The notes under the pieces: model-generated
What the model was told of the DNA's origin: nothing
What the model saw: only the letters and a program-made list of their open reading frames with translations
The model's database searches: none
IMG/VR virus record: IMGVR_UViG_3300009031_000221
Span: 352,001 to 416,000 of that record
DNA: 64,000 bases
Reading direction: 5' to 3' (one strand)
Source: a virus
Lineage: Duplodnaviria; Caudoviricetes
Made by a program: the position numbers and the translations under genes
Shown: positions 1 through 64,000 of the stretch, piece by piece
How positions within the stretch are numbered: position 1 is the stretch's first letter
Layout of the letters: the number at the start of each line of letters is the position of its first letter

Positions 1-450
1 GAGAAGGGTGTTTCGTACTACCCAACCTGGATAATCTACCACGGGATATTGGTCGATCGAATACGAATAGGATACCATCGCGGGTTCATGTGCGGAGTAT
101 TCAACACCTAACAGGTCACATGACATATCCCGATCTGCTCGCATCATGGGGCCAAAGGTGATTTTGTGTTTGCCCGTATGCTCTGGATGGCGAACAATTC
201 TACCTTCACCTTCCCAGGGGCCGTCAAAGAAGTCCATCCATAAAGCGGAACGTCGATACTGCTTTGTGTCTAAGTTCGCCCAGTAAACTACGCCAAGCAT
301 TTGCCCATTTTTCAACAACCTAATGAACTTGGTATTAGGCGGATTAGCTGTAATGATACGATCCCCCAACGGAGATGCGGAAGCGATACTAGGAATTGTC
401 AAGGCCAGTGCGCCCAATCCCATATTAGCTAGGAAGTTTCTACGGTTCAT
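1..450 (-). CDS. Tat-signal protein, paralog of 447-902; runs off the window edge and is absent from the ORF track
   Basis: Manual translation from ATG 450 is open to base 1: MNRRNFLANMGLGALALTIPSIASA-SPLGDRIIT...LGVVYWANLDTKQYRRSALWMDFFDGPWEGEGRIVRH...YSIDQYPVVDY. ATGA overlap with the upstream stop. Confidence 0.8.
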   Translation of the reverse strand, partial: MNRRNFLANMGLGALALTIPSIASASPLGDRIITANPPNTKFIRLLKNGQMLGVVYWANLDTKQYRRSALWMDFFDGPWEGEGRIVRHPEHTGKHKITFGPMMRADRDMSCDLLGVEYSAHEPAMVSYSYSIDQYPVVDYPGWVVRNTLL

Positions 451-902
451 GGATCCACCTTCAGGTCAGGGAACAATGCCTGGATTTCTAGGGATGTATT
501 CGAGCCTAATACGGCTTCATCGAATACACCTTCAACTGTCAAAGGGGTCGTACGGCAGTTTGCCTTGGGATCCCCGTAGGCGGGATACTGGTTGAGGTAA
601 TCCACTACGGGGTATTGATCGATCGAGTATTTTCTATTTGCGGGGAGGAGATGTGCCAATCCGGCATCATTTGCGTCCAACTCGTGGAGGGTGCTGTGTG
701 TCATTTCTGTTACATCAGCCCTGTGACGTACGATTCTGCCGCCACCTTCCCACGGGCCATCAATGAAGTCCATCCACAAAGCGGTGCGGTGGTATTCCTT
801 GGTGTCTAGGTTGGCCCAGTAGACCACACCTAGTTGCTTCCCGCCTTTCAATAGGCGGATATATCCGGCACCAGGGCTATCGAGGGTGATAATGCGTTCC
901 AT
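447..902 (-). CDS. hypothetical protein, paralog of 1-450
   Basis: Shares LGVVYWANLDTK, ALWMDF.DGPWEG.GRIVRH and YSIDQYPVVDY blocks with 1-450. Confidence 0.8.
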   Translation of the reverse strand: MERIITLDSPGAGYIRLLKGGKQLGVVYWANLDTKEYHRTALWMDFIDGPWEGGGRIVRHRADVTEMTHSTLHELDANDAGLAHLLPANRKYSIDQYPVVDYLNQYPAYGDPKANCRTTPLTVEGVFDEAVLGSNTSLEIQALFPDLKVDP

Positions 903-911
903 TGAGGCCTC

Positions 912-1391
912 TCAGTTGACAGGTTCAGCTATCCAGCTTACGGATTGGATCTCTTTGGCGCCCTTGAATACCTTGACTACCACTCGGGACACGAAGGGAA
1001 CCTTGGAAGCCTTGGCTACAATAGCCTTTGCCCCGTCTGGATCCGTAGCTACCCAACGGCCCACAAACTCATACCCGCCAGGGATGAAGTTTATACCACC
1101 TTCCCGACGATACCCCCAATGGGATGCAATATGCATGAAGTGCTCACGGAATACCGGTTGCATCAGCTTACGGTGCTCTTTGATGGTAGTTTCCGCCGTG
1201 TATTCCATCGGGTAATCAATGTACGTGTAATAGGTATAGGGATAGCAGGAAGACTCGAGGCTATCGATCTGCTTCATCATGTTAGCGTCATTCGGGTCTA
1301 CCTTGACGATCTTGGTACTCACGGGTTCTCCAAAGGATTGTAGGGATTGCATTTCATGCAATCTTAGTGATATTACGAAGTGCTCGGTCAA
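912..1391 (-). CDS. hypothetical protein
   Basis: 159-aa ORF in the minus-strand gene run. Confidence 0.6.
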   Translation of the reverse strand: MTEHFVISLRLHEMQSLQSFGEPVSTKIVKVDPNDANMMKQIDSLESSCYPYTYYTYIDYPMEYTAETTIKEHRKLMQPVFREHFMHIASHWGYRREGGINFIPGGYEFVGRWVATDPDGAKAIVAKASKVPFVSRVVVKVFKGAKEIQSVSWIAEPVN

Positions 1392-2163
1392 TCGCTAAGA
1401 AGTTTGCTACCGGCATAGCGGAGGCTCCTGTATAGACTGCAATTTGAGCAATGCTGCCTTTCCAGGGTGCCCCTGCACCATTATTGCGGGATCCAATGTT
1501 CAATACGTCTGTGGAAAAACCATCCGTATTGTCGGCGAAAGATGATCCTGTCGTTGGGAATTCTGATCCATTGATATACAACATCAGTTCAGTTCGGTCG
1601 GATACTGATTTGTCATTGACACAAGCATAGCACACCATGTTTGTGTATCCATAGGTACTAATACGGTAATTCGTACCACCAGGGCTGTTGACATAGGTAG
1701 CAATGCCTCCCGTAGCACCCCCGGTTGAGTCATACAGGGCAAAAATTCCGTAAGTTGCGGTATACCCAGCGGTGCCGGATTCGCAAATTATTGATTGTGC
1801 CCCTGCTGGCTGAACCGCGGCTTGTGTGAACACCATGAATACGGTCACACTTTGATTGTCCGCAAAAGCTAGATTGCCCGACACTAAAGCATGTGTAGTA
1901 CCATTGAATGTAACTACCGGGATCGTCGCCAAGGTTCCGGCGATTGGTTGTTTAGCCCCCGTCGCTTGGGCAGCCGATATGCTGTTTTTACGGTCAACCC
2001 ATGAGGATACCGCACCCGCCGCCAATGTCCGGGCGTCCCACCAGGCTAATAGCGTTGTCCCCGCAGGCGGGTATAGCACGACATTATCATCGTTGCCTAC
2101 CCCTTGGGGGCCCCAAGAGGATGCCTGCTTGGTAAATTGACCCTGAATGCGGGATCGGCTCAT
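1354..2163 (-). CDS. LamG/concanavalin-like virion (tail fibre/spike-associated) protein
   Basis: WWDA...VSSWVDRKNS...A.Q...QP motif; LYING; LNIG.R...WKG.IAQIAVY; G/T/S rich. Confidence 0.6.
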   Translation of the reverse strand: MSRSRIQGQFTKQASSWGPQGVGNDDNVVLYPPAGTTLLAWWDARTLAAGAVSSWVDRKNSISAAQATGAKQPIAGTLATIPVVTFNGTTHALVSGNLAFADNQSVTVFMVFTQAAVQPAGAQSIICESGTAGYTATYGIFALYDSTGGATGGIATYVNSPGGTNYRISTYGYTNMVCYACVNDKSVSDRTELMLYINGSEFPTTGSSFADNTDGFSTDVLNIGSRNNGAGAPWKGSIAQIAVYTGASAMPVANFLAIDRALRNITKIA

Positions 2164-2522
2164 GGGACATACCTATCTACGGTACCCGAAATCAGAATCT
2201 TATTAGCTGTCCCTGCGTAAGCGTAGACAAACAGGGCGTTGTTCAGCCTCTCTGCATCAATTACAAGCGTTTTTCCGGCTTGTGCAGGTATTGATATTTT
2301 TGTCTCATCCCCTGCGGCAGTGCCCCCCCATTGGATTGTAAGCACAATGGATACTGTATCTATGTTGGTGGCATACAAAGTTATTTTGTCAAATGATGTC
2401 GTGCCTGTAACAGACTTGTGGATTGTGGTTCCCGTAGAAGCCACAGCAGCCACGGTAATCTGTTTCCCGGTACCTGTGAGAGTACCCGCCGGATCCAGGT
2501 GAATGGGGGTTATGGTGGCCAT
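2160..2522 (-). CDS. putative virion structural protein
   Basis: T/G/A-rich beta-type sequence inside the structural cluster. Confidence 0.55.
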   Translation of the reverse strand: MATITPIHLDPAGTLTGTGKQITVAAVASTGTTIHKSVTGTTSFDKITLYATNIDTVSIVLTIQWGGTAAGDETKISIPAQAGKTLVIDAERLNNALFVYAYAGTANKILISGTVDRYVP

Positions 2523-2533
2523 GTTTGTACTCC

Positions 2534-2755
2534 CTACCTACCGAACCATTCGGATACCGCAATAGCATTGTCTACATAGCTCTTGGTGCCTAAGTCATTA
2601 CTGCCTACGGGAGTATCCCCCCGAACGATGACATAGCCCGTATCGGTTGAATTGCGTGTTTCCACAACTCCAGAGTTGTTCTTTATGATCGGCCCGCCTA
2701 ACCCAATCTGGAAAGTGGCTTCTACCGTACCCTTGATTTTCGACCAAAGAGACAT
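2534..2755 (-). CDS. small virion protein, paralogous to the N-terminus of 2767-3588
   Basis: MSLWSKIKGTVEATFQIGLGGP...VRGDTPVGSNDLGTKSYVD; DLxTKxYV tail-fibre-type motif. Confidence 0.65.
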   Translation of the reverse strand: MSLWSKIKGTVEATFQIGLGGPIIKNNSGVVETRNSTDTGYVIVRGDTPVGSNDLGTKSYVDNAIAVSEWFGR

Positions 2756-2766
2756 CCACCCACCTA

Positions 2767-3588
2767 TTAAGCGTCAGGCATGGTGTACTTGACGATACAG
2801 AATCCTGCACCTGCAGCCGGGATCACACCCCCTACGGTGACCGTAACCTCGATTTCGGTCACTCCCCAGTCCGTATCCTGCATGGATTGGTATATCCCAG
2901 CAACCGTAGCAAGATTGTCGGACGTAGATTGGAGCAAAGCCAATGATAAAGTACGACCTACGGTGATGGTCGTACCTGCGTCGTATGGAGTCACGATGTC
3001 TAAGGTGGCTTCCGTTACCACGGCATTAGCCGGAATCTTGGCCGTGGATGCCTGTGTTGCCGCGAGCGCAATTGGCATACGGAGTTCCCGAATCGCTCCA
3101 GATACCCCACTAGGGCCCGCGGCTATCCAGGACACCCCATCGGTGTCCCACACGTAAGGGGAGTCTGCTTTGAACGTTACCGTGCCTCCCGTCAAAGCCA
3201 CAGTCGTTACGATCATTCGGGCTGCTGCGGGGATGATCGTCAGCGGTAGCCCATCATTCAACCCGTTATCCCAGATCAATTCACCAATGGCTGCGACACC
3301 ACCCGTTGTAGACACTACGTAGTAGCGACGAGTAACTGTGTTGTTGGTCAATGCAACCGCACCATCCCACTCCCCCGTCACGATGGTTGGGGCAGCTACC
3401 GTCCCAACATACATCTTGGTGGTGAGATCATTATCGCCAATCGGTGTCGCACCTCGAACGATAGCATATCCGGAATCCGCTGAATTGCGGGCGTCCACTG
3501 CACCGGAACTGTCTTTCAATAAAGGGCCCCCCAAACCAAGTTGGAAACGATCCTCAATGGTTCCTATAATTTTCGACCATAGCGACAT
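2767..3588 (-). CDS. putative virion/tail-fibre-associated protein
   Basis: MSLWSKIIGTIEDRFQLGLGGP...DNDLTTKMYV; G/T/V rich. Confidence 0.65.
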   Translation of the reverse strand: MSLWSKIIGTIEDRFQLGLGGPLLKDSSGAVDARNSADSGYAIVRGATPIGDNDLTTKMYVGTVAAPTIVTGEWDGAVALTNNTVTRRYYVVSTTGGVAAIGELIWDNGLNDGLPLTIIPAAARMIVTTVALTGGTVTFKADSPYVWDTDGVSWIAAGPSGVSGAIRELRMPIALAATQASTAKIPANAVVTEATLDIVTPYDAGTTITVGRTLSLALLQSTSDNLATVAGIYQSMQDTDWGVTEIEVTVTVGGVIPAAGAGFCIVKYTMPDA

Positions 3589-3590
3589 AA

Positions 3591-4028
3591 TTAACCTCTC
3601 ACACCGTAAAAGATGAATCCTTCACCTTGAGTTGATATCCCGGGCGTAATCAGGAATCGAAGGAACTCCGGTATTGTCACATCTAGGATGTTGCTGTCCG
3701 CGAATTGCCCTACCGTAACTGGGGATAGATCAAGAAACAAACTGGGTGTCGCTGCTGTCCCCAACCTGGTTCGGGCGGCGGGATCGTTAAATGCTGTTGT
3801 GATAACAATCTGTACTCGGTCCACTTGTTGCCCGACAACCAAGGCTTGTAATACCATAGGTGATATAGTCGTATGTGTGAAAGGCACCTTTAGAACCTTA
3901 TAAAAACCACCAGGCGGGAACATGGCCTGCAATGCCGTGATTTCATCTTTGGCGACCTGTAACTGTGCCCGAACATCATTGAAGGCAGACCCGTGAGTGG
4001 GTAGCGTCGTATCGATGTTGGAAGCCAT
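3591..4028 (-). CDS. putative virion structural protein
   Basis: V..V.I.ITTAFND motif resembling the C-terminal domain of 2767-3588. Confidence 0.5.
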   Translation of the reverse strand: MASNIDTTLPTHGSAFNDVRAQLQVAKDEITALQAMFPPGGFYKVLKVPFTHTTISPMVLQALVVGQQVDRVQIVITTAFNDPAARTRLGTAATPSLFLDLSPVTVGQFADSNILDVTIPEFLRFLITPGISTQGEGFIFYGVRG

Positions 4029-4036
4029 ACATTCAC

Positions 4037-4864
4037 CTATGCGGGATCAATTTGGCACCCCATCGTATATTCCCCGACCGGAATAGGCGTACCAATAGCA
4101 TCACCGCATAACAATACCATTGAAGTGAACCTTGCTTCCTCGAGAAGCATCGCTTCATTCGCCTTCAACAAATCAATCAAGTATCTGGAGGAACTTGTCA
4201 ATGTACATGCAGCCTTATCCAGCACGCTCATCTTGAGCCGCTTCCGCTCCTGATTCAGGCACGCCAACACTTCCCGTAGCATGAAGTCATCCCGGAGTTC
4301 CTGATCCAATGCCGTGTCCAACCACACAATCATGTCGGGCTCGATGATAAGCGGCAACCCATCCTTAGGCTTGACCGTGAATACCAAATCCTCCGGCATT
4401 AGCATAACATCATGCAATGTGATAGATCCAACGTTAGCCATTTCCTCACGGTAATGATCAATCTCGGTGCTATTCCACTGCGAAACCGTCTGTTTGATGG
4501 TAGGCAGCGCCTTCCCGGCTTTCCTACCCAACGTGGGGAAGTTCAACTTGACTTCGGAATCTAACAGGTTATGCCATTTATCCTCGACCCAGGCCACACG
4601 GCGAACGTTCAGTTCTTCCGTGATGTAGGACTCATATACGGACGATTCACAGTAGCCCTTGTACGTGCAGGGCACGAAGAAGTTGTGGTCTACATGGTAC
4701 TCATAGTCCTTGAAACAAACGGAGATTTTGTTCAAGCGCTGCCTAGTATGCATTCCGGTCTTGTTCCGTAGGCTATGCCCGATGGCACAAATACGTCGGA
4801 TCAATGCCATCCTACGCATCAAATGATCGGATTCAAACCCACGTACGGAATAGTCTAGATTCAT
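4037..4864 (-). CDS. stand-alone C-terminal domain of type-2 isoleucyl-tRNA synthetase (DUF5915-like)
   Basis: RMALIRRICAIGHSLRNKTGMHTRQRL; ITEELNVRRV; KLNFPTLGRKAGK; VWLDTALDQELRDDFMLRE..RK. No HIGH/KMSKS catalytic core. Confidence 0.75.
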   Translation of the reverse strand: MNLDYSVRGFESDHLMRRMALIRRICAIGHSLRNKTGMHTRQRLNKISVCFKDYEYHVDHNFFVPCTYKGYCESSVYESYITEELNVRRVAWVEDKWHNLLDSEVKLNFPTLGRKAGKALPTIKQTVSQWNSTEIDHYREEMANVGSITLHDVMLMPEDLVFTVKPKDGLPLIIEPDMIVWLDTALDQELRDDFMLREVLACLNQERKRLKMSVLDKAACTLTSSSRYLIDLLKANEAMLLEEARFTSMVLLCGDAIGTPIPVGEYTMGCQIDPA

Positions 4865-5427
4865 TTGCGTTTGCCCTCGTGAGGGGGTTGAAGTAGCTTA
4901 GGGTTCCCCACGATATCCTCTGGTTTCCCTGCCAATAGCATCTGTTGTGCCGCAAGAACTGCCCAACAGGACGAAGATGAGTGGATGGTTTGGTAGTAAC
5001 CTAGCAGCACGTCAGGACGGACGACATGCCATCCTTGAGGAGTCTGGATGCTCTCAACGTCCTTCACGAAGAAGTCAATGGTCAGGCGGAAGGCAGGGTT
5101 CCTACCATCATCTTCAGTCTTTTCGTACCGGCGAAAGTCCTCAGGGGAAGGTAGCCGATCGTACTTGGTTGCGACCTTGCTGAATCCATTGGACAGCAGG
5201 AGGCCCATGACGAGGTGAACCTTCTTTGAAGGCACCATCAAGTCCAAATCCTTGTGATCATGTGCGTGTTTGTATTCGGGATGCCCTGGGGGAGACATAA
5301 AGTGCCACGCCCAGCCGCCTGAAAGGACGACATGGTCACGTAGGATATCAAGGACTGGCAGCATAGCGTCGATGCGATACTGCGGCCATAGCTCCCCATA
5401 ACGGGCAGGATTGTGCGGATTACTCAT
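4861..5427 (-). CDS. nucleotidyltransferase-superfamily protein
   Basis: VLSGGWA...HKDLDLMV and IDFF motifs of the pol-beta-like NTase fold. Start moved to MSNPHN because a promoter motif lies at 5457-5483. Confidence 0.65.
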   Translation of the reverse strand: MSNPHNPARYGELWPQYRIDAMLPVLDILRDHVVLSGGWAWHFMSPPGHPEYKHAHDHKDLDLMVPSKKVHLVMGLLLSNGFSKVATKYDRLPSPEDFRRYEKTEDDGRNPAFRLTIDFFVKDVESIQTPQGWHVVRPDVLLGYYQTIHSSSSCWAVLAAQQMLLAGKPEDIVGNPKLLQPPHEGKRK

Positions 5428-5453
5428 GTGGACACCTGAACGATAGTCTAGGG

Positions 5454-5939
5454 CTATTCTACGCAGTGGCCGCGGTAAGTAAGCTCCTTGGGCCGTTCCC
5501 ACTTGACACGCTTTTTCAATGTGTCATTCCACTGGAACCATCCCCTAGACAAATCTCCCGAACCATTGCATTCGCAGTAGGCGCATCGTTCTACCCACGG
5601 TGTCACGCACGTTCCATCCATGCGGTGGATAAGGTGCAACTCGACTGAATTTGTAGACGTATCCTTGCCAATCTGATGCTCTTTAGCTGTTATGATATTC
5701 CACTCATGGTAGTTATACCAGGGCTGTGTCCCTGCAAGGTTAGGCCGCTCGGTACCTACTATGTCTATCTGCGCTACTACGTCTTGCTGAGGTTCCCCAT
5801 AACGTGCGTAGACCATGATCGGATCCCCTACCTTGAGAGGGCATGGCGGGGCCACGTAGGACTCACAACGCTTTGCATCCTCCGGGTTGTCCCATATATG
5901 ACCGCAGGCTTCACATTGGTAGGTTGTCAGAATCTTCAT
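5454..5939 (-). CDS. hypothetical Zn-finger protein
   Basis: YQCEACGH...C and CAYCEC motifs. Confidence 0.6.
   Translation of the reverse strand: MKILTTYQCEACGHIWDNPEDAKRCESYVAPPCPLKVGDPIMVYARYGEPQQDVVAQIDIVGTERPNLAGTQPWYNYHEWNIITAKEHQIGKDTSTNSVELHLIHRMDGTCVTPWVERCAYCECNGSGDLSRGWFQWNDTLKKRVKWERPKELTYRGHCVE
5457..5483 (-). promoter_or_regulatory. conserved phage promoter-like motif, copy 1
   Basis: + strand ttctacgc-agtggccgcggt-aagtaag. Confidence 0.7.
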
Positions 5940-6094
5940 TGATCAAACCTTAGGGGTTCCCGATCTTGTCTAGCCTTGCATCCCTTCCGCCGGCACCAAC
6001 GAGTCCAAGGAGGTTTGCATTCCCTACCCCAAACCCACTCCGTCCATTTGTGAAGCCCAAATCGGCATAAGAAACTAGGGACTTCCTCGTCCAT
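5936..6094 (-). CDS. small Cys/His phage protein (52 aa, below the ORF-track cutoff)
   Basis: MDEEVPSFLCRFGLHKWTEW...RWCRRKGC; fills the gap with ATGA overlaps. Confidence 0.55.
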   Translation of the reverse strand: MDEEVPSFLCRFGLHKWTEWVWGRECKPPWTRWCRRKGCKARQDREPLRFDQ

Positions 6095-7770
6095 CATGAA
6101 CGCCTCTTCGCTAACGGCAACCAGTACGTGCCTTCACACAGGAAGGGCAACCCCGTAGTAGATGACTCCCAGCATGGCGTAGGATACCGCTTATCGGATT
6201 TCAACTGCCCGACGTGGAAGAACGGCGAGGCGTCAATGACGACCTCCACTCCCGGGGCAGGAAGTTCCTGGGTCGAATCCCGCCAACGAAGCCTATCCGC
6301 GACTTCATCCGCAAGATTTTCAACCGTATTGACTCCCGTGAATACATCCCCAGCCTTGCACCCGATCAACTCAGGCTGATCCTTATCGGTCAGGACATAG
6401 CCCAAAGCCCGACCCAGAATCTGATCTACCTCGCGAGATGATTTGAGGCACGCATCCTTCCAATGCTTGACATCGTGCATCAACTCTTGAACCTTCGTCT
6501 GAAGGCGAGAGATCTCAAATTCCGTTGCTGCATGCCCCGTGCTTCCCAATCCCTTGAACTGCTGCTCAACCGGTGGTGCCGGAACCTTCTCCGTAAATAT
6601 GCCCACGGGGTTATCCACTGAGAATGCCTGCTCAATAGCCTTAGTCGGGGATACTTCTTGCAGCCGGATACGGAAACTCGCCATGTCCTTCCAAGGGAAA
6701 TTCTTGGGATCCGTTTCATCCGTGTACGCAATCAGAACAGGCAAGCTATACAGGCTACGACTGTGATACCATGTCATCAAACTATCAAAATCATGGAAGT
6801 TGTATGTCAAACCCAAAGCCTTGAGCTTCCATTCCTTCGGTGCCGTCCAACCAATGGGTTCCGTTTCCGTAGGCTTCGTTTCCTCGGGCTCTTCCTCGAA
6901 CTGGTCCCTTTCCTTCCAGTTCTCATCGAACTCTTTCTGAGCCATTGCCTTGTTGAAAGCATCGGTAGGCGTATGCCAATATCGGAGTTGTTCACGGAAG
7001 GATTCAAAAAGCTTCCACGTCTTCCCCTGCGTATTGGACACAAGCCAATCGGACATGAGCCAAAGTGTATGCTGACTTGAGTCGTATAGCGTCATTGCAA
7101 GATCCACCCATTCCAGCATCTTGTAATGATCGGAGAAAGGCCAAGTCTCCTCATCGGAAATCTTCAGGAGCCACGGGGAGTCTAGTGGAACCGCCACGAG
7201 ATCAAACGTACCCTTCGTGAAGGTGTACGTGTCCGCAACCACATGGAACGGCTGTCCCGTAGCCACCATGACGCTATAGATGGCGTCATAGGACTTCCAA
7301 GTCTTGCCGTCATCCTTGGATACGATCCTGTTCTCCTTGTCCGTGAAAGTTCCCGCCCACGCAAGCAAATCCTTCGTGGACTTGAAGTTTATGCCGATCT
7401 GGCCGTCGTACTTCACCTTCCACTTGACCGGCTTGCCGGGGCATTCATCGGTTTCGCCATCCGGATACTCATGGCAGATCGAACACCTCCCATGAAGGTC
7501 ATCTACATCATGCTGCAACTGTGCTACGTGCTTGACCGATTCCCCAGGGCAATTCTCGTTCTCATTGGCGTCCGTCATATCCACGCCGCAGTTCCCGCAG
7601 TGATCCAGAGGTCGGCAGCATGCGGTAGCTCTATTGTGCTTCATGTTCGTTTTCCTTTCATCGTCGTCTAGGATGACACCAGCATAATCCCAATCACATA
7701 CGGTACACTTGAACTGTGCCAAGTGTATTTCTACCATCTTGGCGCCGCACTCAATGCAAAATTCCATCAT
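6094..7770 (-). CDS. multidomain hypothetical protein (Cys-rich N-terminus, three internal repeats, DUF551-like C-terminus)
   Basis: CxxC clusters; three W-x-L/V...F...L..W...(K/P)TW/PW units; W...T.ELP...VEV...YWLPL tail. Confidence 0.65.
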   Translation of the reverse strand: MMEFCIECGAKMVEIHLAQFKCTVCDWDYAGVILDDDERKTNMKHNRATACCRPLDHCGNCGVDMTDANENENCPGESVKHVAQLQHDVDDLHGRCSICHEYPDGETDECPGKPVKWKVKYDGQIGINFKSTKDLLAWAGTFTDKENRIVSKDDGKTWKSYDAIYSVMVATGQPFHVVADTYTFTKGTFDLVAVPLDSPWLLKISDEETWPFSDHYKMLEWVDLAMTLYDSSQHTLWLMSDWLVSNTQGKTWKLFESFREQLRYWHTPTDAFNKAMAQKEFDENWKERDQFEEEPEETKPTETEPIGWTAPKEWKLKALGLTYNFHDFDSLMTWYHSRSLYSLPVLIAYTDETDPKNFPWKDMASFRIRLQEVSPTKAIEQAFSVDNPVGIFTEKVPAPPVEQQFKGLGSTGHAATEFEISRLQTKVQELMHDVKHWKDACLKSSREVDQILGRALGYVLTDKDQPELIGCKAGDVFTGVNTVENLADEVADRLRWRDSTQELPAPGVEVVIDASPFFHVGQLKSDKRYPTPCWESSTTGLPFLCEGTYWLPLAKRRS

Positions 7771-8276
7771 CGATCCTTCACCAAGGTTAGGAGCTTCTTG
7801 GCGAACTTCTTCCGCAACCGAAGGTACAAGGCTTTCCCTTCCGCGATAGCCTCTACAGATTCCTTTTCGAGGGGAGGATTGTCAATCCAGTTGTTGCAAT
7901 ATCGGATTTGGTACTCAAGGCGCTTCCGGTGAATATCCGGGTCTTTCCAACCCATCATTTCATCCGTCACGCCTAGCAGGTACATACAGACGGTACCAAT
8001 ACCAGGGTCATATTGCATGACCAAGGAAGGCATATGGCTTTCACTCAGTTCAACACCCCGATCAGCCAACAACTGCTTCAGCCTATCCGCCTCGGCAAAT
8101 GCGTTGTCCTTCTTGACATCCATGAATACATTCGGAGTCTCGAGGGCGCATTCCATGAAGCATTGAACGTTCGAGATGCCATCACCTGAGTCTGTCGTGA
8201 TGAACCTATGGTCTTGCAACCAAGCCACAAGGTTTACGATTCCCGGTGTGATCTCTTTCTCAAAATCATTCATCAT
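7767..8276 (-). CDS. hypothetical protein
   Basis: Start moved to MMNDFEK, which overlaps the upstream stop and removes a 200-nt overlap. Confidence 0.6.
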   Translation of the reverse strand: MMNDFEKEITPGIVNLVAWLQDHRFITTDSGDGISNVQCFMECALETPNVFMDVKKDNAFAEADRLKQLLADRGVELSESHMPSLVMQYDPGIGTVCMYLLGVTDEMMGWKDPDIHRKRLEYQIRYCNNWIDNPPLEKESVEAIAEGKALYLRLRKKFAKKLLTLVKDR

Positions 8277-8763
8277 GTCCGCCAAATAGATCCAGGATGG
8301 TGTCAGGAGGAGGGGGCAAGGGTTCCCCATTCCGTACATCCCACGATACCCCATCCAGTATGACTTTCCACCCAGCCTGATCCAACAATTTCGCAGCCCA
8401 CGTTCTATGGCACATACCTGCCGCTGCATCGCCCCTACCGCATGCACAACAAAGGGTGTCCCCATCTTCTATCAGGGCGTCCTGGGGCATTTCTGTGCCC
8501 TCCACGGGTAGCCAAACCATCAGTGTCCCAGGGGATAATACGTCATGGGAAATAGATGCCAGGAAACGCTTCTTGTATTCGGAGAACTTGATCTTCCTAT
8601 CCCGCATCGCTACCAAATCCGCGACCTTGGGTGTCAGGGCAGGTACAAAGCCTTCCCCATGTTCCCAGGAACGAGGGCAAGCCATGATGGAGAACTTACG
8701 TCCGGGGCCATGATGACCAGGAGATGCGTGGCTGGACCAGTTCGATAGGTAGATCGTCGGCAT
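8266..8763 (-). CDS. DUF488-like protein
   Basis: IYLSNWS...SIM..PR...LTP...EYKKRF...TLCC.C...CHR..AA. Confidence 0.6.
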   Translation of the reverse strand: MPTIYLSNWSSHASPGHHGPGRKFSIMACPRSWEHGEGFVPALTPKVADLVAMRDRKIKFSEYKKRFLASISHDVLSPGTLMVWLPVEGTEMPQDALIEDGDTLCCACGRGDAAAGMCHRTWAAKLLDQAGWKVILDGVSWDVRNGEPLPPPPDTILDLFGGHDE

Positions 8764-8765
8764 GG

Positions 8766-9065
8766 CTATACGGATTCTGTATCCGTCTCCAGTTCCATCT
8801 TGAGGATCATCATGGCATTGGCAACGTCCCTACGAACGCCCAGGCCAATCAGGGCATCGAATACGATGCGTTGCTTTGCCATCCCTTCTACCACAATCTG
8901 GATACAAGGTTCGCAGGCATAGAAGGGTTCGGACAGATCCCCATCTTCTGCCTGTTCCACCAGGATTGGGTTGACATCGAATGCATCAGGGTCAACCGCC
9001 AGGACGTGCTTCTTCCCAGGTTCCCCGCAGCGACCGCATGCGTGAAGTGATACTACATTGCTCAT
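8766..9065 (-). CDS. hypothetical Zn-finger protein
   Basis: CGRCG...CEPC; start moved to MSNVV. Confidence 0.55.
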   Translation of the reverse strand: MSNVVSLHACGRCGEPGKKHVLAVDPDAFDVNPILVEQAEDGDLSEPFYACEPCIQIVVEGMAKQRIVFDALIGLGVRRDVANAMMILKMELETDTESV

Positions 9066-9067
9066 TA

Positions 9068-9562
9068 TCAGCACCCCTTGAATGCCATCCATGCGGAGGC
9101 AATAGCGTTTTCCCGTGTTGATTCTTCGATAGTGGACATACACCCATTGTACATGGCGCACCATGATTTGATTCGGGGGTGGTCGTCGAACCATACAGAC
9201 CCATTGGGCAAGTCCAGGAACATTGCCCCTGTTGTTGCCTTGTCCAATAAATCTGGCCCGTTGTCTAATGCCCGAAGCAAACTCGAGTCCCCGTCCTCAA
9301 GCCGTTCAAACACAACGCCCCTGCCACAGTCCATTTCATCTTCAGTCGTGAAGTAATGCCACTCCGTATAGAACCGGTGGTGGAACCTCCAAACCGTATC
9401 AATGCCTTGAGGATCAATGAAGACCGTACCCGGCAGAATCGCCTCAGGATGGGCCTTGAGGTATACCGCCAACTGTTGCTGGATGCTAGGCGAATGATAC
9501 ATGCCCAAGGCTTGGCCTTCAGCCGCCATTTCATCCAACAGATCACGGGTATTGGCTGGCAT
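9068..9562 (-). CDS. hypothetical protein
   Basis: 164-aa ORF in the operon-like run. Confidence 0.55.
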   Translation of the reverse strand: MPANTRDLLDEMAAEGQALGMYHSPSIQQQLAVYLKAHPEAILPGTVFIDPQGIDTVWRFHHRFYTEWHYFTTEDEMDCGRGVVFERLEDGDSSLLRALDNGPDLLDKATTGAMFLDLPNGSVWFDDHPRIKSWCAMYNGCMSTIEESTRENAIASAWMAFKGC

Positions 9563-9566
9563 TGTA

Positions 9567-9896
9567 CTAATTCTCCGCTAGCTCAGGGAAGATCAGGGCG
9601 TTGGCCCGTTGCCATATACCCGGTTCAAGGCAAAGCCGCCTCCCCTCAGGAGTTATGAGCCAAGCTTTTGCTGCCTTGAGGGCGACTTCCGTAGGGACAC
9701 CGGCCGGCCGACGGAACGTTGCATCTAGAATGTCATCCCGTTGGATGACTCTACGGAAGGAACGGTCAATGTGCCCGAGCAACAGAATATGCCTATGAGC
9801 GATCTCCCACATGAAGGGGTAATCCTCCAGGTACTCGATGAGTTCCCCGTCGTGATCCAACAGCGTTCGGATAAACCAGTCAGGAAGTTCCGCCAT
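9567..9896 (-). CDS. hypothetical protein
   Basis: 109-aa ORF abutting its neighbours. Confidence 0.55.
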   Translation of the reverse strand: MAELPDWFIRTLLDHDGELIEYLEDYPFMWEIAHRHILLLGHIDRSFRRVIQRDDILDATFRRPAGVPTEVALKAAKAWLITPEGRRLCLEPGIWQRANALIFPELAEN

Positions 9897-9897
9897 G

Positions 9898-10515
9898 TTA
9901 CGCCAACATCTGGAATAGTTTCTCGTCGCCCTTGCAGTGATCCTTCAGACGTGCTAGCCACGCGAAGGACTTGACCTTGAACATTAGGGGCAGTCCCGTC
10001 TTCCGGTTAGCGGCACCCTTGCATACGACACCCTCGAAGGGCATACCCGGCAAGGTTCCATTACGGATGGCTGCCTCGATGTCCTTGGTGAAGTTCCCGT
10101 AGTACAGAATCTCCTGCACGGGAAGGTGCCCGAATAGCTTTTGGAACGCAGCAGGCTCGAGAAACCCCTGCTTGAACACGCTGACATCGAACAGGCGGAC
10201 TTCCTGCTTCTCGGATTCATCGTGTGTTCCTGCGAAGGACTTCGGCCCGTAGAACTCCGCGAACAAGGTGGCCTGCTGCCAACGTTCCTTCTTGAATATG
10301 ACGGGCAAGGTGTCCCCATAGCGCTCCATGAACAGGTCAGGGAATCGCTTCAGGATGGGGTTGGAATCGTCTAGTAGACCATTCCGGCGCCCCCACTTGG
10401 CGAATCCCTTCTTGGAATCATATTCAACCCGCATGCATGATCCGTCATACTTTCCGAATACATAGACGGGCACGCCGTAGTGGATCTCTGGGGAAATGGA
10501 AGGGTAGGATTTCAT
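9898..10515 (-). CDS. RNA ligase-like adenylation-domain protein
   Basis: Motif I KYDGS, motif III EFYG, IIIa FDV, IV EGVV, V FKVK. Confidence 0.75.
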   Translation of the reverse strand: MKSYPSISPEIHYGVPVYVFGKYDGSCMRVEYDSKKGFAKWGRRNGLLDDSNPILKRFPDLFMERYGDTLPVIFKKERWQQATLFAEFYGPKSFAGTHDESEKQEVRLFDVSVFKQGFLEPAAFQKLFGHLPVQEILYYGNFTKDIEAAIRNGTLPGMPFEGVVCKGAANRKTGLPLMFKVKSFAWLARLKDHCKGDEKLFQMLA

Positions 10516-10949
10516 ATGAGGTCATCAATGGGCAGGGTGTGCGTGCCCGTGGAGATTACTACCGGAGTTGCTGAGGTGAATGGAGGTGGAGCCGCCTTGA
10601 ATGGATGAAGGACGTTGACGTGATTCTTCCATGCCTTCCTTGCATATGAAGAATTGAGCGCGCTTCCCGGCAATGGGAGTTTCTCAAACCTGCCATCGGC
10701 GTCAACGATGGCTTCGATGTTTTTGTAGCAAGTGGGGCATAGATAGGCACGGCGAAGCTTGCTATAGGACAAAGCGGAACGAACAATCCCGATCGAGATC
10801 CCTTCTTTCTTGCGGCACCCGATACCGCACAACTTGCACGTTGCGAGGTTCTTGTTATTCCAAGGTGCCATGTACAGCCTGAAGGTCGTGGCAATGGCAT
10901 AGTTCGCCAGATTTTCACGCCCGATAGGTCCGACTTCCGATTGTGCCAT
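10512..10949 (-). CDS. hypothetical Zn-finger protein
   Basis: CKLCG...CPTC; start moved downstream of the promoter motif at 10973-10999. Confidence 0.55.
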   Translation of the reverse strand: MAQSEVGPIGRENLANYAIATTFRLYMAPWNNKNLATCKLCGIGCRKKEGISIGIVRSALSYSKLRRAYLCPTCYKNIEAIVDADGRFEKLPLPGSALNSSYARKAWKNHVNVLHPFKAAPPPFTSATPVVISTGTHTLPIDDLI

Positions 10950-10972
10950 TTTCCATGTCTCCGTGATAAACG

Positions 10973-10999
10973 GACTACGCAATGAGAATGGGAAGTAAG
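10973..10999 (-). promoter_or_regulatory. promoter-like motif, copy 2
   Basis: gactacgc-aatgagaatggg-aagtaag. Confidence 0.75.
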
Positions 11000-11000
11000 C

Positions 11001-13514
11001 CTAGCGCTTCAAGAAACCGAGGTCATAAACACCGGGACGAAGTTTGTCCGCCAGTGCCTTGAGGGCAACCTGAAGTTCCTTCCAACCCTCGGGATCATAC
11101 TCACGGAACAAGTGCTTGAGTTGGTAGATGCCTGCATCATGGGCTGTCAAGTGGAGTTCTGGTCGTGACGTAGCAAAAGATTCCCGATGCGGCAGGGTAC
11201 CAACCAACAACGTATCAAGGATGGTCAAGCACGCCTTGGCTTCGGGTGAAAGATCCAAGGTCGGAAGGATTGTGGCCAAGTAGGAGTCTTCCGTTTCGGA
11301 CTTGGTGTCCTTGAATAGATCCCCACAACCCGGGATGTCGTATAGGGATTTGGATTCCTTCAAGGTCTTCCACCAGAAGTGGTTCTTGATCCTGTATTGC
11401 TTGCCTTTGTAGGCGACGTTTCGCATCGCAGTGCAATTGTTAGAACCGTGCATCATAGCGTAAATCACGGCATCATCGTTCCATTGGAGGTAAGCATCAG
11501 TTGTGTCAATCGGTTGGATGTATTCATCCTTGGCATTTATCCAACCCGATGTGATCAAACGCCTAGCGGCAAACAATGCCACAGGTCGCATGAATCCAGA
11601 TCCTGGTATAACTGAAAGTCCAGATCCAACTGAACTTGTCCCTGAGACAAAGCACACAAACTGTCCATTGTGTTGGACATCGTTAGCATTGTTACCAAAA
11701 TATGCCAACGCTTTCGGCACTAATGTGCCACGGCAACCAGATCCATCTTTCACAACCAACCCGCTGCTGAACTGGGGGGCATCAACACCCTTCAACCCCT
11801 TGGTTGGTTCTCGTACCCACGTGGATGCACTCATGTCGTCGGAGTTGTAGAGTGATTTAGACCCGGTATCCTCGACATTGAACCCATTGACATCTTTCAA
11901 TGTCAATTCAAGTGTTCCGTTGGGTTGTGTCCCGTTAGACCATATCGTGAATATAATGCCCCATGTGTCACTGACATCGGCAAAATGGCTGGCTTGAAAC
12001 AACATGCCTGCCTTATAGGCAAATCTCTTGTACCAGAAATCCCTGAAAGTTCTATAAGAGCCCCCACAAATAAATGTCGGGCTGCTGAATGTAGCCACGG
12101 TAACCTTCGTGAACCCATAGATTTCGGCCAAAGACGCGCATTGAAAGAAGAATTGTGCATAGAGTTCTTGGGATCCGCTGATTCCGTGGTGTCGCATGGA
12201 CGCATTGACCCGGTTTCCTGCAATTCCCGCTTTGTGGCTACCTTTCATGCCCGCGTTGTTGGCAGTCCCATAGGGCGGGTTCATCACGAACACCAACCTT
12301 TTGCCTGATTTAGCCGCCGCCCGCAACTGGTCGTCTACGGCATCGGGAATTAAGTTCTTTTCCACAAAGAATGAGGTGTCACATCCAGGATTCAGGAAGT
12401 CATAGGCGAACACGGCGGCGCCAAGGTTGTACTCTTGCTCCTTAATCACATCCACGTCAGGTTTTTCCGCTGTGCTGATAATCAGGTCTTTGAAACGGTA
12501 GTCACGAGTCAAGTTACCCGTGCCTGCTGCTGGATCCCATACGATGCAATCATCACGCCAGTTGAGCCCGAGTTCCCTGTCCAGCATGGCATGAGCTTCA
12601 TCTACCCATATAGTGGGTGTAAAGAACGCCCCCTGGCGGCGACGAGCATCCTCCTCGACTAAGCGATCCTTGGTGGCATAGAAACTTTCGATTTCTGAAG
12701 GCCTGTAACCACAAACGAAGTTTCCAATGAAACTGTTGTAGGCGTGCCCGTTGACTGGAATTTTCAGCCCTTCTACCACTAGGATGTTTTTGTTGTTTCC
12801 ATGGATTGCCACATCATCAGGTTTGAACAGGCACTTCAAGAACACGTCCACTTGTTCCACGGGAGTTAATCCGCTCCCCTTGACGAAAATATCCTTCTGC
12901 CACCGGATGAACATAGCACCAATGTTCGTCATTGTCGCTTTGACTCGATGGACCCCCCCCTTTGACAAGGTTTCAATCTTGGCTATCACTTCTTTGAAGT
13001 CCGCCGCGTCAAACACCAAGGGGGACACGTCCAGATCTTCGATTAGCGCCTTGATCAAGGCTGGGGAACCCGTTGAGGGTGCTACTGTCCAATCGATAGG
13101 CAAAGTAAGAAACCGTTGTACCGCAGCCGTTTCCAACGCGAAACACTCACTCTTGTCCCCAACGAACATGACGTTGGGCATAGGATGACCGGCAATCTCA
13201 AACTTCTTGAGGTATAGGATCAGCTGCCCTACGACACGGCAAAGGTCCTTCCGCTGCTTCAGCACTACGTCATACTTGAATTCCATCAATGCACGAACAT
13301 CCGCCCACTGAGCGTAGCCGTCCGAACCAAATGGAGATGTGATCCCCGCATCAGGACGGTAATGCATGAACTCGCCCCGATAGGCGTTCTCTACGTCCTT
13401 CTCGTTCCGTGCAGTAGCTAATAGGGATTTAGTCAGGCGGCGCATGGTGTCCTGTGGGTCATCCGTTGTGTTATCTACGCAGGAATCGGGTGAAATAAGT
13501 CCAGTAGCACTCAT
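11001..13514 (-). CDS. fused restriction endonuclease/amino-methyltransferase (type IIG-like)
   Basis: N-terminal SDGY..LMEFK and QLILY (PD-(D/E)xK + QxxxY); GAFFTP; VWDPAAGTGNL (motif I); NPPY (motif IV); long C-terminal TRD-like region. Confidence 0.8.
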   Translation of the reverse strand: MSATGLISPDSCVDNTTDDPQDTMRRLTKSLLATARNEKDVENAYRGEFMHYRPDAGITSPFGSDGYAQWADVRALMEFKYDVVLKQRKDLCRVVGQLILYLKKFEIAGHPMPNVMFVGDKSECFALETAAVQRFLTLPIDWTVAPSTGSPALIKALIEDLDVSPLVFDAADFKEVIAKIETLSKGGVHRVKATMTNIGAMFIRWQKDIFVKGSGLTPVEQVDVFLKCLFKPDDVAIHGNNKNILVVEGLKIPVNGHAYNSFIGNFVCGYRPSEIESFYATKDRLVEEDARRRQGAFFTPTIWVDEAHAMLDRELGLNWRDDCIVWDPAAGTGNLTRDYRFKDLIISTAEKPDVDVIKEQEYNLGAAVFAYDFLNPGCDTSFFVEKNLIPDAVDDQLRAAAKSGKRLVFVMNPPYGTANNAGMKGSHKAGIAGNRVNASMRHHGISGSQELYAQFFFQCASLAEIYGFTKVTVATFSSPTFICGGSYRTFRDFWYKRFAYKAGMLFQASHFADVSDTWGIIFTIWSNGTQPNGTLELTLKDVNGFNVEDTGSKSLYNSDDMSASTWVREPTKGLKGVDAPQFSSGLVVKDGSGCRGTLVPKALAYFGNNANDVQHNGQFVCFVSGTSSVGSGLSVIPGSGFMRPVALFAARRLITSGWINAKDEYIQPIDTTDAYLQWNDDAVIYAMMHGSNNCTAMRNVAYKGKQYRIKNHFWWKTLKESKSLYDIPGCGDLFKDTKSETEDSYLATILPTLDLSPEAKACLTILDTLLVGTLPHRESFATSRPELHLTAHDAGIYQLKHLFREYDPEGWKELQVALKALADKLRPGVYDLGFLKR

Positions 13515-13568
13515 CGGATACCACCATGCATGACCGGGGAGGTCTATGCAATATAGTACCCGACTTAT

Positions 13569-14348
13569 CTAGACGCAGGCATTCGCAATCGGGCTGGTAT
13601 CCGGCATATTCCATTCGTTCACGAGGGTAGCCAACTTGGCCCAGGAACGGGTGATTTGAGCTTGCCCGCCGCCCTTGGTCATGTTGAGTGCCTTTGCGGC
13701 ATCGCTATTGCTCATGCACTCCCCGGTTCCCATCAGGTGCGAGATGATGTAGTGGAGGCACCGATCCCCATCGTTGTTCAGGAGTGCCAGCACTTCCTTG
13801 CTACCCGCCGGCGTGCGGAGGATTGCCAGGAACATGTCCGTCACAAGGGGTTGATCCAAGCCCTCATCCGAGTAGACATCCGGCACCTTGCGAACGGTAT
13901 CCGTGTGGCGTTCCACCTTGATGTCATCCTTGGCCTTGCGGGTCAGGTACTTGCCAACCCAGGACTCTTCGACGAACGTGGCGGGGGTCATGCCGCACCG
14001 GATCTGTTCCTTGCGGGCGCCGCCAACCTCGTAGAAGGGGCGGGTGACTTCCTTGTCCGCATGGACAGACACGCCCATCAGGGCACGCTGCATGAGGTCA
14101 TCCGCATCCGTATGCCCCAAGGCATGCTTGCGGTAGACCTTGGCCACCGTGCGACGGGAAGCCGTGTAGACACCCTCATCCTGCGAGGAAGTCCAACCCG
14201 CATCGTAACGGGGATGGTTGTCCTGCATGAAGGACTTGGCCTGCATCAACCCCTGGGTGGGGTTAAGGTTGCTCCAGGTGCCCACGGGAACCTTGAAGGC
14301 ACCCTCGAGCACTTGCAATCGGCACATGATGTCTAGTTGGCGTCGCAT
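13569..14348 (-). CDS. ECF-sigma-factor-like protein
   Basis: DADDLMQRALM and W..KYLTRKAKDDIK resemble region 2; MSNSDAAKALNMT...ITRSWAKL resembles the region 4 HTH. Confidence 0.5.
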   Translation of the reverse strand: MRRQLDIMCRLQVLEGAFKVPVGTWSNLNPTQGLMQAKSFMQDNHPRYDAGWTSSQDEGVYTASRRTVAKVYRKHALGHTDADDLMQRALMGVSVHADKEVTRPFYEVGGARKEQIRCGMTPATFVEESWVGKYLTRKAKDDIKVERHTDTVRKVPDVYSDEGLDQPLVTDMFLAILRTPAGSKEVLALLNNDGDRCLHYIISHLMGTGECMSNSDAAKALNMTKGGGQAQITRSWAKLATLVNEWNMPDTSPIANACV

Positions 14349-14357
14349 GTTGGTCCT

Positions 14358-14942
14358 TTAGCCGTTCTTGGCGGCTTTGCGCTGATTCCGAATGGCACGC
14401 CGAAAGTTCGTGTGCTTGGGAGGGGTGGGAAGGGTCACGGCCTTCTCGAAGCAATCGTCACAATGGCAAGGCGTGGAGTACACACCGGGAGTGAACATGC
14501 CGTGAATCGCCTGCTTCAAGCGTTGCACGTCCTTGCGGCTGAAGCCCCAGTAGGGCTTCACATCGGTGATGCACTTGGGGGTATAGGGCGTCCGCAACGC
14601 CTTATCCTTGAAGTACTTGCTGAAGGGGCTCAAGTCCGCCGGATCCTCGAAGATGGGATAACGGCGCATTTCCTCTCGGTAATGGCGGCGATTCATTTCA
14701 TCCAGCATGTCATCCATCATCTGCTGTTCGGGGGACTTGGGACGATTGCGACGAATCGGCCCCGTGACCTCGCCAACGAAGACCGCATCCGGCCACAGGT
14801 AGCCCGCAGTCGTGGGGTCGGGATCGTCAAGCGCTCCAGTGATCTCGATTTCCCCGCCATCCGGCTTCCGCCAAATGTGCGTGCCGTAGATGGCAGCCGC
14901 CTTCTCACTGAACATCCCAAACCTGCTGAATTCGATGGTCAT
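14358..14942 (-). CDS. hypothetical protein
   Basis: Start moved to MTIEFS (GGAG SD). Confidence 0.55.
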   Translation of the reverse strand: MTIEFSRFGMFSEKAAAIYGTHIWRKPDGGEIEITGALDDPDPTTAGYLWPDAVFVGEVTGPIRRNRPKSPEQQMMDDMLDEMNRRHYREEMRRYPIFEDPADLSPFSKYFKDKALRTPYTPKCITDVKPYWGFSRKDVQRLKQAIHGMFTPGVYSTPCHCDDCFEKAVTLPTPPKHTNFRRAIRNQRKAAKNG

Positions 14943-14967
14943 TGCCTTTGCTCCTTCAATGTGTGGG

Positions 14968-15105
14968 TTAGCGGGACTGCAACCAGTACGAGAAGTCCAA
15001 TGCACGCCAGAACACGCCGCACAACAGGACGACCACGGTAGCGCCCAACAGCACCCACACAGCCTTCCAAAATCGCTTCTCGATCTTACGCCACAAGTTC
15101 TTCAT
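14968..15105 (-). CDS. small membrane protein (45 aa)
   Basis: MKNLWRKIEKRFWKAVWVLLGATVVVLLCGVFW...; first ORF after promoter copy 3. Confidence 0.55.
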   Translation of the reverse strand: MKNLWRKIEKRFWKAVWVLLGATVVVLLCGVFWRALDFSYWLQSR

Positions 15106-15141
15106 CGTTCGTTCCTTCGTGGGCATCCTGCCCTACCTTCT

Positions 15142-15180
15142 ATCTACGCTGTCATTCCGAAAAGTAAGCCTTCAAGCTAC
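15142..15180 (-). repeat. 39-bp direct repeat, copy A (contains promoter motif copy 3)
   Basis: atctacgctgtcattccgaaaagtaagccttcaagctac; 35/39 identical to 15645-15683. Confidence 0.9.
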
Positions 15181-15617
15181 ACTTTCACGTTGCCGAATGT
15201 TTGCTTCATCAATGCAAGGACTTCCCTGGCATACCAGGTTGAACCCTTGGCGGAACCGCTATACAGGCGGAGCGCTTCTTTCATGTCCCCGTGTGCCGCC
15301 CTTCGCTTGTCATCCAGGATGCGAGCCGCAGCCCACACTCCGGCGGAACCCTTCAGCATTTTGCAGGTGTTGCCTTCCGCCCACTTCGGATTCACTTGCC
15401 ATGGGCCACAATGACCGGAGGCATTGACCTTTGGGCGGATGTTGGTTTCGCGACGGGCGATTGCCATGAGCAAGGGTGCGGGAAAGCCATAGGCATCCGC
15501 CGCAATGTCCGTGGGCGTGGCCACAGCACAACCACGAAGAACCTCACCGCCGGGGATGGTGGGGTCACTTGCAAGGGCGAGGCAAAGGAGGAATGCGGGT
15601 GTCATCGTAGGTTCCAA
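15177..15617 (-). CDS. lytic transglycosylase (SLT domain) with signal peptide
   Basis: LLMAIARRETN (catalytic E), GPWQVN, AL.LYSG...Y...VL. Confidence 0.8.
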   Translation of the reverse strand: MEPTMTPAFLLCLALASDPTIPGGEVLRGCAVATPTDIAADAYGFPAPLLMAIARRETNIRPKVNASGHCGPWQVNPKWAEGNTCKMLKGSAGVWAAARILDDKRRAAHGDMKEALRLYSGSAKGSTWYAREVLALMKQTFGNVKV

Positions 15618-15644
15618 CGGTGGCGTTCATGCCGTCCGTAATAC

Positions 15645-15683
15645 ATCTACGCTGTCATCATGGAAAGTAAGCCTTCAAGCTAC
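15645..15683 (-). repeat. 39-bp direct repeat, copy B (contains promoter motif copy 4)
   Basis: atctacgctgtcatcatggaaagtaagccttcaagctac. Confidence 0.9.
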
Positions 15684-16381
15684 GCCAACCTATCGTAATC
15701 AGGAGATTGGAAGTAGGATTCGAACAGTTCCTTCAGCTTACGGAACCGTACCTCATTTCCGCCACGATCCGGGTGGTTCGCATGGATCATAGCGTGGTAG
15801 ACCTTCTTGGCATCCTTCTTAGTAGCTACCTTGCTCAAGTCATAGCCCTGCTTGGCAAGGGTCGCAACATCAAGACGAACCTTTGGTTTGAATTCAGGGG
15901 ACTTAGGAGTGCTATCGTAGGATCGATGAGCATTGTTGGGATGATTCGCGTAGTAATCATGGAGTTTTTCAGCGGCAGCTCTTGTTCCCGCCGCCCCATA
16001 GTCAGCATACGCCTTTCTCCCTGAAGCGGCAGCAAATGCATCGGCGGCAGCTTTTCTCTCCGCCGCAGACCTTGCTACAGCATTTGACGCAGCCCGTTGT
16101 CTACGCAGCAATTCTTCAAAATACGCATGTTGCCGGCGCAGTTGTTCAATTCGGGCATCCCGTGCCTCGGATCGGGCATTCGATTGACGACGTGCATCAT
16201 GTTCAAGGAGCATGAACAGGAGCCAAATAGCAATGCCGATTCCCGCTCCAATGATCGGCCACTTGGCGATAGGCCAATCGATCTCGTAGCCTGTGAGGTC
16301 GAGGAAAACAGGGATGCAAACAATCGCAGCCGCAAGGGCGCATGCTAGGATGGTTATCAGGCTTTGACTGTCATTCTTCAT
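15680..16381 (-). CDS. membrane-anchored DnaJ-domain protein
   Basis: Two N-terminal TM segments, coiled coil, C-terminal AKKVYHAMIHANHPDRGG J-domain (HPD). Confidence 0.8.
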   Translation of the reverse strand: MKNDSQSLITILACALAAAIVCIPVFLDLTGYEIDWPIAKWPIIGAGIGIAIWLLFMLLEHDARRQSNARSEARDARIEQLRRQHAYFEELLRRQRAASNAVARSAAERKAAADAFAAASGRKAYADYGAAGTRAAAEKLHDYYANHPNNAHRSYDSTPKSPEFKPKVRLDVATLAKQGYDLSKVATKKDAKKVYHAMIHANHPDRGGNEVRFRKLKELFESYFQSPDYDRLA

Positions 16382-16417
16382 CGATCTTCCCTATGGGGGG
16401 CTCCTATCCCACAGGTC

Positions 16418-16444
16418 GTCTACGCTGCTGCATCGAAAAGTAAG
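16418..16444 (-). promoter_or_regulatory. promoter-like motif, copy 5
   Basis: gtctacgc-tgctgcatcgaa-aagtaag. Confidence 0.75.
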
Positions 16445-16451
16445 TTCAACC

Positions 16452-16796
16452 CTACTTCGTAGGCGTCGATTCCTTTGGAAGCTCTTCAGGGATGTCATAA
16501 TCCGTAGGGCAATTCCATTCGATGGGTTGAGCTTGCCTTGGCGTCAACAAGTACAATGCATCCCCAACACGGACAACTGCTCCATCAGCATTGCGGGATT
16601 CCAAGGTGCCTAACAGGAGGCCTTCTTCGCATGGATCCTTGAATGATGCCCGGGGTTCGGCAATGGGTGTGGGATGACGTACGGGAAAAGGCCCCGTCCA
16701 GCGTCCCACTACAAACACGAGGAGGAGAAGGCTTATGATGTACAAGTGGTCTCGCACATATAGGAATGCGCTTTTGACTTTGGATTGCTCTTCCAT
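16452..16796 (-). CDS. hypothetical membrane protein
   Basis: N-terminal TM helix. Confidence 0.55.
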   Translation of the reverse strand: MEEQSKVKSAFLYVRDHLYIISLLLLVFVVGRWTGPFPVRHPTPIAEPRASFKDPCEEGLLLGTLESRNADGAVVRVGDALYLLTPRQAQPIEWNCPTDYDIPEELPKESTPTK

Positions 16797-16805
16797 GGGT
16801 CATCC

Positions 16806-17006
16806 TCAAAATGGGTAGGCGTCATCGAACATGATGGTGCCATGAATATCCGGCGCCGCGGTGCCAATCAACTTGGCATAGGTGTAGACCTTTTCATCTT
16901 TATCCTGAAGGATACGTTTATTACCCACTGCATTCTTGGCATCATCCTCGGATGATGCGACCAGGACTGCTCGATAGCCATTGGTCGTAACGTAGTACAG
17001 GTTCAT
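16806..17006 (-). CDS. hypothetical protein
   Basis: 66-aa ORF with SD. Confidence 0.55.
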   Translation of the reverse strand: MNLYYVTTNGYRAVLVASSEDDAKNAVGNKRILQDKDEKVYTYAKLIGTAAPDIHGTIMFDDAYPF

Positions 17007-17014
17007 CGTCCCCC

Positions 17015-17245
17015 CTACAGAGAAATGGGCATGCCCGTAGAACTGAACACCATCGGGGAAGGCACAAGCATGTATGCGTCGGGATGGAAGTCCTTATCGA
17101 ATCCATCCAAACGGGATCCCCGTTTGGTGTCCAACCAAGCAGCCGCATCCTGAATCGTAGCGAAGTCGGGCTGGAGTTCCATCTCGTACCAGGCATAGCC
17201 ATGCCCTGTCGATTTTCCTGCGAACCAAGAGTACTTTCGTGCCAT
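17015..17245 (-). CDS. hypothetical protein
   Basis: First ORF after promoter copy 6; GAGGAG SD. Confidence 0.6.
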   Translation of the reverse strand: MARKYSWFAGKSTGHGYAWYEMELQPDFATIQDAAAWLDTKRGSRLDGFDKDFHPDAYMLVPSPMVFSSTGMPISL

Positions 17246-17270
17246 AGGGATTCTCCTCGTTATACGGGGA

Positions 17271-17297
17271 ATCTACGCGATAGGCAATAGAAGTAAG
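17271..17297 (-). promoter_or_regulatory. promoter-like motif, copy 6
   Basis: atctacgc-gataggcaatag-aagtaag. Confidence 0.75.
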
Positions 17298-17299
17298 TC

Positions 17300-17749
17300 C
17301 TACTTGAACGGGAAGCGTATCACAAGGGCACCCTGAAATTCAGGCCTGCATACAGAATCTGGGATATCCCTTGAGCATACCGTACCGAGTTCAAGCCCCA
17401 CGATTGAGTAACCGATTACCCCTGACACTGCGACGGGGGCAAGGGGTCCGTAACAAGCATTCATTTCTACCCATGTGCGATTAGCATTCATATGCCCTAT
17501 AGCGGCTCCGAATGCCCAATCGTATGGGGTGCCATAATCTACAAACCCTCGAGAAAGAGGATATCTATTGTTAGGTATGCCAAATCCTGCCTTCCCCTGA
17601 ATATACGTGCTTGAAGATATCCCTGTCCACAGGTCAAAACCTATAACAGCATCCACGCCCATGAACGTTGTTGGTTCATGGTCCAAGGCCCCCGCATAAC
17701 CTGAAACCAGGAACATACATGTCATGCCTAGTAGGATTATGCGTTTCAT
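17300..17749 (-). CDS. secreted, possible small outer-membrane beta-barrel protein
   Basis: Signal peptide, Gly/aromatic alternating strands, C-terminal ...VIRFPFK. Confidence 0.45.
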   Translation of the reverse strand: MKRIILLGMTCMFLVSGYAGALDHEPTTFMGVDAVIGFDLWTGISSSTYIQGKAGFGIPNNRYPLSRGFVDYGTPYDWAFGAAIGHMNANRTWVEMNACYGPLAPVAVSGVIGYSIVGLELGTVCSRDIPDSVCRPEFQGALVIRFPFK

Positions 17750-18636
17750 TTTGGTTCCTTCATTGCAAGTTCTTCTTCCTCAAACTGCAAGTCGATTGTT
17801 ACGGGTTCCCTCACGGTAGCAATGCCCTGTAGGAGGTCAGCAATAGGCGTAGGAACCTCGTAGGGCAATCCCGCGACATCTACTGGAGTGGTTGCAATCT
17901 GTGCCGTAGCGCTCAATGCAGTCATTGACGAAAGCCAATTGACAAACCCTGTAACATCAAGCTGAATCTTGGCATCCAACTGAGCCTGGAGTTGCATATT
18001 CTGTTGCTCCAAGGCCTCCATGCGGTAATGAACCTGCTCCATCTGCGTATCGAGGTTCCTGATACGCCCTTTTGCCTCAGCGACAGCCCCCGGAACATCG
18101 CCCAGGAAAGTAGGACAATTCAATGGCACAAGGCTCGTTATAGCTATCCCGTAAGCATCGACGTAGTGATAGTTCATCCCTTTGCGATCTACCCGGATCA
18201 AATCCCTTCGTTCCGTCACCCCACAAACCCGGCACGTCTTTTGTTGGCCTCCATTGTCATTGAGCCAATCGGGGAAATTCTTGTTTCGGGGATCCTGAGG
18301 GTCGTTTCCCCAATCATGTTGCGTCTCTGGGTGAGGTTTGACACCGGTAGCCTGAGGCACCTTTTCCAAATCAATTGTGCCCTGGTCATTTACGAAATAC
18401 TTAGGGCGTGCGAGTTTTTTGGGTCGTTCCGGGAACGTTTGTTGCGAAGTATGGGCAATAGGTGTCGCTGATGCTACGGGTGCTAAATTAGCCCTAGAAG
18501 CCGGAATAATTGCCTGTTCTGAGGCAGGAGGCGCTGCAGCCGCAAGGATTCGTGCCCGTTCCGCCTCCAAAGCGATTGCCTTGGGACTTCCTGGGACAGG
18601 TTCAGGTTTGCGGGGTCGTGCGGGTAGCTGTGACAT
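17746..18636 (-). CDS. hypothetical protein (Pro-rich N-terminus, CxxC, coiled coil)
   Basis: Start moved to MSQLP (GAGG SD). Confidence 0.6.
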   Translation of the reverse strand: MSQLPARPRKPEPVPGSPKAIALEAERARILAAAAPPASEQAIIPASRANLAPVASATPIAHTSQQTFPERPKKLARPKYFVNDQGTIDLEKVPQATGVKPHPETQHDWGNDPQDPRNKNFPDWLNDNGGQQKTCRVCGVTERRDLIRVDRKGMNYHYVDAYGIAITSLVPLNCPTFLGDVPGAVAEAKGRIRNLDTQMEQVHYRMEALEQQNMQLQAQLDAKIQLDVTGFVNWLSSMTALSATAQIATTPVDVAGLPYEVPTPIADLLQGIATVREPVTIDLQFEEEELAMKEPK

Positions 18637-18725
18637 AGTGCCCTCATGAAAACTCGTCCCAATAATACAGCGGATCGATGCAAATAAGATCAATCCTCGG
18701 TAGAATACCCCTCGAGGTATTTCAC

Positions 18726-19313
18726 ATGATTAGCCCTGCGTCACAACACCACGATCTTGCTATGATGATTCTAGTAGGGCGTAGTCTACCGAACGGTATT
18801 CCTTGGACTTTAGAAGAGGACAAGGAACTCATCATTCGGGAACGCCTTCTGTGGGCACAAATGACCACGGAAGAGCAAACGGAATCACAAGAATATTTGG
18901 CGGAGTTGTGGAATAAACGTGGTGCCGTCAGAAATGTCACGGTTGAATCTTCATGGGGGAAGTGGGCGATGAAGCTCCCCTCCGAAATCGTAGTGCCAGA
19001 TTCTGCGTTCGGTATGGCCTCCGCTGGATTCCGGCCTTGGGTTCGAGGGCCTTGGGATGCGACTGAACCCATGCAATGGCTATGGCTACGAGGATTCCAG
19101 GTTGTAGACGTGTCCATCAACAGTATAACCATGGTTATACCGCCGCATCGAACCGTGCAAGAATCGGAACGCCTCATGAGGATGTTGGTACTCCGTGGGG
19201 TGGAGCTAGGGCCGAATGGCAGGGAATCAAATAAAACTTCAATCAAGTCCAGCTACGATCCGTTGACGGGCGTGGCGACACTGGAATTGCTTCACCCTCT
19301 ATGGGGGATTTGA
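18726..19313 (+). CDS. hypothetical protein
   Basis: First gene of a + strand block; GAGGT SD. Confidence 0.6.
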   Translation: MISPASQHHDLAMMILVGRSLPNGIPWTLEEDKELIIRERLLWAQMTTEEQTESQEYLAELWNKRGAVRNVTVESSWGKWAMKLPSEIVVPDSAFGMASAGFRPWVRGPWDATEPMQWLWLRGFQVVDVSINSITMVIPPHRTVQESERLMRMLVLRGVELGPNGRESNKTSIKSSYDPLTGVATLELLHPLWGI

Positions 19314-19565
19314 ATGGACAAGTGTTCTAAGTGCGAAGGCGACCTTGCTATTGGCATGAAACGGGTAGTCACTCAGGGTGAGGACATCCGTATCGTGGAA
19401 GGAGTACCTTGCTTCAAGTGCACACAATGCGGGCATACCTCATTGACGCCTGAAGTCATTGCACAGATTTCCGAAATAGCTAAAGAGGATCCACCGTTAG
19501 GCCTAACGGCAGTTCGGGTCATTCCATATCATGTGACGAGCATCGCTGCTCCTCAAGGGGAATAA
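19314..19565 (+). CDS. YgiT/MqsA-type zinc-finger protein
   Basis: CSKCEG...IRIVEGVPCFKCTQCGHTSLTPEV. Confidence 0.7.
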   Translation: MDKCSKCEGDLAIGMKRVVTQGEDIRIVEGVPCFKCTQCGHTSLTPEVIAQISEIAKEDPPLGLTAVRVIPYHVTSIAAPQGE

Positions 19566-19568
19566 TCA

Positions 19569-20183
19569 ATGCCATTGCTAGTTGACGTAGTACATCCTTC
19601 TCCCGAGTGGAAGGGCTGGATCCTGGATGATAAGGTAGGCACTGTATTCTATTATCATCCATTTGGGGATGAAATCATTTCGCAATCGGCGGCATCGAAG
19701 GTGCTTATCCAGGAATTCGATATTATGGCAGTAGTTCACTGCTGGGAGGGGCCTACCAAAGCAGCTGCAAAGGCAGCGTGGTCTCTTCAAGACAATATTG
19801 CCAATCGTATCACAGCATTGATGGAATCCACATACGGGAATAACATCAATACGTCTCCTCAAGAGGTCAATCAGGTTCTGATCACCTTGCGGCATAACGT
19901 ACGAGTCACTCCGGTAGCTAATCCTGCGGGGCACTGGATGTTTAGCCTGAAGATTGGGTTGGCGCTCTACCTACGAGACAATCCATGCGGGGTTGCATTG
20001 CAGACAATGAAGAAACCATTTGATCGGTATTGGCTTGACAAATTCAATTATGTCATCCCGGAGGCCCCGGATATGGAATACGCAGAAGTCGGGCCGTGGA
20101 TGGAACGCCAAGTGCGAAAGGCCTTGGGGTTCGGGGATCTTGTACGGGTCACAAGGCAACCCCGCATTGAGGTGCTCGCATGA
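19569..20183 (+). CDS. hypothetical protein
   Basis: 204-aa ORF in the + block. Confidence 0.55.
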   Translation: MPLLVDVVHPSPEWKGWILDDKVGTVFYYHPFGDEIISQSAASKVLIQEFDIMAVVHCWEGPTKAAAKAAWSLQDNIANRITALMESTYGNNINTSPQEVNQVLITLRHNVRVTPVANPAGHWMFSLKIGLALYLRDNPCGVALQTMKKPFDRYWLDKFNYVIPEAPDMEYAEVGPWMERQVRKALGFGDLVRVTRQPRIEVLA

Positions 20184-20542
20184 TCGAGGTCGTTCACAAG
20201 TCTTTAGGGTCGTTGCTTGTCGCCCTTGCGGATTGCAAGGAGGCGGGAAGCGACACACATGCTAGGGTAAATGGACAAAGGGTAATTGGGTTTCTCGATA
20301 CCAAGACCCAAACATGGCACTATGCCGCTATCAATCACGTAATTACAAAGCGATGTTGGTTTGGCGGGTGTGTGGGTTCGGATCTCAATTGCATATGTGG
20401 TGCGGAGCGTAGCCCGCAGCCACAGGAACAAGTTCTTGCCCGATTGGGTTTGACCTTGGAATCCCTACGGGAAACACTCAAGACACCATTCACTCGCGGT
20501 GTCCTATTTGGAAAGGCAGGGAAAACACAACATGAAGCGTAA
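20180..20542 (+). CDS. hypothetical protein
   Basis: ATGA overlap with the previous gene. Confidence 0.5.
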   Translation: MIEVVHKSLGSLLVALADCKEAGSDTHARVNGQRVIGFLDTKTQTWHYAAINHVITKRCWFGGCVGSDLNCICGAERSPQPQEQVLARLGLTLESLRETLKTPFTRGVLFGKAGKTQHEA

Positions 20543-20897
20543 AGAAATCGTATCTATGTTGAACGATATGTTTCCACATGAGACAAAGGCGTACCAAAAA
20601 ATCGTTGTCTATGTCGATATCGGCAAGAACAAACATGGGTTCTCACAGACTTACAGGCTGTGCTCTATCCAGGAGATGGGGGATAACTGTGTGCCTAGTG
20701 CGGAGAAGATCTGTGAATTCGATAAGGGCAGCTTTATGGTCTCCCATTCGTGGAAAGGAAGCGGCGGGCAATCGAAGGCAAAGACTCTTGGGGAAGTCGG
20801 AAGGATCGTAAAGGAACTCCGTGAACACTTTATGGCAGAGGTTAAAGCTGAGCCGGAGAAGTACGATGTAGTGAGGAATGGCGATGCAAACTCCTAA
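20532..20897 (+). CDS. hypothetical protein
   Basis: Start moved to MKRKE. Confidence 0.5.
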   Translation: MKRKEIVSMLNDMFPHETKAYQKIVVYVDIGKNKHGFSQTYRLCSIQEMGDNCVPSAEKICEFDKGSFMVSHSWKGSGGQSKAKTLGEVGRIVKELREHFMAEVKAEPEKYDVVRNGDANS

Positions 20898-21276
20898 TCG
20901 TATGTATGAATGGACTTCGATTGCCACACCTCCGAATACTGCTCGAGAGGTGTTGGCTTGGTATCTCGATAACAGGACTGATAATCAGGTGGGCTTTGTT
21001 CACATGATGCTTTACGCCAGTGGCAAGTGGTATCGGGACGGCAACATGTACATTGGTACAGAATGGCCCGAGCCTTCACATTGGCGTGACATCCCTGCCG
21101 GCCCCGGTGAAGAAACCCAGGACGAGATTGACCGTCGTGCGGTTATGGCGTGGCTGGATGGAGGGTGTGTAGGGGATCCACCTAGCCGGTGGCGCTATCT
21201 ATGTGCTACATGTGCGTGTGTTTCGAGGAAGAAGCAAGAATACAAGCCCGAACCCAGCCCCAAGTGGCGGCGCTAG
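20878..21276 (+). CDS. DUF551-like phage protein
   Basis: W.SI..PP...EVL.W...PSHWRDIP.GP. Confidence 0.55.
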   Translation: MAMQTPNRMYEWTSIATPPNTAREVLAWYLDNRTDNQVGFVHMMLYASGKWYRDGNMYIGTEWPEPSHWRDIPAGPGEETQDEIDRRAVMAWLDGGCVGDPPSRWRYLCATCACVSRKKQEYKPEPSPKWRR

Positions 21277-21689
21277 AACCAAAGGTTATAGAAATATTTG
21301 TGAAATAGGTCCATGCCCGCGTCTAGCGTCTTTCCCTTTTCACTATCATACTTGTCATGCCAGTAGTCATCGGAAGCGATGATTTGGAATGCTGCAATCA
21401 TTCCGTCTACGGCATCCGTAGTCCTTTTCTTCCCGTCTTCGAATTCAGAGAAGCATCCCCAAGTCAACCCACAGCTAATTTCCACACGGTAACGCTTCAA
21501 CCGGGGCAGGATGAACCGTGCGATGGTGGAATCCAGGCTATAGGTTTCATGGTCATGGATAGGCACGGTCTCGAACGGGTAGACGCCTCGATCCCCTACA
21601 GGTTCGCGACAGGGGACAATGTATTCGGGGAGGGCCTTGATCTTATTTCGAGACTTCACGGGCTTCTTCGGCGGGTCTTGGGACTTCAA
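21273..21689 (-). CDS. conserved phage hypothetical protein
   Basis: ETYSLDSTIARFILPRLKRY...MI.AF...GMDLF.KYF.NLW. Confidence 0.65.
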   Translation of the reverse strand: MKSQDPPKKPVKSRNKIKALPEYIVPCREPVGDRGVYPFETVPIHDHETYSLDSTIARFILPRLKRYRVEISCGLTWGCFSEFEDGKKRTTDAVDGMIAAFQIIASDDYWHDKYDSEKGKTLDAGMDLFHKYFYNLWF

Positions 21690-21889
21690 CGAGTTTTCCT
21701 TTACGGTCTACGACCATGATGGTGGGGAGTCCTTCGGAGTTGTGCTTTGCAATCCGGCATGACCGACAGAAGTTGGGGGAACGAAACTTGGTCGCCGTAA
21801 ACAACCGGATGCCCTTATGGCAAATCGATTCCCGCTCCTCCGGAGGAAAGAAGTGCATTGTCTGATGAACACGAAGCCACATAGATACC

Positions 21890-22099
21890 TCACCAATGCG
21901 CTGGGGAATCATCATCGATGGCTGCCCGGATAGTACTCGTGATTACCTTGGTTTCCGCGGCATCCCCAATAGCACGGGCCATTGCCAAACGGGAATAGAT
22001 CTCCGCCATCTTGAGGTCATCGGGCCTGCTGTATCGGTCGTAACGCTGCAAGAGGTCACGTGCCCGGTCATTATCATTGATAATTGCAGTACATGCCAT
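21890..22099 (-). CDS. hypothetical protein
   Basis: Abuts its neighbours. Confidence 0.5.
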   Translation of the reverse strand: MACTAIINDNDRARDLLQRYDRYSRPDDLKMAEIYSRLAMARAIGDAAETKVITSTIRAAIDDDSPAHW

Positions 22100-22389
22100 T
22101 AGCTTTTCTCCTCTTCCGCCAATAGTTCACTCAACAACTTGGGAATGGCACCGTCCGCACAACGCCCGCACAGTTTCTTTGCGTTGGCCTTGATTTGTAC
22201 GTACAGGTCTTTCACAGCTTCCTCAGGGGTAGCCCCTGAGCCGTGAAGCCAAACGCCGTAAGGGTCACTCCTGGGAGAATTCACCTGAGGGCCATTAAGC
22301 TCCCATAGACCAGGGCGGCTCATATGAATCCGTGCCCCGTAGAGTTGCCTCAGTACTTCTAGTTGGAACTCCCACAATGCCGGCCTCAT
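22099..22389 (-). CDS. hypothetical protein
   Basis: Abuts its neighbours. Confidence 0.5.
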   Translation of the reverse strand: MRPALWEFQLEVLRQLYGARIHMSRPGLWELNGPQVNSPRSDPYGVWLHGSGATPEEAVKDLYVQIKANAKKLCGRCADGAIPKLLSELLAEEEKS

Positions 22390-22871
22390 TGTTCATTATC
22401 CGGGATAGATGAATCATAGAAGGGATCGAGAGCGGAATTTCGGGGTGGGTTTGTACCCTTCTGTGTAGATGAATTCTTCTGTGTAGAAGAAGCGATAGTC
22501 GCACTGTACATCGTGATGGTATGCATGATGGGGCTGCTATCGCTGTAGTCCAGTTTCCCCAATTGAAGGGCACATATAGGCCCTTTCAATTCCCAGGTAA
22601 ACCCAACGATCATGGTAGGATCCAGGAACTTGATAGTCAGGTCGACGAAAGTCCCCCGATTCCGCAGGGACAGCAACTGTCCGATGAAGTCGTGATCGAC
22701 AGGCTGATAGACCTTCAGAACTGCCTTGATGCCGTTCGGGTCAGTGTGATCGAAATCGACCTCACGGACTAGGAATTGATCAATGCAAATCCTACCTTCT
22801 GCCTTCATTTCTGCCGTGAAACGATGTGCATTTGCGGGATTAAACAACAATGGGTTAACTTCTTCAGTCAT
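22386..22871 (-). CDS. T4 gp19-like tail-tube-fold protein
   Basis: LTIKFLDPT..VGFTWELKG.....LGKLDYSDSS....TITM. Confidence 0.5.
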   Translation of the reverse strand: MTEEVNPLLFNPANAHRFTAEMKAEGRICIDQFLVREVDFDHTDPNGIKAVLKVYQPVDHDFIGQLLSLRNRGTFVDLTIKFLDPTMIVGFTWELKGPICALQLGKLDYSDSSPIMHTITMYSATIASSTQKNSSTQKGTNPPRNSALDPFYDSSIPDNEQ

Positions 22872-23181
22872 CTTGGGACTCCAGTGGATATACTCGTTCG
22901 TTGCCTCGCCACAAACCTAATGGCGGGTCAATCAGGGAAAAAACCTCACGTCCAGTCAATGCAATCGCGATCTCCTGAACAATACCCTGAATAACCTTGT
23001 TTGCGACCTCGACTTCAGCCTTCTCTTTCACGAGTTCTTCCGGCGTGAATGGATATGTTTGATGAAAGGGTTGTTGCAACCAGTTCAAGGTTGCAAGCGC
23101 AACACTCAATTGTTGGTGCAATGCTTGAACAGCAACAATAGTTTCTTCGCCTGCAATCATGTTCAGAGGCTTCTTTTCCAT
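22864..23181 (-). CDS. hypothetical protein
   Basis: 105-aa helical ORF. Confidence 0.5.
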   Translation of the reverse strand: MEKKPLNMIAGEETIVAVQALHQQLSVALATLNWLQQPFHQTYPFTPEELVKEKAEVEVANKVIQGIVQEIAIALTGREVFSLIDPPLGLWRGNERVYPLESQDD

Positions 23182-23189
23182 GAATTCCC

Positions 23190-23528
23190 CTAGCCTGTAG
23201 GCATGTCCTTGCGTAATGACACTTCATGGTACGTCACACCGAGAAACTGCCGAATCTTGTCCCGTAGGATGCTTGCTATCATATCATCCATGTCCTCGAG
23301 ATTGGAACCTGGAGGCATGGTTACGGGGTGCGTATTGCAGTAATTCAATGCAAATTTCATCACGGTCATCGCCAAATCTGCCCCCGTGACGATTTCTTCC
23401 CATATGATGATCAGGTCTTTCGGGGAATCCGCAGCCTCCAATGTCATCTTGGCGGATGCAATCTCCTCCCGATAGATGGCAGTGACGCTAAATGGTTTGC
23501 CCTCGTGTAGATCATCCTCGGGATTCAT
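23190..23528 (-). CDS. hypothetical protein
   Basis: Start moved to MNPEDD. Confidence 0.5.
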   Translation of the reverse strand: MNPEDDLHEGKPFSVTAIYREEIASAKMTLEAADSPKDLIIIWEEIVTGADLAMTVMKFALNYCNTHPVTMPPGSNLEDMDDMIASILRDKIRQFLGVTYHEVSLRKDMPTG

Positions 23529-23851
23529 CCGGGTTCCTTTTCCTTGGTTTCCATGACGCTCCCAAGGGAGCAAGAAGCGCTACAGAATCCCGAACCCTTG
23601 AATGCCTGAATATCACACGCCTTCAGTTGGTACTCCGGGAGTATTTCTGTCGTCGATTGGAACGAATCTAGGACTCGGCGGGAACCGATACTAGGGTCAT
23701 TCCTCAGGGCACGTTCTGCGGCACTGGATGCCTGCAAGCACATGATCTTGCGGGTGAGATCGTCATCATTGTCCCCTGGGCTTTCCACATGAACCCGGAT
23801 TTCAATCTCGGTGGTCTGGCGGAGAATAACCTTGACAACGTGCGAAGTCAT
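23525..23851 (-). CDS. hypothetical protein
   Basis: ATGA overlap with the next gene. Confidence 0.5.
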   Translation of the reverse strand: MTSHVVKVILRQTTEIEIRVHVESPGDNDDDLTRKIMCLQASSAAERALRNDPSIGSRRVLDSFQSTTEILPEYQLKACDIQAFKGSGFCSASCSLGSVMETKEKEPG

Positions 23852-23870
23852 GCCGTTTCCTTGATTCACA

Positions 23871-23907
23871 AAGGGTATGGGCTAGCAGGCAACTAGCCCA
23901 TACCCTT
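23871..23907 (-). terminator. perfect 15-bp stem hairpin
   Basis: aagggtatgggctag-caggcaa-ctagcccataccctt, directly after the 23921 stop; weak U-tract. Confidence 0.65.
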
Positions 23908-23920
23908 CGGCTGGATGGGA

Positions 23921-24448
23921 CTACGAAGCAGCCTTTGCTGCGTCAAGCAATCCACGCATGTACTTCGCGGCAGAAATGCCCTTGGCCTTTGCCGTGGCCT
24001 GCAGCCACTCATGAACGTCATCGGGCACGCTCAGCCACACGGGCTTACCCGGATCCTTGGGCGTACGGGGTGCCTTGGCAACCTTGGGTTCTTTCACTGC
24101 CTTGACCTTCACTGCCTTGGGTTCTTTCACGGGCTTGGCCACAACAGGATCTGCCTCAATCGTTTCCGTGACAGCCGCAAGCGTTTCGTGGCTATCCGCC
24201 AACTCGGGGTTCAACTCGGGGGTAATGACTTCAGGCAATGCCTGGACAGTGATCTCCGCGACCCTTTCAGCCGTGAAGTCCTTGGGCGTAATACCGTGAT
24301 TGCGAAGATGATCATTCAGGCGAGTGATCGCGATATCCTGGGCAAACCCACGGGATACCAACTTCTGGACGGCCTGTTCAAAGCCCTCCTGAGTTTGAAG
24401 TGCCTGGAGGCGTTCGGGATTAGCAGTGGTAGGGGTAGCGGTAGTCAT
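23921..24448 (-). CDS. DNA-binding protein: K/A/P-rich linker plus C-terminal ribbon-helix-helix
   Basis: PVKEPKAVKVKAVKEPKVAKAPRTPK; VWLSVPDDVHEWLQATAKAKGISAAKYMRGLL. Confidence 0.65.
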   Translation of the reverse strand: MTTATPTTANPERLQALQTQEGFEQAVQKLVSRGFAQDIAITRLNDHLRNHGITPKDFTAERVAEITVQALPEVITPELNPELADSHETLAAVTETIEADPVVAKPVKEPKAVKVKAVKEPKVAKAPRTPKDPGKPVWLSVPDDVHEWLQATAKAKGISAAKYMRGLLDAAKAAS

Positions 24449-24463
24449 GGTGGGTTCTCCGTA

Positions 24464-25024
24464 TTATTTGGTGTTCTTTTTCTTGGGCTTCTTGACGAGG
24501 GGCGGCGGTGGAGGTACTTCAGCGTCCTCCCACTTGAACGTCATGATGGCGTTCAATGCTTCCCCTGCCTTGTTGACGAGATCCCATGAGCCTTTCATGG
24601 ATTCCTTCTTGACTTGTTTGTCCTGTACATCTACCCAACCCAGGGCATTATTAGCTGACCAAAATGCTTCAGCCATCTCCCGCCACCGGGCACTCAGGAC
24701 TTTCAACCCCATCTTGTCACAATCCAAGATGTTATCGAGTGCTGCATTGAATGACGCCATCAAGTGGTAGTGGATGATTTCCTTGCGGAGAGGCTCTACT
24801 GCATCCCAACAGATTTTCGCATATAAAGTGGTATCATCATTGAGGAAATCGACTGCGACATCGATCGCTTCCATCATTCCCTGTGAACGTTCGACATGGA
24901 TCGGGCAAGGATACTTCTCACTCATAGCATCCTTGCGTTCCTGGTCATATCCCGTCCACAACCCTCGCAAGGTGTGGTATGCCGTTTCCTTGAACTGAGG
25001 GTCAATCTGATTCCAAGACCTCAT
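24464..25024 (-). CDS. hypothetical protein
   Basis: 186-aa helical ORF with a basic tail. Confidence 0.55.
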   Translation of the reverse strand: MRSWNQIDPQFKETAYHTLRGLWTGYDQERKDAMSEKYPCPIHVERSQGMMEAIDVAVDFLNDDTTLYAKICWDAVEPLRKEIIHYHLMASFNAALDNILDCDKMGLKVLSARWREMAEAFWSANNALGWVDVQDKQVKKESMKGSWDLVNKAGEALNAIMTFKWEDAEVPPPPPLVKKPKKKNTK

Positions 25025-26250
25025 TTTGTATCCTTTCCAAATCCGATGGAGTGTGCGTCATCGTTGTCAGAATCCAGGCAAGGGGCAACTCCCCGCTTGT
25101 CATCCTTGGCAGCCCGATAAACCTCTGCCAACGTCATGCCATAGGTAAATTCGCGACGATTCACAGGCTTTACATCCCCCAGTTCACGATCGTAGACCCG
25201 CTGGGCCTGCGCGGTAGGCAGATGCTTGAAGTCATATGCCCGGCAAAGGCGCCCGTCCCGTAGCAATGCCTTGTCGATGTCCTGCTTCTTCGCGTTAGAG
25301 GTCGTCAGCAACCGAATGTCAAGTGCCCGACCCTGAATACCATCCGCCAGATTGAGAATGGCGGAAATGGCAGGCAGGTTGTCCAGTTGGCGACTCACAA
25401 GGCACTGATCTGCATCCTCTACGATCAGAACCGTCGGGATGCGTTTACGGGAAGTTTTGGAACGGCTTGTTACGTCATCCTCATCGGGGAGAAGGACAGT
25501 CAACAAATCCGGTGCCGCTACTGCCGTGATGACAGCAGGGGGCAACAGAATATAACGGCAGTTGGGTTGTGCCGCGATGATGCCCTCGAGGAAGTACGTC
25601 TTTCCTGTCCCAGGCAATCCAGTCAGGATGGACAACCGTCCACAAGGATTCGGGGCGGCAAGATCTTCTACCAGGTGATCGAAGATATCCTGTGCCTCAG
25701 GGTGATAGTTGTCTGGAATCAGGGCAGTTCCGCCTTCCCCAATGTTCATCAGGCGAGGGCCGTGCGACCCATTGACAATGACGGAGATCTTTGCACTGCC
25801 CGTGTCCCCGTCAATGAGAGGATCCAGGACTTCAATGACCTTCTCGATAGCTCCCAAATCAATGGAACCAATGCGAACACAGATGGATCCATCGCTGTAG
25901 GTATCGTAGTGGATGTACCCTTTGTCCCATACACGAATGGAATCGCCTTCGGGCTCATCGTTGAATGAACTCGAATAGGTGCCCATGTTCGTGTAGGACT
26001 TACGAATGAGGGGGTGTTCCTGAACGATGGATTGCAAATGCGGGATAATGGTGCCAATAGCCGCCCACAGTTCCTCTGTGGTTACGTTCAGGAACCCTTC
26101 AATCCCATGCGTGTGATAGACCTCATGGTGCTGCAATGCCCAAGTGGACATGACGGTGCGGAAGAAGTTCGGCCCCAGGCCTTCCCCGTGCTGGAGGTCG
26201 GCGGAGAAACTCACACGGCTAACTGCTTCATGGAACGGCATATCAGGCAT
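25021..26250 (-). CDS. AAA+ ATPase
   Basis: Walker A GLPGTGKT, Walker B IVEDAD, TSN sensor 1, ALLRDGR arginine finger. Confidence 0.9.
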   Translation of the reverse strand: MPDMPFHEAVSRVSFSADLQHGEGLGPNFFRTVMSTWALQHHEVYHTHGIEGFLNVTTEELWAAIGTIIPHLQSIVQEHPLIRKSYTNMGTYSSSFNDEPEGDSIRVWDKGYIHYDTYSDGSICVRIGSIDLGAIEKVIEVLDPLIDGDTGSAKISVIVNGSHGPRLMNIGEGGTALIPDNYHPEAQDIFDHLVEDLAAPNPCGRLSILTGLPGTGKTYFLEGIIAAQPNCRYILLPPAVITAVAAPDLLTVLLPDEDDVTSRSKTSRKRIPTVLIVEDADQCLVSRQLDNLPAISAILNLADGIQGRALDIRLLTTSNAKKQDIDKALLRDGRLCRAYDFKHLPTAQAQRVYDRELGDVKPVNRREFTYGMTLAEVYRAAKDDKRGVAPCLDSDNDDAHSIGFGKDTK

Positions 26251-26253
26251 TCG

Positions 26254-27003
26254 TTACTTCCAATTTGGTGGGAACTGATGTACGTCTCGACGATGTAGAT
26301 ACCCCAATACCTCTTGAACCATACTGGTCAACAGGAATCTTTCCGGGTTAGCCTGCGGAGGCGCTGTCCGCCTGACATCAATATCCTGCCCTGCCATGAC
26401 GGGAAGGCTGAATCGCCACTTGAGGTCCCCGTCATATTCCCTCCGGCCTACCAGGAAGCCTTCCCCGGCGCATTGTAGGGGCAGGATCAAGTTATTGTTG
26501 CCGTGCCGCCACTCCGGGGCTACCCGAGGCTCAAGGATATCGACCACGGCATCCGCAATTTCATTGATGCCCATGCCACAAGGGAATAGAACCTTGGCAC
26601 CCTGGACTGCTAGCTCCATGGCGACCTTGAGCCCTCCCGGCATGATGTCCCGGTCATTGAAGATCGCCAGGAATACGTTGAGCCCTGTCTGGATCATCTC
26701 CATCTTGGTTGCTGCGACCCACCCTGCGATATCATTGGGGGACTCAATGAGGTACTCATCCAGGACTGCTGCCGTCGAAGCATCCTTCCAAGGGTTTTCC
26801 GTAACGGTAGACACCCACTTGACTGCAACAACCCCTTGAGCATTCTTGCTCACGATGATGCGGTTAGGAAAGAAGTCCAGGGCATTGACGGGGTACCCTG
26901 ACGCCGTAATGAATTTCCCCTCGGCGTTCAGGTGCCCCTTACTTGCATAGGGGAATGCTTGTACAAGGCTCTGAATGGTTTCGTCTTCTAGGTTGTAGAA
27001 CAT
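26254..27003 (-). CDS. hypothetical protein
   Basis: 249-aa ORF. Confidence 0.6.
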   Translation of the reverse strand: MFYNLEDETIQSLVQAFPYASKGHLNAEGKFITASGYPVNALDFFPNRIIVSKNAQGVVAVKWVSTVTENPWKDASTAAVLDEYLIESPNDIAGWVAATKMEMIQTGLNVFLAIFNDRDIMPGGLKVAMELAVQGAKVLFPCGMGINEIADAVVDILEPRVAPEWRHGNNNLILPLQCAGEGFLVGRREYDGDLKWRFSLPVMAGQDIDVRRTAPPQANPERFLLTSMVQEVLGYLHRRDVHQFPPNWK

Positions 27004-27669
27004 CTAGCGTGCCTTCCACGCCTCATCAAGGCGTACAATTTCTTCTCTTACGATTTGAGCCAACATCTGGTCAAAGGCAATCATGTCCTTGTAGGGTTCC
27101 CATCGAGGGTCATCTTCAGGCCAAGGAGCCATTGCAAGGATGGGGCATACCCGCCAACCTAAGTCATCTACCAGGAACCGCTGAAGGTATTTCCAGTCTA
27201 CAGACCAATCAGGGATACCTTCAAGGTCTGAAGGTATCAGGATCGGATTTGGTTCGTGGTCATAGAGGTAGTATGGCACGGCTTTCATATAGCCCACAGG
27301 GTTGGATAACGCATTGAGTTGTTTACGCTTCCCTCCACGCAAGGCTAGCCATCGGCATATGCAATACATATAGCCGCGTTCCATAAAACATGTGGAGTAA
27401 TTGAATCCGATACGGAGATCCCCGTTCCCATAGCTCAGTTCCGCGTCCCCTACACGGAGGTAACTTGTAGGGTCATTCACTGTTGGATAGATCCAATTCT
27501 TCAAATTATCCCAGGGGCCACCCACGGGAATATCGTCCAATGCTTGGAAATGCTTGGACTTTAGCACGAATTGATGAAAAGGGCGCAAACCATTTGCGCC
27601 GCGAAGGAATTCGACGAACTCATCCCGGGCTTTGCGGGACTTCATAGGTGTAGATAGCGTGTAACCCAT
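27004..27669 (-). CDS. hypothetical protein
   Basis: 221-aa ORF. Confidence 0.6.
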   Translation of the reverse strand: MGYTLSTPMKSRKARDEFVEFLRGANGLRPFHQFVLKSKHFQALDDIPVGGPWDNLKNWIYPTVNDPTSYLRVGDAELSYGNGDLRIGFNYSTCFMERGYMYCICRWLALRGGKRKQLNALSNPVGYMKAVPYYLYDHEPNPILIPSDLEGIPDWSVDWKYLQRFLVDDLGWRVCPILAMAPWPEDDPRWEPYKDMIAFDQMLAQIVREEIVRLDEAWKAR

Positions 27670-27670
27670 T

Positions 27671-28063
27671 CTAGACCCCAGGGTTTTCCCGAAGTGCCTT
27701 ATCCAGCCACGCGGATAACGACAAGGGGATCGTGATAGATGGGGATGCGGTATACCTATTAGGGAAGTCCTTCAGGTTATTGCACAACTCCTGAAGGTTG
27801 TAATAGGGGCGTGTCTCCCGATCCAGACTGATTTCCAACGTCCAATTCAATTCTTTGTGAACGGGTGATTCCCACATGCGCTTCAACAGGGGCAAGGCCT
27901 TGTGCTCCCGCTGTGCTTGGTTCCAAGCGGCATCCTTCTTTGCCCTGAGGGCATCGATGCTTTGTTCACACCAATCGTGAATGCGTTCCAAGGAGGGCTT
28001 GGTAGGAAGGCCTCGAGTGATCATAGGTTCCTGTGTAGGATGCGTAGACGGGGGGAACAACAT
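27671..28063 (-). CDS. hypothetical protein
   Basis: 130-aa ORF. Confidence 0.5.
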   Translation of the reverse strand: MLFPPSTHPTQEPMITRGLPTKPSLERIHDWCEQSIDALRAKKDAAWNQAQREHKALPLLKRMWESPVHKELNWTLEISLDRETRPYYNLQELCNNLKDFPNRYTASPSITIPLSLSAWLDKALRENPGV

Positions 28064-28066
28064 GAA

Positions 28067-28384
28067 TTAGACCTCTACGGGGATGGTGTCAGTAGGCCCG
28101 CCGCACTTCGGGCATGTAAGATCTGCCTTGGGGTGTACAGCGGGATCGAGATTGTCATTCCAAGAGCAACGGGCATTCGAGTTGACGGCAACGGTGATAT
28201 GAACACATGCCCCACGCTGCTTGAAGTAGCGGCATGCACATGTCCATCCGTATTGAACACGCTGCCGGTTGAGTTCCGCACCGGACAAGTGTCCATACTG
28301 GACGGTATACTTCTCCCCGTCCTCATCTGGAATGATGGTTTGCCAATGGATGTTGGCATGGCATGTCCTAGCAATCTCAGCCAT
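28067..28384 (-). CDS. SWIM zinc-finger protein
   Basis: WTCACRYFKQRGACVHI plus CPKCG; start moved to MAEIA. Confidence 0.7.
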   Translation of the reverse strand: MAEIARTCHANIHWQTIIPDEDGEKYTVQYGHLSGAELNRQRVQYGWTCACRYFKQRGACVHITVAVNSNARCSWNDNLDPAVHPKADLTCPKCGGPTDTIPVEV

Positions 28385-28607
28385 GTGGGGGTTCCTTGGG
28401 GAATACGCATCCGACTTGCTTGTAGATCCGCAGGCGCCGCAATGCGAACAGTGTCGCGGATAGCCCGATGATGACATATGCCATGTAGTTCGGGATGCCT
28501 AAGTTATGGGCCAGATCTGCACTGACCTGAAGGGCGAATCCCGTACCGAAACCTAGCAATGCTACGAACTTGAGATCCAGTGCCTGGATGATAGGTTTGA
28601 TGTTCAT
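28377..28607 (-). CDS. small two-TM membrane protein
   Basis: Two hydrophobic helices, basic tail, GGAGG SD; follows promoter copy 7. Confidence 0.55.
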   Translation of the reverse strand: MNIKPIIQALDLKFVALLGFGTGFALQVSADLAHNLGIPNYMAYVIIGLSATLFALRRLRIYKQVGCVFPKEPPHG

Positions 28608-28623
28608 GGCGCCCTCCATCTTG

Positions 28624-28650
28624 ATCTACGCGATCCAAGATAGAAGTAAG
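28624..28650 (-). promoter_or_regulatory. promoter-like motif, copy 7
   Basis: atctacgc-gatccaagatag-aagtaag. Confidence 0.75.
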
Positions 28651-28655
28651 CCGTG

Positions 28656-29804
28656 TCAACCTAGCCTGCCCTTGAAATCTTCGTACCCGAACGTCCGTCT
28701 GAGGATGACTTCACCATCAGACGTGTAGCTCGCGATGGCAGGGTGCTTGACGCCGTTGAAGAACGTCGTCTTGACCATCGTGTACTGCATCATGTCATCG
28801 AACATGAGTCGATCCCCTATTTGAAGGGGTTGATCGAAGGAATAGTCCCCCACAATGTCCCCTGACAAACAAGTTGTGCCCCCCAAACGATACGTGTGAG
28901 GCTTCTCAAAAGCTATACCTGCATTGAGAAGGACGGGGCGATAGGGCATCTCCAGGCAATCCGGCATATGAGCAGCAGCAGATACATCCAGGATAGCGAG
29001 ATCCATACCGTTACGGGTGATGTCCAATACGGTAGTGATCAACCATCCCGAATTTAGCACCACAGCCTCCCCAGGCTCAAGGATGACCTCAACCCCCCAA
29101 CGTTCCTTGAACGCCCGCAGGGTGCGAATCAACCCTTCTACATCATAGCCATCCTTGGTGATATGCTGACCCCCTCCCAGGTTGATCCACTTCATCCTGG
29201 GAAGAATATCCCCGAAGCGATCTTCCAGAGCCCGAATCACGTTTGCTACGGCTTCCGCATCGGGGGATTCGCATAGCACATGGACATGCAGGCCGTCAAT
29301 GCCCTCTAGAAGGTCTTCCCGGAATTCTGAACGAACCACGCCCATCCTACTGTACTTCTGACACGGGTCATAGATTTCCGCGACCGCATTGGACCATTCA
29401 GGGTTAACCCGAATTCCAATAGATGGAGGGTTGCGGCGGGATTGAACCTGATCGCGATACCGCTGCCATTGGGAAAACGAATTGAAGGTCAGGTGCGAAA
29501 CCCGTGGCAAGATTCTGTTGATGTCCGAATCGGAGTAGGCAGGGGCGTAGGCATGAATTTCCCCGCCAAATGTGTCACGGGCAAGGTCTACTTCATTGGG
29601 ACTCGAGGCTGCCGTGCCCCGAAGATGTGGGCGGAGAAGCGGGAATGCATGCCACATGGCAAAGGCCTTGAGGGCGGCAATGATGGTGCATCCAGACTGT
29701 TCTTGGACATACGCGAGGATCTCGACATTGTGTTTCAACCTGGATTCGTCAAGCAAAAAGCAAGGCGAAGGCAAAGGTGCAATGTCGCGATCCAGAATGT
29801 CCAT
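28656..29804 (-). CDS. nspC: carboxynorspermidine/carboxyspermidine decarboxylase
   Basis: ALKAF (PLP Lys), YDPC..YSRMG, GLHVHVLCE, NLGGG, EPGE, HMPDCLEMPYRP, TCLSGD, YTMVKTTFFNG. Confidence 0.92.
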   Translation of the reverse strand: MDILDRDIAPLPSPCFLLDESRLKHNVEILAYVQEQSGCTIIAALKAFAMWHAFPLLRPHLRGTAASSPNEVDLARDTFGGEIHAYAPAYSDSDINRILPRVSHLTFNSFSQWQRYRDQVQSRRNPPSIGIRVNPEWSNAVAEIYDPCQKYSRMGVVRSEFREDLLEGIDGLHVHVLCESPDAEAVANVIRALEDRFGDILPRMKWINLGGGQHITKDGYDVEGLIRTLRAFKERWGVEVILEPGEAVVLNSGWLITTVLDITRNGMDLAILDVSAAAHMPDCLEMPYRPVLLNAGIAFEKPHTYRLGGTTCLSGDIVGDYSFDQPLQIGDRLMFDDMMQYTMVKTTFFNGVKHPAIASYTSDGEVILRRTFGYEDFKGRLG

Positions 29805-29944
29805 TCATTTTCCTCCCAAACGATAGATACTTTGTAGTGGTTCTAATCACAGATAGCTTGGGCCTATCAAGGTTTTACCGGGTTTCGGTAGATTGATTAT
29901 GACTAGCCTAGTCTAGCCACTATCGGCATATAGGATTTCTACAC

Positions 29945-30880
29945 ATGCGTACACTAAAGAAGGGTTGCCGCGGAGCGGATGTCCAGAATTTTCAGCAGTT
30001 CCTTCGTGGATTCCAATGCGATGAAATGGGTGAATGCACTGTAGCGGCTGCTTCGGATGCGGTTGTTGCGGATGGCATCTTCGGGCCGGCAACAGAAAAG
30101 GCCGTCAAGGCATGGCAAACGGCACGCCAGTTGACCGCAGATGGAGTTATCGGCCCAAATACGTGGAAGGCTGCAGTCAAGGACGGGTTCCCTACTGAAG
30201 CCGTGCCTGTAGTGGACAACGGAGATCAGAACGTTCCGCCTGATCCAACAGACGTGACGGCTGATATACCCACTTTGGACAAGGTTTCACCTGGGTGGCC
30301 TGCACGTCCTGCGGGGGCGTCCCCATTGGTCTCGAATGAATCCCGTTGTGCCGTGTTCGGCAAGTTTGCCTACAAGGATGATCCGACGCCAAAGAACCCT
30401 GAGCACATTCAAATCACAGATAACTGGGCTGCAACGAACATCGCAACGTTCCTCATCCCTCAGTTGGCGGGGCTACCTGGCGCCCCTATGGGCGGCAAGG
30501 TTTCCATGCACCGTTTGGCAGGGCCTCAGTTCGTTGCTTGGTTCCGTGCCATTGAAGCAAAGGGACTAGCCAATCGCCTGATCAGCTTCGGCGGATGCTG
30601 GGTACCTCGTTACGTTCGTGGGTCAAAGACACGTTTATCAAACCATGCTTGGGGTACCGCTATTGACATCAATGTCCCATGGAATGCTCGTGGACATCAA
30701 TCGGCATTGTTTGGCATGAAGGGGTGCGTCCGGGAACTAGCAGAGATCTGCTACGACTTTGGAATATTCTGGGGCGGATGGTACTTAAATGCTCCTTGCG
30801 ACGGCATGCATTTTGAGCAATTCCGGGTACTTACACAGGATGAATTGAAAGCGGCTAAGGTCAAGCATGGGATTGTGTAA
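29945..30880 (+). CDS. endolysin: PG-binding domain plus M15 peptidase
   Basis: DGIFGPATEKAVKAWQ...L.ADGVIGPNTW; R...SNHAWGTAID...DGMHFE. Confidence 0.9.
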   Translation: MRTLKKGCRGADVQNFQQFLRGFQCDEMGECTVAAASDAVVADGIFGPATEKAVKAWQTARQLTADGVIGPNTWKAAVKDGFPTEAVPVVDNGDQNVPPDPTDVTADIPTLDKVSPGWPARPAGASPLVSNESRCAVFGKFAYKDDPTPKNPEHIQITDNWAATNIATFLIPQLAGLPGAPMGGKVSMHRLAGPQFVAWFRAIEAKGLANRLISFGGCWVPRYVRGSKTRLSNHAWGTAIDINVPWNARGHQSALFGMKGCVRELAEICYDFGIFWGGWYLNAPCDGMHFEQFRVLTQDELKAAKVKHGIV

Positions 30881-30881
30881 C

Positions 30882-31625
30882 ATGACTGTCGGGATCTACA
30901 AAATTACCAATAACATAAATGGCAAATGCTATGTGGGCCAGAGCTGGAACATTGAAAAGCGATGGAGGGACTACCATTCTTCATATGTGAATTTGCAACA
31001 GCCTAAACTTTACAATGCTTTCCAGAAGTACGGCAAAGACAAGTTTGTTTTTGAAGTATTGGTGCAACTCACAGCTGGATCCACACAGGATCAATTGGAT
31101 GTTTTGGAGATCCAATTGATGGATCAACTAGACAGTATTCGTTCAGGGTACAACATCCGAGGGGGTGGTAGCCGAGGACGACACTCCCCCGAAACAATCG
31201 CCAAAATGCAATATGCACATACTGGAAAGACACACACAGACGCAACCAAAACCAAAATTAGGGATCTTCGCACAGGTCAATGTTTGACCCCGGAAACATG
31301 TGCTAAGATGAGTGATGCCAATCGGTTCAAACCAATGTCGGATGAAACCCTGGCACGCCGTTTGGACCCCACATATCGGGCAGATGTGAAACTAGCCCGA
31401 AGGCTAGAATACAATCGGAATAAGGTAAAGTCTCATCGAGGGGTAGGAAAACCTAAAGACCCGATTTCGCAGCAAACTTTGGATCATATGGTGATTATGT
31501 TCAAGGCAGGGCATTCCCTCGGGTCTATCGCACGCACAGTAGGATACAGCCACCCTACTGTTCGAACCTATCTGAAACGAATGCTAACACCAGCAGAATT
31601 GGTGGCAAAATCCAAGGACAAATAA
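30882..31625 (+). CDS. GIY-YIG homing endonuclease with NUMOD3-like repeats
   Basis: GIYKITNNINGKCYVGQS..R...; GYN; HSPETIAKM / HTDATKTKI repeats. Confidence 0.9.
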   Translation: MTVGIYKITNNINGKCYVGQSWNIEKRWRDYHSSYVNLQQPKLYNAFQKYGKDKFVFEVLVQLTAGSTQDQLDVLEIQLMDQLDSIRSGYNIRGGGSRGRHSPETIAKMQYAHTGKTHTDATKTKIRDLRTGQCLTPETCAKMSDANRFKPMSDETLARRLDPTYRADVKLARRLEYNRNKVKSHRGVGKPKDPISQQTLDHMVIMFKAGHSLGSIARTVGYSHPTVRTYLKRMLTPAELVAKSKDK

Positions 31626-32221
31626 TGGCACAAACCAACGTCATTCGCATCCCGTTTGATCCGCCGGCGGCAATATGGTCGATCATCCGGAAGTGGGCTC
31701 CTGATAGAGGCCCTGCGAAAACAATGATCCTCCACAAGAATGATGAAGGCGGTGTCCCTGCTACCCTCATCATCGCTTCTTCGCAATGGATGCAGGATAT
31801 GTCACGGTCATTCCTGAATGACTGGGATGGGCGTTCAGATCTCGCGACATGGAAGCAGTGGGACAAGTCCATCAAGCAAGCGGTTCGTTGGCTAGTAGGG
31901 CAAGAGAGAATAGCCCGAAAGGCACTACAGGTGGTGAAAATGGGGGGTGCTCAACGGGTAGCTAATCGGTATATGAAGACCGCAGGGAATCTAAATGATA
32001 CGGATCTTGAGGATCTACTAGCATTCGCAAATGCTTTTAATAACCTTGGGGATGCCGTCCAGGATCAATTCCGGGAATTGCTGGAAGGATATACTGGAGG
32101 ATTCCTTGCGGACATGGAGTTGAATCCCCATGCCGTAAAGATGATCAAGATGAAGATGGGCAATATGCATGGCGGGATTCGTGCCGCATGTATCGCATGG
32201 GAAACTCGTCCAGGCGCTTAG
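31625..32221 (+). CDS. hypothetical protein with RVANRY motif
   Basis: 198-aa ORF; AQRVANRYMKTAG. Confidence 0.6.
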   Translation: MAQTNVIRIPFDPPAAIWSIIRKWAPDRGPAKTMILHKNDEGGVPATLIIASSQWMQDMSRSFLNDWDGRSDLATWKQWDKSIKQAVRWLVGQERIARKALQVVKMGGAQRVANRYMKTAGNLNDTDLEDLLAFANAFNNLGDAVQDQFRELLEGYTGGFLADMELNPHAVKMIKMKMGNMHGGIRAACIAWETRPGA

Positions 32222-33024
32222 GGTTCCCAACGTAGACGATACTTCCCGTTCAGGATAGGAACGACCTGCATAGTGATATCATGCGTCCCCTTGGCACGGT
32301 GAATCAATCCGAATCCATTTTGCCAGTTGGGACAAGGAGACCCGGGGACAATCCCATCCAAGCGGGCGAGAGTGCCGGGTGACATTGAATGGATGATTTT
32401 AGTACCCTCGTATGTGTGAATTGTCCTACTCGCCATCTCTGTCCGGTGAATATGCCCGAAGCACGTATGGAACGGGCGGGATTGCAGCCTAGCCGCAACA
32501 GTCTGCCCACCCTGACTGCGTACCAAATCCCCGTGTGTGCATTCGACTCCATTTGCACCCCATAGCCAGTAGGCCGCCCCATAAGGGCCGATGTACTGGA
32601 CGTTAACCGCTGGGGCGTCTAATGCCATCAGGGAGGGAATGGATAGAGCGGAATACTTAGAACCTACAGGGGTCAACCCCATAGCCTCAGGTGCCATCGC
32701 CATCAAATACTTCTGGATCCGTTGCTCGTGATTACCCTCGAGCCAGATAATGGGAACGGTACGACCTACAATAGCCCGAAGGCGTACCAACCATTCTCGT
32801 AGCGTAATCATCGCCAACTGCGTCGTTGCCCTGTCCTCAGGACTGACAAGAAACTTCGTTGACCAGGATGCAAGGTCAAGGTTGTCCCCTAGCATGATAA
32901 CTTCGCTCGGCTTGACAGCCCTTGCTGCGTCTAACACTGCCTCCATTGCTGCCGTATCGTGTAGGGGCTCAGAGCCATGAAATCCGACATGAATATCGGG
33001 TACAATTAGTGCGACCTGTCGCAT
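32218..33024 (-). CDS. calcineurin-like metallophosphoesterase
   Basis: PDIH, GDNLD, GNHE, THG, GHIH. Confidence 0.88.
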   Translation of the reverse strand: MRQVALIVPDIHVGFHGSEPLHDTAAMEAVLDAARAVKPSEVIMLGDNLDLASWSTKFLVSPEDRATTQLAMITLREWLVRLRAIVGRTVPIIWLEGNHEQRIQKYLMAMAPEAMGLTPVGSKYSALSIPSLMALDAPAVNVQYIGPYGAAYWLWGANGVECTHGDLVRSQGGQTVAARLQSRPFHTCFGHIHRTEMASRTIHTYEGTKIIHSMSPGTLARLDGIVPGSPCPNWQNGFGLIHRAKGTHDITMQVVPILNGKYRLRWEP

Positions 33025-33077
33025 CCGTTCCGCCTATTAGCCCAAAGTGAAATAGGGCCATATTTGCATATACGTCG

Positions 33078-33105
33078 AACCATACCCATCAAGATGGGTA
33101 TGGTT
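33078..33105. terminator. intergenic hairpin
   Basis: aaccatacccatc-aa-gatgggtatggtt inverted repeat. Confidence 0.5.
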
Positions 33106-33162
33106 GCGATTATTGTAGCTGATCGATAGAAACATTTGAACCCTTACGTTAGGGATTCAACA

Positions 33163-33582
33163 CTATTTCAAAGGGGCGCCTGAAGACGGGTTTGCAAGCA
33201 TCCCTTCGTTCAGATTGTTCAAGAAATCCGCAGCCATGTCAATATGCTTTGCTACGGTAAGTTCTCGCAATTCGCGAACTGCGAACATCTGGCAGGCCCG
33301 TAGCAACTGGTAGTACGCTACAATGCCGTCCTCATTATTGTGATTTGCTACAAGGTTACGGGCATGGAGGAGGATAGATGCAGGCGTGCCCATCTCCGTA
33401 GCTGCCTTCTCGAGCAACGGACGGATATGAGGGCGTAGCTCAGGATTCGTTGTCCCAAGCTTGATCAATTCTTCCCGTAGATCACTCGAAGCCCGCTTGC
33501 CCCGAATCAAAGGACGAATGTGGGGACGCAGTTTCGGATGGGTTGTGCCTAATTTGATTAGGTCTTCACGCAAGTCGATCAT
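33163..33582 (-). CDS. hypothetical protein with a tandem 24-aa N-terminal repeat
   Basis: DLREDLIKLGTTHPKLRPHIRPLI / DLREELIKLGTTNPELRPHIRPLL. Confidence 0.7.
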   Translation of the reverse strand: MIDLREDLIKLGTTHPKLRPHIRPLIRGKRASSDLREELIKLGTTNPELRPHIRPLLEKAATEMGTPASILLHARNLVANHNNEDGIVAYYQLLRACQMFAVRELRELTVAKHIDMAADFLNNLNEGMLANPSSGAPLK

Positions 33583-33649
33583 GTTAGGTTCCTCGATAAG
33601 TCCTACGGGAGTAGCCCTATAGGGACTCTAACGGGATCCTAATTCCCAT

Positions 33650-34852
33650 CTACCCCTTGGTCAGTGCATTCATGGCAGTGTCACTAAGGAATGTGGTTTC
33701 CGCACCCCAAATGATAACCGCCAGCAATCCGAGGTAGACGATACCCACAATGGCACGATCCCGCTTGGAAATCTCGTAGTAGCTAGGACTAGGGTCACGT
33801 GCTTTCATCTCCATGATGCCCACAATTGCCATGATGGCAAGCAACACGCTATGGAAGTAGATCGTTGCAACCACCCCGAATCCGAATCCGAACTTGATGA
33901 ACCGCTGAGACAATGCCTGCACAATTCGACCCCCGTCCATCGGAAGCATGGGCAACATGTTGAACAGGTTGATCACGAACCCAACGTAGGCAATAGCCTG
34001 GAGCATCGGGGAATGGTAGACCATTGCCAGGATCATCGTGACCAGGGCGCCGACAGTGCCTAGCAGCGGACCACCCAGGCCAACCATAGCTTCCTTCCAC
34101 GATGAAGCGGGCATTTCCTTCAAGTCAATGACGGCACCAACGAAAGGGATGAACATAGGAGCGGAGGCCTTGATCCCCATCCGACGAAGGACATAGACGT
34201 GTCCAAATTCGTGAATTGCCAGGAGGATGACAAACCCCGCAGCGAAGGGCAACCCCCAAGTCCAGGCGTAAACCCCGATCATGAACAACATGGACAGGAC
34301 GAACTTGCCCTTGGCCAGGAGCTTGAGGGCAAGGACTGCCGCCAAGGCAAGGTACTGGTAGCCGGGCATCTTTTTCAGGAGGTCGTGGAACTTCCGAATC
34401 AACCAAGCGAACGGAATGGCGACGACGAAAAGTACGAACATCAAGGGTTGAAGCATCCACTTCTTCATGAACTGGAATGCAGGGCTCAGGAATTTCACTG
34501 CCCTCTTGTAGACAGGTTCTACGACATCAATGGCCTTGACCACCTTCCTGAAGACAGCCCGCTCTAGGCGTTTTTCCCATGGGACGTAATTGTACTCAAG
34601 GTCGATCTCGGCGCCCATGCCCTTGAGGATATCCGCATGCCCGAAACCCCTGGTCTTCAGCCACTTGTCATCCTTGTTGAAACGGGCGTTGACGGTGATA
34701 TCCCACTCAGGGGAATCTAGCAGGATGGCAGCCGCCCGTTCGTAGGCAACATTCGCATCCGTAGCCGCCTTCGCGACAATGCCGCTATCGATGACGGTGC
34801 CCGGAGTTACCGCCTTCAGGTTGGTAAAGAACAATTGCTCAGCGGCGTCCAT
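33650..34852 (-). CDS. site-2 protease (M50 family) with soluble N-terminal extension
   Basis: HEFGH, GPLLG, NLFNMLPMLPMDGG; multiple TMs; start moved to MDAAE (GGAG SD). Confidence 0.9.
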   Translation of the reverse strand: MDAAEQLFFTNLKAVTPGTVIDSGIVAKAATDANVAYERAAAILLDSPEWDITVNARFNKDDKWLKTRGFGHADILKGMGAEIDLEYNYVPWEKRLERAVFRKVVKAIDVVEPVYKRAVKFLSPAFQFMKKWMLQPLMFVLFVVAIPFAWLIRKFHDLLKKMPGYQYLALAAVLALKLLAKGKFVLSMLFMIGVYAWTWGLPFAAGFVILLAIHEFGHVYVLRRMGIKASAPMFIPFVGAVIDLKEMPASSWKEAMVGLGGPLLGTVGALVTMILAMVYHSPMLQAIAYVGFVINLFNMLPMLPMDGGRIVQALSQRFIKFGFGFGVVATIYFHSVLLAIMAIVGIMEMKARDPSPSYYEISKRDRAIVGIVYLGLLAVIIWGAETTFLSDTAMNALTKG

Positions 34853-35144
34853 GGCGGCTCCTTGTCTGTTTGATTGCGGGCATTTTACCGGTGGCAAGCC
34901 ACCATAGGTAATGTCCCTCACATGGGACATACCCTTTGCCGGTTAGAATTGCATGCGTGTGGCGCGGGTTCAGGGTACTTTGCACACGTCGGGGAAGCCC
35001 TTCAAAGGGCGTGCCCTTCAATTTGGCATCAATGAGGTAGAGGATATTGAACTCAACCCCCATGCCGAAACGAATACCACAACACCACGGGATGCCATGC
35101 TTGCGGCCTTCCTTGGCCCAGTCCATGATGTCCCGAATCTTCAT
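34839..35144 (-). CDS. hypothetical protein
   Basis: ATGA overlap with the upstream stop. Confidence 0.5.
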   Translation of the reverse strand: MKIRDIMDWAKEGRKHGIPWCCGIRFGMGVEFNILYLIDAKLKGTPFEGLPRRVQSTLNPRHTHAILTGKGYVPCEGHYLWWLATGKMPAIKQTRSRHGRR

Positions 35145-35605
35145 TTGATTGGCACCCATAGCGTATTGGTGTCGTACTTCAGGGGACTCATGGCATCCCG
35201 CAGATCTTTCGGGGCAGTCTTTCGTTTGCCTCGAAGGTAATTCAGGATGTCACACCGTCCGCCATAGGTAGCCGGAATGGCATGAGCATTAGCTAATTGC
35301 GCCGCCAGGAACCGATGATGTCCGTCGATGATGACAGGAGGCCCGATAGTTTCGTACGTGCAATCGTTGTCCAGTTCGATGGGTTCCATGGGGAGCCCTG
35401 ACCACATGCCCTCAGCCAAGTAATGAATCCGTCCCAGGTGCCAAGCCCTACCATCATCCCCGTAGACCTCCGTCCTCCAATGGGACTGGATCGGGGCTGC
35501 CATTACCTCTTCATCGGTAATCGTGCCCAAGCCTAACCGTTCCGCCGCATCGTAGAACTGAGCCAAGCGGTTGACGATGATGTAGTAGACGGGATCCTTA
35601 GCCAT
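35141..35605 (-). CDS. ParB/sulfiredoxin-like domain protein
   Basis: VIIDGHHRFLAAQL...IPA. Confidence 0.7.
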   Translation of the reverse strand: MAKDPVYYIIVNRLAQFYDAAERLGLGTITDEEVMAAPIQSHWRTEVYGDDGRAWHLGRIHYLAEGMWSGLPMEPIELDNDCTYETIGPPVIIDGHHRFLAAQLANAHAIPATYGGRCDILNYLRGKRKTAPKDLRDAMSPLKYDTNTLWVPIK

Positions 35606-35752
35606 GACAACCTACTTGGCGGGGTTGCACATCTTCGTGCAGTCGCATTTGGGTGCCGGGATCTGCATCTCCAGGTACAGGAGCAATATGAACAGCCCAG
35701 TACTGAGTTTGTTGTTTCGAACCCAATTCAAGAACTTCATGATGTTGTACTC

Positions 35753-36226
35753 CTACCCGTTGATCCAACGGATGTTTTGTTCACGTTCCGCTCGTTCGAC
35801 CTGAGCCTCATCGGCGAGGCGCATTTCCAGGGCACTCGAGAAGCCCTGACGGGTTGCCTTAGCATCCTCGGCATCCATACGGAACTGTTCAGCGATGGTT
35901 TCCGCCGCGCCAACCCAAGCCTTGGGCGAACGATCGCCCACCGGCAACAGGTCGTAGCATGCGGGATTGAAATTGCCCGTGAACCCGTGCCGGAACGCCA
36001 TGGAACGAAAGACCTCAAATGCCTGACGCCACATTTCCAAGGAGTGGCGCTTCATGTCGAACACGGCTTCTTTATCCTCGGGATGTGGCACGCCGATACC
36101 ATGGGTCTTGCAACGATGCCACGTATCGAACGGGGACAGGAGCCAACCGCCACGGCAAGGGCACGTGTCCGGACGAATCTCGTTCCAAGCGCCCGATTCC
36201 AGTTCACGGTAGATGTCAGCGTTCAT
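35753..36226 (-). CDS. hypothetical protein
   Basis: First gene after promoter copy 8; CPCRGGW...C..H. Confidence 0.6.
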   Translation of the reverse strand: MNADIYRELESGAWNEIRPDTCPCRGGWLLSPFDTWHRCKTHGIGVPHPEDKEAVFDMKRHSLEMWRQAFEVFRSMAFRHGFTGNFNPACYDLLPVGDRSPKAWVGAAETIAEQFRMDAEDAKATRQGFSSALEMRLADEAQVERAEREQNIRWING

Positions 36227-36269
36227 CGTAGGTTCCTTCGGGGGCGTCGTCTGCGTCCCCCTGTAGTAT

Positions 36270-36296
36270 ATCTACGCTGCTATCGTGGAAAGTAAG
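36270..36296 (-). promoter_or_regulatory. promoter-like motif, copy 8
   Basis: atctacgc-tgctatcgtgga-aagtaag. Confidence 0.75.
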
Positions 36297-36302
36297 TCCA
36301 GG

Positions 36303-36506
36303 CTAGCTATTTGCCGTTTCCTTTGCCGGTTCTTTTGGCGAAATCCCGTAGGCGGCATCCAGCATATGGTCACAGAGGGACCGCACCTTCACGTCGAAGG
36401 TGTCATCCCAACCGGACATCGTACGCCCACGTTCAGCGCGTTCCTCGGCAATGAGTACCTTCAGTCGTTCCGCAAGACTCTGAATTTCATCCATTCGGTG
36501 TGCCAT
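36303..36506 (-). CDS. hypothetical protein
   Basis: 67-aa ORF with SD. Confidence 0.5.
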   Translation of the reverse strand: MAHRMDEIQSLAERLKVLIAEERAERGRTMSGWDDTFDVKVRSLCDHMLDAAYGISPKEPAKETANS

Positions 36507-36515
36507 GATTCGCTC

Positions 36516-36917
36516 CTATACCAAGTTCAGCATGAAGGGTGCCTCAACGGGCTGCAGGTAGAAGGCAACCTGCCCTCCGCCAACCGGGATTTCATTCCAC
36601 ATTTCCCAGTCTTCCCATAGGGTCTGGCTGAGGAGTTGTGCGTTATCCAGGGAACCGAATTGCCCTTCCGCATCCAGGTAATCGCCGTTTCGGTCTACGA
36701 CCGCGTAGCGGAGGTTGATGTTCGTGAACAATGTAGACGCATTGGGGCCGGCGGGCTCTTCCTTGCACTCGGGCCAGATCGTGTACATCAGGTCGATGCG
36801 TTGCCCAAGCGTCAGGTAGTTCCATTCCGCACGGGTCTGCGCCCCATCCGGGTTCACGTACTCGCACCACAGGTTCCAATCGTTGGCAATTTGGAGGTTC
36901 ATCGGACGGGATCGCAT
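36516..36917 (-). CDS. hypothetical protein
   Basis: 133-aa ORF, GGAG SD. Confidence 0.55.
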   Translation of the reverse strand: MRSRPMNLQIANDWNLWCEYVNPDGAQTRAEWNYLTLGQRIDLMYTIWPECKEEPAGPNASTLFTNINLRYAVVDRNGDYLDAEGQFGSLDNAQLLSQTLWEDWEMWNEIPVGGGQVAFYLQPVEAPFMLNLV

Positions 36918-36926
36918 GGGTGCTCC

Positions 36927-37166
36927 TTACAGGGTGTTGTAGAACTGGACGGCTCCATCCCAATCATGAGCCTGTGTACTCAGTACCTGATAGATAAGCC
37001 CTTCCGCGTCTGTATTCTTGACCACCCATAGGGAGTTATAGGCGTCAAGGACAAGGAACTTCATCCGTCCACTGGAATTTTGACCGCACGCAGCAACGAT
37101 ATGCTGCTGCGTATGCCAGTTGAAGATGTCATGCGGCTGAAGGACGTGTCGGGTATCGCGGCTCAT
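36927..37166 (-). CDS. hypothetical protein
   Basis: Start moved to MSRDT. Confidence 0.5.
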   Translation of the reverse strand: MSRDTRHVLQPHDIFNWHTQQHIVAACGQNSSGRMKFLVLDAYNSLWVVKNTDAEGLIYQVLSTQAHDWDGAVQFYNTL

Positions 37167-37176
37167 GGGTGCTCCT

Positions 37177-37428
37177 TTAGACTTGCCAAGCCGGGGGCTT
37201 GGGCATTGGGGGAGTCGGTTCCGACCACCACCAACCCGCCCAGTCGATTTCGTTGGCCATCTTGACATTGGTCGTCAATTCGCCGTCAACGATCATGACC
37301 ACGATTTCATGTGCCCGAAGGCCGTCCTGGGTAGCGGTCTGGTAGCGACCCGGCTTGGTCGGCATTTCCTTCTGCCAGTGTCCATCCAAGTACTTCTGCC
37401 ACAAATCTTTCAGCGAAGACGATCCCAT
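37177..37428 (-). CDS. hypothetical phage protein
   Basis: WQKEMPTKPGRY...WWW..P.P.P; first gene after promoter copy 9. Confidence 0.6.
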   Translation of the reverse strand: MGSSSLKDLWQKYLDGHWQKEMPTKPGRYQTATQDGLRAHEIVVMIVDGELTTNVKMANEIDWAGWWWSEPTPPMPKPPAWQV

Positions 37429-37466
37429 GTCCGGTTCCTTCAGGCATCGTTCGTGCCCTGTGATTC

Positions 37467-37493
37467 ATCTACGCTGGAAGGATGGAAAGTAAG
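37467..37493 (-). promoter_or_regulatory. promoter-like motif, copy 9
   Basis: atctacgc-tggaaggatgga-aagtaag. Confidence 0.75.
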
Positions 37494-38141
37494 TCAATGG
37501 TCATTGACCAGGGTTGCTGCCAACCCAATGGCAATCAGGTTGATGGGGTGTACACGATAGGCGTAGTGCGCCGCCCAGGCATGCTCGAACGGGGTTTCGG
37601 GCTTTCCGCCCTCTGGAACCCGTGCTTCCCGAAAGGCTGCTCGTGCCGCCATTTGCATAGTGCGATTCTTCTCGTCGTATCCTGCCAGAAGCATTGCGAC
37701 TTCGATTTCTTCGAGGTCGCGGTCACCAGCGATCCACTTGTCCGCCCAGTTATGCAGGTCTCCATCCGAAACCCCACCGTGGCATGCTTCCTTGGCACAC
37801 AGGATGCCGAACTTCACGCACTGTTCGTTCGTAGGCTTGGCGAACCCGACGATCTCACGGATCAAGGTCAGTTCCGTAGAACCTCCACGATAGCCGTACT
37901 CGATTCGGGTATCCCCGGAAGCTTCCGCCTCAAACATCCGCATGTTGTTCGATTGAACCTGGTGGTGTTCCGCCATCGGGTTCATGAGGAGGGCAAGCAT
38001 CGGGTCAGGATACCAGTGCAACCAACCCGGGCCGCAAAGGTTTCCTTCACCGCTAGTCGTCGCCTTTTCCCCCAAGGTCCATTGGAACTTGTTGCAAGTT
38101 TGCATGTTCTTGTCGGTCAACTTGTAAACTCGCATGCCCAT
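37494..38141 (-). CDS. conserved phage hypothetical protein
   Basis: YKLTD..M.T...FQW..G...G.LC..GWLH.Y..P. Confidence 0.65.
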   Translation of the reverse strand: MGMRVYKLTDKNMQTCNKFQWTLGEKATTSGEGNLCGPGWLHWYPDPMLALLMNPMAEHHQVQSNNMRMFEAEASGDTRIEYGYRGGSTELTLIREIVGFAKPTNEQCVKFGILCAKEACHGGVSDGDLHNWADKWIAGDRDLEEIEVAMLLAGYDEKNRTMQMAARAAFREARVPEGGKPETPFEHAWAAHYAYRVHPINLIAIGLAATLVNDH

Positions 38142-38147
38142 ACCCTT

Positions 38148-38357
38148 CTAGTAGTTTGCGTTGTGGTAGACGACATTGACGGCATCAGCCACGGTCATGG
38201 CCTCATAGGGACTCACGTAGCCATGGTATTGTTCCTTGACGAGTTGGTTCAACCGATCCGCTTCGATGACGGCTTCCTCACGGGTCGTGGAAATGAAATC
38301 GAAGGACGTATCATCACATTGCATGACGGTGAACAATTCGGAAGCCGATGTCTTCAT
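38148..38357 (-). CDS. hypothetical protein
   Basis: 69-aa ORF with SD. Confidence 0.5.
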   Translation of the reverse strand: MKTSASELFTVMQCDDTSFDFISTTREEAVIEADRLNQLVKEQYHGYVSPYEAMTVADAVNVVYHNANY

Positions 38358-38361
38358 GGCG

Positions 38362-38709
38362 CTACTCCTTGGCCCAGGACTCTGCGGGTTCGTCGGACTT
38401 GGGATCGTTTGCCTTCATGGCATCGGGCATCAACGCCTTGATCCTCACGTTCAATGCGTCGCGCCGCCGCAGCAAATCCCGCATCTCTGCGTCGATAATC
38501 AACGAGTCCTTGCGGGCGTAGAACGCATCGGAGAAGTCCTTTCCGAATAGGTCTGCCAAGAAGCCAATGCGTTCCGCTTCGCAACGTTGCTGCGTGTAGG
38601 CGTCGTAGGCAGCAAACTCCCAATTGGTCATTTCCTCCGCTTTGTCGAAGTAGTTGATCCGCAGGCTACCGGCAGATCTTCCTTTCACAATCAGGTCCGC
38701 ATTCTTCAT
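38362..38709 (-). CDS. hypothetical protein
   Basis: First gene after promoter copy 10. Confidence 0.55.
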   Translation of the reverse strand: MKNADLIVKGRSAGSLRINYFDKAEEMTNWEFAAYDAYTQQRCEAERIGFLADLFGKDFSDAFYARKDSLIIDAEMRDLLRRRDALNVRIKALMPDAMKANDPKSDEPAESWAKE

Positions 38710-38750
38710 CGTCAGTTCCTATCTAGGGATCATTCGTCCCCACGCGAAGT

Positions 38751-38777
38751 ATCTACGCTGGATTGCCTGAAAGTAAG
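38751..38777 (-). promoter_or_regulatory. promoter-like motif, copy 10
   Basis: atctacgc-tggattgcctga-aagtaag. Confidence 0.75.
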
Positions 38778-39127
38778 CTAACCCGACAAAATGGATGTGG
38801 AGGTTCAGACTCCATGTCAAACGGGGTGCTGATGAATGCCCTAAGTGTGTCGAATAATGATGATCCGGTTGATTCCGCCGTCTTAAAAACCAGTTCCCAG
38901 AATTCTACTTCCGGCAAGAATTCATACCGATCCACAGGGCAAAGGTATCGTATGTAAGGAATGCATCGCCCATCATTACGTGCCTCAAAGGCCCATTCAA
39001 TCAGGGTTGCTTTGTTGGCAAATGCGAAGGCTTCCTTCCACCATGGAAAGTAACTATGTTCCCATAGGAAATGCCGCCCTTGGACGGACAATAGTTGGTA
39101 TTTCTCCCAGAGGGTTGTTTGATCCAT
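38753..39127 (-). CDS. hypothetical protein, paralog of 40586-40927
   Basis: GRHFLW..YFPW, LPE.E.W.LVF, PF....PPHPF. Confidence 0.6.
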   Translation of the reverse strand: MDQTTLWEKYQLLSVQGRHFLWEHSYFPWWKEAFAFANKATLIEWAFEARNDGRCIPYIRYLCPVDRYEFLPEVEFWELVFKTAESTGSSLFDTLRAFISTPFDMESEPPHPFCRVSLLSGNPA

Positions 39128-39131
39128 GACC

Positions 39132-39500
39132 TTAGACCACAACCACGGTGCGGAACTTCTTTCCCGCTTGAACCAAGGCGAATGCGAATCCTGAACCCTC
39201 CACGGTAACAAGCATGTCCGCTACCTTGGTATCCAGGCTGATATGCCCGACTGGCACACCGTTGATCTTGACTCCAGGCAATCCCTTCTTCGCATCCCCT
39301 CGGGAATCGAACGGGAACACGGCGAGGTTGCTGAACCCGAACTTTTGACCGTTGATGGTCATCGGTGCCTTGTCGATGTCCTGTTTGACTAGGAGATCCG
39401 CCAACGTCATGTCCTCCGCTTCCTTGTCATGGATCCATGCCGCCCCAACCTTCAGCAAGGCTAGGAGGGTATGGATATGCCATGTAGCGGTGGTAGCCAT
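39132..39500 (-). CDS. hypothetical protein
   Basis: 122-aa ORF. Confidence 0.55.
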   Translation of the reverse strand: MATTATWHIHTLLALLKVGAAWIHDKEAEDMTLADLLVKQDIDKAPMTINGQKFGFSNLAVFPFDSRGDAKKGLPGVKINGVPVGHISLDTKVADMLVTVEGSGFAFALVQAGKKFRTVVVV

Positions 39501-39503
39501 GAT

Positions 39504-39710
39504 CTAATAGCACTCCCGAAGTGTTCCGACGGTCTCGCCCGTTTCCTTGTCAACCACCGCCTGATAGTTGCCGTCCGCGTCCCCCGTAGGAACAACGTCC
39601 GCCTTGTCCAGGAGGGCGCTGGCCTCGTCGATACCCAGAGCACGCCGCATGGCCTCCCAGGTGGACTTGCCGCCCGACTGACGGCCATCTTGATGCTTGT
39701 AGACGTACAT
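39504..39710 (-). CDS. hypothetical protein
   Basis: 68-aa ORF. Confidence 0.5.
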   Translation of the reverse strand: MYVYKHQDGRQSGGKSTWEAMRRALGIDEASALLDKADVVPTGDADGNYQAVVDKETGETVGTLRECY

Positions 39711-39713
39711 GGT

Positions 39714-39920
39714 TCAATTCCCCCGATAGACGGGCAGGTTGTACTCCGCGGCGAATTCCTCGGCTTCCTGCTTCGTGTTGAAGAAGTCTAACCAGAAGTC
39801 CGTGCCATCGACCTGAACGGCCCAACCGGCTTCTCCGTTCTCATCCGTGGGGTAGATGCGAACCATCACATGTTGGTCCATGTAATTCTGGCGCTGTTGC
39901 ATGACTTCAGTGATGCGCAT
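39714..39920 (-). CDS. hypothetical protein
   Basis: First gene after promoter copy 11. Confidence 0.55.
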   Translation of the reverse strand: MRITEVMQQRQNYMDQHVMVRIYPTDENGEAGWAVQVDGTDFWLDFFNTKQEAEEFAAEYNLPVYRGN

Positions 39921-39955
39921 GGAAGTTCCTTTGTAGGGATCCTCGTCCCTACTTT

Positions 39956-39982
39956 ATCTACGCTGCTAGGGACGAAAGTAAG
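39956..39982 (-). promoter_or_regulatory. promoter-like motif, copy 11
   Basis: atctacgc-tgctagggacga-aagtaag. Confidence 0.75.
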
Positions 39983-40029
39983 CCTTCGCGGGTAACATAC
40001 GCATCATGCTCCCATAGGAGCAATAACAG

Positions 40030-40266
40030 ATGAGGTTCCCGATGTCCGCATTTCTAACCGCTATCGCAATGACATTGGCTGTTTTCAGCCCCGCCGATTC
40101 AGAATACGTGCCTATGACGTGTACGCAGCGGCATTGTAACATCGACACGAACTGTAGCTTTCGCTACAGCGCTTGGGCATGCATGTGTTGCCATTGCTGG
40201 ACGGATCACTGCGTTCCCGTGTCCCCGTGCCAGCCTGATCAGGGCTCATCTCCCGCATGTGATTAA
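40030..40266 (+). CDS. putative secreted Cys-rich miniprotein
   Basis: Signal-peptide-like N-terminus followed by 10 Cys in about 50 aa. Confidence 0.5.
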   Translation: MRFPMSAFLTAIAMTLAVFSPADSEYVPMTCTQRHCNIDTNCSFRYSAWACMCCHCWTDHCVPVSPCQPDQGSSPACD

Positions 40267-40334
40267 TAGCTTCTCATGGGTAATGTATGTTACACGTTCC
40301 AATGATGGTGACGTGATACACACAGAGGTTACCT

Positions 40335-40589
40335 ATGGCTATGAATGCTTATGAAATCCGCTATGCGGTATTGTGCGATGCCCGTCAGATGCTTCAGGAT
40401 CAGTGGCACGTTGCCGTTGACTATGCCCAGTCGAAAGGCCCTAGTCGTTTTAGCTCCGGTGGAGTTGAAGCGGAAATTGACGAACCGTTGCCGCCTGCTC
40501 CGACCATTGAAGCTATCATGAAGTTGGCGAACGAAATGTACGATTTCGTACAGCAGTCCGCGCCGCCTCGTGCCCCTGTCAAGGGCTAG
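40335..40589 (+). CDS. conserved small phage protein
   Basis: NAYEIR..VL..A..ML...P..E.I...A..MY.FV; GAGGT SD. Confidence 0.7.
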   Translation: MAMNAYEIRYAVLCDARQMLQDQWHVAVDYAQSKGPSRFSSGGVEAEIDEPLPPAPTIEAIMKLANEMYDFVQQSAPPRAPVKG

Positions 40590-40927
40590 ACTTTGACGGC
40601 GAATGGGTGCGGCGGGTCTAGTGACCGTTCAAATGGTGCGAATGCCATCCTTTTGAACGCATTCAACCTCGATACCTTCCATTCCTTTGCCTTGGCAAAC
40701 ACCATTGCCCATAGTTCATCTTCGGGCATGAGCGTGTATCCATCAAACTGGGGAGGGATGCGTTTAATGTAGATGGGGTCACCCGCATTAAACGCATCCT
40801 CATCCAGGATGGACATGACGACATCCCTTTTGTTCATCCATGGGTACTGCCAAGCGTGCCAGATCTTGTGGCGTCCTGCCTTGGTTCGCATGAATTGAAT
40901 CAGGAATGTGTCAAGTTTGGGACTCAT
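40586..40927 (-). CDS. hypothetical protein, paralog of 38753-39127
   Basis: GRHKIW..QYPW, MPEDELWAMVF, PF....PPHPF. Confidence 0.6.
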   Translation of the reverse strand: MSPKLDTFLIQFMRTKAGRHKIWHAWQYPWMNKRDVVMSILDEDAFNAGDPIYIKRIPPQFDGYTLMPEDELWAMVFAKAKEWKVSRLNAFKRMAFAPFERSLDPPHPFAVKV

Positions 40928-41643
40928 GCAAACAATGTCTTGACCAGGGGGCGAACCAAGGCAAGCACCAGCATGTCGTAGGCGAAGTGGACGAAGATGG
41001 CGGCGGGCAGACCATAGGTGAACATGACCCAGAACAGCGCCATGCCGATGAACCAGGAGTTGATGACCCCCAGGATTCCTTGGTACTTGTGCCCGTCACG
41101 GAAGAAGGCGTTCGCAGTCAGCATCGCAGCGCCAACCTGCCAACCAGCCGGATGGAACAGGTAGCCGTGCAGATGCTCCCCGGTCGTCCAGTTCGCCAAC
41201 GGTCCCCACGCATGCATGTGGAACCATTCAGCGATGCCGAAGCCCGCCCACTTGAAGAACAGGAAGTTGCCGAAGACCAAACCACCGATGACACCGTAGA
41301 AGGCGATCCAACGGAAGTAGATCTCCTCGAAGATACCAGCCAGGACGGAAACGATGGTGCCCTGCACGAACATCGACCCCACGGAATCCTCGGCGTCGAA
41401 GATGCGGTTGTAATTTCCCCGCGTGGCGTAGTGCCAGAACGCCCCCAGGAACGCGAGAGTGCCGCCCCAGGCGAAGATAGGCCACACGGACTTGCACCAC
41501 TCGCTGACGGTGCCACGGGAAGTCCACACGCCAAAGACGTGCCATGGAAGAAGTTCCGGCCACCACGTGTGGACGATCAAGATCATGATGGCCGCACCCA
41601 CAACGGTTGGCCCTTTCCAAGATGTGTTCTCGCTATCGCTCAC
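40924..41643 (-). CDS. CPBP/Abi (CAAX-type) intramembrane metalloprotease
   Basis: EEIYFR, F..GH, HFAYD; multi-TM; GTG start with AAGGAGGT SD. Confidence 0.82.
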   Translation of the reverse strand: MSDSENTSWKGPTVVGAAIMILIVHTWWPELLPWHVFGVWTSRGTVSEWCKSVWPIFAWGGTLAFLGAFWHYATRGNYNRIFDAEDSVGSMFVQGTIVSVLAGIFEEIYFRWIAFYGVIGGLVFGNFLFFKWAGFGIAEWFHMHAWGPLANWTTGEHLHGYLFHPAGWQVGAAMLTANAFFRDGHKYQGILGVINSWFIGMALFWVMFTYGLPAAIFVHFAYDMLVLALVRPLVKTLFA

Positions 41644-41681
41644 GGCATACCTCCTTGCCCACACATACGGGGGCTCGGAGC

Positions 41682-41708
41682 ATCTACGCCGATTACGCTA
41701 GAAGTAAG
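41682..41708 (-). promoter_or_regulatory. promoter-like motif, copy 12
   Basis: atctacgc-cgattacgctag-aagtaag. Confidence 0.75.
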
Positions 41709-41821
41709 TCACTAAGCGGACTTGATTACCACTCCCCACGCATATAGGACTTCAGGTTCCACTTCTTTCCCGTCACATGGTCATTCATGTTTCGGTAATG
41801 TCATTATAGCCGAACGCTAAC

Positions 41822-42511
41822 ATGATTACATGCACATATTGCCAAATAGATCACATTGGGCCAGGTAAACTATGTCCTAAATGTGCGGTTGACCGACGAG
41901 ATGCTGCAAAAAGGCATCGGGAAAAGCTAATCCAAGCAGGATTATGTATTCGATGCGGTAAAAACCCGCCCCGACAAGGGCACAAAACATGTATATGTGC
42001 CCCAGAATACATGAAATCACGGTCGGATCGCCTTGCTAAATCTAAGCAATGTGTTGGATGTGCAGCCCCTCTACCCAAAGATGATACGCGGAAATGGTGC
42101 TCTGAATGTAGATCTGATGATGTTGTGCGAAATCAAGAACGCCGAAAGCAGCGCATAACGTCAGGTGTTTGTTTACGCTGTGGAGAAGACAGGCAAGGGA
42201 ACACTGGTTGGTGCCCTAATTGCCGTAGAAAGCTCCGGGATGAGGAACGCAACCTGAAACTTCAAGTTATTGCGGCTTATGGTGGGGCTTGTTCATGTTG
42301 CGGGGAATTGGATCCCAGATTTCTTACAATCGATCATGTGGAAGGGGGAGGATCCAAACATCGTGAGGAAATTAAAGGGAAATTGTATCGTTGGGTGCGG
42401 AACAATAATTTCCCATCCAGCCTTCAAATACTATGTTTCAATTGCAACTGCGGCAGATCCGTCAATGGAGGGGTTTGTCCACACAAGGATCAGCACAAGT
42501 CTTCGATATAG
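41822..42511 (+). CDS. HNH endonuclease with N-terminal CxxC repeats
   Basis: Repeated GLC.RCG..C units; YGGACSCCGE...LTIDH...LQILCFNCN. Confidence 0.85.
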   Translation: MITCTYCQIDHIGPGKLCPKCAVDRRDAAKRHREKLIQAGLCIRCGKNPPRQGHKTCICAPEYMKSRSDRLAKSKQCVGCAAPLPKDDTRKWCSECRSDDVVRNQERRKQRITSGVCLRCGEDRQGNTGWCPNCRRKLRDEERNLKLQVIAAYGGACSCCGELDPRFLTIDHVEGGGSKHREEIKGKLYRWVRNNNFPSSLQILCFNCNCGRSVNGGVCPHKDQHKSSI

Positions 42512-43171
42512 CCTTTCATATACCGTGCAGCTGTAGTGCGTTTTCCGGTAACGTGATGGACTACAATATCGTCCTGCATTCGTATGGTGATTGTCTTATC
42601 CCCTCTTGCGCCCCCACCTATCTGACCTTTCCGCACTCCATTAGTTTTATTGTGCCCCTCGGATTTCTGGGATTCTGCTAATCGTGCCCTCAATAGCTGC
42701 ATAGCAGTTACTTTGTTCTGAGTTTGGCTACGCTCTGATTCACACCGGACAAGAGTTCCAGTGGGGATGTGTAACAGCTGAACTGCGGAATCGGTCTTAT
42801 TCACGTGCTGGCCTCCTTTTCCCCCAGCCCGACAATAAGTCCATCGTAGGTCCTTATCCGCTATAGATTGTTCTTTGTCCGAAGGGACAACCAAAATAGC
42901 AACCGTTATCGTAGACGTATGTACCCTGCCCCGCTTCTCCGTAGGAGAAATACGTTGCCATCTATGGCCACCTGGTTCATTCTTGAATAGGTCAGAAGCA
43001 TTTTTCCCGGTCACGCGAATGACGACAATGCCGGGACGATCTTCTACGAGTTCGAGGTCAAAGGAAGTTCCGTTCTGCGTACCGGACATAGATGCCTAGC
43101 TGGTCATAAACCAAACCCTTCGCATCTGCACCACCTTCCCCCGATCTCACTTCAACGATTATAGTTTCCAC
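42490..43171 (-). CDS. class-I peptide chain release factor homolog (no domain 1), made by a +1 programmed frameshift
   Basis: GTG 43171 gives 37 codons (METIIVEVRSGEGGADAK...YVRYAERNFL) ending CTT-TGA-C at 43063-43057. The +1 frame continues DLELVED...GGHRWQRISPTEKRGRVHTS...GGQHVNKTDSAV, about 226 aa in total. Confidence 0.88.
43057..43063 (-). promoter_or_regulatory. prfB-type +1 ribosomal frameshift site CTT-TGA-C
   Basis: Minus strand ...CGG AAC TTC CTT TGA CCT CGA...; joins two RF-homologous segments without a gap. Confidence 0.8.
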
Positions 43172-43180
43172 GTTACCCCC

Positions 43181-44131
43181 TTAGATTCCGAGACGCTTGC
43201 ACACCCACCATGCCCAACTCTTGGACATTTTGAAGTGCTTGTTCAGTTGCGATGCTGTCAATCCAGCGGATCGAAGCTGCTTGAATTCTTCCTCCACGGT
43301 ATCAATTTGGCATGATGCTTTATGTTTGATGTTTAGCTTGTATTGGAAACACGGTGGACAAAATGGGCGGATCATTCTTACCAGGTCATTCCGTTGTCCC
43401 ACACGTGCCAAAGTCAAAATGAAGCCCCTTTGATCTGATCTACGATTCACTTTTGGAGTCCACCCATACAAATCATGTAGACGATCACGCAAAAATATGA
43501 CATCGGTCTCATCGAATCCATCCGTATGAAATACCATTCGATAACCGTGGTTGGATGTTGCACCATCACCCCAATACCAGTGGGCTAGGGAGATAGGGTT
43601 AAGGTCTACATCCTTTGGAATGCACTTCACTCCATCTGGGTACCACCGTTTACGTTGCTCTGTAAAGGGTTGGTATTTTCGGGTACGCAACATAACTGTC
43701 CCTTTGCCCTTAACGATGTTTCCATTGATTTGGCTATATCGAGGTTTTCGGATGCTCCGTGTACACTGAATGCCCGCGTTTATGAGTGCCACTTCCACAG
43801 CATCAACCCAACTTTCGTGTACGGGCGTTTGTTCTAGGCATAATCGACCCTCGCTATTTGCACTCAATTCAATCCAAGCATCCCCAAGCAACAAGCCATC
43901 TATAATACTTAGGAGATTCGGATCTATCAGAAATGTCTTATGCCGACCCAGATTTGACGCTTCTGTGGGTGTCCGCAGATCAACCCCCATATTAACCAAC
44001 CTGCGATGTATCGTTGTTCTTCCGACACCAAGTTTTCGACTGATCTCCGCTTCTGAAGATCCCTCGAGGTACATCGCTTGGATGTGATTATCAGGCAGTT
44101 GTTTACTTGGCCTTCCAACAGGATTAGACAT
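43181..44131 (-). CDS. LAGLIDADG homing endonuclease with HTH
   Basis: IIDGLLLGDA and LAHWYWGDG motifs; F.TDGF; N-terminal HTH. Confidence 0.85.
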   Translation of the reverse strand: MSNPVGRPSKQLPDNHIQAMYLEGSSEAEISRKLGVGRTTIHRRLVNMGVDLRTPTEASNLGRHKTFLIDPNLLSIIDGLLLGDAWIELSANSEGRLCLEQTPVHESWVDAVEVALINAGIQCTRSIRKPRYSQINGNIVKGKGTVMLRTRKYQPFTEQRKRWYPDGVKCIPKDVDLNPISLAHWYWGDGATSNHGYRMVFHTDGFDETDVIFLRDRLHDLYGWTPKVNRRSDQRGFILTLARVGQRNDLVRMIRPFCPPCFQYKLNIKHKASCQIDTVEEEFKQLRSAGLTASQLNKHFKMSKSWAWWVCKRLGI

Positions 44132-44152
44132 GACTTCCCCCCTCAGGCGCCC

Positions 44153-44181
44153 ATATTATCAGGTACTGAGATTCATGTCAA
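44153..44181 (-). promoter_or_regulatory. sigma70-like promoter
   Basis: TTGACA-17 nt-TAATAT on the minus strand, upstream of the LAGLIDADG and RF genes. Confidence 0.5.
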
Positions 44182-44224
44182 CACAATTTCAGTGTGCATT
44201 ATTTACGCTAATATGTGTTATTGG

Positions 44225-44542
44225 CTAAAGGTGCTTGTCAAGCAATTCAATGAGGGAAGCCTTGGGCTTTGCCCCAAAGGTCTTCTCCACTTCCTTCCCA
44301 CCCTTGAAGACCAGCAATGCCGGAATCGAGGCTACTCCGTAGGTATGGGTGATTGCTAAATTGTCATCAACATTCAACTTGCACACCTTCACACGCCCGG
44401 CGTATTCATCCGCTAGTTGATCCACAATGGGGGACAACATACGGCATGGGCCACACCAGGGCGCCCAGAAGTCGACTAGGACAGGCAAGGTGGAATTGAG
44501 GACTTCGCTTTCAAAGTTCTCGGATGTAACTACAACACTCAT
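44225..44542 (-). CDS. trxA: thioredoxin
   Basis: VLVDFWAPWCGPC, cis-Pro SIP. Confidence 0.95.
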   Translation of the reverse strand: MSVVVTSENFESEVLNSTLPVLVDFWAPWCGPCRMLSPIVDQLADEYAGRVKVCKLNVDDNLAITHTYGVASIPALLVFKGGKEVEKTFGAKPKASLIELLDKHL

Positions 44543-44581
44543 GACACTCTCCTAGCACGGTAATTCTAGCACACTACTTCA

Positions 44582-44905
44582 TTAGGGTACAAGCTCTTCC
44601 TCAGTGCAATTTTCTTCCCAACGATCATTCCACTGAACATGCAACTTGATGTCCACCAAGACTCCGGCCACATCCTTATGGTCATACCGATTCAGACGAA
44701 GCATCCCGGAGAACAACCGTGCCATGGCCTGCTCGAGGGGATCCTTGGATTCTGTTGCGAGGACATCCAACTCAGTGATTGCTTCTAGATCGCAATCCTT
44801 GGGCTCCGGATGTTCAAACCAATTCCGGGTTACGGTGAGGGCTACTCGTTCCCGTTCGTGCCGAAAATGATAGTTCGGTGTCGATACCTCTAAAGGAATA
44901 CTCAT
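44582..44905 (-). CDS. hypothetical protein
   Basis: Start moved to MSIPL. Confidence 0.5.
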   Translation of the reverse strand: MSIPLEVSTPNYHFRHERERVALTVTRNWFEHPEPKDCDLEAITELDVLATESKDPLEQAMARLFSGMLRLNRYDHKDVAGVLVDIKLHVQWNDRWEENCTEEELVP

Positions 44906-44906
44906 G

Positions 44907-45623
44907 TTACTCCGGTTGAACAAAGGGCTTGCACTGCTCCAGGATGGAACGGCATGCCGCCAAGTCAAACTTGTCATCCGCGGTACGAACCCCGGATTCC
45001 ATGTCAATCCAGAACGGGGCGTCTACGGGTCCAATCTCTTTGAGGACTTCTAGGACATTTGCGGGCTTGATTCCGCCAGCATAGCCCATGGTCACGCCCT
45101 GAGGGTTCACAGGCCACTTGAAGGTCTCGATACCACGCCCGCCGGAAGGATCATAGAGAAGGCTGGCCTTTCCGGTATTGAACTGAACGTTGATCAATGC
45201 GGCATCGGTAGCGGCAATTTGCAGTTGGTCTTCCTTACGAACCTGCAAAATGAACTCGAGTGGCCATAGGCGAGCCATGCCAATGAACGCCTTGTCTGCC
45301 GGGGCGTTGTATCCATTGAGTTGGATTCTGTCGAACTCAATCTTGTCTTGTAGCCAATTATCCTTGCCCGCAAGCGTATCCCGTGCTATTTGGCCGCAGA
45401 AGTGTGCTGCCAAACGCATCTGAGGTTTGTTGTTGACAAAGCTCTTGCGCCAAAGATCACGGAGCTTCGCAACCCATTCTGCCGATGGATAACGAGGCGA
45501 GCCTGTCCGTTTCGGGGAGAACAGAATCGCCCACTCGACAAACGGAAACTCCAGGCTCAAGGCCAGGAGATCTTCGGGATTGATGAGGTCATCGGCACCC
45601 GTCAGAGAAACTTTAGTCAACAT
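44907..45623 (-). CDS. TrpF-like TIM-barrel protein
   Basis: V..TG.D, RYPS, AH.CG, R.QLN, L.D.SGG.G, GYAGGI.P.N, WIDMESGVR. Confidence 0.7.
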   Translation of the reverse strand: MLTKVSLTGADDLINPEDLLALSLEFPFVEWAILFSPKRTGSPRYPSAEWVAKLRDLWRKSFVNNKPQMRLAAHFCGQIARDTLAGKDNWLQDKIEFDRIQLNGYNAPADKAFIGMARLWPLEFILQVRKEDQLQIAATDAALINVQFNTGKASLLYDPSGGRGIETFKWPVNPQGVTMGYAGGIKPANVLEVLKEIGPVDAPFWIDMESGVRTADDKFDLAACRSILEQCKPFVQPE

Positions 45624-45628
45624 TGTTG

Positions 45629-46048
45629 TTACCTTGTAATTTGGAGCTTCCTCAGCCCCTTGAGATTTCCACGGCCTCCACAGATCCAAAGGGCTTGCTG
45701 TTCATCCCCGAATCCCAGGAGATAATGATTCCGCACATAGTAGAACGAGTAGCCTGTGTTGCCGTCCTCACTATTAGCCAAGAAACTATCCCCATCGCCC
45801 TTGGTGACTTGCACCATGACAATACCACCCCACAGCGTATCGAGGAATAACCACGTTCCGATCTTGATGCCCTCGATGTCCCGGATGACATGAGCCGGGG
45901 TCATGAGGGACTCGGCTTCCTCTCGCGTGTGTTCCGCAGGAACAAATCCCTCGGGCACAAGGTAGACAGGAGAACCGATATTCTCATATATCTTGAGGCC
46001 GATAACAGGGCGATTCGGATCATCCGGGCCTAGAACAACAGCATCCAT
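45629..46048 (-). CDS. hypothetical protein
   Basis: 139-aa ORF. Confidence 0.5.
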   Translation of the reverse strand: MDAVVLGPDDPNRPVIGLKIYENIGSPVYLVPEGFVPAEHTREEAESLMTPAHVIRDIEGIKIGTWLFLDTLWGGIVMVQVTKGDGDSFLANSEDGNTGYSFYYVRNHYLLGFGDEQQALWICGGRGNLKGLRKLQITR

Positions 46049-46060
46049 GATGTGAAACCT

Positions 46061-47056
46061 TTAGTTGACTCGCGAACGGGTCTTGGGGGTAGTGAAACCG
46101 TAGTCAATTGTCTTCGGATCTTCATACCCCAAAGCGGGAGTATTCAGCTTAGCGCCGATGTCATCCCACACAGCCTGATCGGTAGCATCCACACCATTCA
46201 TGGAACCCCGAACCTCAGCCGCCATGACAACATCATCCACACCGTTATCAAATGACGAGGTATCCATCATGAGGGCGGAATCTAGCAGCGTCCCCGCTTC
46301 TGAGGCGCCTGAAGTACGAACCTGCGTGCAGATGGATTCGATATGCTGTGCAATGCCATCCGCCTGTGAACCCGCCAAGGCAATCCGCTGCTCCATCTTG
46401 GGGATGGAATCTACCTTGGACTTGATGGCACGAAGGCGCTCCCCCATAACGATCTGAGCGGTCTTGTCATCTTTGTTGGATGCAGCCTGTGCCTTTTGCA
46501 GTTTGTTGAATTCGCTCGCCAAGGACTGAGGGGCAAGTTGACGAAGGCTTTCCTTCGTGTTTTGGACCATAGACAGGATGCTGAGCCACCCGTTGATCAT
46601 CTCATCTAGGCGAAGGATTTGGTCATCTGAAATAGCTTCCGGCCGAACGCCCTGAAGCTCCCGCATCTCCGCAACCAACTTTGTCAAGCGGCTGAATGCG
46701 GATACCTGATCCGAATAATCACCGTATGCCCGGTAGTTACTTGCAACATCAGCCCAATTCACCGCACCCTTGACAAACAGATCAAGCGGGGAATCGATTC
46801 CCGGCTTGTCAATCTTCCACAAGGACTTGAGGTAGTACCAACGTTGCCGTTCGATACGTGCCGCCCGCCCAGATGCGGTCAAGGACTGTTGGACGCCCGG
46901 CATGCTAGGCAGGACGTATAGCGCCATACCTTCTAGCAGAAGGCCCAATCCAAAGGCCTCCCACCCGAAGGCGAGACCGCTAATCCCAATCCCCGCCAAG
47001 GAAACCAGGTTCATCCAGTGAGTGAATAGCGCAGATGTGTAATTGGTCTTGTTCAT
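46061..47056 (-). CDS. membrane-anchored helical/coiled-coil protein (ABC-module associated)
   Basis: Two N-terminal TMs and long amphipathic helices. Confidence 0.7.
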   Translation of the reverse strand: MNKTNYTSALFTHWMNLVSLAGIGISGLAFGWEAFGLGLLLEGMALYVLPSMPGVQQSLTASGRAARIERQRWYYLKSLWKIDKPGIDSPLDLFVKGAVNWADVASNYRAYGDYSDQVSAFSRLTKLVAEMRELQGVRPEAISDDQILRLDEMINGWLSILSMVQNTKESLRQLAPQSLASEFNKLQKAQAASNKDDKTAQIVMGERLRAIKSKVDSIPKMEQRIALAGSQADGIAQHIESICTQVRTSGASEAGTLLDSALMMDTSSFDNGVDDVVMAAEVRGSMNGVDATDQAVWDDIGAKLNTPALGYEDPKTIDYGFTTPKTRSRVN

Positions 47057-47061
47057 GTCAT

Positions 47062-47088
47062 ACCTACGCGAATAAGGGTAGAAGTAAG
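47062..47088 (-). promoter_or_regulatory. promoter-like motif, copy 13
   Basis: acctacgc-gaataagggtag-aagtaag. Confidence 0.72.
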
Positions 47089-47092
47089 TCCG

Positions 47093-48049
47093 CTAGACGC
47101 TAACCCGAATGTTGCCTGCGCCCTTATTTCCATTGGCCTCACGAATCGTCTGAAGGATGCTAGCCTCCAGTTGTGCATGCTCTGGAGAAGCCGCCCATTC
47201 CGCCGTTCGTTGCTCCTGTGGGGGCAGATGAATGTCCGAGAGAATGGTTGCAGGGCGGGTAGACAACACAATGATACGATCCGCCAAGTCCAAAGCCTCA
47301 CCCACATCATGTGTCACGAACAGGATGAGGCATTGGTATTGCTTCTTCAACGCCTTGACCAAGTTCCGCATTTCGATGCGGATTGACGGGTCAAGGGCGG
47401 AGAATGGTTCATCCATGCACACGATCTCTGGGCGGACTACCAACGATGCCGCCAAAGCCGCACGTTGCTTCATACCCCCAGACAACTGCCGTGGAAACTT
47501 GTGCAAGGCATCCCCCAGGCCGACAGCCTCGAGGATTGCGATAGCCTTCTCCTCTACTTCCCGATGGGGCGCCGAACATGGAATCTTGCCACGCAATGCC
47601 GGGATGCGATCCGCCACGGACTTCAGCATGTCCTGAAGGAATTCCCACGGCCAACGGATGCGGGGACCATAAATCAGGGGTTTGAACATCAGCGTGACGT
47701 TGCCCAGGACGGTAAGCCAACGGACAAGCACCGGGGTTTGGAATACCGTGATGGTTTCATCCCGTGGCCCAGTGACCTCCTCCCCATTGATGAGGCACTG
47801 CCCCGCCGTGGGCATGTGCGTATTGGGAGGATACATGCCCGAAACCATGCGGAGGATCGTGGATTTGCCGCAACCCGAAGGCCCCAGGATTGCGATGGTT
47901 TCGCACCCTTCCGTCTTGAACGTAATGTTCTTGACGACTTCCTTCAGTCCTTCATCATCCTCAAATGACTGGCAGCACCCCTTGAATTCCACCGTCAAAG
48001 TGGGCTTGGCAACTGCCGCAGCGCCAACACCGTCTACTGATGCAATCAT
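47093..48049 (-). CDS. NitT/TauT-family ABC transporter ATP-binding protein
   Basis: GPSGCGKST, Q-loop FQ, LSGGMKQR, MDEPFSALD, FVTHD. Confidence 0.95.
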   Translation of the reverse strand: MIASVDGVGAAAVAKPTLTVEFKGCCQSFEDDEGLKEVVKNITFKTEGCETIAILGPSGCGKSTILRMVSGMYPPNTHMPTAGQCLINGEEVTGPRDETITVFQTPVLVRWLTVLGNVTLMFKPLIYGPRIRWPWEFLQDMLKSVADRIPALRGKIPCSAPHREVEEKAIAILEAVGLGDALHKFPRQLSGGMKQRAALAASLVVRPEIVCMDEPFSALDPSIRIEMRNLVKALKKQYQCLILFVTHDVGEALDLADRIIVLSTRPATILSDIHLPPQEQRTAEWAASPEHAQLEASILQTIREANGNKGAGNIRVSV

Positions 48050-48051
48050 GG

Positions 48052-48933
48052 TTATTCTCCTTCGGGGCTAAGCAAGTGGTGCTTCTGGCACAATTTGAAT
48101 CCGTAAATGGTCACGACACCAAGGATGATGACCTGAATGATGCCTGCGTAGATTCGTGGGCCGTTCTGCACACGGCAAGCGCCCGCAATGATGGCCCCTA
48201 GACCATTGGTGACATTGACGGTTTCCGCCGCCACAATGTATGTCACCGCAATGCCCGCACAGATGCCGACACCCTCAAAGATTCTAGGGGCTGCAGCAGG
48301 GATGACAAAGTAGAACAGGGCACTGAGCCGCCGGAACCCTGCATCAACCGCACGATCCTTGATCGCGGGGTCAACATTCCGAACAGCGTCGAATGTCGTC
48401 GGGATGATGTAGACCAGCGTGCCCAATGTCAAGAAGTTGACCTTTAGAGCCTCTGAAATGCCCCATACCAACATGAACAACGGCAGGAATGCCGTGATTG
48501 GCGCATTCCGCATCGGAGGAATCAGGAAGGCGAAGAAGGCTTCGATTGTACCAAATGCTCCCATGAGGATTCCCAGAGGGATCCCAATGAGGCATGCCCG
48601 TAGCACGGCACTCGCGATCCGGCTGACCGATGCCATCGTGCCTTGGACGCCACTGGAATACTTGAAGGACTCCCAACCCCAAGCCGGATTGATTGGCCGA
48701 AGCTGCCCGGTGACTGCATCCGGGATCCTGGCAGGGGCATCGTGAAACATCTCAATGTATGCGACTGCCGTAGGCCCCGGGCCGGGGAGGAAGTTGGGGT
48801 TGACGATCTTCGCATCCGTGAACATCGACCATGCCATGATGAAGGTCACCAAGCCTGCGATGGGCAGGACGTACTTGGCAGTTCCCGTGGCAGGAGTGCA
48901 AATAGGGTGTGCATGCTGGTGGTTACTGCTCAT
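48052..48933 (-). CDS. NitT/TauT-family ABC transporter permease
   Basis: IGIPLGILMG, R..P..AF.PL..L..G, EAA-like loop, AETV...GLG; start moved to MSSNH. Confidence 0.92.
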   Translation of the reverse strand: MSSNHQHAHPICTPATGTAKYVLPIAGLVTFIMAWSMFTDAKIVNPNFLPGPGPTAVAYIEMFHDAPARIPDAVTGQLRPINPAWGWESFKYSSGVQGTMASVSRIASAVLRACLIGIPLGILMGAFGTIEAFFAFLIPPMRNAPITAFLPLFMLVWGISEALKVNFLTLGTLVYIIPTTFDAVRNVDPAIKDRAVDAGFRRLSALFYFVIPAAAPRIFEGVGICAGIAVTYIVAAETVNVTNGLGAIIAGACRVQNGPRIYAGIIQVIILGVVTIYGFKLCQKHHLLSPEGE

Positions 48934-49207
48934 TGGCCCCTCTCTGTGCGTAGTAGGTGTCCATTTGTTCCCGGTTCGCCCGCACGGATGGATTGGCCTG
49001 GATGTAATCAACAAGCCCGTCAATCGTGTCCGTCTCAACCATCAGGCCATAGGGTGCGAAGGTCATGTATCGCATGTCCGCCCGCAACCCTGCACCACTG
49101 CGGGATACATAGGAACGGGGGTCACGGATCCCTTCGGGGACAACCAAGGCGAAGTACGACCCGCCCTCATCCCACAACACCCACACAGATTTGAGTTTAT
49201 CAGTCAT
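48923..49207 (-). CDS. hypothetical protein
   Basis: 94-aa ORF inserted in the ABC cluster. Confidence 0.5.
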   Translation of the reverse strand: MTDKLKSVWVLWDEGGSYFALVVPEGIRDPRSYVSRSGAGLRADMRYMTFAPYGLMVETDTIDGLVDYIQANPSVRANREQMDTYYAQRGANEQ

Positions 49208-49209
49208 GT

Positions 49210-50283
49210 TTATGCCTTCCTACGCTTGACAGCAAATCCCATGGTGGGGGTGACGAAACTATCGACCTTCGTGATAGCGAGGATGCCGCCAATGAATTCC
49301 ATGGGCATCTCGCCACCGAGGTACTCCCAGGTGAAATTTACGCGGCTGAGGTGGCTGGGGACGGCAGTGCAGTCATAACCGCTGTACCGGGTAAGCCCCT
49401 TCTCCCAATCGTAGAGCTTAGCATCCTTGGGGATGAACTTGTTGTCATCCTTCAAGGTGTAGTTCAGGAAGGCGGTAATCCATCCCGTCATGTCATCCGT
49501 GCCCGAACCCGACAGGTGCTTGTAGATGGATGACCAGAAATCATTGTCAAACGGAGCCCCATTCGCCTGTGCCGCGATCGTGTAGAGGACCGGAATCAGG
49601 TGATTGAAGTATTCTCCCAGGTGCTTCGGGAACATAGGCGCCAAGGCGATGCACGAATTCAACAGCTTGACGTAATCCTCCGGCTGGCCCAGCAAACGAA
49701 TCCGAGGAATGCCGCAACAGGTCATCACCCGGTAATCGTAGTAGGGGCTAGCCGCATCCATGAACGCCACCATCGATGCCGCACGACTCACGGGGGTATG
49801 CGTGCTGAAGGATGGGAGGGCGTTCGTCAACACGGTAGACGGCACAAGCTTGCCCATCTCCGTCTCAAACATCGGCAGCACGTCCAACCATGCGGTATCG
49901 GAATGTCCGGGCACAAGGCCGTCATGACGAACCCGAATGATTTCCTTCTCCGCCGAGGTGGTGAACAAATCCCGGTATTCATCCGGGTTTTGCTTGACCG
50001 TGACAGCAACCTCATGAAGCACGAGGTACATCAGCACTTCGGGGGACAATGCCAAGGGGTAGTGATTCGCGAAGCACGCATGAACTGCATGGAAGAACAA
50101 ACTGCCCTTGTTGTTGTGGTGCATTTCCAGGGTGTTCAACGGCATCCGGCATTCAACCAACCCCGAACCCGTAATGGCATTCAGGAAATGGTCTACTGGG
50201 ATCATCTTACTGGGGGCGGCGTTCTCCTTGACCTTCTTACGGCTATAGGAGTCATGAATGGTAACGTCAAAATCACAAGGCAT
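49210..50283 (-). CDS. DUF4419-family protein
   Basis: AVH.CF.NHYPL.LSP...CGIP.I.L.G..EDY..L, FW..IYK, GW...F; start moved to MPCDF (GGAG SD). Confidence 0.78.
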   Translation of the reverse strand: MPCDFDVTIHDSYSRKKVKENAAPSKMIPVDHFLNAITGSGLVECRMPLNTLEMHHNNKGSLFFHAVHACFANHYPLALSPEVLMYLVLHEVAVTVKQNPDEYRDLFTTSAEKEIIRVRHDGLVPGHSDTAWLDVLPMFETEMGKLVPSTVLTNALPSFSTHTPVSRAASMVAFMDAASPYYDYRVMTCCGIPRIRLLGQPEDYVKLLNSCIALAPMFPKHLGEYFNHLIPVLYTIAAQANGAPFDNDFWSSIYKHLSGSGTDDMTGWITAFLNYTLKDDNKFIPKDAKLYDWEKGLTRYSGYDCTAVPSHLSRVNFTWEYLGGEMPMEFIGGILAITKVDSFVTPTMGFAVKRRKA

Positions 50284-50313
50284 GGGGGTCTCCGGTGCGA
50301 ATGGTCGCATTCA

Positions 50314-50340
50314 ATCTACGCAATGGAAGGGGGAAGTAAG
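50314..50340 (-). promoter_or_regulatory. promoter-like motif, copy 14
   Basis: atctacgc-aatggaaggggg-aagtaag. Confidence 0.75.
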
Positions 50341-50344
50341 CGCA

Positions 50345-50377
50345 GGATGCCGGGGGAAAACGACTCCCCCGGCATCC
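50345..50377 (-). terminator. 13-bp GC-rich hairpin after the OmpA-SBP gene
   Basis: ggatgccggggga-aaacgac-tcccccggcatcc. Confidence 0.7.
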
Positions 50378-50387
50378 CGCTCAGGAA

Positions 50388-52154
50388 CTACTTGGCGGAC
50401 ACGAACACGATGTCAGTGCGACGGTTCTTCGCACGGCAATCGGCGGTCTTCAGGTTGCACACCGGGCTATCCGGGCCATTGCCCTGAGCCACAACCCGAT
50501 TCTCAGCCAATCCCTGCGAAATCAGGAACTGGCGGACTTCCTCTGCCCGTTGCTGGGACAGGGTGATGTTGCTAGCCTTGCTACCCACGTCATCCGTGTT
50601 GCCCTCGATACGGAAGCCCATGCCCTCTACCAGGCCAACCTGCGTCATGACCTGGGCCTTGAGGATGGAGCGTGCCCCGATGTCAAGCGACTTGGAACCC
50701 GTATCGAAGTTGATCGTAACCGGCTTGACCAGCTTCGGCTCCGCATTGGCAATCACGGTCGGGTTGTAGACGGGCTTCTCCGCCTCAATCGGAACCGCAA
50801 CCGTGCCCGTTGCCTGTGCCGCAGCCGCCCGGTGAGACTTCTCATCCTCGTAGATGGCCTTGATGATGCTACCGTTGCGGAGCTTGCTAGGCACGAACCG
50901 CTGCGTCAGGGCAGGCGAACCATCCGGCTCCGTGTACTCGGACCAGATGCTATCCGCCTGCTTGTAGACCGTATCGAACTTCGGGGCGGATCCGTCAATG
51001 CCGAAGTAGGCGACGTTATCACCCAAATCGTTCCACTTGACCCACTCCAGGGATGCTAACGTAGCGTCGTACTTCAGTTCATCGCGGAAGCGGGGTTCAA
51101 CCGTGGAGATCAACCGTGCCGCCGCCTTCTTGTCCGCGTTGCCGATGCGAGCACCCTCGAGGAAGATGCGGGCAATCTTCTCAGCCACGTCCGGATGTGC
51201 CGCCAAGAAGTCGCTACGAACCAACAGGTTATCGGCAACCAACGTATCCGCCTCCTTCGTGGAGAACACACGGTAGGCACCGGGACGGCAAGCAATCGCC
51301 AAGGACACATCCGGCTCCCACAGGCAAGCCACGTCGATCTTGCCCTGGCAGAACAGGTTCCGGGCGTACGTGTAATCGTCCATGCTGAATGACATGTTGC
51401 CCCGTGCCTTTTGCAGTTCCGTCGGGTTCAAGTCGCCATTGGTCAGCCACATTTCGAAGACCGTGTGGTCAGGCGAGTACTTGAGGACGGCGCCCTTGTG
51501 CGTCAGCATGTCCCGTGGGGACTTGACGGACTTGTCTGCAACGCAAGCGTCACCGCCACGCGACCAGTCGATCTGCATGACCGACACGGCATCCACAAGC
51601 GCCTTGGCGAAGCCCGGCAAGTTGATGGGAAGTTCGTCCGTCGTAGACCAGATGAAGTCCGCCGAACCCGACTGGAGGGCGGCGTTCTTCTTATCCGGCT
51701 CTTCGATAAAGATGAACTCCACGTTCAGGCCCGGGCCACTCTCCGGCTTGAGCACCGAACGAACCGTATTGCAAAAGGAACCTGCCTGGGGCGTCAAGCC
51801 ACCGCAAGCCAGGATGCCCGCCGAGTGACCGGGCCACTGCGACAGGGCAACCTTGCACGGACGCTGGCTGGCGCTACCACAGGAACCGGCAACGCCGGCG
51901 GGGACATTGGCTGCCACAGGCGCCGCAACCGGGACATTGACGACCTTGGTTTCCGGCTGACCCGTGGTTGCGTTGATGACCGGCTTGCCGGCGGCATCCA
52001 GCACGGGAACGGTCTGTTGTACCACCGCTGCCGCTGGCGCTGCAGCCTTGTCGAGGAACTTGGGGCGAACGACGAAGTAGTAAAGGGACGCCACAACGGC
52101 AACAAAGGCAATGCCGAGAACGGCTCGGCCCGCAGGTTGGATCTGAATAGCCAT
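50388..52154 (-). CDS. membrane-anchored NMT1/TauA-type substrate-binding protein fused to an OmpA C-terminal domain
   Basis: N-terminal TM; WPGH, D.S.GGD, D.A.LWEP; C-terminal INF.TGS...IEGNTDDVG...N..LS..RA..V...L...G.G..P...NRR. Confidence 0.9.
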   Translation of the reverse strand: MAIQIQPAGRAVLGIAFVAVVASLYYFVVRPKFLDKAAAPAAAVVQQTVPVLDAAGKPVINATTGQPETKVVNVPVAAPVAANVPAGVAGSCGSASQRPCKVALSQWPGHSAGILACGGLTPQAGSFCNTVRSVLKPESGPGLNVEFIFIEEPDKKNAALQSGSADFIWSTTDELPINLPGFAKALVDAVSVMQIDWSRGGDACVADKSVKSPRDMLTHKGAVLKYSPDHTVFEMWLTNGDLNPTELQKARGNMSFSMDDYTYARNLFCQGKIDVACLWEPDVSLAIACRPGAYRVFSTKEADTLVADNLLVRSDFLAAHPDVAEKIARIFLEGARIGNADKKAAARLISTVEPRFRDELKYDATLASLEWVKWNDLGDNVAYFGIDGSAPKFDTVYKQADSIWSEYTEPDGSPALTQRFVPSKLRNGSIIKAIYEDEKSHRAAAAQATGTVAVPIEAEKPVYNPTVIANAEPKLVKPVTINFDTGSKSLDIGARSILKAQVMTQVGLVEGMGFRIEGNTDDVGSKASNITLSQQRAEEVRQFLISQGLAENRVVAQGNGPDSPVCNLKTADCRAKNRRTDIVFVSAK

Positions 52155-52203
52155 GATGTACTATGCTCCTTTCCAGGGTGACTCGCACCCGGCTGATATC
52201 GAC

Positions 52204-52830
52204 CTAATGGCCGAAGAACTTGATGAGCGCCTTGTAGCGCTCCACAGCGGTAGAAATCGTCTGACGAACACCATCCGCCCGAAGATTCACCGCTTTTGCC
52301 TGCTCCTCGGCCGCCTGTTTGGCTGCCGCCGTATCCTGAACAGCGCCCTCACGGCGCGCCTTCAAGGATGCGATTTGTGCATCAAGATCCACAATGAGGG
52401 CATCCAACTCCGCCTTCCGGGAATCGAATGCCACATTGAGCGCCTTGACACGATCCGCCTCGTCCGATGCGACGAGACCCGTGTACTTATCGAGGATTGC
52501 GACGCGCCGATTGGCGTCCGCCATGACGTGTTCCTCGTCCCAGGTGTTATCCACCGCATCCATTGCCCGCACCATCGCCAACTGCTGCTCCGGGGAGAAT
52601 GGAGCGAGGCTAGCACGCAAAGTGATGACGGTTTCCGCCGAGTTACGCCCGGCTTCCGCACCACCCGCGGCAAGGATCTCCTCCAAAGTCCAATCCAAAG
52701 GCGTCCGCTTGACAGCGGTAGCCGCAGGAGCGGGAGCATCCCCAGTCGGGGCCTCGGGCGCCTCCGGAGCTTCCGATGTAGCGGAATCCGTTGCTGGTGT
52801 AATGGTTACAAGTTTGTCCCAAAAAGCCAT
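52204..52830 (-). CDS. coiled-coil protein (ABC-module associated)
   Basis: A/P-rich linker then long heptad-like helices; start moved to MAFWD (GAGG SD). Confidence 0.7.
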   Translation of the reverse strand: MAFWDKLVTITPATDSATSEAPEAPEAPTGDAPAPAATAVKRTPLDWTLEEILAAGGAEAGRNSAETVITLRASLAPFSPEQQLAMVRAMDAVDNTWDEEHVMADANRRVAILDKYTGLVASDEADRVKALNVAFDSRKAELDALIVDLDAQIASLKARREGAVQDTAAAKQAAEEQAKAVNLRADGVRQTISTAVERYKALIKFFGH

Positions 52831-52884
52831 GTGAACCTCATAAGGATACGTTAGGTCCTTCCCGTACATGGGATGACCCGTCCT

Positions 52885-52911
52885 ATCTACGCAACGATGA
52901 TGAAAAGTAAG
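52885..52911 (-). promoter_or_regulatory. promoter-like motif, copy 15
   Basis: atctacgc-aacgatgatgaa-aagtaag. Confidence 0.75.
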
Positions 52912-52925
52912 TCTAGGCTAGAGCA

Positions 52926-53363
52926 TCAAGTCTCAGGCAGTGTTCTATGCAGTGCCCTACGGGCGGCTGCGATGATGCCCATAGCCTTCACACCGTACTC
53001 ATACTTGTTAGGGCCTGAATTGTAGGCTATCAAGGCACGGCACGAATTAATGTCCCTTGTTTTCCGGCAATAGCTCAAGGCCTCCTTCGACGCACTGGAC
53101 AAACCTACAGCACGGATCCTATTCCGAAGAGATATAACTCCAATGTGGATACACCGTTCGGCACCCTTCTCCCTAGCCATCTTCCCATAGCATCCACGGA
53201 CACCCATGGGGTTATTCTCGTGCAAACCGCTTTCCATGACCCCGATAGACAATGCCATCATCGGATCTACTTCCTGTTGGATTGCTTCCTTCTCGATTTG
53301 CGAGGCAATCTGTGGATCGCCCTTACTGCAAATAAGAAGAATCGCTACAACAAATGGACTCAT
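52926..53363 (-). CDS. SLT-like lytic transglycosylase
   Basis: ALSIGVMESG (catalytic E), NPMGV, ALIAYNSGP...Y..K. Confidence 0.7.
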   Translation of the reverse strand: MSPFVVAILLICSKGDPQIASQIEKEAIQQEVDPMMALSIGVMESGLHENNPMGVRGCYGKMAREKGAERCIHIGVISLRNRIRAVGLSSASKEALSYCRKTRDINSCRALIAYNSGPNKYEYGVKAMGIIAAARRALHRTLPET

Positions 53364-53541
53364 TCACGCCTCATGCCGAAACCCGTTCGGCGTTTGCCTC
53401 CTAGCCCTATATGGACTGAGGGTCAAAAATTGGATGATCCGTCAGAACCTGCATCGTTGATCATCCAATACCCCATCTAAGGTAAGAACGATCTACGCGG
53501 GATGGATCAAATTCACGTTCGCTATCCAAATGGAATCCAAA

Positions 53542-53982
53542 ATGAACCCTTTGATTACAGTCATTGCCAACCGCTATCTAAAGGCATTTGGTATAGCACG
53601 AATCGAACAACACCTGATTGACATTCAGGGAATTGCCAAGAACCTTCGCTCGTATCTAGACCTAGTTGAAGACCTAATTGCGGCCGGAGAACGGCGGCGT
53701 GTAGGTCGGGTATCCGATATCAACGTAGGTCCAATTCGCTTTGATGGTCAAAAGGTTGAAGCCAAAGTGGCAGGTACTACCGGCAGCTACGATACCAGGA
53801 TTACAGTATTTCCGCAACGGGGTCACCACTGTACTTGTGTCGATTGGGAAAAGAATGGAAAGAAGGTTGGCCCTTGCAAGCATGTCCTAGCTTTGGGCAT
53901 TGCCTGGAAGACAGAATCTCTAATGCCTACCGTAGATAACATTGACGACACTCTCAAGGAAATCGTAGACCGGGGGATCTAA
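53542..53982 (+). CDS. SWIM zinc-finger protein with VIANRY motif
   Basis: HHCTCVDW...GPCKHVLAL; V.A.VAGTTG.Y. Confidence 0.8.
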   Translation: MNPLITVIANRYLKAFGIARIEQHLIDIQGIAKNLRSYLDLVEDLIAAGERRRVGRVSDINVGPIRFDGQKVEAKVAGTTGSYDTRITVFPQRGHHCTCVDWEKNGKKVGPCKHVLALGIAWKTESLMPTVDNIDDTLKEIVDRGI

Positions 53983-54233
53983 TCGTCATCCGGGACAAGG
54001 GTGTAGCCGTTCTTCGGGGCCTTCGGTACTTCTACTGGCGTATCGTCCGTCTCATCCTTGGGATCGATACAACCAGCAATGACCTTAGCCATTGCGACAC
54101 AATGGTCGTTCGTGCAGCAACGAATCATGCTGAGCCCATACACGACCTCTTGGGTCGCGGGTTCCGTGCTGCACACGATACATTCATCCTTCTGGAACGG
54201 GGACTTGGGCCTGATGGTCATCTTACGGGACAT
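53979..54233 (-). CDS. small Cys-rich hypothetical protein
   Basis: CIVC...CC...C; start moved to MSRKM. Confidence 0.5.
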   Translation of the reverse strand: MSRKMTIRPKSPFQKDECIVCSTEPATQEVVYGLSMIRCCTNDHCVAMAKVIAGCIDPKDETDDTPVEVPKAPKNGYTLVPDDD

Positions 54234-55365
54234 TGTTTCCTCGCTCAATCGCAATGATGGCTTCCCGCAATGCCTCGAAGTCTTGATCTGAATTGTGCCG
54301 CTGCACGGCCTTGCGGTAGGCCTCATCGGTCGTATCCCAGTTGCCGAAGCACGATGCCGTGGAAGTTGTCAAGCCCTCGTTGTTGAGTCCCACAAAGATC
54401 GGCAAATTTGATCCCCGTTGACGGCAGCATTCGATGACACGATAGGTATCCCGCAAGGTTGGCGGCGTGTAATTCGATGCCTCAAACTGCTTGTAAAGCT
54501 CCGAACCAATGGCAGCAAATGCCGGATTGAGCCTAATGGATACCGGAAGCCCATAGAACTCCCCAAGCTTGTCCAAGTGGACGATCGTTTCCGTAGCCTC
54601 CGCAATGGCTTCCGAATCGGTCATGCCGGCGGCAGGCTTGAGCATGACATATTCATCCAACATGATGGGATATCGCGGAACATGAAACGCATGCGTATCG
54701 GCATACATGACTTGTTCACACAGGGCGAAGAAGTCCTGCACATGGTTCTCCGCATAGCCCTTGAACAGGATGGCATTGCGGAGGTACGGGTCTTGTGTTT
54801 CGTATCCCCCAGAGAACTGCAGGCTGATCTTCTTGAGGGGCATGGAGGTGCGGATGCAATCGTAGACCCATCCGATAACTTCCGCAGTGACGGTCTCGAA
54901 CCGTGTCTCCAAGCAAATAACCTTCAGGTCAGGGCAATTGGCTATCGCTTGTCTAATGGCGAATTCGAGGCATACACGGGGCATTGTATCCCCGTCAAGG
55001 ATACTCCCGTTGTTGGACAGGAATACCCGTTGCACCTGACTCAGTTGTGCCTCATCCAGGGCATCGAATGCCTGCGTCACCTGATCATTGATCTCAACAG
55101 GAGCCAATGCTACTGGCGATGATTGCGAGGGCAACGTACAGAAAGAACACCGCTTCCATCGGCAGGGCTTCGTGTAGAGGGCAAGGAAGATCTCTTTGCC
55201 CAAGGGCGTGTCCTGGAACCATGAGAAGATCGGAGTGCGGTGGTTATGCTGTGTGTCGCCCGCTATGTTGACAGCAGGCACCGTCCCTGTAACACGAATC
55301 AACTTGGTGTGGTCCAACACGCGAACGGTGGGGACAGGAAGATGAGCGGTTTCGATATGGTGCAT
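54223..55365 (-). CDS. radical SAM protein, RaSEA/TIGR01210-like
   Basis: PCRWKRCSFC, NNGSILD, ETRFE, GYET.D, YVMLKP, .RLNP. Confidence 0.75.
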   Translation of the reverse strand: MHHIETAHLPVPTVRVLDHTKLIRVTGTVPAVNIAGDTQHNHRTPIFSWFQDTPLGKEIFLALYTKPCRWKRCSFCTLPSQSSPVALAPVEINDQVTQAFDALDEAQLSQVQRVFLSNNGSILDGDTMPRVCLEFAIRQAIANCPDLKVICLETRFETVTAEVIGWVYDCIRTSMPLKKISLQFSGGYETQDPYLRNAILFKGYAENHVQDFFALCEQVMYADTHAFHVPRYPIMLDEYVMLKPAAGMTDSEAIAEATETIVHLDKLGEFYGLPVSIRLNPAFAAIGSELYKQFEASNYTPPTLRDTYRVIECCRQRGSNLPIFVGLNNEGLTTSTASCFGNWDTTDEAYRKAVQRHNSDQDFEALREAIIAIERGNNVP

Positions 55366-55372
55366 GTGTTCC

Positions 55373-55843
55373 TTAGAGTTCCAACTTCAAGCCAATACCC
55401 AAATGACCCGGCAACAAGTCCCACTTGCCGATCTTTTTCAGTTCCTTTTCGATCAAATGCCAATCCGTGGCACCTTCAAAGCCCGCCTTGTCATCCAACA
55501 GCACGTTGAAGTAGAACTTCTTGCTGAAGTTGCACATTTCCGTGTCCGGGCATTCGGGATTCTCGTTGATGTAATCGAACTTGACGCCCTGATCCGCCAA
55601 ACCCGCAAGGACATCCTTGGTGGCATCATCATACGAACATGACCAGAGGATCAGGCGGACTTCAGGGCGCTTTGTCCATTGCCGCAGCACTTCCAAAGCG
55701 TTGGGCATGTACTGCGCCCCGACATTGTGTCGGTTGTACTTCCCCTCCAGGATGACATCATGCACGTCGATGCAGATATAGATGGTGTCCCATCCACGGG
55801 GGATCATATCATCGTATGCCCGTTTGATATTGAAGAGGTTCAT
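55373..55843 (-). CDS. HAD-superfamily hydrolase
   Basis: ICIDVHDVI, LILWS, FDYINENP, LDDKAGF. Confidence 0.8.
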   Translation of the reverse strand: MNLFNIKRAYDDMIPRGWDTIYICIDVHDVILEGKYNRHNVGAQYMPNALEVLRQWTKRPEVRLILWSCSYDDATKDVLAGLADQGVKFDYINENPECPDTEMCNFSKKFYFNVLLDDKAGFEGATDWHLIEKELKKIGKWDLLPGHLGIGLKLEL

Positions 55844-56553
55844 GCCACCACCATGCAAGTAGGTTTGATGCCAAAGGTATTGTGCGACCACCAATGCTCC
55901 AGGCCACTTTGGACAACCAGCATCGTGACCTGATAGGCCAGGATGGACATCCATGGGACGAACCCAAGCAATGCGAACAGAGCCGTGGTCATGACGAAAG
56001 CCGACACGCCTCGATAGGTCAAGGTCTTGAGGATGATACGCTTATGTGCGACATGATCCGAATCGTCGATCCCGTAGTTCGAATCGTGCCAAATCCGCTC
56101 ATGGACGAACCCGAATGCCGCCATCAGCAAGGCATATCCGGTCAGCATCCACAGGCCAAGCCCAAGGCTATGCAGCACCAACCAAAAGCAAGCGAGGCTA
56201 CTGATGCGGTAGCTGAATACCTTGAACATGGAACGCCATGATGTGGAATGCGCCGAACGATCGGGTTCCCACGGCTCCCGCCCCTTGTAGCGATCCCATG
56301 TCCTGAATGCCCACAGGAGAACGGGGTAGACGATCGGCTCGAAGTGGAATATGAGGAACAGCGGAATCAGTTGCGGGGCGCCCATCTTCCATGAGATCAG
56401 GGGCAGGATAATGTCCTCGATGCACTCCCAGATCACGGCAGCGATCACGAACCGACGACCGTACTTCTTCCCCAGGCCCTTGATCTCACGCCATGTTCCC
56501 ATGACGTTGATCTTTTCCCAGGCCTCTTCCGCAGCCCATTTCAGGATGTTCAT
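55840..56553 (-). CDS. membrane protein with tandem DUF2061-like repeats
   Basis: RSMFK.FSYR..S...HERIWH / RIILKTLTYR..S...EHWW. Confidence 0.7.
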   Translation of the reverse strand: MNILKWAAEEAWEKINVMGTWREIKGLGKKYGRRFVIAAVIWECIEDIILPLISWKMGAPQLIPLFLIFHFEPIVYPVLLWAFRTWDRYKGREPWEPDRSAHSTSWRSMFKVFSYRISSLACFWLVLHSLGLGLWMLTGYALLMAAFGFVHERIWHDSNYGIDDSDHVAHKRIILKTLTYRGVSAFVMTTALFALLGFVPWMSILAYQVTMLVVQSGLEHWWSHNTFGIKPTCMVVA

Positions 56554-56780
56554 GACTTGATCCCCCGATCCAACCATGCCTGGGTATGTGCATGTCGCTC
56601 TGCCCGGGTTGTTGGGGGGTGCTTGTATTGCATATCCGCATGGTGGGTCCACAAGGCCCACACGATCTTGTTGGCTCGATTCTCCACGAAGCGCTTCACG
56701 TGATGAATGCCCCGGAGGTAGTAATGCCAGAACTTCCGATTCAGATACGGCAAGTCCTTCGGCCCGTCATGTTGTTCCAT
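56550..56780 (-). CDS. hypothetical protein
   Basis: First gene after promoter copy 16. Confidence 0.5.
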   Translation of the reverse strand: MEQHDGPKDLPYLNRKFWHYYLRGIHHVKRFVENRANKIVWALWTHHADMQYKHPPTTRAERHAHTQAWLDRGIKS

Positions 56781-56815
56781 GGTAGTTCCTTAGGCATCAT
56801 CTGTGCCCGTAGATT

Positions 56816-56842
56816 AGCTACGCTGATTATGTGGAAAGTAAG
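56816..56842 (-). promoter_or_regulatory. promoter-like motif, copy 16
   Basis: agctacgc-tgattatgtgga-aagtaag. Confidence 0.72.
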
Positions 56843-56844
56843 TC

Positions 56845-57318
56845 TTAGAGATTTGCAACCAAGTACTTCAACACGTATTCAGTGACATACTGTTGAACGG
56901 CTACCCGATCAAGACCTTCGGGGACGGAGACAAGCCCTCCATCAACGTAGCCCGCATTGTCAGCAATGGCGAAGTAGGCAAAGGGTTCCTTGATATTTCC
57001 ATCCGGCCAGAGTTCCGCATAGCCCGTGGTAGCAACGCCAATGTCCGAATCGAACAACTCGCGAACGCCCATAGCCATTTGCGATGCAACCCCCAAGGAA
57101 ACGCAGTTGCATATCTTGGCGTCTTCCTCATTGACCCAGAGCAGCTTGACCTTTGCTTCCAGGCAGTAGGCAGTCACGCCTCCACGGAAGTAGGCGGATG
57201 ACCCGGACACGGAGGAGAAAGCAGCCTGGAGGTTGCCCGCGGTGATGCTCTCCGCCACGGCGATAGTGATGCCGTTGGGCTTGAGCCTTTGACCGATGGT
57301 TGCAGCGTATTCGTTCAT
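56845..57318 (-). CDS. pncC: CinA/PncC NMN deamidase
   Basis: IAVAESITAG, GSSAYFRGG..AY...K, VS...A..MA.G, ATTGYA. Confidence 0.88.
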   Translation of the reverse strand: MNEYAATIGQRLKPNGITIAVAESITAGNLQAAFSSVSGSSAYFRGGVTAYCLEAKVKLLWVNEEDAKICNCVSLGVASQMAMGVRELFDSDIGVATTGYAELWPDGNIKEPFAYFAIADNAGYVDGGLVSVPEGLDRVAVQQYVTEYVLKYLVANL

Positions 57319-57343
57319 GTGTCTCCCCTGAGGCTTTTTCTTA

Positions 57344-57370
57344 GACTACGCCCTACGGAGTAGAAGTAAG
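57344..57370 (-). promoter_or_regulatory. promoter-like motif, copy 17
   Basis: gactacgc-cctacggagtag-aagtaag. Confidence 0.72.
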
Positions 57371-57874
57371 TCCCCCAGGAACCGAACACATGTCATGTGC
57401 CAACTGCGTCATGCCACACTGGACGCACGTTCTTGTCTCGCCTATCCACAAGTCGGTTGATTCCATTTGGACGCCCCAGACGTGACCACAGGAGTTTTCA
57501 TCGCCACCCTGCCTACATGTACACTGGCAATCAATCGCGACACTATCCTGACACTTTCCCGACAATGTGTCGGGATTACTGTCGCGATTACTGTCGGGTT
57601 CCTTGCCCTCATAGATGTGCAGAATCCGTTGCCCGCCCCAGAACGTTGTCGTTCCCAGGTACACCCACAACCCTTCCGGCAAATCCGAGTAGGATGCAGC
57701 GACGTAGATATGTCGCTTGACTAGTTCATCTTCGGGGTCGCATTCATACCATAGGCATACATGGGAACCAATGTTGCCAACGGTACGAAACGTCGAGTAC
57801 CTTGGAAGTTCAATCTCGTTCCAATGGTCGCACTTGTCGGATACAGAATAGCTGATGAGACGACGGGGTGCCAT
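57353..57874 (-). CDS. phage hypothetical protein
   Basis: I.LP...F..V...G..CLW...DP...YLGT...H.YE, plus Cys-rich tail. Confidence 0.55.
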   Translation of the reverse strand: MAPRRLISYSVSDKCDHWNEIELPRYSTFRTVGNIGSHVCLWYECDPEDELVKRHIYVAASYSDLPEGLWVYLGTTTFWGGQRILHIYEGKEPDSNRDSNPDTLSGKCQDSVAIDCQCTCRQGGDENSCGHVWGVQMESTDLWIGETRTCVQCGMTQLAHDMCSVPGGLTSTP

Positions 57875-57913
57875 GAGATCCTCCACAATAGGAGGCCCAC
57901 AATACCCATCAGA

Positions 57914-58339
57914 TCATCGGGAGGGATCCGGGTAGATCGCACCTTCCCAGGGAAAGAGCGCATTGATGCGATCCCCTTGAATGATCGAAGCACATGCGTT
58001 CAACGCCCGTTTGCGGTATGCCGTCCGTGGGGGTTTTCCTGCTTCGGTCAGGAAGCGGGCTTTCATGGGTACCGTTTCCATGTCTATTTTGCCCCTAGTT
58101 GCAAGATCCCGAACATGAATGAACTCCATCCGCGTCATTGACGCGAAATAATTCAGCGTTATCTGTTTGGAGGACGCAATCAACCATTCCAGGTCGTCAC
58201 TGTCCAGACGAACCCTGCAAAATGCACTATTTGACCGTTCCCGTTCGATTGGCCGGGGAGGTCGACTGAGGATCCATAGATCCTCCCTTTCAATAGGTTC
58301 CCCCGATTCCCCGCAAGGGACATAGATGTACATAGCCAT
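57914..58339 (-). CDS. hypothetical protein
   Basis: 141-aa ORF. Confidence 0.5.
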   Translation of the reverse strand: MAMYIYVPCGESGEPIEREDLWILSRPPRPIERERSNSAFCRVRLDSDDLEWLIASSKQITLNYFASMTRMEFIHVRDLATRGKIDMETVPMKARFLTEAGKPPRTAYRKRALNACASIIQGDRINALFPWEGAIYPDPSR

Positions 58340-58519
58340 CTACTTGTCCTTGAGGCGATTCCAGTAGTGGGTAATCGCCAGGAACACCCGCTGCATGCGG
58401 TTCCTGCCAACGTGGGACTGCCTTTCCCAATACAAATCCTCAGCCATAGCCTCCGGACTACGGATGACTTTGACCTTTGGCGTGGCACACTTGCAATCAG
58501 TACACTTATGGCAACTCAT
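58340..58519 (-). CDS. small hypothetical protein (59 aa)
   Basis: MSCHKCTDCKC...; fills the gap exactly. Confidence 0.5.
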   Translation of the reverse strand: MSCHKCTDCKCATPKVKVIRSPEAMAEDLYWERQSHVGRNRMQRVFLAITHYWNRLKDK

Positions 58520-59008
58520 CTAACCCTCCGCAATTGTCCCGGTGAACCACTTGGCCATGTCGGGATCGTTGTATGTGTCAATTCCAAAATGCCCGAGCTT
58601 CGTTTTGCCCGTCATCGGTGGGGGCAACTCCATCGGCAGCCCCGGATTGTGATTCGCCGGTTTGAGATTCGCCGGGTTCGGAGGAATGTCCTCCTCGTAC
58701 GTCTCCATCATCTTCCCGTCTTGGACAAATCCAACCACGGCCTCCCACGGGATGACAACCTTGCCAAGCTTCCCGCCGAAGGACAGGCCCGCTTCGATGC
58801 ATTCATCCGTCACTTTGAATCCCGGCATGTGGAATTTGTGGGAGAAGTTCAGCATCATGGCCTTGTATTGCCCTGGTTCCCCCGCAACACGCCCAGGCAA
58901 TACCACTCCCGGTGCGAATTGATTGAGAAATACAGCGGTTTTGCCCATGCCCAGGAGCGTCTCGAAGGCGAGACGCTTTTCAACGTTCGTTGCCATGTTC
59001 TGCCTCAC
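58520..59008 (-). CDS. sspB: stringent starvation protein B-like ClpXP adaptor
   Basis: GVVLP...LNFS...I...LSFGGK...V.IPW.AV, followed by an acidic/Pro-rich tail. Confidence 0.78.
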   Translation of the reverse strand: MRQNMATNVEKRLAFETLLGMGKTAVFLNQFAPGVVLPGRVAGEPGQYKAMMLNFSHKFHMPGFKVTDECIEAGLSFGGKLGKVVIPWEAVVGFVQDGKMMETYEEDIPPNPANLKPANHNPGLPMELPPPMTGKTKLGHFGIDTYNDPDMAKWFTGTIAEG

Positions 59009-59226
59009 TTATTGTAGGTTGCACACGTTGGAATGCAGTTCGTCTGAGCGGTCTTGGCGCACTGGGTCAAGCACAGATCCACACGGTGGTTCTGGCAACC
59101 CTGAACCACCGCCGTATTGCACACGTAGAACAGCGCAATCCAAAATATGGCGTAGACGATATTGAGAGTGATGTCATCCCAAGTACGAATGTTGAGAGGC
59201 TTGATGGGGACATCGGAATCGCTCAT
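59005..59226 (-). CDS. small membrane protein with four-Cys C-terminus
   Basis: TM then C...CLTQC......CIPTC. Confidence 0.6.
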   Translation of the reverse strand: MSDSDVPIKPLNIRTWDDITLNIVYAIFWIALFYVCNTAVVQGCQNHRVDLCLTQCAKTAQTNCIPTCATYNK

Positions 59227-59408
59227 GAATCACTCCTACCAGGGCAAACGGGCTTGCATTCCCATGACGTGTCTTCCCCACAGGAAGAACAGTAGCGACC
59301 GGAACCGGTATGCCCACCAGGCTTCTTGCGTCGTTCCCGCACAATGAGGCCCAGGGCAAGCAAAAGCAGGCACCCCAGTCCCCCGAACAATATGGTTTCA
59401 GCCGTCAT
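59223..59408 (-). CDS. small membrane protein with CxxC tail
   Basis: TM then RYCSSCGED. Confidence 0.6.
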   Translation of the reverse strand: MTAETILFGGLGCLLLLALGLIVRERRKKPGGHTGSGRYCSSCGEDTSWECKPVCPGRSDS

Positions 59409-59414
59409 GGTGTC

Positions 59415-59630
59415 CTATGAGTGAAGCCCTGAGTCACAGGGCTCCTGCTTGGAACGATCCGCCCCGCAGATGTGGCAAAACCGTCCCGCAGCCGGATGTT
59501 GGTAGGGGGGCGCTACTACAGCCTTGGGGGCATAGCGATTGGTCAAGTATTTCCCCAATAGCGTCATCAACATGCCAAGGCTTACTAGGAAAACCCCGCC
59601 GAAGAACAGGAGTGCGAAGAGCGTGCCCAT
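59415..59630 (-). CDS. small membrane protein with CxxC tail
   Basis: TM then RFCHICGAD; start moved to MGTLF. Confidence 0.6.
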   Translation of the reverse strand: MGTLFALLFFGGVFLVSLGMLMTLLGKYLTNRYAPKAVVAPPYQHPAAGRFCHICGADRSKQEPCDSGLHS

Positions 59631-59632
59631 GG

Positions 59633-59821
59633 TTAATGACCCCAGGTGAACGTGGAAGGGAAGGGTGCCTTGCAAGCCGTGATGCAGGTAGCATCCGTGC
59701 CGCACTTGTCGATGCATTGCTGCATCATCTTGTCCTGGTCACACCCGCGACCGAGGACGCAAAGCCCGAGGATTAGGATGACAATGAACGCGCCTTTGGC
59801 GATTTCAAGAATGTGGGGCAT
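59633..59821 (-). CDS. small membrane protein with four-Cys C-terminus
   Basis: TM then CIDKC....CITAC; start moved to MPHIL. Confidence 0.6.
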   Translation of the reverse strand: MPHILEIAKGAFIVILILGLCVLGRGCDQDKMMQQCIDKCGTDATCITACKAPFPSTFTWGH

Positions 59822-60048
59822 TACTTGCTCGCCTTGGGGTCGAAGTGCGGGCGATGGCACTTGACGCAGAGGTGGTTGCCATCGGGGGAGAAGCGAAGGG
59901 TGTGGCCTTCCTCGCACTGGATGTTCAGGCGGATGACCTGGAGGTTCCGCATCGTCCGCAGCTTCTCGCTCAGGGAGAGCGGCTGGCGCAGCTTGGCCGG
60001 CAGGGTGCGGGAGAGAACCTTGGCACGATTGAAAGCATTGAGCGTCAT
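59821..60048 (-). CDS. small Zn-ribbon protein
   Basis: CEEGH...CVKC; first gene after promoter copy 18. Confidence 0.55.
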   Translation of the reverse strand: MTLNAFNRAKVLSRTLPAKLRQPLSLSEKLRTMRNLQVIRLNIQCEEGHTLRFSPDGNHLCVKCHRPHFDPKASK

Positions 60049-60094
60049 GGTGTCCGATTCCTTGAGGGCTGGTTGTTCGCGTGCCCTACCCCCT

Positions 60095-60121
60095 ATCTAC
60101 GCTGAACCTTAGGAAAGTAAG
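60095..60121 (-). promoter_or_regulatory. promoter-like motif, copy 18
   Basis: atctacgc-tgaaccttagga-aagtaag. Confidence 0.75.
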
Positions 60122-61038
60122 TCCCGATGGCAGCCCCTTGTGACGATTGGCACCATATCCAAGGGACTAAAACGACTTCCCCTGGAACGGTCGCTTCCGC
60201 CGATAGTCGGCCCGCAACCCCAATGGACGCCTCCGCCTTCCGTTTCATTGGCCTCATCGCACACGCCTTGCACGCTAAACGGCACGCCCTCGGAAAGGCG
60301 CTGAACCGTGTACGTCCAGTTGCCATCGTCCCGCTGACGGGCAAGCAGCCATGCCGTGTGGCCATTGTTGACCATCTTCATGCGGGCACGGTAGCCAATC
60401 TCTTCCGCGATGATCCAACCCTCCCCATGTGCCAGGATGTTGTACCGGTCATCCGCCTTGCACTTGCCGCCACGTCCCATCAGGTGCTGGCGAATCCGCA
60501 GCCCCGAGTCCGTCATGATGCGAAGGTAATCCTCGGGGTCCTTGCGATCCAACGTACCGTCCAATCGGGCGATGAAGTAGGGTTCGAAGCACCAATCGTA
60601 GGTTTCCAGGTCCATGTCCATGGGGAACGGATACGTGCCGCCCGTCGTATCCAAGTAGTCACACATCTGGATCAGGCGATTCAGTTGCGGATTGACAACG
60701 CTGACTACCTCAGCCATGTTCTCCAGCAGCCATACCGCCAACCGCACGTCAGGATCTACGTCATTGACGTAGACGTGCATGGCACGATCACCCTTGTCAT
60801 CAACCCAGGAATCGAACACGTGCATGCGAATGGCAAGCGCCACCTGTGCAGCCGTCGCACGAGTAGCAAGACGGTTGACGCCAACGTGGTGGTCGAAGTT
60901 GGCCCATCCAGCAGGATCGAAGATGGGTGCCGCGTCGCAGTATCCATCAATGGCTACGGAACCCTTGGGGTGCGTAGCCTTGAACTCCGGGAAGGTCATG
61001 GGCTTGGTATGCGGGCATGCGTGCAGATAGACTCTCAT
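60109..61038 (-). CDS. DHH-family phosphoesterase-like protein
   Basis: IDG, NFDHH, NDVDPD motifs; WGCG..IGGS. Confidence 0.65.
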   Translation of the reverse strand: MRVYLHACPHTKPMTFPEFKATHPKGSVAIDGYCDAAPIFDPAGWANFDHHVGVNRLATRATAAQVALAIRMHVFDSWVDDKGDRAMHVYVNDVDPDVRLAVWLLENMAEVVSVVNPQLNRLIQMCDYLDTTGGTYPFPMDMDLETYDWCFEPYFIARLDGTLDRKDPEDYLRIMTDSGLRIRQHLMGRGGKCKADDRYNILAHGEGWIIAEEIGYRARMKMVNNGHTAWLLARQRDDGNWTYTVQRLSEGVPFSVQGVCDEANETEGGGVHWGCGPTIGGSDRSRGSRFSPLDMVPIVTRGCHRDLLS

Positions 61039-61105
61039 TGAGGTGCCTCGACCTGAACATTCAGGTTCATACCGTGGAGGATAGGATCCTTATCACGGCC
61101 ACCTG

Positions 61106-61132
61106 ATCTACGCTAGATTTGCGAGAAGTAAG
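61106..61132 (-). promoter_or_regulatory. promoter-like motif, copy 19
   Basis: atctacgc-tagatttgcgag-aagtaag. Confidence 0.75.
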
Positions 61133-61134
61133 CT

Positions 61135-61722
61135 CTAACAGCCCAGGTCGTACCGGGTGAACCGACGAATGACAATGTTCTCACCCGTCTTTGCGATGTA
61201 CCCTGCCAGATACTCATAAACCGTATGCTTGTCATCCTTCACGTAGGGCTGATTCATAAGGCATACGTCCGCATACCAGGCATTCATTTTGCCCGCTACG
61301 ATCTTCATCTTAATCTCCGCAGGCTTGTCCTTTGGACAGTCGAAAACGAATTCGTCATATTTCCTAGCACCGTATTCTGTTGGAATATCCGATTCCGTTA
61401 CGTACTTCGGCCCCATGGCGACGATTTGCAAGCCAATGTTGCGAACCAGTTCCTCGAACTCCGCCGTATTCGCAACGAAGTCCGTTTCACAGTTCACTTC
61501 AAGGATGCACCCCGAATGTCCATCGTGATGGATGTAGGAAGCAATACGTCCCTCAGGAGCCTTGCGTTCAGCCCGTCCTCCCGCCGCGGACAGGTTATGC
61601 TCCCGAATCCACTCGACTGCAGAATCTTGGTCGTCTTGACATACCGTCAAGGCATGCCTGCAATCGCTATATGCAGCCCCGGTACGTTCCCGCAATTTCT
61701 TGACACCCTCAATGCTTGGCAT
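61135..61722 (-). CDS. tsf: translation elongation factor Ts (short form)
   Basis: VKKLRERTGA...C..AL; EG.I.SYIH; EVNCETDFVA; L.QPYVKD; GENI.IRRF.R. Confidence 0.95.
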   Translation of the reverse strand: MPSIEGVKKLRERTGAAYSDCRHALTVCQDDQDSAVEWIREHNLSAAGGRAERKAPEGRIASYIHHDGHSGCILEVNCETDFVANTAEFEELVRNIGLQIVAMGPKYVTESDIPTEYGARKYDEFVFDCPKDKPAEIKMKIVAGKMNAWYADVCLMNQPYVKDDKHTVYEYLAGYIAKTGENIVIRRFTRYDLGC

Positions 61723-61723
61723 T

Positions 61724-62422
61724 TTATTCCTCGAATTCTCTGAGCCTTTGAATGTGTTCAGCCCACGCCGTTTCTTCTTCCGTGGTCAGAACGAAACCCA
61801 ACTCCAATACCCGTAGACGCATAGCAATGCACCCATCTACGGAGGGCGTGAAGCGTTCTACCGTGAACGGACTCATGTCGATGTCAATGCCGAAGAAATG
61901 ATGAAATGAACCATTGCATTCCAACGCCTCATCCTTCTTGGTAATATCGGCGAATTGTTCCCAGGTGCAATCCGGGGGCAACGGAATCGTGAAGTTCTTC
62001 ACACGGCCAGCCCACCAGCCCTTGACACGCCCCGCCTCAAATAACTCCCGAACTTGGGTGTCATCATCAACATCATGGTAGAAAAACGGGGACAGGTTGT
62101 TGAGGTGCGTGTAATCTTGCATGGTCAGGATGACATTTTTCTTCATGTCCCATACAACCAGCCCATAGCTTACAGGTGCCAGGAGCGGGTACGGAGCATA
62201 TTGCAACGTCATGGGATGCTTGGGAGGGTTGCCGTTCAACAGGTGTTCCGCATAATCCTTCCGCATATCCCGCCATTGCTTCAGGACATCACGGAGGTGC
62301 TTGGGATCCTTCTCAAAGGTTCCTTTGCTCATCAATGCCCACGGCAAGATGTTAGTCCACCGAGTCATGCGATGCTGCTTGCCGCCCTTGGTCCGAATGG
62401 TAAATCCTACAGTTCCACCCAT
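61724..62422 (-). CDS. hypothetical protein
   Basis: 232-aa ORF. Confidence 0.6.
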   Translation of the reverse strand: MGGTVGFTIRTKGGKQHRMTRWTNILPWALMSKGTFEKDPKHLRDVLKQWRDMRKDYAEHLLNGNPPKHPMTLQYAPYPLLAPVSYGLVVWDMKKNVILTMQDYTHLNNLSPFFYHDVDDDTQVRELFEAGRVKGWWAGRVKNFTIPLPPDCTWEQFADITKKDEALECNGSFHHFFGIDIDMSPFTVERFTPSVDGCIAMRLRVLELGFVLTTEEETAWAEHIQRLREFEE

Positions 62423-62425
62423 GGT

Positions 62426-63199
62426 CTATTCCTCCCAGATCTTTGCGAATTGTTCCGGCGTCCAGCCTACGATGTCTGATACCTGTCCGTCCCCGATCTC
62501 CACAACCACAGGTACTTGAGCCCCGTCCATCGACATTGCAATGTCAATGGAATAGAACAAGGCCGGGATTAGTTTAGCTACGTCGTGGGCAAGGGCGACA
62601 TAGGATACATCGCTGAACGAATGGACATGGTGGTGAACTTTGCCGTTCAGGACAAAGAACCGTAGCTCATGGTTCGTTGGGACGAACCGGCGTACGCACA
62701 GTCCCCCCTCGATATGCCCACGAAACTTCACCATCTCCGCTACGATGTCAGGTGCCTGATCCGGTCGACTCACAACGGATCCCAAGGCAGACTTGTTGGA
62801 CTTTACGTAGTCCTTGATGAATACCCAACCCCAATCCAACTTGGTGATTTCGGCTTCAATGTCGCAACCCTTAGGGAAGAACGCGGTTTCAGGCGTCAAT
62901 CCTTTGAGGTAGGGATACCAGTTCGGCAGATGATGGCACGATAGGTAATCAAGCATGGACGTGAATGGATGACCGCCAGCGGCGTAGATCGCATCGCACA
63001 GCCTGCCATACGTAGTGGCATCCATCATCCAACCACGGTAGACAACCTTGTGCCCTACAAGGGAATCCCCTGTGATTTTATTCTCGTTGATAATGGCACA
63101 CGGATGCCCGGCAGCCTTCAACGCGGCGTACTGGTCGGCGAAGGCCTCATCAACCTTGCTGGTTAGCATGGACTTGGGGAATAGGAATGCGTAGCTCAT
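62426..63199 (-). CDS. ATP-grasp domain protein (R2K-like)
   Basis: FIKDYVKS, ELRFFVL.G, FYSIDIA, VVEIGDGQVS. Confidence 0.78.
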   Translation of the reverse strand: MSYAFLFPKSMLTSKVDEAFADQYAALKAAGHPCAIINENKITGDSLVGHKVVYRGWMMDATTYGRLCDAIYAAGGHPFTSMLDYLSCHHLPNWYPYLKGLTPETAFFPKGCDIEAEITKLDWGWVFIKDYVKSNKSALGSVVSRPDQAPDIVAEMVKFRGHIEGGLCVRRFVPTNHELRFFVLNGKVHHHVHSFSDVSYVALAHDVAKLIPALFYSIDIAMSMDGAQVPVVVEIGDGQVSDIVGWTPEQFAKIWEE

Positions 63200-63807
63200 T
63201 TGTAGGCCCCCTGCAATACGGCAAACAAACGCTCGATCTCAAGGTGGGTCTCAAGGAGGGTGCCACGGTTGTCGATGAAGAATGTCGCATATTTCATGCG
63301 TTCCTCGTTGGACATTTGGGCGTGGATACGTTGCAGGGCGGCTTCCCTATTCAAACCGTTACGTGCCATGAGCCGCTGGATCTGCGTTTCCACTTCGCAT
63401 TTGATGACAATCACGAATTCGCAAAGGTTCTCTGCCTGACCGGACTCAACCAGCATTGCATTGTCAATGATGATGATGGGCACGTTGTCTTGTTGTGCTT
63501 CCTGAATCTTGGATTGCGTGATCGCATCAATGTGCGGATGCAGGATTTCCTCGAGCACTCGCATCGAACGGGGATCCGCGAATACCACAGCGCCCAGTTT
63601 GGATCGATTCAGGGTGCCATCAGGCAGGAGGTATTCCCGTCCGAAGGCCTCAATGACACCCTCAAGGCCTGGGGTGCCAAGTTTGACAGCTTCCCTGGCT
63701 ACGAGGTCCATGTCGATGATGCGTACACCGGGCTTCGTCGCAAGGATCGAAGACACGTAGGACTTCCCACTCGCGATGCCGCCTGTTAGACCGATGATGA
63801 CACTCAT
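63196..63807 (-). CDS. coaE: dephospho-CoA kinase
   Basis: IIGLTGGIASGKS, ID.D..AR, LNR.KLG..VF, LE.I.HP, R...Q. Confidence 0.95.
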   Translation of the reverse strand: MSVIIGLTGGIASGKSYVSSILATKPGVRIIDMDLVAREAVKLGTPGLEGVIEAFGREYLLPDGTLNRSKLGAVVFADPRSMRVLEEILHPHIDAITQSKIQEAQQDNVPIIIIDNAMLVESGQAENLCEFVIVIKCEVETQIQRLMARNGLNREAALQRIHAQMSNEERMKYATFFIDNRGTLLETHLEIERLFAVLQGAYK

Positions 63808-63825
63808 AGCATGACCTCCGGATGA

Positions 63826-63852
63826 ATCTACGCGGGGAATGCTAGAAGTAAG
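63826..63852 (-). promoter_or_regulatory. promoter-like motif, copy 20
   Basis: atctacgc-ggggaatgctag-aagtaag. Confidence 0.75.
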
Positions 63853-63855
63853 TGC

Positions 63856-64000
63856 TTAGGAGACTTTCTTACTCCGGGGGATCAACCATTTGATAATCAG
63901 GGTGATTAGCCAGAATGGGGATGTCACGAAGTACAAATAGCGCATTTCCCGCGAAGGGCTGCTACGCACCCAGTAGGCAGTGACCAAGGCGCCCGCAATA
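63856..64000 (-). CDS. 3' end of a membrane protein (partial)
   Basis: ...IAGALVTAYW...FWLITLIIKWLIPRSKKVS*. Confidence 0.45.
   Translation of the reverse strand, partial: IAGALVTAYWVRSSPSREMRYLYFVTSPFWLITLIIKWLIPRSKKVS

What the first reader, a model, noticed from the sequence alone, without database searches (positions are those of the whole stretch)
4037..4864. Stand-alone IleRS-type-2 C-terminal domain with no catalytic core
Seen: the ORF starts where the anticodon-binding domain ends (RMALIRRICAIGHSLR..TRQRL) and covers the rest of the IleRS2 C-terminus. The upstream gene is unrelated and there are no HIGH/KMSKS remnants. Known: this region contacts tRNA. Inference: it could be a tRNA-binding chaperone, a decoy that shields tRNA from anticodon nucleases, or an inhibitor of host IleRS.
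Basis: partly seen in the sequence, partly recalled or inferred. Interest (0 to 1): 0.65.

Follow-up and report, generated by a model that had tools for sequence, protein, structure and literature searches.

The report
Phage lone IleRS tRNA-recognition module
A 536-kb groundwater phage carries an intact gene for only the tRNA-gripping tail of a type-2 isoleucyl-tRNA synthetase, with no enzyme part anywhere in its genome. It sits directly behind an RNA-repair-associated nucleotidyltransferase gene, so it is probably a tRNA-binding helper, but it is a one-off with no known relatives and its role is untested.

Summary
Window 4037-4864 (- strand) is an intact 275-aa ORF that matches Pfam DUF5915 (86 bits; cut-off 27). 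It aligns from the domain linker to the last residue with the ARD2-INS-ARD3 tail of type-2 IleRS. The AF2 model (pLDDT 90.7) matches PmIleRS2 and the yeast IleRS-tRNA complex (Foldseek E 1e-18 to 1e-15).

No class-I catalytic core or Anticodon_1 domain exists in the complete 536-kb phage record, so it is not a split enzyme.

The residues shown experimentally to contact tRNA are kept:
- D-loop K/F of INS = K106/F109.
- Wobble-base pocket Q-R-K-L = N204/R207/K208/M212.

The start has a GAGGG Shine-Dalgarno site and an ATGA overlap with the upstream gene. Codon usage equals the phage's.

Against a clear function: it is a singleton. Every "stand-alone" database look-alike I checked was a broken call of a full ileS. 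Related huge phages lack it. Its tree branch is 3.4 times the median, and it keeps 78% of highly conserved columns against 96% for the enzymes.

The upstream gene belongs to a large Pol-beta NTase family that lies in RtcB/PrfH, KptA and RNA-ligase neighbourhoods.

Best reading (about 0.45): a non-catalytic tRNA binder recruited to tRNA repair or maintenance. Main rival (about 0.25): a gene remnant.

The scan has noted analogous lone tRNA-binding synthetase modules in other phages.

The parts
4037..4864 (-). Whole gene for the stand-alone IleRS2 C-terminal module (275 aa, P0001; stop at 4037-4039)
   Evidence: ORF list and translation; PF19302 at 85.8 bits; AF2 pLDDT 90.7; Foldseek top hits are PmIleRS2 and ScIleRS
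4583..4843 (-). ARD2 (yeast C-ter A), first part, residues 8-94. It includes the invariant R33 and a phage-specific insertion of about 14 residues (about 60-73) with low pLDDT
   Evidence: Alignment A1; secondary structure and pLDDT blocks; the role of the yeast Arg838 equivalent is described in PMC11685878
4367..4582 (-). INS subdomain (yeast C-ter B), residues 95-166, with K106 and F109 at the positions of PmIleRS2 K862 and F865 (D-loop contacts)
   Evidence: phmmer alignment to 8c9d; INS = Pm residues 851-923 and the K862/F865 kinetics
4313..4366 (-). ARD2, returning strands, residues 167-184
   Evidence: AF2 secondary structure; alignment A1
4040..4312 (-). ARD3 (yeast C-ter C), residues 185-275. 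The wobble-base (N34) pocket N204, R207, K208, M212 corresponds to PmIleRS2 Q961, R964, K965, L969
   Evidence: for the mapping; for the function of these residues (R964A and yeast R999A abolish charging)
4862..4882 (-). Start region: GAGGG Shine-Dalgarno site 9 nt before the ATG at 4864-4862. The ATG overlaps the stop of the upstream NTase gene (ATGA)
   Evidence: Sequence read; gene calls of other assemblies use this start
4861..5427 (-). Upstream operon partner: 188-aa Pol-beta-fold nucleotidyltransferase (P0152) of a large RNA-repair-associated family
   Evidence: 575 homologues at 50-69% identity; invariant SGGWAWHF and HDHKD.D motifs; Atlas neighbours are NTase and AbiEii-like folds; neighbourhoods with RtcB, PrfH, KptA and Rnl
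9898..10515 (-). Rnl-type RNA ligase on the same strand, 4.5 kb upstream. In the sister phage its homologue lies about 0.7 kb from the NTase
   Evidence: PF09414 and phrog_548; 49% identical homologue at L008 4703-5311, next to the NTase at 6001-6555

Best explanation
The gene encodes a folded, non-catalytic protein made of the complete tRNA-recognition tail of a bacterial type-2 isoleucyl-tRNA synthetase (ARD2 with its INS insertion, then ARD3). In the enzyme, INS grips the tRNA elbow and D-loop and raises tRNA affinity, and an arginine in ARD3 reads the flipped-out wobble base 34. The phage copy keeps both sets of contacts but lacks ARD1 (which reads A35/U36), the editing domain and the catalytic domain. 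It can therefore at most bind tRNA, with a preference for a G, U or I wobble base. It cannot charge tRNA. It is translationally coupled to a Pol-beta nucleotidyltransferase whose relatives sit in RtcB/PrfH, KptA and RNA-ligase operons. I therefore propose that it acts as a tRNA-recognition accessory in the phage's tRNA repair or maintenance programme. It would hold or select anticodon-loop-damaged tRNA for the NTase and ligase. Shown: domain identity, integrity, absence of the core, retained contact residues, operon structure and the NTase neighbourhoods. Inferred: tRNA binding in isolation, the partner, and the repair role.
For: Domain identity and fold:
- PF19302 at 85.8 bits.
- AF2 pLDDT 90.7, pTM 0.81.
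- Foldseek 8c9d/8c8v E 1e-18 and 8wnd (yeast IleRS-tRNA) E 2e-15 over 265-273 columns.

Clean boundary:
- Homology starts at the ARD1/ARD2 linker and runs to the C-terminus.

Contact residues kept:
- K106/F109 correspond to K862/F865.
- R207/K208 correspond to R964/K965.
- N204 and M212 are conservative replacements for Q961 and L969.
- INS is retained although many prokaryotic enzymes are losing it, and INS 'primarily enhances tRNA affinity'.

Signs of a real gene:
- GAGGG Shine-Dalgarno site and ATGA coupling.
- CAI-like index 0.783 against a genome mean of 0.784.
- A 275-codon frame remains open on a branch of 3.75 substitutions per site.
- A 212-nt contig from an independent wastewater study differs by three letters, and the two that were listed are both synonymous.

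Context:
- The phage has 68 tRNAs, including three tRNA-Ile, and a tmRNA.
- There is an Rnl ligase nearby.
- NTase homologues lie in RtcB-NTase-PrfH (Chryseobacterium), in RtcB-PrfH-TPR-NTase-RNase T (Aquimarina), near KptA/ARH/NADAR (Myxococcales), and next to Rnl and RtcB in the sister phage.
- Precedent: RlaP NTases refill damaged tRNA ends before ligation (PMC12776372).
Against: - It is a singleton. There is no relative above 32% identity among 1.8 billion cluster representatives, none in IMG/VR, and none in five related huge phages.
- The sister phage has another gene behind its NTase, so the NTase-CTD pairing is not conserved.
- It has the longest tip branch (3.75 against a median of 1.12).
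- It has the lowest retention of highly conserved columns (14 of 18, against a mean of 96%). The substitutions include P43R and G194F.
- Net charge is -6 and pI is 5.8. This is typical of enzyme tails but not of an avid free tRNA binder.
- Without ARD1 the module lacks A35/U36 reading, so affinity and specificity on its own may be low.
- The NTase is not a member of the characterised RlaP family.
Confidence: 0.45

Rival explanations
1. Non-functional remnant. The phage once captured the 3' end of an ileS gene, or lost the rest of one, and the piece survives as an ORF with no selected role.
For: There are no stand-alone homologues anywhere. It has the fastest-evolving branch and the lowest match to conserved columns in the set. 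The neighbouring synteny is not conserved in the sister phage. No sequence variation is available to measure selection in the groundwater population.
Against: A neutral sequence on a branch of 3.75 changes per site should not keep 275 codons open or fold at pLDDT 90.7. The boundary falls on the domain linker. It has a Shine-Dalgarno site and ATGA coupling. Codon usage is fully phage-like. The key tRNA contacts are kept and most changes are conservative. The two listed differences in an independent contig are synonymous, though that is a very small sample.
Confidence: 0.25
2. Free-acting tRNA shield or decoy. The protein covers the anticodon loop and wobble base of tRNA-Ile, or of G34/U34 tRNAs, to protect them from host anticodon nucleases or from toxins that modify charged tRNA-Ile (for example ItaT-type acetyltransferases; from my own knowledge). 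It would act independently of the NTase.
For: The wobble pocket and elbow contacts are retained. The phage invests heavily in tRNAs. Earlier notes of this scan describe lone tRNA-binding synthetase modules in other phages (unchecked leads).
Against: No tRNA-Ile-specific nuclease is implicated here. The protein is acidic and lacks ARD1, so stoichiometric shielding of an abundant tRNA seems costly. There is no PADLOC or PHROG link. It is a singleton.
Confidence: 0.12
3. Host take-over factor. The protein competes with the host IleRS for tRNA-Ile, or docks on the host IleRS, and so lowers or redirects isoleucine charging.
For: It has the same binding surfaces as the enzyme's own tail. The nearest cellular tails are from IleRS2-using phyla such as Bacteroidota and Myxococcota.
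Against: The phage itself needs Ile-tRNA and encodes three tRNA-Ile genes. A partial module should compete poorly with the full enzyme. There is no supporting context.
Confidence: 0.06
4. Repurposed protein-binding fold. The ARD-type fold is used for protein-protein contacts, as the related UNE-I repeats of vertebrate IARS1 bind EPRS. It may work with a neighbouring gene product and no tRNA.
For: Foldseek also hits the IARS1 UNE-I-EPRS complex 7wrs. Several otherwise near-invariant positions have changed (P43R, G194F). The surface of the first helix that packs on ARD1 in the enzyme is free here (inference).
Against: The residues that are kept are precisely the tRNA-contacting ones. No partner has been identified.
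Confidence: 0.1
5. Half of a split IleRS whose catalytic part is encoded elsewhere in the phage.
Against: There is no PF00133 or PF08264 match in the complete record. tblastn with full-length IleRS2 finds nothing but this piece.
Confidence: 0.02

Closest known systems
C-terminal ARD2-INS-ARD3 of bacterial type-2 IleRS (P. megaterium IleRS2, PDB 8C8V/8C9D; Modrusan et al. 2026, PMC13752280)
   Same: It has the same three subdomains in the same order and the same fold (Foldseek E 1e-18). The D-loop K/F and the wobble-pocket R/K are at the same positions.
   Different: Here it is a separate 275-aa gene with no HUP, CP1/editing or ARD1 domains. It is 23% identical. It has a 14-residue insertion, and the substitutions P43R, E193D/G194F, Q204N and L212M.
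C-ter A/B/C domains of yeast IleRS bound to tRNA-Ile (PDB 8WND; Chen et al. 2024, PMC11685878)
   Same: The architecture matches. The Arg that reads the N34 carbonyl (R999) and its structural twin in C-ter A (R838) are both present (R207, R33).
   Different: The yeast domains act only within the enzyme together with ARD1. The yeast D-loop readers W900/P901/K915 were not mapped residue by residue here.
Free-standing synthetase-derived tRNA binders: Trbp111, Arc1p/EMAP II-type domains, CsaA (PMC11286949)
   Same: The concept is the same: an appended tRNA-binding domain of a synthetase existing as its own gene and binding tRNA without catalysis.
   Different: Those are OB folds related to the MetRS/PheRS appendages and form large conserved cellular families. 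This protein has a different fold, derives from IleRS2, is encoded by a phage, and is a singleton.
UNE-I repeats of vertebrate IARS1 (PDB 7WRS)
   Same: They are related to the ARD-type fold (Foldseek hit).
   Different: UNE-I mediates protein binding in the multi-synthetase complex and is fused to the enzyme.
RlaP (PF10127), RNA-ligase-associated Pol-beta NTase (PMC12776372)
   Same: It serves as a model for the operon partner: an NTase encoded beside RtcB or Rnl ligases that adds 1-2 nucleotides to damaged tRNA before ligation.
   Different: The phage NTase does not match PF10127. No RlaP is known to be paired with a synthetase tail.
Short IleRS-tail proteins of giant viruses in BFVD (Gaeavirus 279 aa, Pithovirus LCPAC101 274 aa, Moumouvirus Monve 171 aa)
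   Same: They have a similar size and fold (Foldseek E 6e-12 to 6e-6).
   Different: They come from eukaryote-infecting viruses and are 10-14% identical. Their gene context could not be inspected, so they may be pieces of broken or split ileS genes.

Membership tests
Pfam PF19302 (DUF5915) = type-2 IleRS C-terminal module | Sequence match above the curated cut-off | tested here: met
   85.8 bits against a cut-off of 27, E 3.7e-24, profile positions 2-165 of 195. The same result came from the genome search.
Pfam PF19302 (DUF5915) = type-2 IleRS C-terminal module | ARD2-INS-ARD3 fold | tested here: met
   AF2 pLDDT 90.7. Foldseek hits 8c9d/8c8v/8c8u at E 1e-18 to 1e-16 with TMq 0.62-0.65, and 8wnd at 2e-15.
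Pfam PF19302 (DUF5915) = type-2 IleRS C-terminal module | Wobble-base pocket Q961/R964/K965/L969 (Pm numbering) | tested here: met
   The phage has N204/R207/K208/M212. The essential Arg and the Lys are identical, and the other two changes are conservative.
Pfam PF19302 (DUF5915) = type-2 IleRS C-terminal module | INS D-loop contacts K862/F865 | tested here: met
   The phage has K106/F109 within KLNF, against KLDF in Pm.
Isoleucyl-tRNA synthetase (enzyme) | Class I HUP catalytic domain with HIGH and KMSKS motifs | tested here: not met
   There is no PF00133 match in the 536-kb record, and no tblastn match to residues 1-800 of two IleRS2 proteins.
Isoleucyl-tRNA synthetase (enzyme) | ARD1 / Anticodon_1 domain that reads A35 and U36 | tested here: not met
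   There is no PF08264 match in the record. The ORF begins after ARD1.
Split two-gene synthetase | A second gene in the same genome that supplies the catalytic half | tested here: not met
   Five related huge phages also lack PF00133.
Free-standing tRNA-binding proteins of the Trbp111/Arc1p type | OB-fold tRNA_bind domain | tested here: not met
   Pfam reports only DUF5915, and the structural neighbours are IleRS tails, not OB folds.
Free-standing tRNA-binding proteins of the Trbp111/Arc1p type | Binds tRNA as an isolated protein | not testable with these tools
   This needs EMSA or filter binding.
RlaP-type RNA-repair NTase operon (for the upstream partner) | NTase matches PF10127 | tested here: not met
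   There is only a weak PF10706 hit at E 0.25, and no PF10127 match in the genome.
RlaP-type RNA-repair NTase operon (for the upstream partner) | NTase gene lies beside RNA ligase or repair genes | tested here: met
   This was seen in Chryseobacterium, Aquimarina, a Myxococcales MAG and the sister phage. Only four contexts were inspected.

The most novel reading that the evidence does not exclude
The module is a wobble-base reader for untemplated anticodon repair. Ribotoxins of the RloC type excise nucleotide 34. The coupled NTase would refill the gap. The ARD3 pocket accepts only a base with a carbonyl at the G6/U4 position, and INS would hold the elbow. Together they would select or proofread the correctly refilled tRNA before the Rnl ligase seals it. 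This would give sequence fidelity to a repair step that RlaP-type enzymes perform blindly.
Probability: 0.08. Interest if true: 0.85.

Novelty: new variant of a known kind. Interest (0 to 1): 0.48.

Why it matters
Free-standing copies of synthetase appendages such as Trbp111, AlaX and YbaK have shown how translation factors are built from modules. No free-standing type-2 IleRS tail turned up in my searches of the held paper library or the sequence and structure databases. If this one binds tRNA, it would isolate the elbow and wobble-base clamp that a 2026 study shows is being remodelled across prokaryotes. It would also give a minimal protein for studying wobble-base reading. Its coupling to an uncharacterised NTase family found in RNA-repair neighbourhoods (four contexts inspected) points to a way phages might recognise damaged tRNA. 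The same NTase family, found in RtcB-PrfH operons of Bacteroidota, deserves study in its own right. The caveat is that this is one gene in one uncultivated phage lineage.

Tried and rejected
- AF2 on the single sequence gave a useless model (pLDDT 30). Only the alignment-based model was used.
- PHROGs and PADLOC gave no hit for the gene or its immediate neighbours.
- The word-based homologue search found only the gene itself at near length and nothing at shorter length.
- Of the roughly 240-aa 'DUF5915-only' proteins from the exhaustive search, the three I inspected (P0003, P0008, P0037) turned out to be frameshifted or mis-called full ileS genes. The similar Atlas clusters were not inspected. 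Four short ORFs among 80 cellular loci were broken genes too.
- The two 'Bacteriophage sp.' GenBank hits hold full-length ileS genes of 1036 and 1052 aa.
- The search for related loci in IMG/VR found nothing with the protein or with a six-sequence alignment. The 33-sequence alignment had no usable pattern.
- Complex prediction for NTase plus this protein gave no verdict (score 0.00). This is not evidence either way.
- No RNA holder is listed among public runs, so expression could not be assessed.
- The groundwater contigs are identical, so dN/dS is impossible. The single 212-nt wastewater contig is too small to count as a test.
- There is no TilS (PF01171) in the phage, so no link to lysidine-tRNA-Ile could be built.
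- The 305-aa gene behind the NTase of another phage (L010) is unrelated.
- A weak tblastn hit at genome position 505,366-505,593 (E 0.10) was treated as noise, because PF19302 finds one copy only.

Full report
WHAT IS THERE

The window is positions 352,001-416,000 of a 536,053-bp IMG/VR virus record that CheckV rates complete. The record has 52% GC and carries 68 tRNA genes and a tmRNA, among them tRNA-Ile(GAU) twice and tRNA-Ile(AAU) once.

The finding's ORF (4037-4864, - strand) is open for 275 codons. It matches Pfam DUF5915, the family model for the C-terminus of type-2 isoleucyl-tRNA synthetase (IleRS2), at 85.8 bits against a cut-off of 27. It also matches the tails of the MupA/MupB IleRS2 models. 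phmmer puts residues 14-224 on residues 787-981 of Priestia megaterium IleRS2. In a 33-sequence alignment the homology runs from the inter-domain linker to the very last strand.

A single-sequence AF2 run failed. With that alignment the model reaches pLDDT 90.7 and pTM 0.81. Foldseek returns only IleRS2 tails at the top:
- PmIleRS2 at E 1e-18.
- The yeast IleRS-tRNA complex 8WND at E 2e-15.
- Both over 265-273 aligned columns.

In the nomenclature of Modrusan et al. 2026 (PMC13752280) the protein is made of:
- ARD2, residues about 8-94 and 167-184.
- The INS insertion, residues 95-166.
- ARD3, residues 185-275.

So the ORF starts exactly where ARD1, the classical anticodon-binding domain, ends.

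NOT AN ENZYME AND NOT A SPLIT ENZYME

PF00133 (class I catalytic domain) and PF08264 (Anticodon_1) find nothing in the whole record, while the controls ring in all 14 reference genomes. tblastn with two full-length IleRS2 proteins finds only this tail.

The junctions are real. Eleven contigs carry the same protein. The three loci fetched, which span NTase, this gene and the next gene, are 100% identical in DNA.

IS IT A LIVE GENE?

Evidence for:
- The ATG at 4864 has a GAGGG site 9 nt upstream and overlaps the stop of the upstream gene (ATGA).
- The IMG gene call starts at Met38, but residues 14-37 are homologous to IleRS2 and include an invariant column. The long form is therefore right, as other gene callers also found.
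- Codon usage is indistinguishable from the phage's long ORFs: index 0.783 against 0.784 +/- 0.037, and GC3 0.62 against 0.58 +/- 0.08. It is not a recent import.
- The residues with experimentally shown tRNA roles are kept. PmIleRS2 K862/F865 (D-loop; mutants raise KM tenfold) correspond to K106/F109. The wobble-base pocket Q961/R964/K965/L969 (R964A and yeast R999A abolish charging) corresponds to N204/R207/K208/M212.
- INS is retained, although many prokaryotic enzymes are losing it and it 'primarily enhances tRNA affinity'.
- A 212-nt contig from an unrelated wastewater study matches 4315-4526 with three differences. The two that were listed are both third-position synonymous changes, V161 and D136. 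This is a hint, not a test.

Evidence against:
- The gene has no relatives. The exhaustive HMMER search of 1.8 billion cluster representatives gives a best non-self hit of 32% identity.
- Many top hits are 190-360-aa 'DUF5915-only' proteins. The three I inspected are broken or mis-called full ileS genes. All 80 cellular loci fetched are full-length ileS, and the four exceptions are frameshifted.
- Nothing is found in IMG/VR, nor in five related huge phages, which also lack any class I core.
- In an ML tree the phage copy has the longest tip: 3.75 substitutions per site against a median of 1.12.
- It keeps 14 of 18 columns that are at least 90% conserved, against a mean of 96% and a minimum of 84% for enzyme tails. 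The losses include P43R and E193D/G194F.
- Its charge (pI 5.8, net -6) is that of an ordinary enzyme tail, not of an avid RNA binder.
- The groundwater population shows no variation, so dN/dS cannot be computed.

My reading is that constraint is altered or accelerated after release from the enzyme, not that the gene is decaying. A neutral sequence on so long a branch would not stay open for 275 codons. It would not end on a domain linker, and it would not keep precisely the tRNA contacts.

CONTEXT

The gene sits in a tightly packed run of genes on the same strand.

The gene directly upstream, coupled by the ATGA overlap, is a 188-aa Pol-beta-fold nucleotidyltransferase. It has invariant SGGWAWHF and HDHKD.D motifs. 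Its family has at least 575 members at 50-69% identity in huge phages, Bacteroidota and Myxococcota. Pfam gives only a weak aminoglycoside-NTase hit. Atlas structure neighbours are NTase and AbiEii-like proteins.

The NTase family's neighbourhoods are consistent:
- Chryseobacterium: RtcB - NTase - RF-1/PrfH-like.
- Aquimarina: RtcB - RF-1 - TPR - NTase - RNase T-like.
- A Myxococcales MAG: near KptA/Tpt1, an ADP-ribosylglycohydrolase and NADAR.
- The closest sister phage (517 kb, NTase 68% identical): RtcB, then an Rnl-type ligase 49% identical to the one at window 9898-10515, then two small genes, then the NTase.

RtcB-PrfH is a known ribosome and RNA repair module (PMC9304027, listed). A different NTase family, RlaP, is encoded beside RNA ligases. 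It adds one or two nucleotides to damaged tRNA so that ligation restores a chargeable tRNA, for example after RloC removes the wobble nucleotide (PMC12776372). The phage NTase is not an RlaP but occupies the same kind of neighbourhood.

The pairing with the IleRS tail is unique to this phage. The sister phage and others have unrelated genes behind their NTase. A complex prediction gave no verdict.

MECHANISM PROPOSED

The protein is most likely a non-catalytic tRNA binder that clamps the elbow (INS) and the flipped-out wobble base (ARD3). It lacks A35/U36 reading, so it would prefer tRNAs with a carbonyl-bearing base 34 (G, U or I) and would not be strictly specific for tRNA-Ile.

Given its coupling to an RNA-repair-type NTase and the nearby ligase, I favour an accessory role in tRNA repair or maintenance (0.45). 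The alternatives are:
- Remnant (0.25).
- Free shield or decoy (0.12).
- Repurposed protein-binding fold (0.10).
- Competitor of the host IleRS (0.06).
- Split enzyme (0.02).

The most novel reading still open is a wobble-base proofreader for NTase-mediated refilling of excised nucleotide 34 (about 0.08).

COMPARISON AND NOVELTY

It is a member of DUF5915 by sequence, fold and contact residues. It is not an IleRS, because the catalytic domain and ARD1 are absent.

Functionally the nearest concept is the free-standing synthetase appendage, such as Trbp111 or Arc1p (PMC11286949), but with another fold and origin.

BFVD holds short IleRS-tail proteins from giant viruses. I could not see their context.

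Earlier notes of this scan report lone LysRS-I and SerRS tRNA-binding modules in other phages. These are unchecked, but they suggest a recurring phage theme. The same stretch was also noted twice before in this genome, with the NTase pairing pointed out.

I rate it a new variant of a known kind. It is moderately interesting, limited by its singleton status and by the lack of any functional data.

Noticed in passing
window 4861-5427 (-); loci L008, L021, L103, L104: The upstream 188-aa Pol-beta NTase belongs to a large, uncharacterised and strongly conserved family (575+ members, 50-69% identity). In Bacteroidota it sits inside RtcB-PrfH operons. In a Myxococcales MAG it lies near KptA/ARH/NADAR. 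In a sister phage it is next to Rnl and RtcB. It is not RlaP (PF10127). It is a candidate new RNA-repair enzyme.
   Followed up: partly
genome C1:251503-251575 and 483473-483562 (outside the window): ARAGORN calls a tRNA-Ile with anticodon AAU, which is unusual for bacteria and would need A34-to-I editing. It also calls a lone suppressor-like tRNA with anticodon UUA far from the tRNA arrays.
   Followed up: no
window 2534-2755 and 2767-3588 (-): Two adjacent genes share a nearly identical N-terminal stretch of about 60 residues (MSLWSKI.GT.E..FQ.GLGGP...). One is 73 aa and the other 273 aa. They are followed by a 269-aa protein with a weak Laminin_G_3 hit, so they may be fibre- or receptor-binding-type paralogues.
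   Followed up: no
window 5454-5939, 5936-6097 and 6094-7770 (-): Three overlapping upstream genes are rich in CxxC zinc-ribbon motifs (161 aa with a weak DUF7128 hit, then 53 aa and 558 aa). None has a Pfam or PHROG family above threshold.
   Followed up: no
BFVD hits A0A3G4ZYE7, A0A481Z4V0, H2EEY9: Giant viruses (Gaeavirus, Pithovirus LCPAC101, Moumouvirus Monve) have 171-279-aa proteins with the IleRS2-tail fold. They could be lone tails or pieces of broken ileS genes.
   Followed up: no
L003 (MT835536.1) and L004 (MT835484.1): Two GenBank 'UNVERIFIED Bacteriophage sp.' scaffolds from human faeces carry full-length ileS genes of 1052 and 1036 aa. Whether they are bacterial DNA mislabelled as phage was not checked.
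   Followed up: partly
L086 (Winogradskyella psychrotolerans RS-3) and L077, L005, L006, L007: ileS appears in two or three frames in several draft genomes and MAGs. This produces spurious 'DUF5915-only' proteins of about 240 aa in protein databases, and may also explain the similar ESM Atlas clusters, which were not inspected.
   Followed up: yes
window 4315-4526: A 212-nt contig in a 2025 wastewater metagenome is 98.6% identical to this part of the gene. A close relative of the phage, or of the gene, therefore exists outside the groundwater site.
   Followed up: partly

Follow-up and report, generated by a model that had tools for sequence, protein, structure and literature searches.

In Bacillus phage SPO1, the phage sigma factors gp28 and gp33/34 replace the host sigma factor and read conserved, phage-specific two-box promoters. 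Bacterial ECF (group 4) promoters are exemplified by the B. subtilis SigW promoter TGAAAC-N16-CGTA. Stoperators of cluster A mycobacteriophages are single asymmetric repressor sites of 13-17 bp that are oriented with transcription. The Salmonella phage 7-11 sigma factor gp47 directs the host core polymerase to a private bipartite late promoter, GTAAtg-N16-aCTA, of which eight copies precede late genes, and in systems of this type related phages differ in promoter sequence but have the promoters at the same genome positions (Lavysh et al. 2022, PMC8948821). In the PeSL cassettes of T4-type phages, a sigma-70-like early promoter is combined with a terminator stem-loop (Arbiol et al. 2010, PMC2839356; PMC4122927). 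Here we describe a bipartite motif that recurs throughout an uncultivated groundwater phage in the IMG/VR collection and compare it with these systems. The phage genome comprises 536,053 bp, of which the window, the 64,000-nucleotide stretch that was analysed, is a part; the sequencing runs holding the sequence were groundwater DNA runs only, with no RNA run among them.

A pattern scan of the window returned 20 exact matches to CTACGC-N12-AAGTAAG, all on the plus strand (CTTACTT-N12-GCGTAG when read on the minus strand), against 0.00 expected by chance from shuffled sequence. This bears out the first-pass annotation, which had described twenty copies in one orientation with the other strand empty; the sites are the same, and its start coordinates lie 2 nt below the measured ones because a 27-bp unit was counted there. 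Across the genome the motif occurs in 118 exact copies (87 minus, 31 plus), and ten further copies with one mismatch and a 12-nt spacer bring the total to approximately 128, with two-mismatch copies of the same spacing only at background level. The 12-nt spacer, previously claimed to be exact, is present in all 118 exact copies, and a genome scan for spacers of 11 or 13 nt found none at zero or one mismatch. The 13 bases earlier called invariant are so, although the conserved sequence extends further, to G-R-CTTACTT-Y-Y-N8-(C)-(A/T)-GCGTAG-A-T-R. Elsewhere in the genome the heptamer CTTACTT is found only 17 times, and in the whole IMG/VR collection the strict pattern has only two single matches outside this genome.

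Within the window all copies are read on the minus strand; their sites derive from the pattern match and most of the distances given here from crude gene calls. The copy at 5459-5483 lies 31 nt before the ORF at 4861-5427, and that at 10975-10999 lies 25 nt before 10512-10949. The copy at 15144-15168 heads three ORFs (14968-15126, 14358-15005 and 13569-14348, the last encoding a protein designated P0001) and has a leader hairpin at 15121-15133. Further copies are found at 15647-15671 (41 nt before 15177-15605), 16420-16444 (38 nt before 15680-16381), 17273-17297 (27 nt before 17015-17245) and 28626-28650 (18 nt before 28377-28607). Leader hairpins follow the copies at 36272-36296 (hairpin 36240-36261; 45 nt before the ORF at 35753-36226), 37469-37493 (hairpin 37442-37458, with stem GGGCA/TGCCT and loop CGAACGA; 40 nt before 37177-37428), 38753-38777 (hairpin 38724-38742, loop CGAATGA; 43 nt before 38362-38709) and 39958-39982 (hairpin 39933-39952; 37 nt before 39714-39920). 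The copy at 41684-41708 stands 82 nt before the ORF at 40924-41601, and that at 47064-47088 only 7 nt before the called start of 46061-47056, whose true start may be further downstream. The copy at 50316-50340 precedes a DUF4419 gene (49210-50283) by 32 nt, that at 52887-52911 precedes 52204-52869 by 17 nt, and that at 56818-56842 precedes 56550-56780 by 37 nt, with a leader hairpin at 56792-56808 (loop CAGATGA). A CinA family gene (56845-57318) begins 27 nt beyond the copy at 57346-57370. The copy at 60097-60121, with a leader hairpin at 60065-60087, lies 48 nt before a 75-aa ORF (59821-60048) that the gene caller missed; the other 19 precede called minus-strand starts by 7-82 nt, as the first-pass annotation had proposed. 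The last two stand at 61108-61132 (69 nt before 60109-61038) and 63828-63852 (20 nt before 63196-63807, the dephospho-CoA kinase gene coaE).

The same arrangement holds for the genome as a whole, where the motif precedes transcription units, non-coding RNA genes among them, and points in their direction. A co-oriented start codon occurs within 100 nt downstream of 95 of the 118 exact copies, at a median distance of 41 nt, and three copies precede co-oriented tRNA genes by 39, 83 and 139 nt. At five strand switches (218.1, 441.5, 477.8, 483.9 and 502.8 kb) copies stand back to back as divergent pairs. The copies had also been said to lie at or over the upstream stop codon; this applies to most (97 of 118, counting any ORF of at least 45 codons whose end falls in the interval from 35 nt before to 22 nt after the motif start), with upstream ORF ends peaking 3-11 nt before the motif. 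No copy was found between 131.6 and 175 kb, a 43-kb stretch holding the portal, terminase and head protease genes, and ribonucleotide reductase and helicase genes likewise lack the motif. For the interval 1354-4028 of the window, earlier called a virion cluster, three ORFs gave no PHROG match.

Related megaphages, found through the portal protein and through a sigma-like protein described below (sigma C), keep the two-box layout, in the same orientation as a Shine-Dalgarno sequence and ATG, and differ in the letters of the boxes. The relative G001 has 34 copies of CTTAT-N14-GAGTAG, G004 has 51 copies of GTAAC-N14/15-(G)AGTAG, and G005 has 26 copies of GTTCC-N15-CCGTA; two further records carry homologous two-box motifs. 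Another diverged version among these megaphages reads GATCA-N15/16-GAGTAG, and GTAAC as a -35 box is confined to G004. Strict co-orientation, a position approximately 40 nt before gene starts and in front of tRNA genes, divergent pairs and homologues in relatives all uphold the view of the motif as one promoter class. That it is a promoter at all we regard as very probable. The narrower reading that we prefer, a phage-specific promoter read through a phage-encoded sigma factor, we hold at a probability of about 0.68.

With bacterial ECF promoters the motif shares two boxes, tight spacing and a CGTA -10 core, here within an invariant GCGTAG, and its two boxes at a fixed distance are as expected of a sigma-70-family promoter of ECF type. 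It differs in its -35 box, CTTAC(TT), which lacks the AAC of ECF promoters. The distance from the -35 box to CGTA is 15 nt; in ECF consensus promoters it is usually 1-2 nt longer. Among the closest parallels are 7-11 gp47 and gp36 of the related coliphage phiEco32, in which a phage sigma-like subunit acts on the host core with a private bipartite promoter, the arrangement predicted here, and the -35 box of G004 (GTAAC) resembles the GTAAtg of 7-11. The two systems differ in scale and placement: the genome of 7-11 is below 100 kb, whereas the present genome of 536 kb carries approximately 128 copies with 13 invariant bases, located before accessory genes and tRNAs and not in the portal-terminase-protease stretch. 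The presence of several sigma-like genes, including one inside the regulon, gives a hint of a cascade like that of SPO1, but the sequences are unrelated and the promoters are more numerous here by an order of magnitude. PeSL cassettes similarly occur as many near-identical promoter and stem-loop copies between small ORFan genes of a variable genome. The boxes described here, in contrast, are not sigma-70-like, and the hairpin lies in the leader, downstream of the promoter, lacks a U-tract and has a conserved loop. As for PeSL-like shuffling, five copies have one identical 12-nt spacer, no pair of copies reaches 75% identity in flanks and spacer, homology stops at the core of approximately 27 bp, and divergence from the relatives is too great to map breakpoints. 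Stoperators share the orientation bias, but the present motif consists of two parts around a free 12-nt spacer.

The best candidate for the reader is sigma C, a 308-aa ECF-like protein encoded at 305,990-306,916 of the genome, 45 kb before the window. It contains both a sigma-2 and a sigma-4 domain, and in this minimal architecture, with sigmas H, E and L as its nearest structures, it resembles bacterial ECF sigma factors. The NCBIfam model sigma70-ECF (TIGR02937) matches it over model positions 17-161 of 165 (E 8e-6) with a score of 25.5 bits, below the curated family cut-off of 42.9, and the Pfam model of region 2 gives 13.3 bits where its cut-off is 24. The profile of the sigma C family matches sigma-H (PDB 3mzy) over regions 2-4, and in Foldseek the best matches to the modelled sigma C are without exception sigma factors, the ECF sigmas H, E and L ranking first (probability 0.95-0.98), with E-values of only ~4e-3 and low TM-scores. 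Besides its sub-threshold scores, an N-terminal extension of 110 residues and the lack of an identified anti-sigma partner set it apart from bacterial ECF sigmas. All six other records with a characterised promoter contain a sigma C orthologue. In the family of 15 sequences region 2 is nearly invariant and the recognition helix of region 4 is variable, which parallels the conserved GTA(G) -10 core and the variable -35 box of the promoters. Upstream of the sigma C gene the full motif is absent, and a sigma-70-like TTGACT-N17-TACTAC is present, as expected of a gene that must be expressed first. We judge the chance that sigma C itself reads the motif to be about even.

The phage encodes at least three other sigma-like proteins, P0001, the product of 161,786-162,391 and a 378-aa protein at 194,060-195,196, and it is possible, though unlikely, that one of these reads the promoter instead. 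P0001 (13569-14348 of the window, minus strand) had been nominated as the reader by the first-pass annotation, whose single promoter class is supported but whose choice of sigma factor is not the best candidate: P0001 shows a sigma-4-like fold in its C-terminal domain only, is weakly conserved in relatives with the promoter and itself lies behind a motif copy, a regulon member and only a candidate reader. It is a helical protein with a confident model (pLDDT 88), and its residues 175-247 form a sigma-4-like domain that superposes on ECF -35-binding domains, among them those of SigW, SigK and CnrH, the last with Z 7.6 and an rmsd of 2.2 A across 63 residues. Its Foldseek matches, nearly all to sigma factors, are weak, and its N-terminal domain gives only weak region-2 matches (E 0.03), below significance. 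Against P0001, its family aligns with that of sigma C over the HTH only (52 columns), with no alignment between its N-terminal domain and sigma C region 2 in the profile comparison; relatives that keep the promoter match its N-terminal half at only 26-31%; and, since it is the third gene behind the copy at 15144, its first expression would have to be triggered in some other way. The protein at 161.8 kb, which has two sigma-4 domains, scores above the curated cut-offs for sigma region 4 and shares 71% identity with its counterpart in G001, whose promoter is almost the same, but no region 2 was found in it. Reading by an alternative (ECF) sigma of the host, whose regulon the phage would borrow, appears quite improbable. 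Bacterial ECF promoters typically show a CGTA-type -10 box and a geometry of two boxes, but each relative examined has a sigma C orthologue together with its own diverged boxes, bacterial ECF regulons are usually far less strict than 118 copies with 13 invariant positions, and the two isolated strict matches elsewhere in IMG/VR also argue against a borrowed regulon.

We consider it highly improbable that the motif serves a non-canonical RNA polymerase of the phage, as in the early promoters of phiKZ-like or N4-like phages. Promoters of phage polymerases are likewise near-invariant and numerous, and Pfam models could miss very divergent polymerases such as those of the phiKZ type. No Rpb1 or Rpb2 domain was detected in the genome, though the same models match 14 of 14 control genomes; no T7-type polymerase domain was found either, a blank that is uninformative because that model matched none of the 14 controls. 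Two boxes with a free 12-nt spacer, moreover, suit two sigma domains and not a single-subunit polymerase. The CGTA core, the sigma-like proteins and the RNA polymerase gene not found in the genome together favour the ECF-like interpretation advanced earlier. We give equally little credence to an oriented binding site that is not a promoter, whether a stoperator-like repressor site, a recombination or cassette boundary or a bipartite methylase target. Such a site would be compatible with orientation-biased copies in short gaps right after stop codons, flanking ORFan genes, and with the spacer common to five copies. It would not account for copies where promoters are required, at divergent strand switches and before tRNA arrays, and no other conserved candidate promoter was noticed in these gaps. 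A methylase target is expected inside genes and on either strand, whichever way the genes run, a pattern the first-pass annotation had named as fatal to its proposal; it was not seen, and the copies follow gene direction. Recent transfer of cassettes would leave homology beyond the 27-bp core, where there is none.

For a promoter read through a phage sigma factor, the motif core would provide an ECF-type -35 box and a CGTA-type -10 box at the head of approximately 128 transcription units comprising accessory and ORFan genes, some metabolic genes and tRNA arrays. Host RNA polymerase core with an ECF-like sigma of the phage would most likely be the reader; were this sigma C, CTTAC(TT) would be recognised by region 4 and (G)CGTAG by region 2. 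The predicted transcription start is a conserved pyrimidine-purine step approximately 7-8 nt further downstream. Early or middle timing of the regulon we only infer. Approximately 30% of the motif copies are followed by the leader hairpin, whose loop consensus, C-R-R-A-Y-G-A, also occurs behind promoters of a related phage. In these units the transcript would begin with the hairpin, followed by the ribosome-binding site. The hairpin probably serves as a second control point, acting through a binding protein or through stability of the 5' end. A more speculative reading, which we regard as unlikely, is a two-layer regulon in which the sigma factor of the clade fires the promoters, the hairpin, in about one third of units, docks an RNA-binding regulator of the phage (such as an antiterminator of the N/boxB kind, or a factor acting on translation or stability), and P0001, encoded inside the regulon, turns on a following class of promoters in the manner of a sigma cascade. 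If true, gene expression in this uncultivated megaphage clade would follow a complete programme independent of the host.

Phage-encoded sigma factors with private promoters are textbook knowledge, and that principle is unchanged; the system is a familiar phage strategy, here on an unusually large and uniform scale. The motif maps these units in a 536-kb uncultivated phage, with a comparable number in relatives, and the resulting map aids annotation of hundreds of ORFan genes, of tRNA arrays and of non-coding RNAs. The putative sigma-promoter pairs of the clade, in which the -10 core is conserved while the -35 boxes diverge, form a natural series for studies of how region 4 changes specificity and are also a source of orthogonal expression parts. 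The conserved leader hairpin provides a testable lead to a further level of regulation.

The element CTTACTT-N12-GCGTAG, whose halves we read as a -35 and a -10 box, lies in a phage genome of 536,053 bp (a single IMG/VR virus, GC 52%, CheckV completeness 100%). A run search traced this genome to four DNA runs, all from a single groundwater study, and at a small share to one sediment run, and listed no RNA run; window positions 11001-14348 have no DNA match among deposited phages. The first-pass annotation had counted twenty copies on one strand, and this count holds, as the window contains 20 exact instances of CTACGC-N12-AAGTAAG, all on the plus strand, against an expectation of 0.00 from shuffles. 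Its motif coordinates run 2 nt lower because a 27-bp unit was counted. The whole genome carries 118 exact copies (87 minus, 31 plus) and ten one-mismatch copies at the 12-nt spacer, five of which have CTTACTA; two-mismatch copies are at background level, and genome-wide no copy with fewer than two mismatches has an 11- or 13-nt spacer. An excess of two-mismatch matches at 8- and 16-nt spacers proved to be an artefact of an internal ACTTACTT periodicity in the true copies. Outside the motif, CTTACTT occurs just 17 times on both strands of the genome. Conservation extends beyond the 13 invariant bases, giving G-R-CTTACTT-Y-Y-N8-(C)-(A/T)-GCGTAG-A-T-R, and a pyrimidine-purine step lies 7-8 nt downstream of GCGTAG. 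Recent duplication of promoter cassettes was considered and rejected, since no two copies reach 75% identity once the invariant bases are set aside. Five copies (genome 38075, 441941, 444325, 492483 and 494694) share the identical 12-nt spacer TTCCCATCGACA within unrelated flanks; this spacer could have arisen by convergence on an optimal sequence or by gene conversion over short patches.

We conclude, with a probability of about 0.9, that the motif is the promoter of a phage regulon, real and very clean. With a crude codon-usage caller that yields 730 ORFs in the genome, a co-oriented start codon follows within 100 nt for 95 of the 118 exact copies, with a median of 41 nt from motif end to start, and most of the others stand ahead of RNA genes or of small ORFs that the crude caller missed. 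The genome encodes 67 tRNAs and one tmRNA; co-oriented tRNA genes follow three of the copies, at distances of 39, 83 and 139 nt, and the motif therefore acts on transcription and not on translation. Divergent back-to-back pairs, five in number, fall exactly at strand switches (218.1, 441.5, 477.8, 483.9 and 502.8 kb). The earlier description of copies at or overlapping the upstream stop codon was right, since preceding ORFs of at least 45 codons end 3-11 nt before most copies. No copy occurs at 131.6-175 kb, a stretch that carries the portal, large terminase and head protease, or at 176-208 kb, which carries ribonucleotide reductase and a helicase/exonuclease. The first genes behind the window copies lack a Pfam family in 17 of 20 cases, the other three being CinA, CoaE and DUF4419, and window positions 1354-4028, previously labelled a virion cluster, have no PHROG match. 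Among the RNA genes, ARAGORN predicts a tRNA with anticodon TTA (ochre suppressor type) at genome 483,473-483,562 (minus), 295 nt downstream of a motif copy, and a phage tmRNA at 225,791-226,190 (minus) with the tag ANDNVEFTSFAAAA.

A leader hairpin follows 38 of 123 copies (the 118 exact ones and five CTTACTA variants), beginning 8-10 nt after GCGTAG in 31 of the 38. It has a 4-9-bp stem and a loop with A-Y-G-A, most commonly in the 7-nt form C-R-R-A-Y-G-A. Strict hairpins of this kind number 39 genome-wide; 21 of them follow a promoter copy by no more than 40 nt, and 20 of these 21 have the 8-10-nt offset. The stems covary (GGGCA/TGCCC, AGGGGA/TCTCCT, CGCCCA/TGGGTG) and contain G-T pairs on the sense strand only, features that favour a structured RNA over a DNA operator; lacking a U-tract, the hairpin is not a terminator. 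Taken together, the leaders form more stable folds than segments drawn at random from the genome (mean z -0.79 vs -0.11, p 6e-8), and for five window copies the minimum-energy fold is this hairpin. Because z-scores of single hairpins are modest (+0.15 to -2.3), the case rests on the whole set, the fixed offset and the covariation. Transcription starting about 7-8 nt after GCGTAG would put the hairpin right at the mRNA 5' end, where it could have a protective role or serve as the binding site of a regulator.

A portal search and a candidate-sigma search returned dozens of related IMG/VR contigs, none of which carries the identical motif. Beyond this genome, a strict 17-base version matches IMG/VR at just two single sites, taken here as chance, and a loose TTNC-N15-CGTAG pattern is not enriched in five relatives; for these reasons each relative was searched de novo by two-box counting. 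Each has its own version, whose layout is the same and whose orientation matches that of a Shine-Dalgarno sequence and ATG. The megaphage G001 (IMGVR_UViG_3300028840_001395; 436 kb, GC 62%, portal 70% identical) has 34 copies of GGK-CTTATYT-N12-GAGTAG-TCT in the 400 kb examined, and as its boxes are at exactly the same positions, its CTTAT-N14-GAGTAG corresponds to CTTAC-N14-GCGTAG here. In two further related megaphages, G004 (IMGVR_UViG_3300028422_000919; 220 kb examined) has 51 copies of RG-GTAAC-N14/15-(G)AGTAG and G005 (IMGVR_UViG_3300007513_000007; 180 kb examined) has 26 of GGGG-GTTCC-N15-CCGTA-RRGAG. Seven copies of G-GATCATCT-N12/13-GAGTAG were found in 21 kb of IMGVR_UViG_3300023257_000008, where two promoters carry hairpins whose loops, CAAATGA and CGGATGA, are of the same form, and four of GGTTG-N17-CCGTAT in 21 kb of IMGVR_UViG_3300046167_000825. 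Across the clade the -10 core is preserved as GTAG or CGTA, and the -35 box changes. The two-box element is thus a regulatory signal that is both conserved and evolving in this megaphage clade.

Two repeat structures were noted in these records. At 81.9-82.8 kb of G004 (loci L106-L107), about 14 alternately oriented promoter copies form divergent pairs every ~125 bp with no room for ORFs, adjoining that phage's orthologue of the candidate sigma factor described below and a gene like that of the window 13569-14348 product; this array may represent a set of small RNA genes or a repeat rich in promoters. Locus L062 (IMGVR_UViG_3300012953_000012) contains a ~40-bp repeat, TACTTACGGAAGC-N-TTTTAACG, in inverted pairs (2911, 3824 and 19442 on the plus strand, 3917 and 19589 on the minus strand) that has no relation to the promoter family.

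Several sigma-like proteins are encoded in the genome, and the clearest candidate reader of the motif, at roughly even odds, is a 308-aa protein at genome 305,990-306,916 (sigma C). Its alignment to the NCBIfam sigma70-ECF model covers model positions 17-161 of 165 (E 8e-6), with a score under the curated cut-off, and a profile of 15 family members matches sigma-H (PDB 3mzy) over regions 2-4 (E 0.0045). The top structure matches of its AlphaFold model (pLDDT 74) are all sigma factors, with ECF sigmas H, E and L first at probability 0.95-0.98 and modest E-values of about 4e-3. Orthologues are present in each of six other promoter-characterised records, with 36-43% identity in G001, G004 and G005. 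Region 2 (…DPEDVLQE.YKG…SSFGHYVHMV…NYHR…) is nearly invariant in the family alignment and the region-4 recognition helix differs between phages, mirroring the conserved -10 core and variable -35 boxes. The full motif is absent from the region upstream of sigma C, which has a sigma-70-like TTGACT-N17-TACTAC overlapping a lone GACTTACTT half-site at genome 307,092 (minus), ~176 nt before the start. This is possibly an early, host-read promoter, as would fit a gene that the host holoenzyme must express first.

The first-pass annotation had nominated the product of window 13569-14348 (P0001) as the reader, a weaker choice than sigma C. In its confident model (pLDDT 88), the C-terminal domain can be superposed on the sigma-4 domains of ECF factors (CnrH, Z 7.6, rmsd 2.2 A, 63 residues); in profile-profile comparison with the sigma C family the HTH alone aligns, region-2 matches are marginal (E 0.03) and conservation is weak in G001 and G004. 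P0001 is also the third gene behind the motif copy at 15144, and is thus itself a regulon member. A word-index search returned the self-match alone, an exhaustive search gave 105 remote homologues matched mostly over the N-terminal 150 residues, and the 38 relatives that were aligned and scanned include none with an informative Pfam family. We speculate that P0001 could be a later sigma in a cascade. A 201-aa protein at genome 161,786-162,391 (minus) has two sigma-70 region-4 domains and no region 2; at 71% identity in G001 it is the best conserved sigma-like protein and could be a co-factor or split sigma. A 378-aa protein at 194 kb has a weak region-4 match only. Two other ORFs were rejected as sigma factors: a 316-aa ORF at window 43181-44131 (minus), with an N-terminal HTH (weak Sigma70_r4_2 match) and a LAGLIDADG-type motif by eye, is probably a homing endonuclease, and an ORF near 497.3 kb with a region-4 match is excisionase-like by eye.

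That one of the sigma-like proteins other than sigma C reads the promoter is a doubtful but appreciable alternative. Reading by a host ECF sigma is less likely than this, because the relatives each keep their own sigma C orthologue and their own boxes. A hidden phage polymerase is unlikely because of the two-box layout with a free spacer. Rpb1 and Rpb2 domains were not found in the genome with models that match 14 of 14 control genomes; a T7-type polymerase domain was likewise not found, a blank that is uninformative because that model matched 0 of 14 controls. Equally improbable is a repressor, recombination or methylase site, which would account neither for the obligatory placement of copies ahead of tRNA genes and at strand switches nor for the absence of the motif from coding sequence.

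A second candidate promoter class, TCGGTAG-N6/7-(T/G)AT(A/C), often followed ~12-15 nt on by GGTAGG, has 17 matches, 16 of them intergenic; for 13, a co-oriented start follows within 150 nt. Sites include genome 51939, 101840, 115344, 161760, 189416, 201712, 207891, 449089, 488894, 508359 and 529797 on the minus strand and 381885 (window 29885) on the plus strand. Among the genes behind this class are those for ribonucleotide reductase and for several proteins longer than 700 aa that have no copy of the main motif.

Analogous systems are SPO1 gp28 and bacterial ECF promoters such as those of SigW. Among experimentally defined systems, Salmonella phage 7-11 comes closest; its sigma factor gp47 reads eight bipartite late promoters, GTAAtg-N16-aCTA, that differ in sequence from those of the related phiEco32 and keep their positions (PMC8948821); an approach for predicting such promoters has been described (PMC4331800). 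The arrangement resembles the PeSL cassettes of T4-type phages (PMC2839356) in setting a promoter and a stem-loop between ORFan genes, but the promoter type and the role of the stem-loop differ, and there is no sign here of recent copy-to-copy transfer between motif copies. A survey of huge phages notes phage-encoded sigma-70 and anti-sigma-like genes, and, in the passages searched, its main text describes no promoter class (PMC7162821). Private promoters for phage-encoded sigma factors are already well known, and the present set is remarkable mainly for its copy number and strictness.

Follow-up and report, generated by a model that had tools for sequence, protein, structure and literature searches.

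A probable prfB-like CUU-stop frameshift cassette in RF1-type release factor genes of huge phages

A 64,000-nucleotide stretch of the virus record IMGVR_UViG_3300009031_000221 (positions 352,001 to 416,000; here called the window) carries on its minus strand a candidate release factor gene whose reading frame ends after 37 codons at CTT-TGA-C and can be followed further only in the +1 frame. Programmed +1 frameshifting at CUU-UGA is a textbook peculiarity of release factor 2 (RF2). The locus, part of a 536,053-bp phage genome from groundwater in which this gene is the only match to the RF-1 domain, raises the questions whether the gene is broken or recoded, what kind of factor it would encode, and what the early stop codon, to which we refer as the gate, might control.

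Direct reading of the minus strand gave the layout claimed in the original prediction: a GTG start at 43171-43169 opens a 0 frame of 37 codons that ends ...CGG AAC TTC CTT TGA C, with CTT at 43063-43061, TGA at 43060-43058 and C at 43057 (Table 1). When the T of TGA is skipped and reading resumes at GAC, the translation runs ...NFL-DLELVEDRPG... and stays open as far as the stop at 42492-42490. The 0-frame segment codes for strand beta-1, the GEGGADA loop and the decoding helix of release factor domain 2, and the remainder of domain 2, in which the tripeptide SPT lies, is encoded in the +1-frame segment together with domain 3, which carries GGQ, and domain 4. The 199-amino-acid protein reported by the ORF caller starts at ATG 43089, and its first ten residues, already described as non-homologous, indeed match nothing. 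We joined the two segments with a single-use CTTT=Leu step into a fused translation of 226 amino acids (P0001), in which the peptide NFLDLELVEDRPGIVVIR spans the shift site. The Shine-Dalgarno (SD)-like GGGGG ahead of the start codon adjoins the TAA (43183-43181) that terminates the upstream LAGLIDADG gene.

Table 1. Features at the release factor locus, in window coordinates.
Feature	Coordinates	Strand	Remarks
SD-like GGGGG	43176..43180	-	4 nt 5' of the GTG start; read from sequence
0-frame segment, codons 1-37 (GTG...CTT)	43061..43171	-	family HMM positions 2-36 in the 0 frame
Degenerate internal SD-like CGGAAC	43067..43072	-	3 nt (TTC) 5' of CTT; family consensus CGGAGG at this place
Shift heptamer CTT TGA C	43057..43063	-	proposed P-site slip CUU -> UUU; A-site UGA, then C
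+1-frame segment, GAC (codon 38) to TGA stop 42492-42490	42490..43059	-	family HMM positions 36-225
LAGLIDADG homing-endonuclease gene	43181..44131	-	inserted immediately 5' of the release factor start; Pfam LAGLIDADG_2, 4e-25
Convergent Cys-rich ORF	41822..42511	+	HNH-like motif by eye; only a weak DZR_2 match

The fused translation behaves as a single protein in homology searches. It matched the NCBIfam RF1 model NF001859 as a single stretch (residues 3-225 to profile positions 105-334) and T. maritima RF1 without a break over the junction (residues 4-206 to 88-296). The alignment with P0006, a relative whose gene is in frame, was free of gaps over 225 residues, junction included, at 59% identity. 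The continuation of the RF1 homology past the shift site, which had been noticed by eye, was confirmed. Pfam matches comprised PCRF (residues 3-90, corresponding to positions 101-194 of the 194 in the profile) and RF-1 (residues 100-192). The score was highest against the prfA model (201 bits), followed by prfB (156), PrfH (95) and ArfB (46), and in each case it stayed below the equivalog cut-off; that of NF001859 is 400 bits, and the full-length RF1 architecture with domain 1 is absent from the phage protein. GGQ is intact, and the corresponding residues G119, G120 and Q121 are invariant in the family alignment (A1). An AF2 model of the in-frame relative P0006, not of the window protein itself, reached a pLDDT of 91, with a strand at residues 2-10 and a helix at residues 15-34, and superimposed on ribosome-bound RF1 with a TM score of 0.93-0.94 and an rmsd of 1.6-1.7 Å, the fit to RF2 and PrfH being poorer. 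In this model the shift junction falls in the loop that follows the decoding helix, ahead of the next strand. The N-terminal tip of this domain 2 helix touches the first base of the stop codon in both RF1 and RF2, so that translation begun only within the +1 frame would yield a product deprived of a part essential for decoding.

By homology, we assign the fused 226-residue protein as a putative RF1-type class I release factor that consists of domains 2-4 only; the predicted lack of domain 1 is evident from the RF1 profile match, which begins at position 105. Codon-specific release can proceed without domain 1, which is required for stimulation by RF3 (Baranov et al., 2006, PMC1586002, citing Mora et al.). 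By analogy, the product is plausibly an active factor independent of RF3, and in the absence of domain 1 it would be expected to release peptides at stop codons without RF3-assisted recycling. Canonical RF1 (prfA; NF001859, TIGR00019) provides the best matches in both sequence and structure and shares with the phage protein domains 2-4, GGQ and the decoding pocket QR..P.T...HTST, whereas the absence of domain 1, the recoded gene, the tripeptide SPT and an Asp in place of the conserved Glu in the GGxEA loop set the window factor apart. An RF1-type decoding pocket is kept throughout the family, and the window protein retains its Q and T. Its relatives mostly carry PPT where it has SPT, with the Thr retained, and the tripeptides found across the family include PPT, PPN, SPT, NKT and others; because the tripeptide varies in this way, the codon specificity of the family is uncertain. 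TAG is the codon that only RF1 reads, and it terminates 32% of the 410 long ORFs of this phage, which offers a plausible reason for carrying a factor of the RF1 type.

The protein also resembles PrfH (RF-H, which is paired with RtcB) in being short, in lacking domain 1 and in keeping GGQ. In contrast to PrfH, however, it retains a decoding motif of the stop-codon-reading type; its 95 bits lie under the TIGR03072 cut-off of 167, and the P0006 model matches PrfH with a TM score of 0.65 as compared to 0.93 for RF1. The phage does possess RtcB genes, at 234.8 kb and 463.3 kb, but these lie ~160 and ~70 kb from the release factor gene (394.6 kb), so that this is not a PrfH-RtcB pair.

The stronger evidence that the interruption is not accidental comes from relatives of the gene. 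Three-frame translations of DNA from IMG/VR, GenBank phages and metagenomes were scanned with a family HMM (the HMM and the in-frame group of the tree included the fused P0001 as one of 44 sequences, which did not affect the frame calls). At no fewer than 67 loci the match moved into the +1 frame at family-HMM position 36-37; 61 of these loci are non-redundant and lie mostly in huge phages. In every one of these 61 relatives CTT stands immediately 5' of the 0-frame stop, the stop itself being TGA in 45, TAG in 13 and TAA in 3. The stop is followed by C in 49 relatives, by G in 11 and by A in one, T being absent from this position, and the family consensus is CGGAGG-NNT-CTT-TGA-C. The original prediction had proposed conservation of CTTTGAC at the junction as a check, and CTT proved invariant, with TGA and the following C in most members; the homologs are neither uniformly in frame nor broken at random positions, the break recurring at the same codon throughout. 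CTT occupies codon 37 in 61/61 frameshifted members as compared to 1/12 in-frame relatives with available DNA (Fisher p = 3e-12), the remaining in-frame genes having TTT, TTA, CTC, GTC, CTA or TTG there. Conservation of the CTT-stop arrangement is therefore far beyond chance. The protein databases carry the same signature: the 120 nearest protein clusters divide into 43 that are in frame and 77 that are N-terminally truncated ORF calls, and all 48 truncated clusters that contain the junction read F-D, F-E or F-S there, which corresponds to TTT in the +1 frame.

Purifying selection acts on both parts of the gene in their respective frames. In 14 pairs of frameshifted members, codons 1-37 gave a pN/pS of 0.24 when read in the 0 frame, and the 50 codons that follow gave 0.25 when read in the +1 frame; synonymous differences affected ~55% of sites in the first part and ~69% in the second. 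These low ratios on either side imply that both segments are translated, and the shift site has remained fixed while the neighbouring sequence diverged.

The internal SD-like element is more variable. A perfect GGAGG with a 3-nt spacer precedes CTT in 27 of the 61 relatives, and a further nine match at 4/5 positions; the window's CGGAAC, which had been called weak and is so by comparison with the family consensus CGGAGG, matches GGAGG at 3/5 positions and is identical in the closest relative (L184). Because this copy and its closest clade encode Arg-Asn (CGGAAC) at the site, a lower shift efficiency is to be expected, and efficiency may well be low in the window's copy. Part of the SD-like signal is a by-product of conservation at the protein level, where an Arg-Arg-Gly motif is kept: two of five in-frame RRGL relatives also have GGAGG. 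The choice of Arg codons nevertheless favours the element. An Arg-Arg pair coded NGG AGG places GGAGG three bases 5' of CTT, and this coding is used by 28/30 frameshifted members with Arg-Arg as compared to 2/5 in-frame RRGL members (p = 0.014).

In a quick maximum-likelihood phylogeny (IQ-TREE), frameshifted members are scattered among in-frame ones, and the well-supported branches require at least 12 changes between the two states. Together with the 43 in-frame clusters, this interleaving indicates that the gate is dispensable and has often been lost or gained. Some in-frame relatives contain possible relics of the cassette (CGG AGA GGT CTT; CGG AGG GGG CTC), which fit repeated loss of the gate by a one-base deletion, although gains would be possible as well. 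Three phages carry an in-frame stop at codon 38, and a comparison of ORF lengths over 60 kb suggests that they use the standard code. One frameshifted copy (L242) lies on a contig of a Nannocystis MAG. Scans of metagenome and genome contigs with alignment A1 returned almost solely canonical in-frame bacterial RF1, with L010 and L242 as the only frameshifted members; their scarcity there reflects the lower rank of split matches.

How closely does this arrangement correspond to that of prfB? In both, a P-site CUU directly precedes an in-frame stop that is usually followed by C, the +1 frame carries the remainder of a class I release factor, and the yield must hinge on release versus slippage. 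Most relatives also share with the prfB layout SD-N3-CUU-UGA-C a GGAGG-type element 3 nt upstream, which is degenerate in the window. In contrast to prfB, however, the phage gene is of the RF1 type. The prfB site lies near codon 26 in domain 1, whereas the phage site, at codon 37/38, falls within the loop that follows the decoding helix of domain 2 and is positionally non-homologous, as expected from the original prediction of a cassette at a position other than that of prfB. The stop in prfB is cognate to the product, whereas in the UGA-gated phage copies the product does not read its gate. The phage family uses TGA, TAG or TAA, unlike the prfB motif, in which TAG was never found among 8,164 bacterial genes; prfA, in turn, showed neither a programmed frameshift nor conserved frameshift elements (Prince et al., 2025, PMC12421855). 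Judging from gene type, position and range of stops, we consider that the phage cassette works like that of prfB but is not a homologous copy of it. The full-text literature that we searched contained no published description of a frameshift-gated phage factor of the RF1 type. What appears to be new here is a prfB-like cassette at another position, in an RF1-type gene and with all three stop codons.

Slippage at CUU-UGA competes kinetically with release, as established for prfB. We consider it likely that the window holds a genuine programmed +1 frameshift of this type, that the full protein is made only by way of it, and that its yield depends on termination at the gate. A ribosome would initiate at GTG 43171 and read 37 codons, until CUU occupies the P site and UGA-C, a poor terminator, the A site. 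Host RF2 would then release a 37-residue peptide; alternatively, the peptidyl-tRNA-Leu would slip from CUU to UUU and decoding would resume at GAC. The yield of full-length protein would then be set by slippage versus termination and would rise when termination at UGA by host RF2 is slow, a dependence that we would expect from the known kinetics of CUU-UGA. Since the product is of the RF1 type, it is host RF2 rather than the product that would read the UGA gate, and the window's copy looks like a throttle or a sensor set by host RF2 rather than an autoregulator. The prfB-like autoregulation that had been offered for it is accordingly unlikely, as a factor that scores higher against prfA than against prfB is not expected to read UGA. 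Self-feedback could, however, operate in the relatives gated by UAG or UAA, 16 in all. The regulatory idea of the original prediction thus survives in part: the prfB-style CTT-TGA-C cassette is real, whereas sensing of RF2 in particular is not what unites the family, since the TAG and TAA gates and the 43/120 in-frame clusters point to an early stop-codon gate as the common logic.

For this family as a whole, we tentatively propose, with somewhat less than even confidence, RF3-independent mini release factors of the RF1 type, found in huge phages and in some myxobacterial DNA, that are gated at codon 38 and sense termination capacity; the gate would usually be bypassed by a CUU-stop +1 shift, with an in-frame stop in a few members. 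If this is correct, UGA-gated copies would be switched on when host RF2 falters, for example during host shut-off or a defence response, and UAG- or UAA-gated copies would be the first natural example of an autoregulatory loop for a factor of the RF1 type. The cassette would in that case point to a phage route for coupling a termination factor to the termination state of the host.

That the cassette senses host termination capacity, rather than acting as a fixed throttle, has in our estimate at best about an even chance. The second of these readings, a real frameshift that provides a low and constant yield of a factor harmful in excess and senses nothing, is a serious rival, though we regard it as rather improbable. 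It would account for a UGA gate that is not cognate to an RF1-type product, and it draws on the observation that overexpression of RF1 and RF2 lowers the fitness of B. subtilis (PMC12421855). The low efficiency predicted from the window's weak SD would suit a throttle too, and among family members we found no relation of the gate stop to the gene's terminal stop, to local GC or to the tripeptide. Against a purely fixed throttle, some dependence on release factor level is built into any CUU-stop site in which slippage competes with release, and throttling would be achieved more simply by a weak start site. Moreover, the CTT-stop has stayed invariant over 61 lineages at near-saturated synonymous change, which argues for selection of this particular device.

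A different route back to autoregulation would be open if the window factor also read UGA. The tripeptide SPT, present where relatives have PPT, shares its Ser with the RF2 motif SPF and its Thr with the RF1 motif PxT, and Ito and colleagues reportedly proposed in 2000 that the first tripeptide residue governs recognition of the second stop-codon base and the third residue that of the third base. The distribution of the residue runs the opposite way, with Ser in first position in 1/45 UGA-gated members (the window) as compared to 4/16 UAG- or UAA-gated ones. The closest relatives share the UGA gate and carry PPT, and the remaining decoding pocket is RF1-like. We therefore consider a truly autoregulatory UGA gate in the window quite unlikely, and we retain the view that the gate of this copy would be read by host RF2.

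It is very improbable that the gene is a split one, from which a 37-residue peptide and a C-terminal part of 190 residues are made separately, by internal initiation or termination-reinitiation, and then assemble. The window does offer a +1-frame ATG (43089) 27 nt 5' of the stop, and many relatives have an SD-like element close to the junction. However, +1-frame starts 5' of the junction are not conserved: 29 of the 77 truncated calls start 3' of it, some at non-ATG codons within the homologous part, and reading the sequences revealed no conserved in-frame start codon near the junction. Reinitiation also leaves the invariant CTT unexplained, the only TTG in the heptamer being in the wrong frame, and in the P0006 model domain 2 has strand beta-1 and the decoding helix as integral elements.

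That the break stems from an indel in assembly or sequencing, or from decay into a pseudogene, as a single extra base and a locus marked as mobile by the upstream homing endonuclease might suggest, is hardly credible in view of its recurrence at the same codon and with the same CTT-stop in 61 non-redundant relatives, the purifying selection on both parts and the identity of other assemblies, so that the cassette can be taken as genuine, as originally claimed. The identical 199-residue ORF occurs on 12 contigs, and two Logan assemblies of other runs show 0 mismatches to the window across ~1.8 kb; all identical copies come from groundwater metagenomes of one study, possibly the window's own source.

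Several further readings were considered and set aside. An alternative genetic code was ruled out, as long ORFs called under code 11 (n=410) cover 77% of the genome. If UGA were read as sense, the 0 frame would continue without homology and meet a stop 21 codons on. Transcriptional slippage is unlikely at a T run only three bases long. A hidden upstream domain 1, split off by the LAGLIDADG gene, was rejected, since the next gene encodes a thioredoxin, the genome has a single RF-1 domain match and all relatives are ~226 residues long.

Class I release factors are likewise encoded by Lak, crAss-like and Jade phages (10.1101/2021.08.26.457843) and by huge phages (PMC7162821), as part of a large phage translation toolkit. 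These studies describe RF1 and RF2 genes and mention no frameshift (Borges et al., 10.1101/2021.08.26.457843; Al-Shayeb et al., 2020, PMC7162821). Unlike the stop-codon-recoded phages, the window phage reads as standard code. The viruses that carry the cassette bring a translation toolkit of their own, and its natural variants (CUU-UGA, CUU-UAG and CUU-UAA), in which the SD element may be either strong or weak, form a set for studying slippage versus release. Standard gene callers truncate these genes, and the 77 truncated entries among the 120 nearest in the databases consequently lack the decoding helix.

The surroundings of the gene are only partly shared with its closest relative. There the LAGLIDADG gene is missing and a 92-residue gene occupies its place, and the convergent Cys-rich ORF, which overlaps the 3' end of the release factor gene by 22 nt in the window, is present as well.

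Beyond the phage carrying the gene studied here, the frameshift site at codons 37/38 of the release-factor (RF) family also occurs in a copy assigned by binning to a myxobacterium: L242, an 8.8-kb contig of a Nannocystis MAG, holds a frameshifted family member (1201-1876) whose site reads CGG GAG CAT CTT TGA G. Two in-frame relatives carry possible traces of the cassette. Codons 34-37 are CGG AGA GGT CTT in the gene at L270 (P0027) and CGG AGG GGG CTC in that at L271 (P0029), and these stretches resemble what would remain of a frameshift cassette after its loss. In three further family members, at loci L089, L092 and L106, codon 38 is an in-frame stop without a frameshift (see table); a close in-frame relative, P0026, has Trp at this codon, and the three genomes appear to use the standard code, judged on 60 kb of each. 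These stops may represent a read-through form of the frameshift gate, or the three genes may be nonsense mutants.

A different situation is seen in one clade of the family, which is AT-rich (27-42% GC; L002, L003, L014, L132, L149, L150, L155 and L163) and to which the GenBank huge phages LR745206 and LR756502 belong. Its RF genes are in frame, but contain in-frame TGA codons at conserved family positions ~37-42 and ~50, and its members are probably phages in which TGA has been recoded to Trp.

Features of the RF neighbourhood, the phage tRNAs and the codon-38 stops of relatives
Feature	Location	Strand	Remark
LAGLIDADG homing-endonuclease gene	window 43181-44131	-	N-terminal HTH; between thioredoxin gene and RF start
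Thioredoxin gene	window 44225-44542
tRNA-Leu(GAG)	G000:C1 209632-209719		within tRNA region of phage
Predicted 90-nt tRNA, anticodon UUA	G000:C1:483473-483562		ochre-suppressor type; ARAGORN; outside window
In-frame stop, codon 38	L089 about 1309-1317		TAT TAG ATG
In-frame stop, codon 38	L092 about 1309-1317		CTA TGA CTG
In-frame stop, codon 38	L106 about 1300-1308		CTC TGA CTG

Upstream of the RF gene, the TAA stop of the LAGLIDADG gene abuts the RF ribosome-binding site. Because L184, the closest relative, lacks this gene, we consider it a recent insertion. Elsewhere in the window (47093-52154 and 33650-34930, both on the minus strand) lie genes for an ABC-transporter ATPase and permease, a DUF4419 protein, a 588-aa OmpA-domain protein and an M50-family peptidase.

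Across the whole phage genome (G000), the stops of 410 long ORFs are used nearly evenly (TGA 157, TAG 130, TAA 123), with a high share of TAG, and of the contexts in which TGA ends real genes, TGA-C is the rarest (27 of 157). The phage also encodes 67 tRNAs and a tmRNA with the tag ANDNVEFTSFAAAA (G000:C1:208343-259393, outside the window). Its tRNA-Leu(GAG) is of the isoacceptor type that undergoes the slip in prfB and pairs with CUU by wobble. An odd tRNA call with a four-base anticodon (tgaa) lies at G000:C1 213498-213586, and the UUA-anticodon tRNA is predicted despite the ending of 123 of the 410 long ORFs in TAA.
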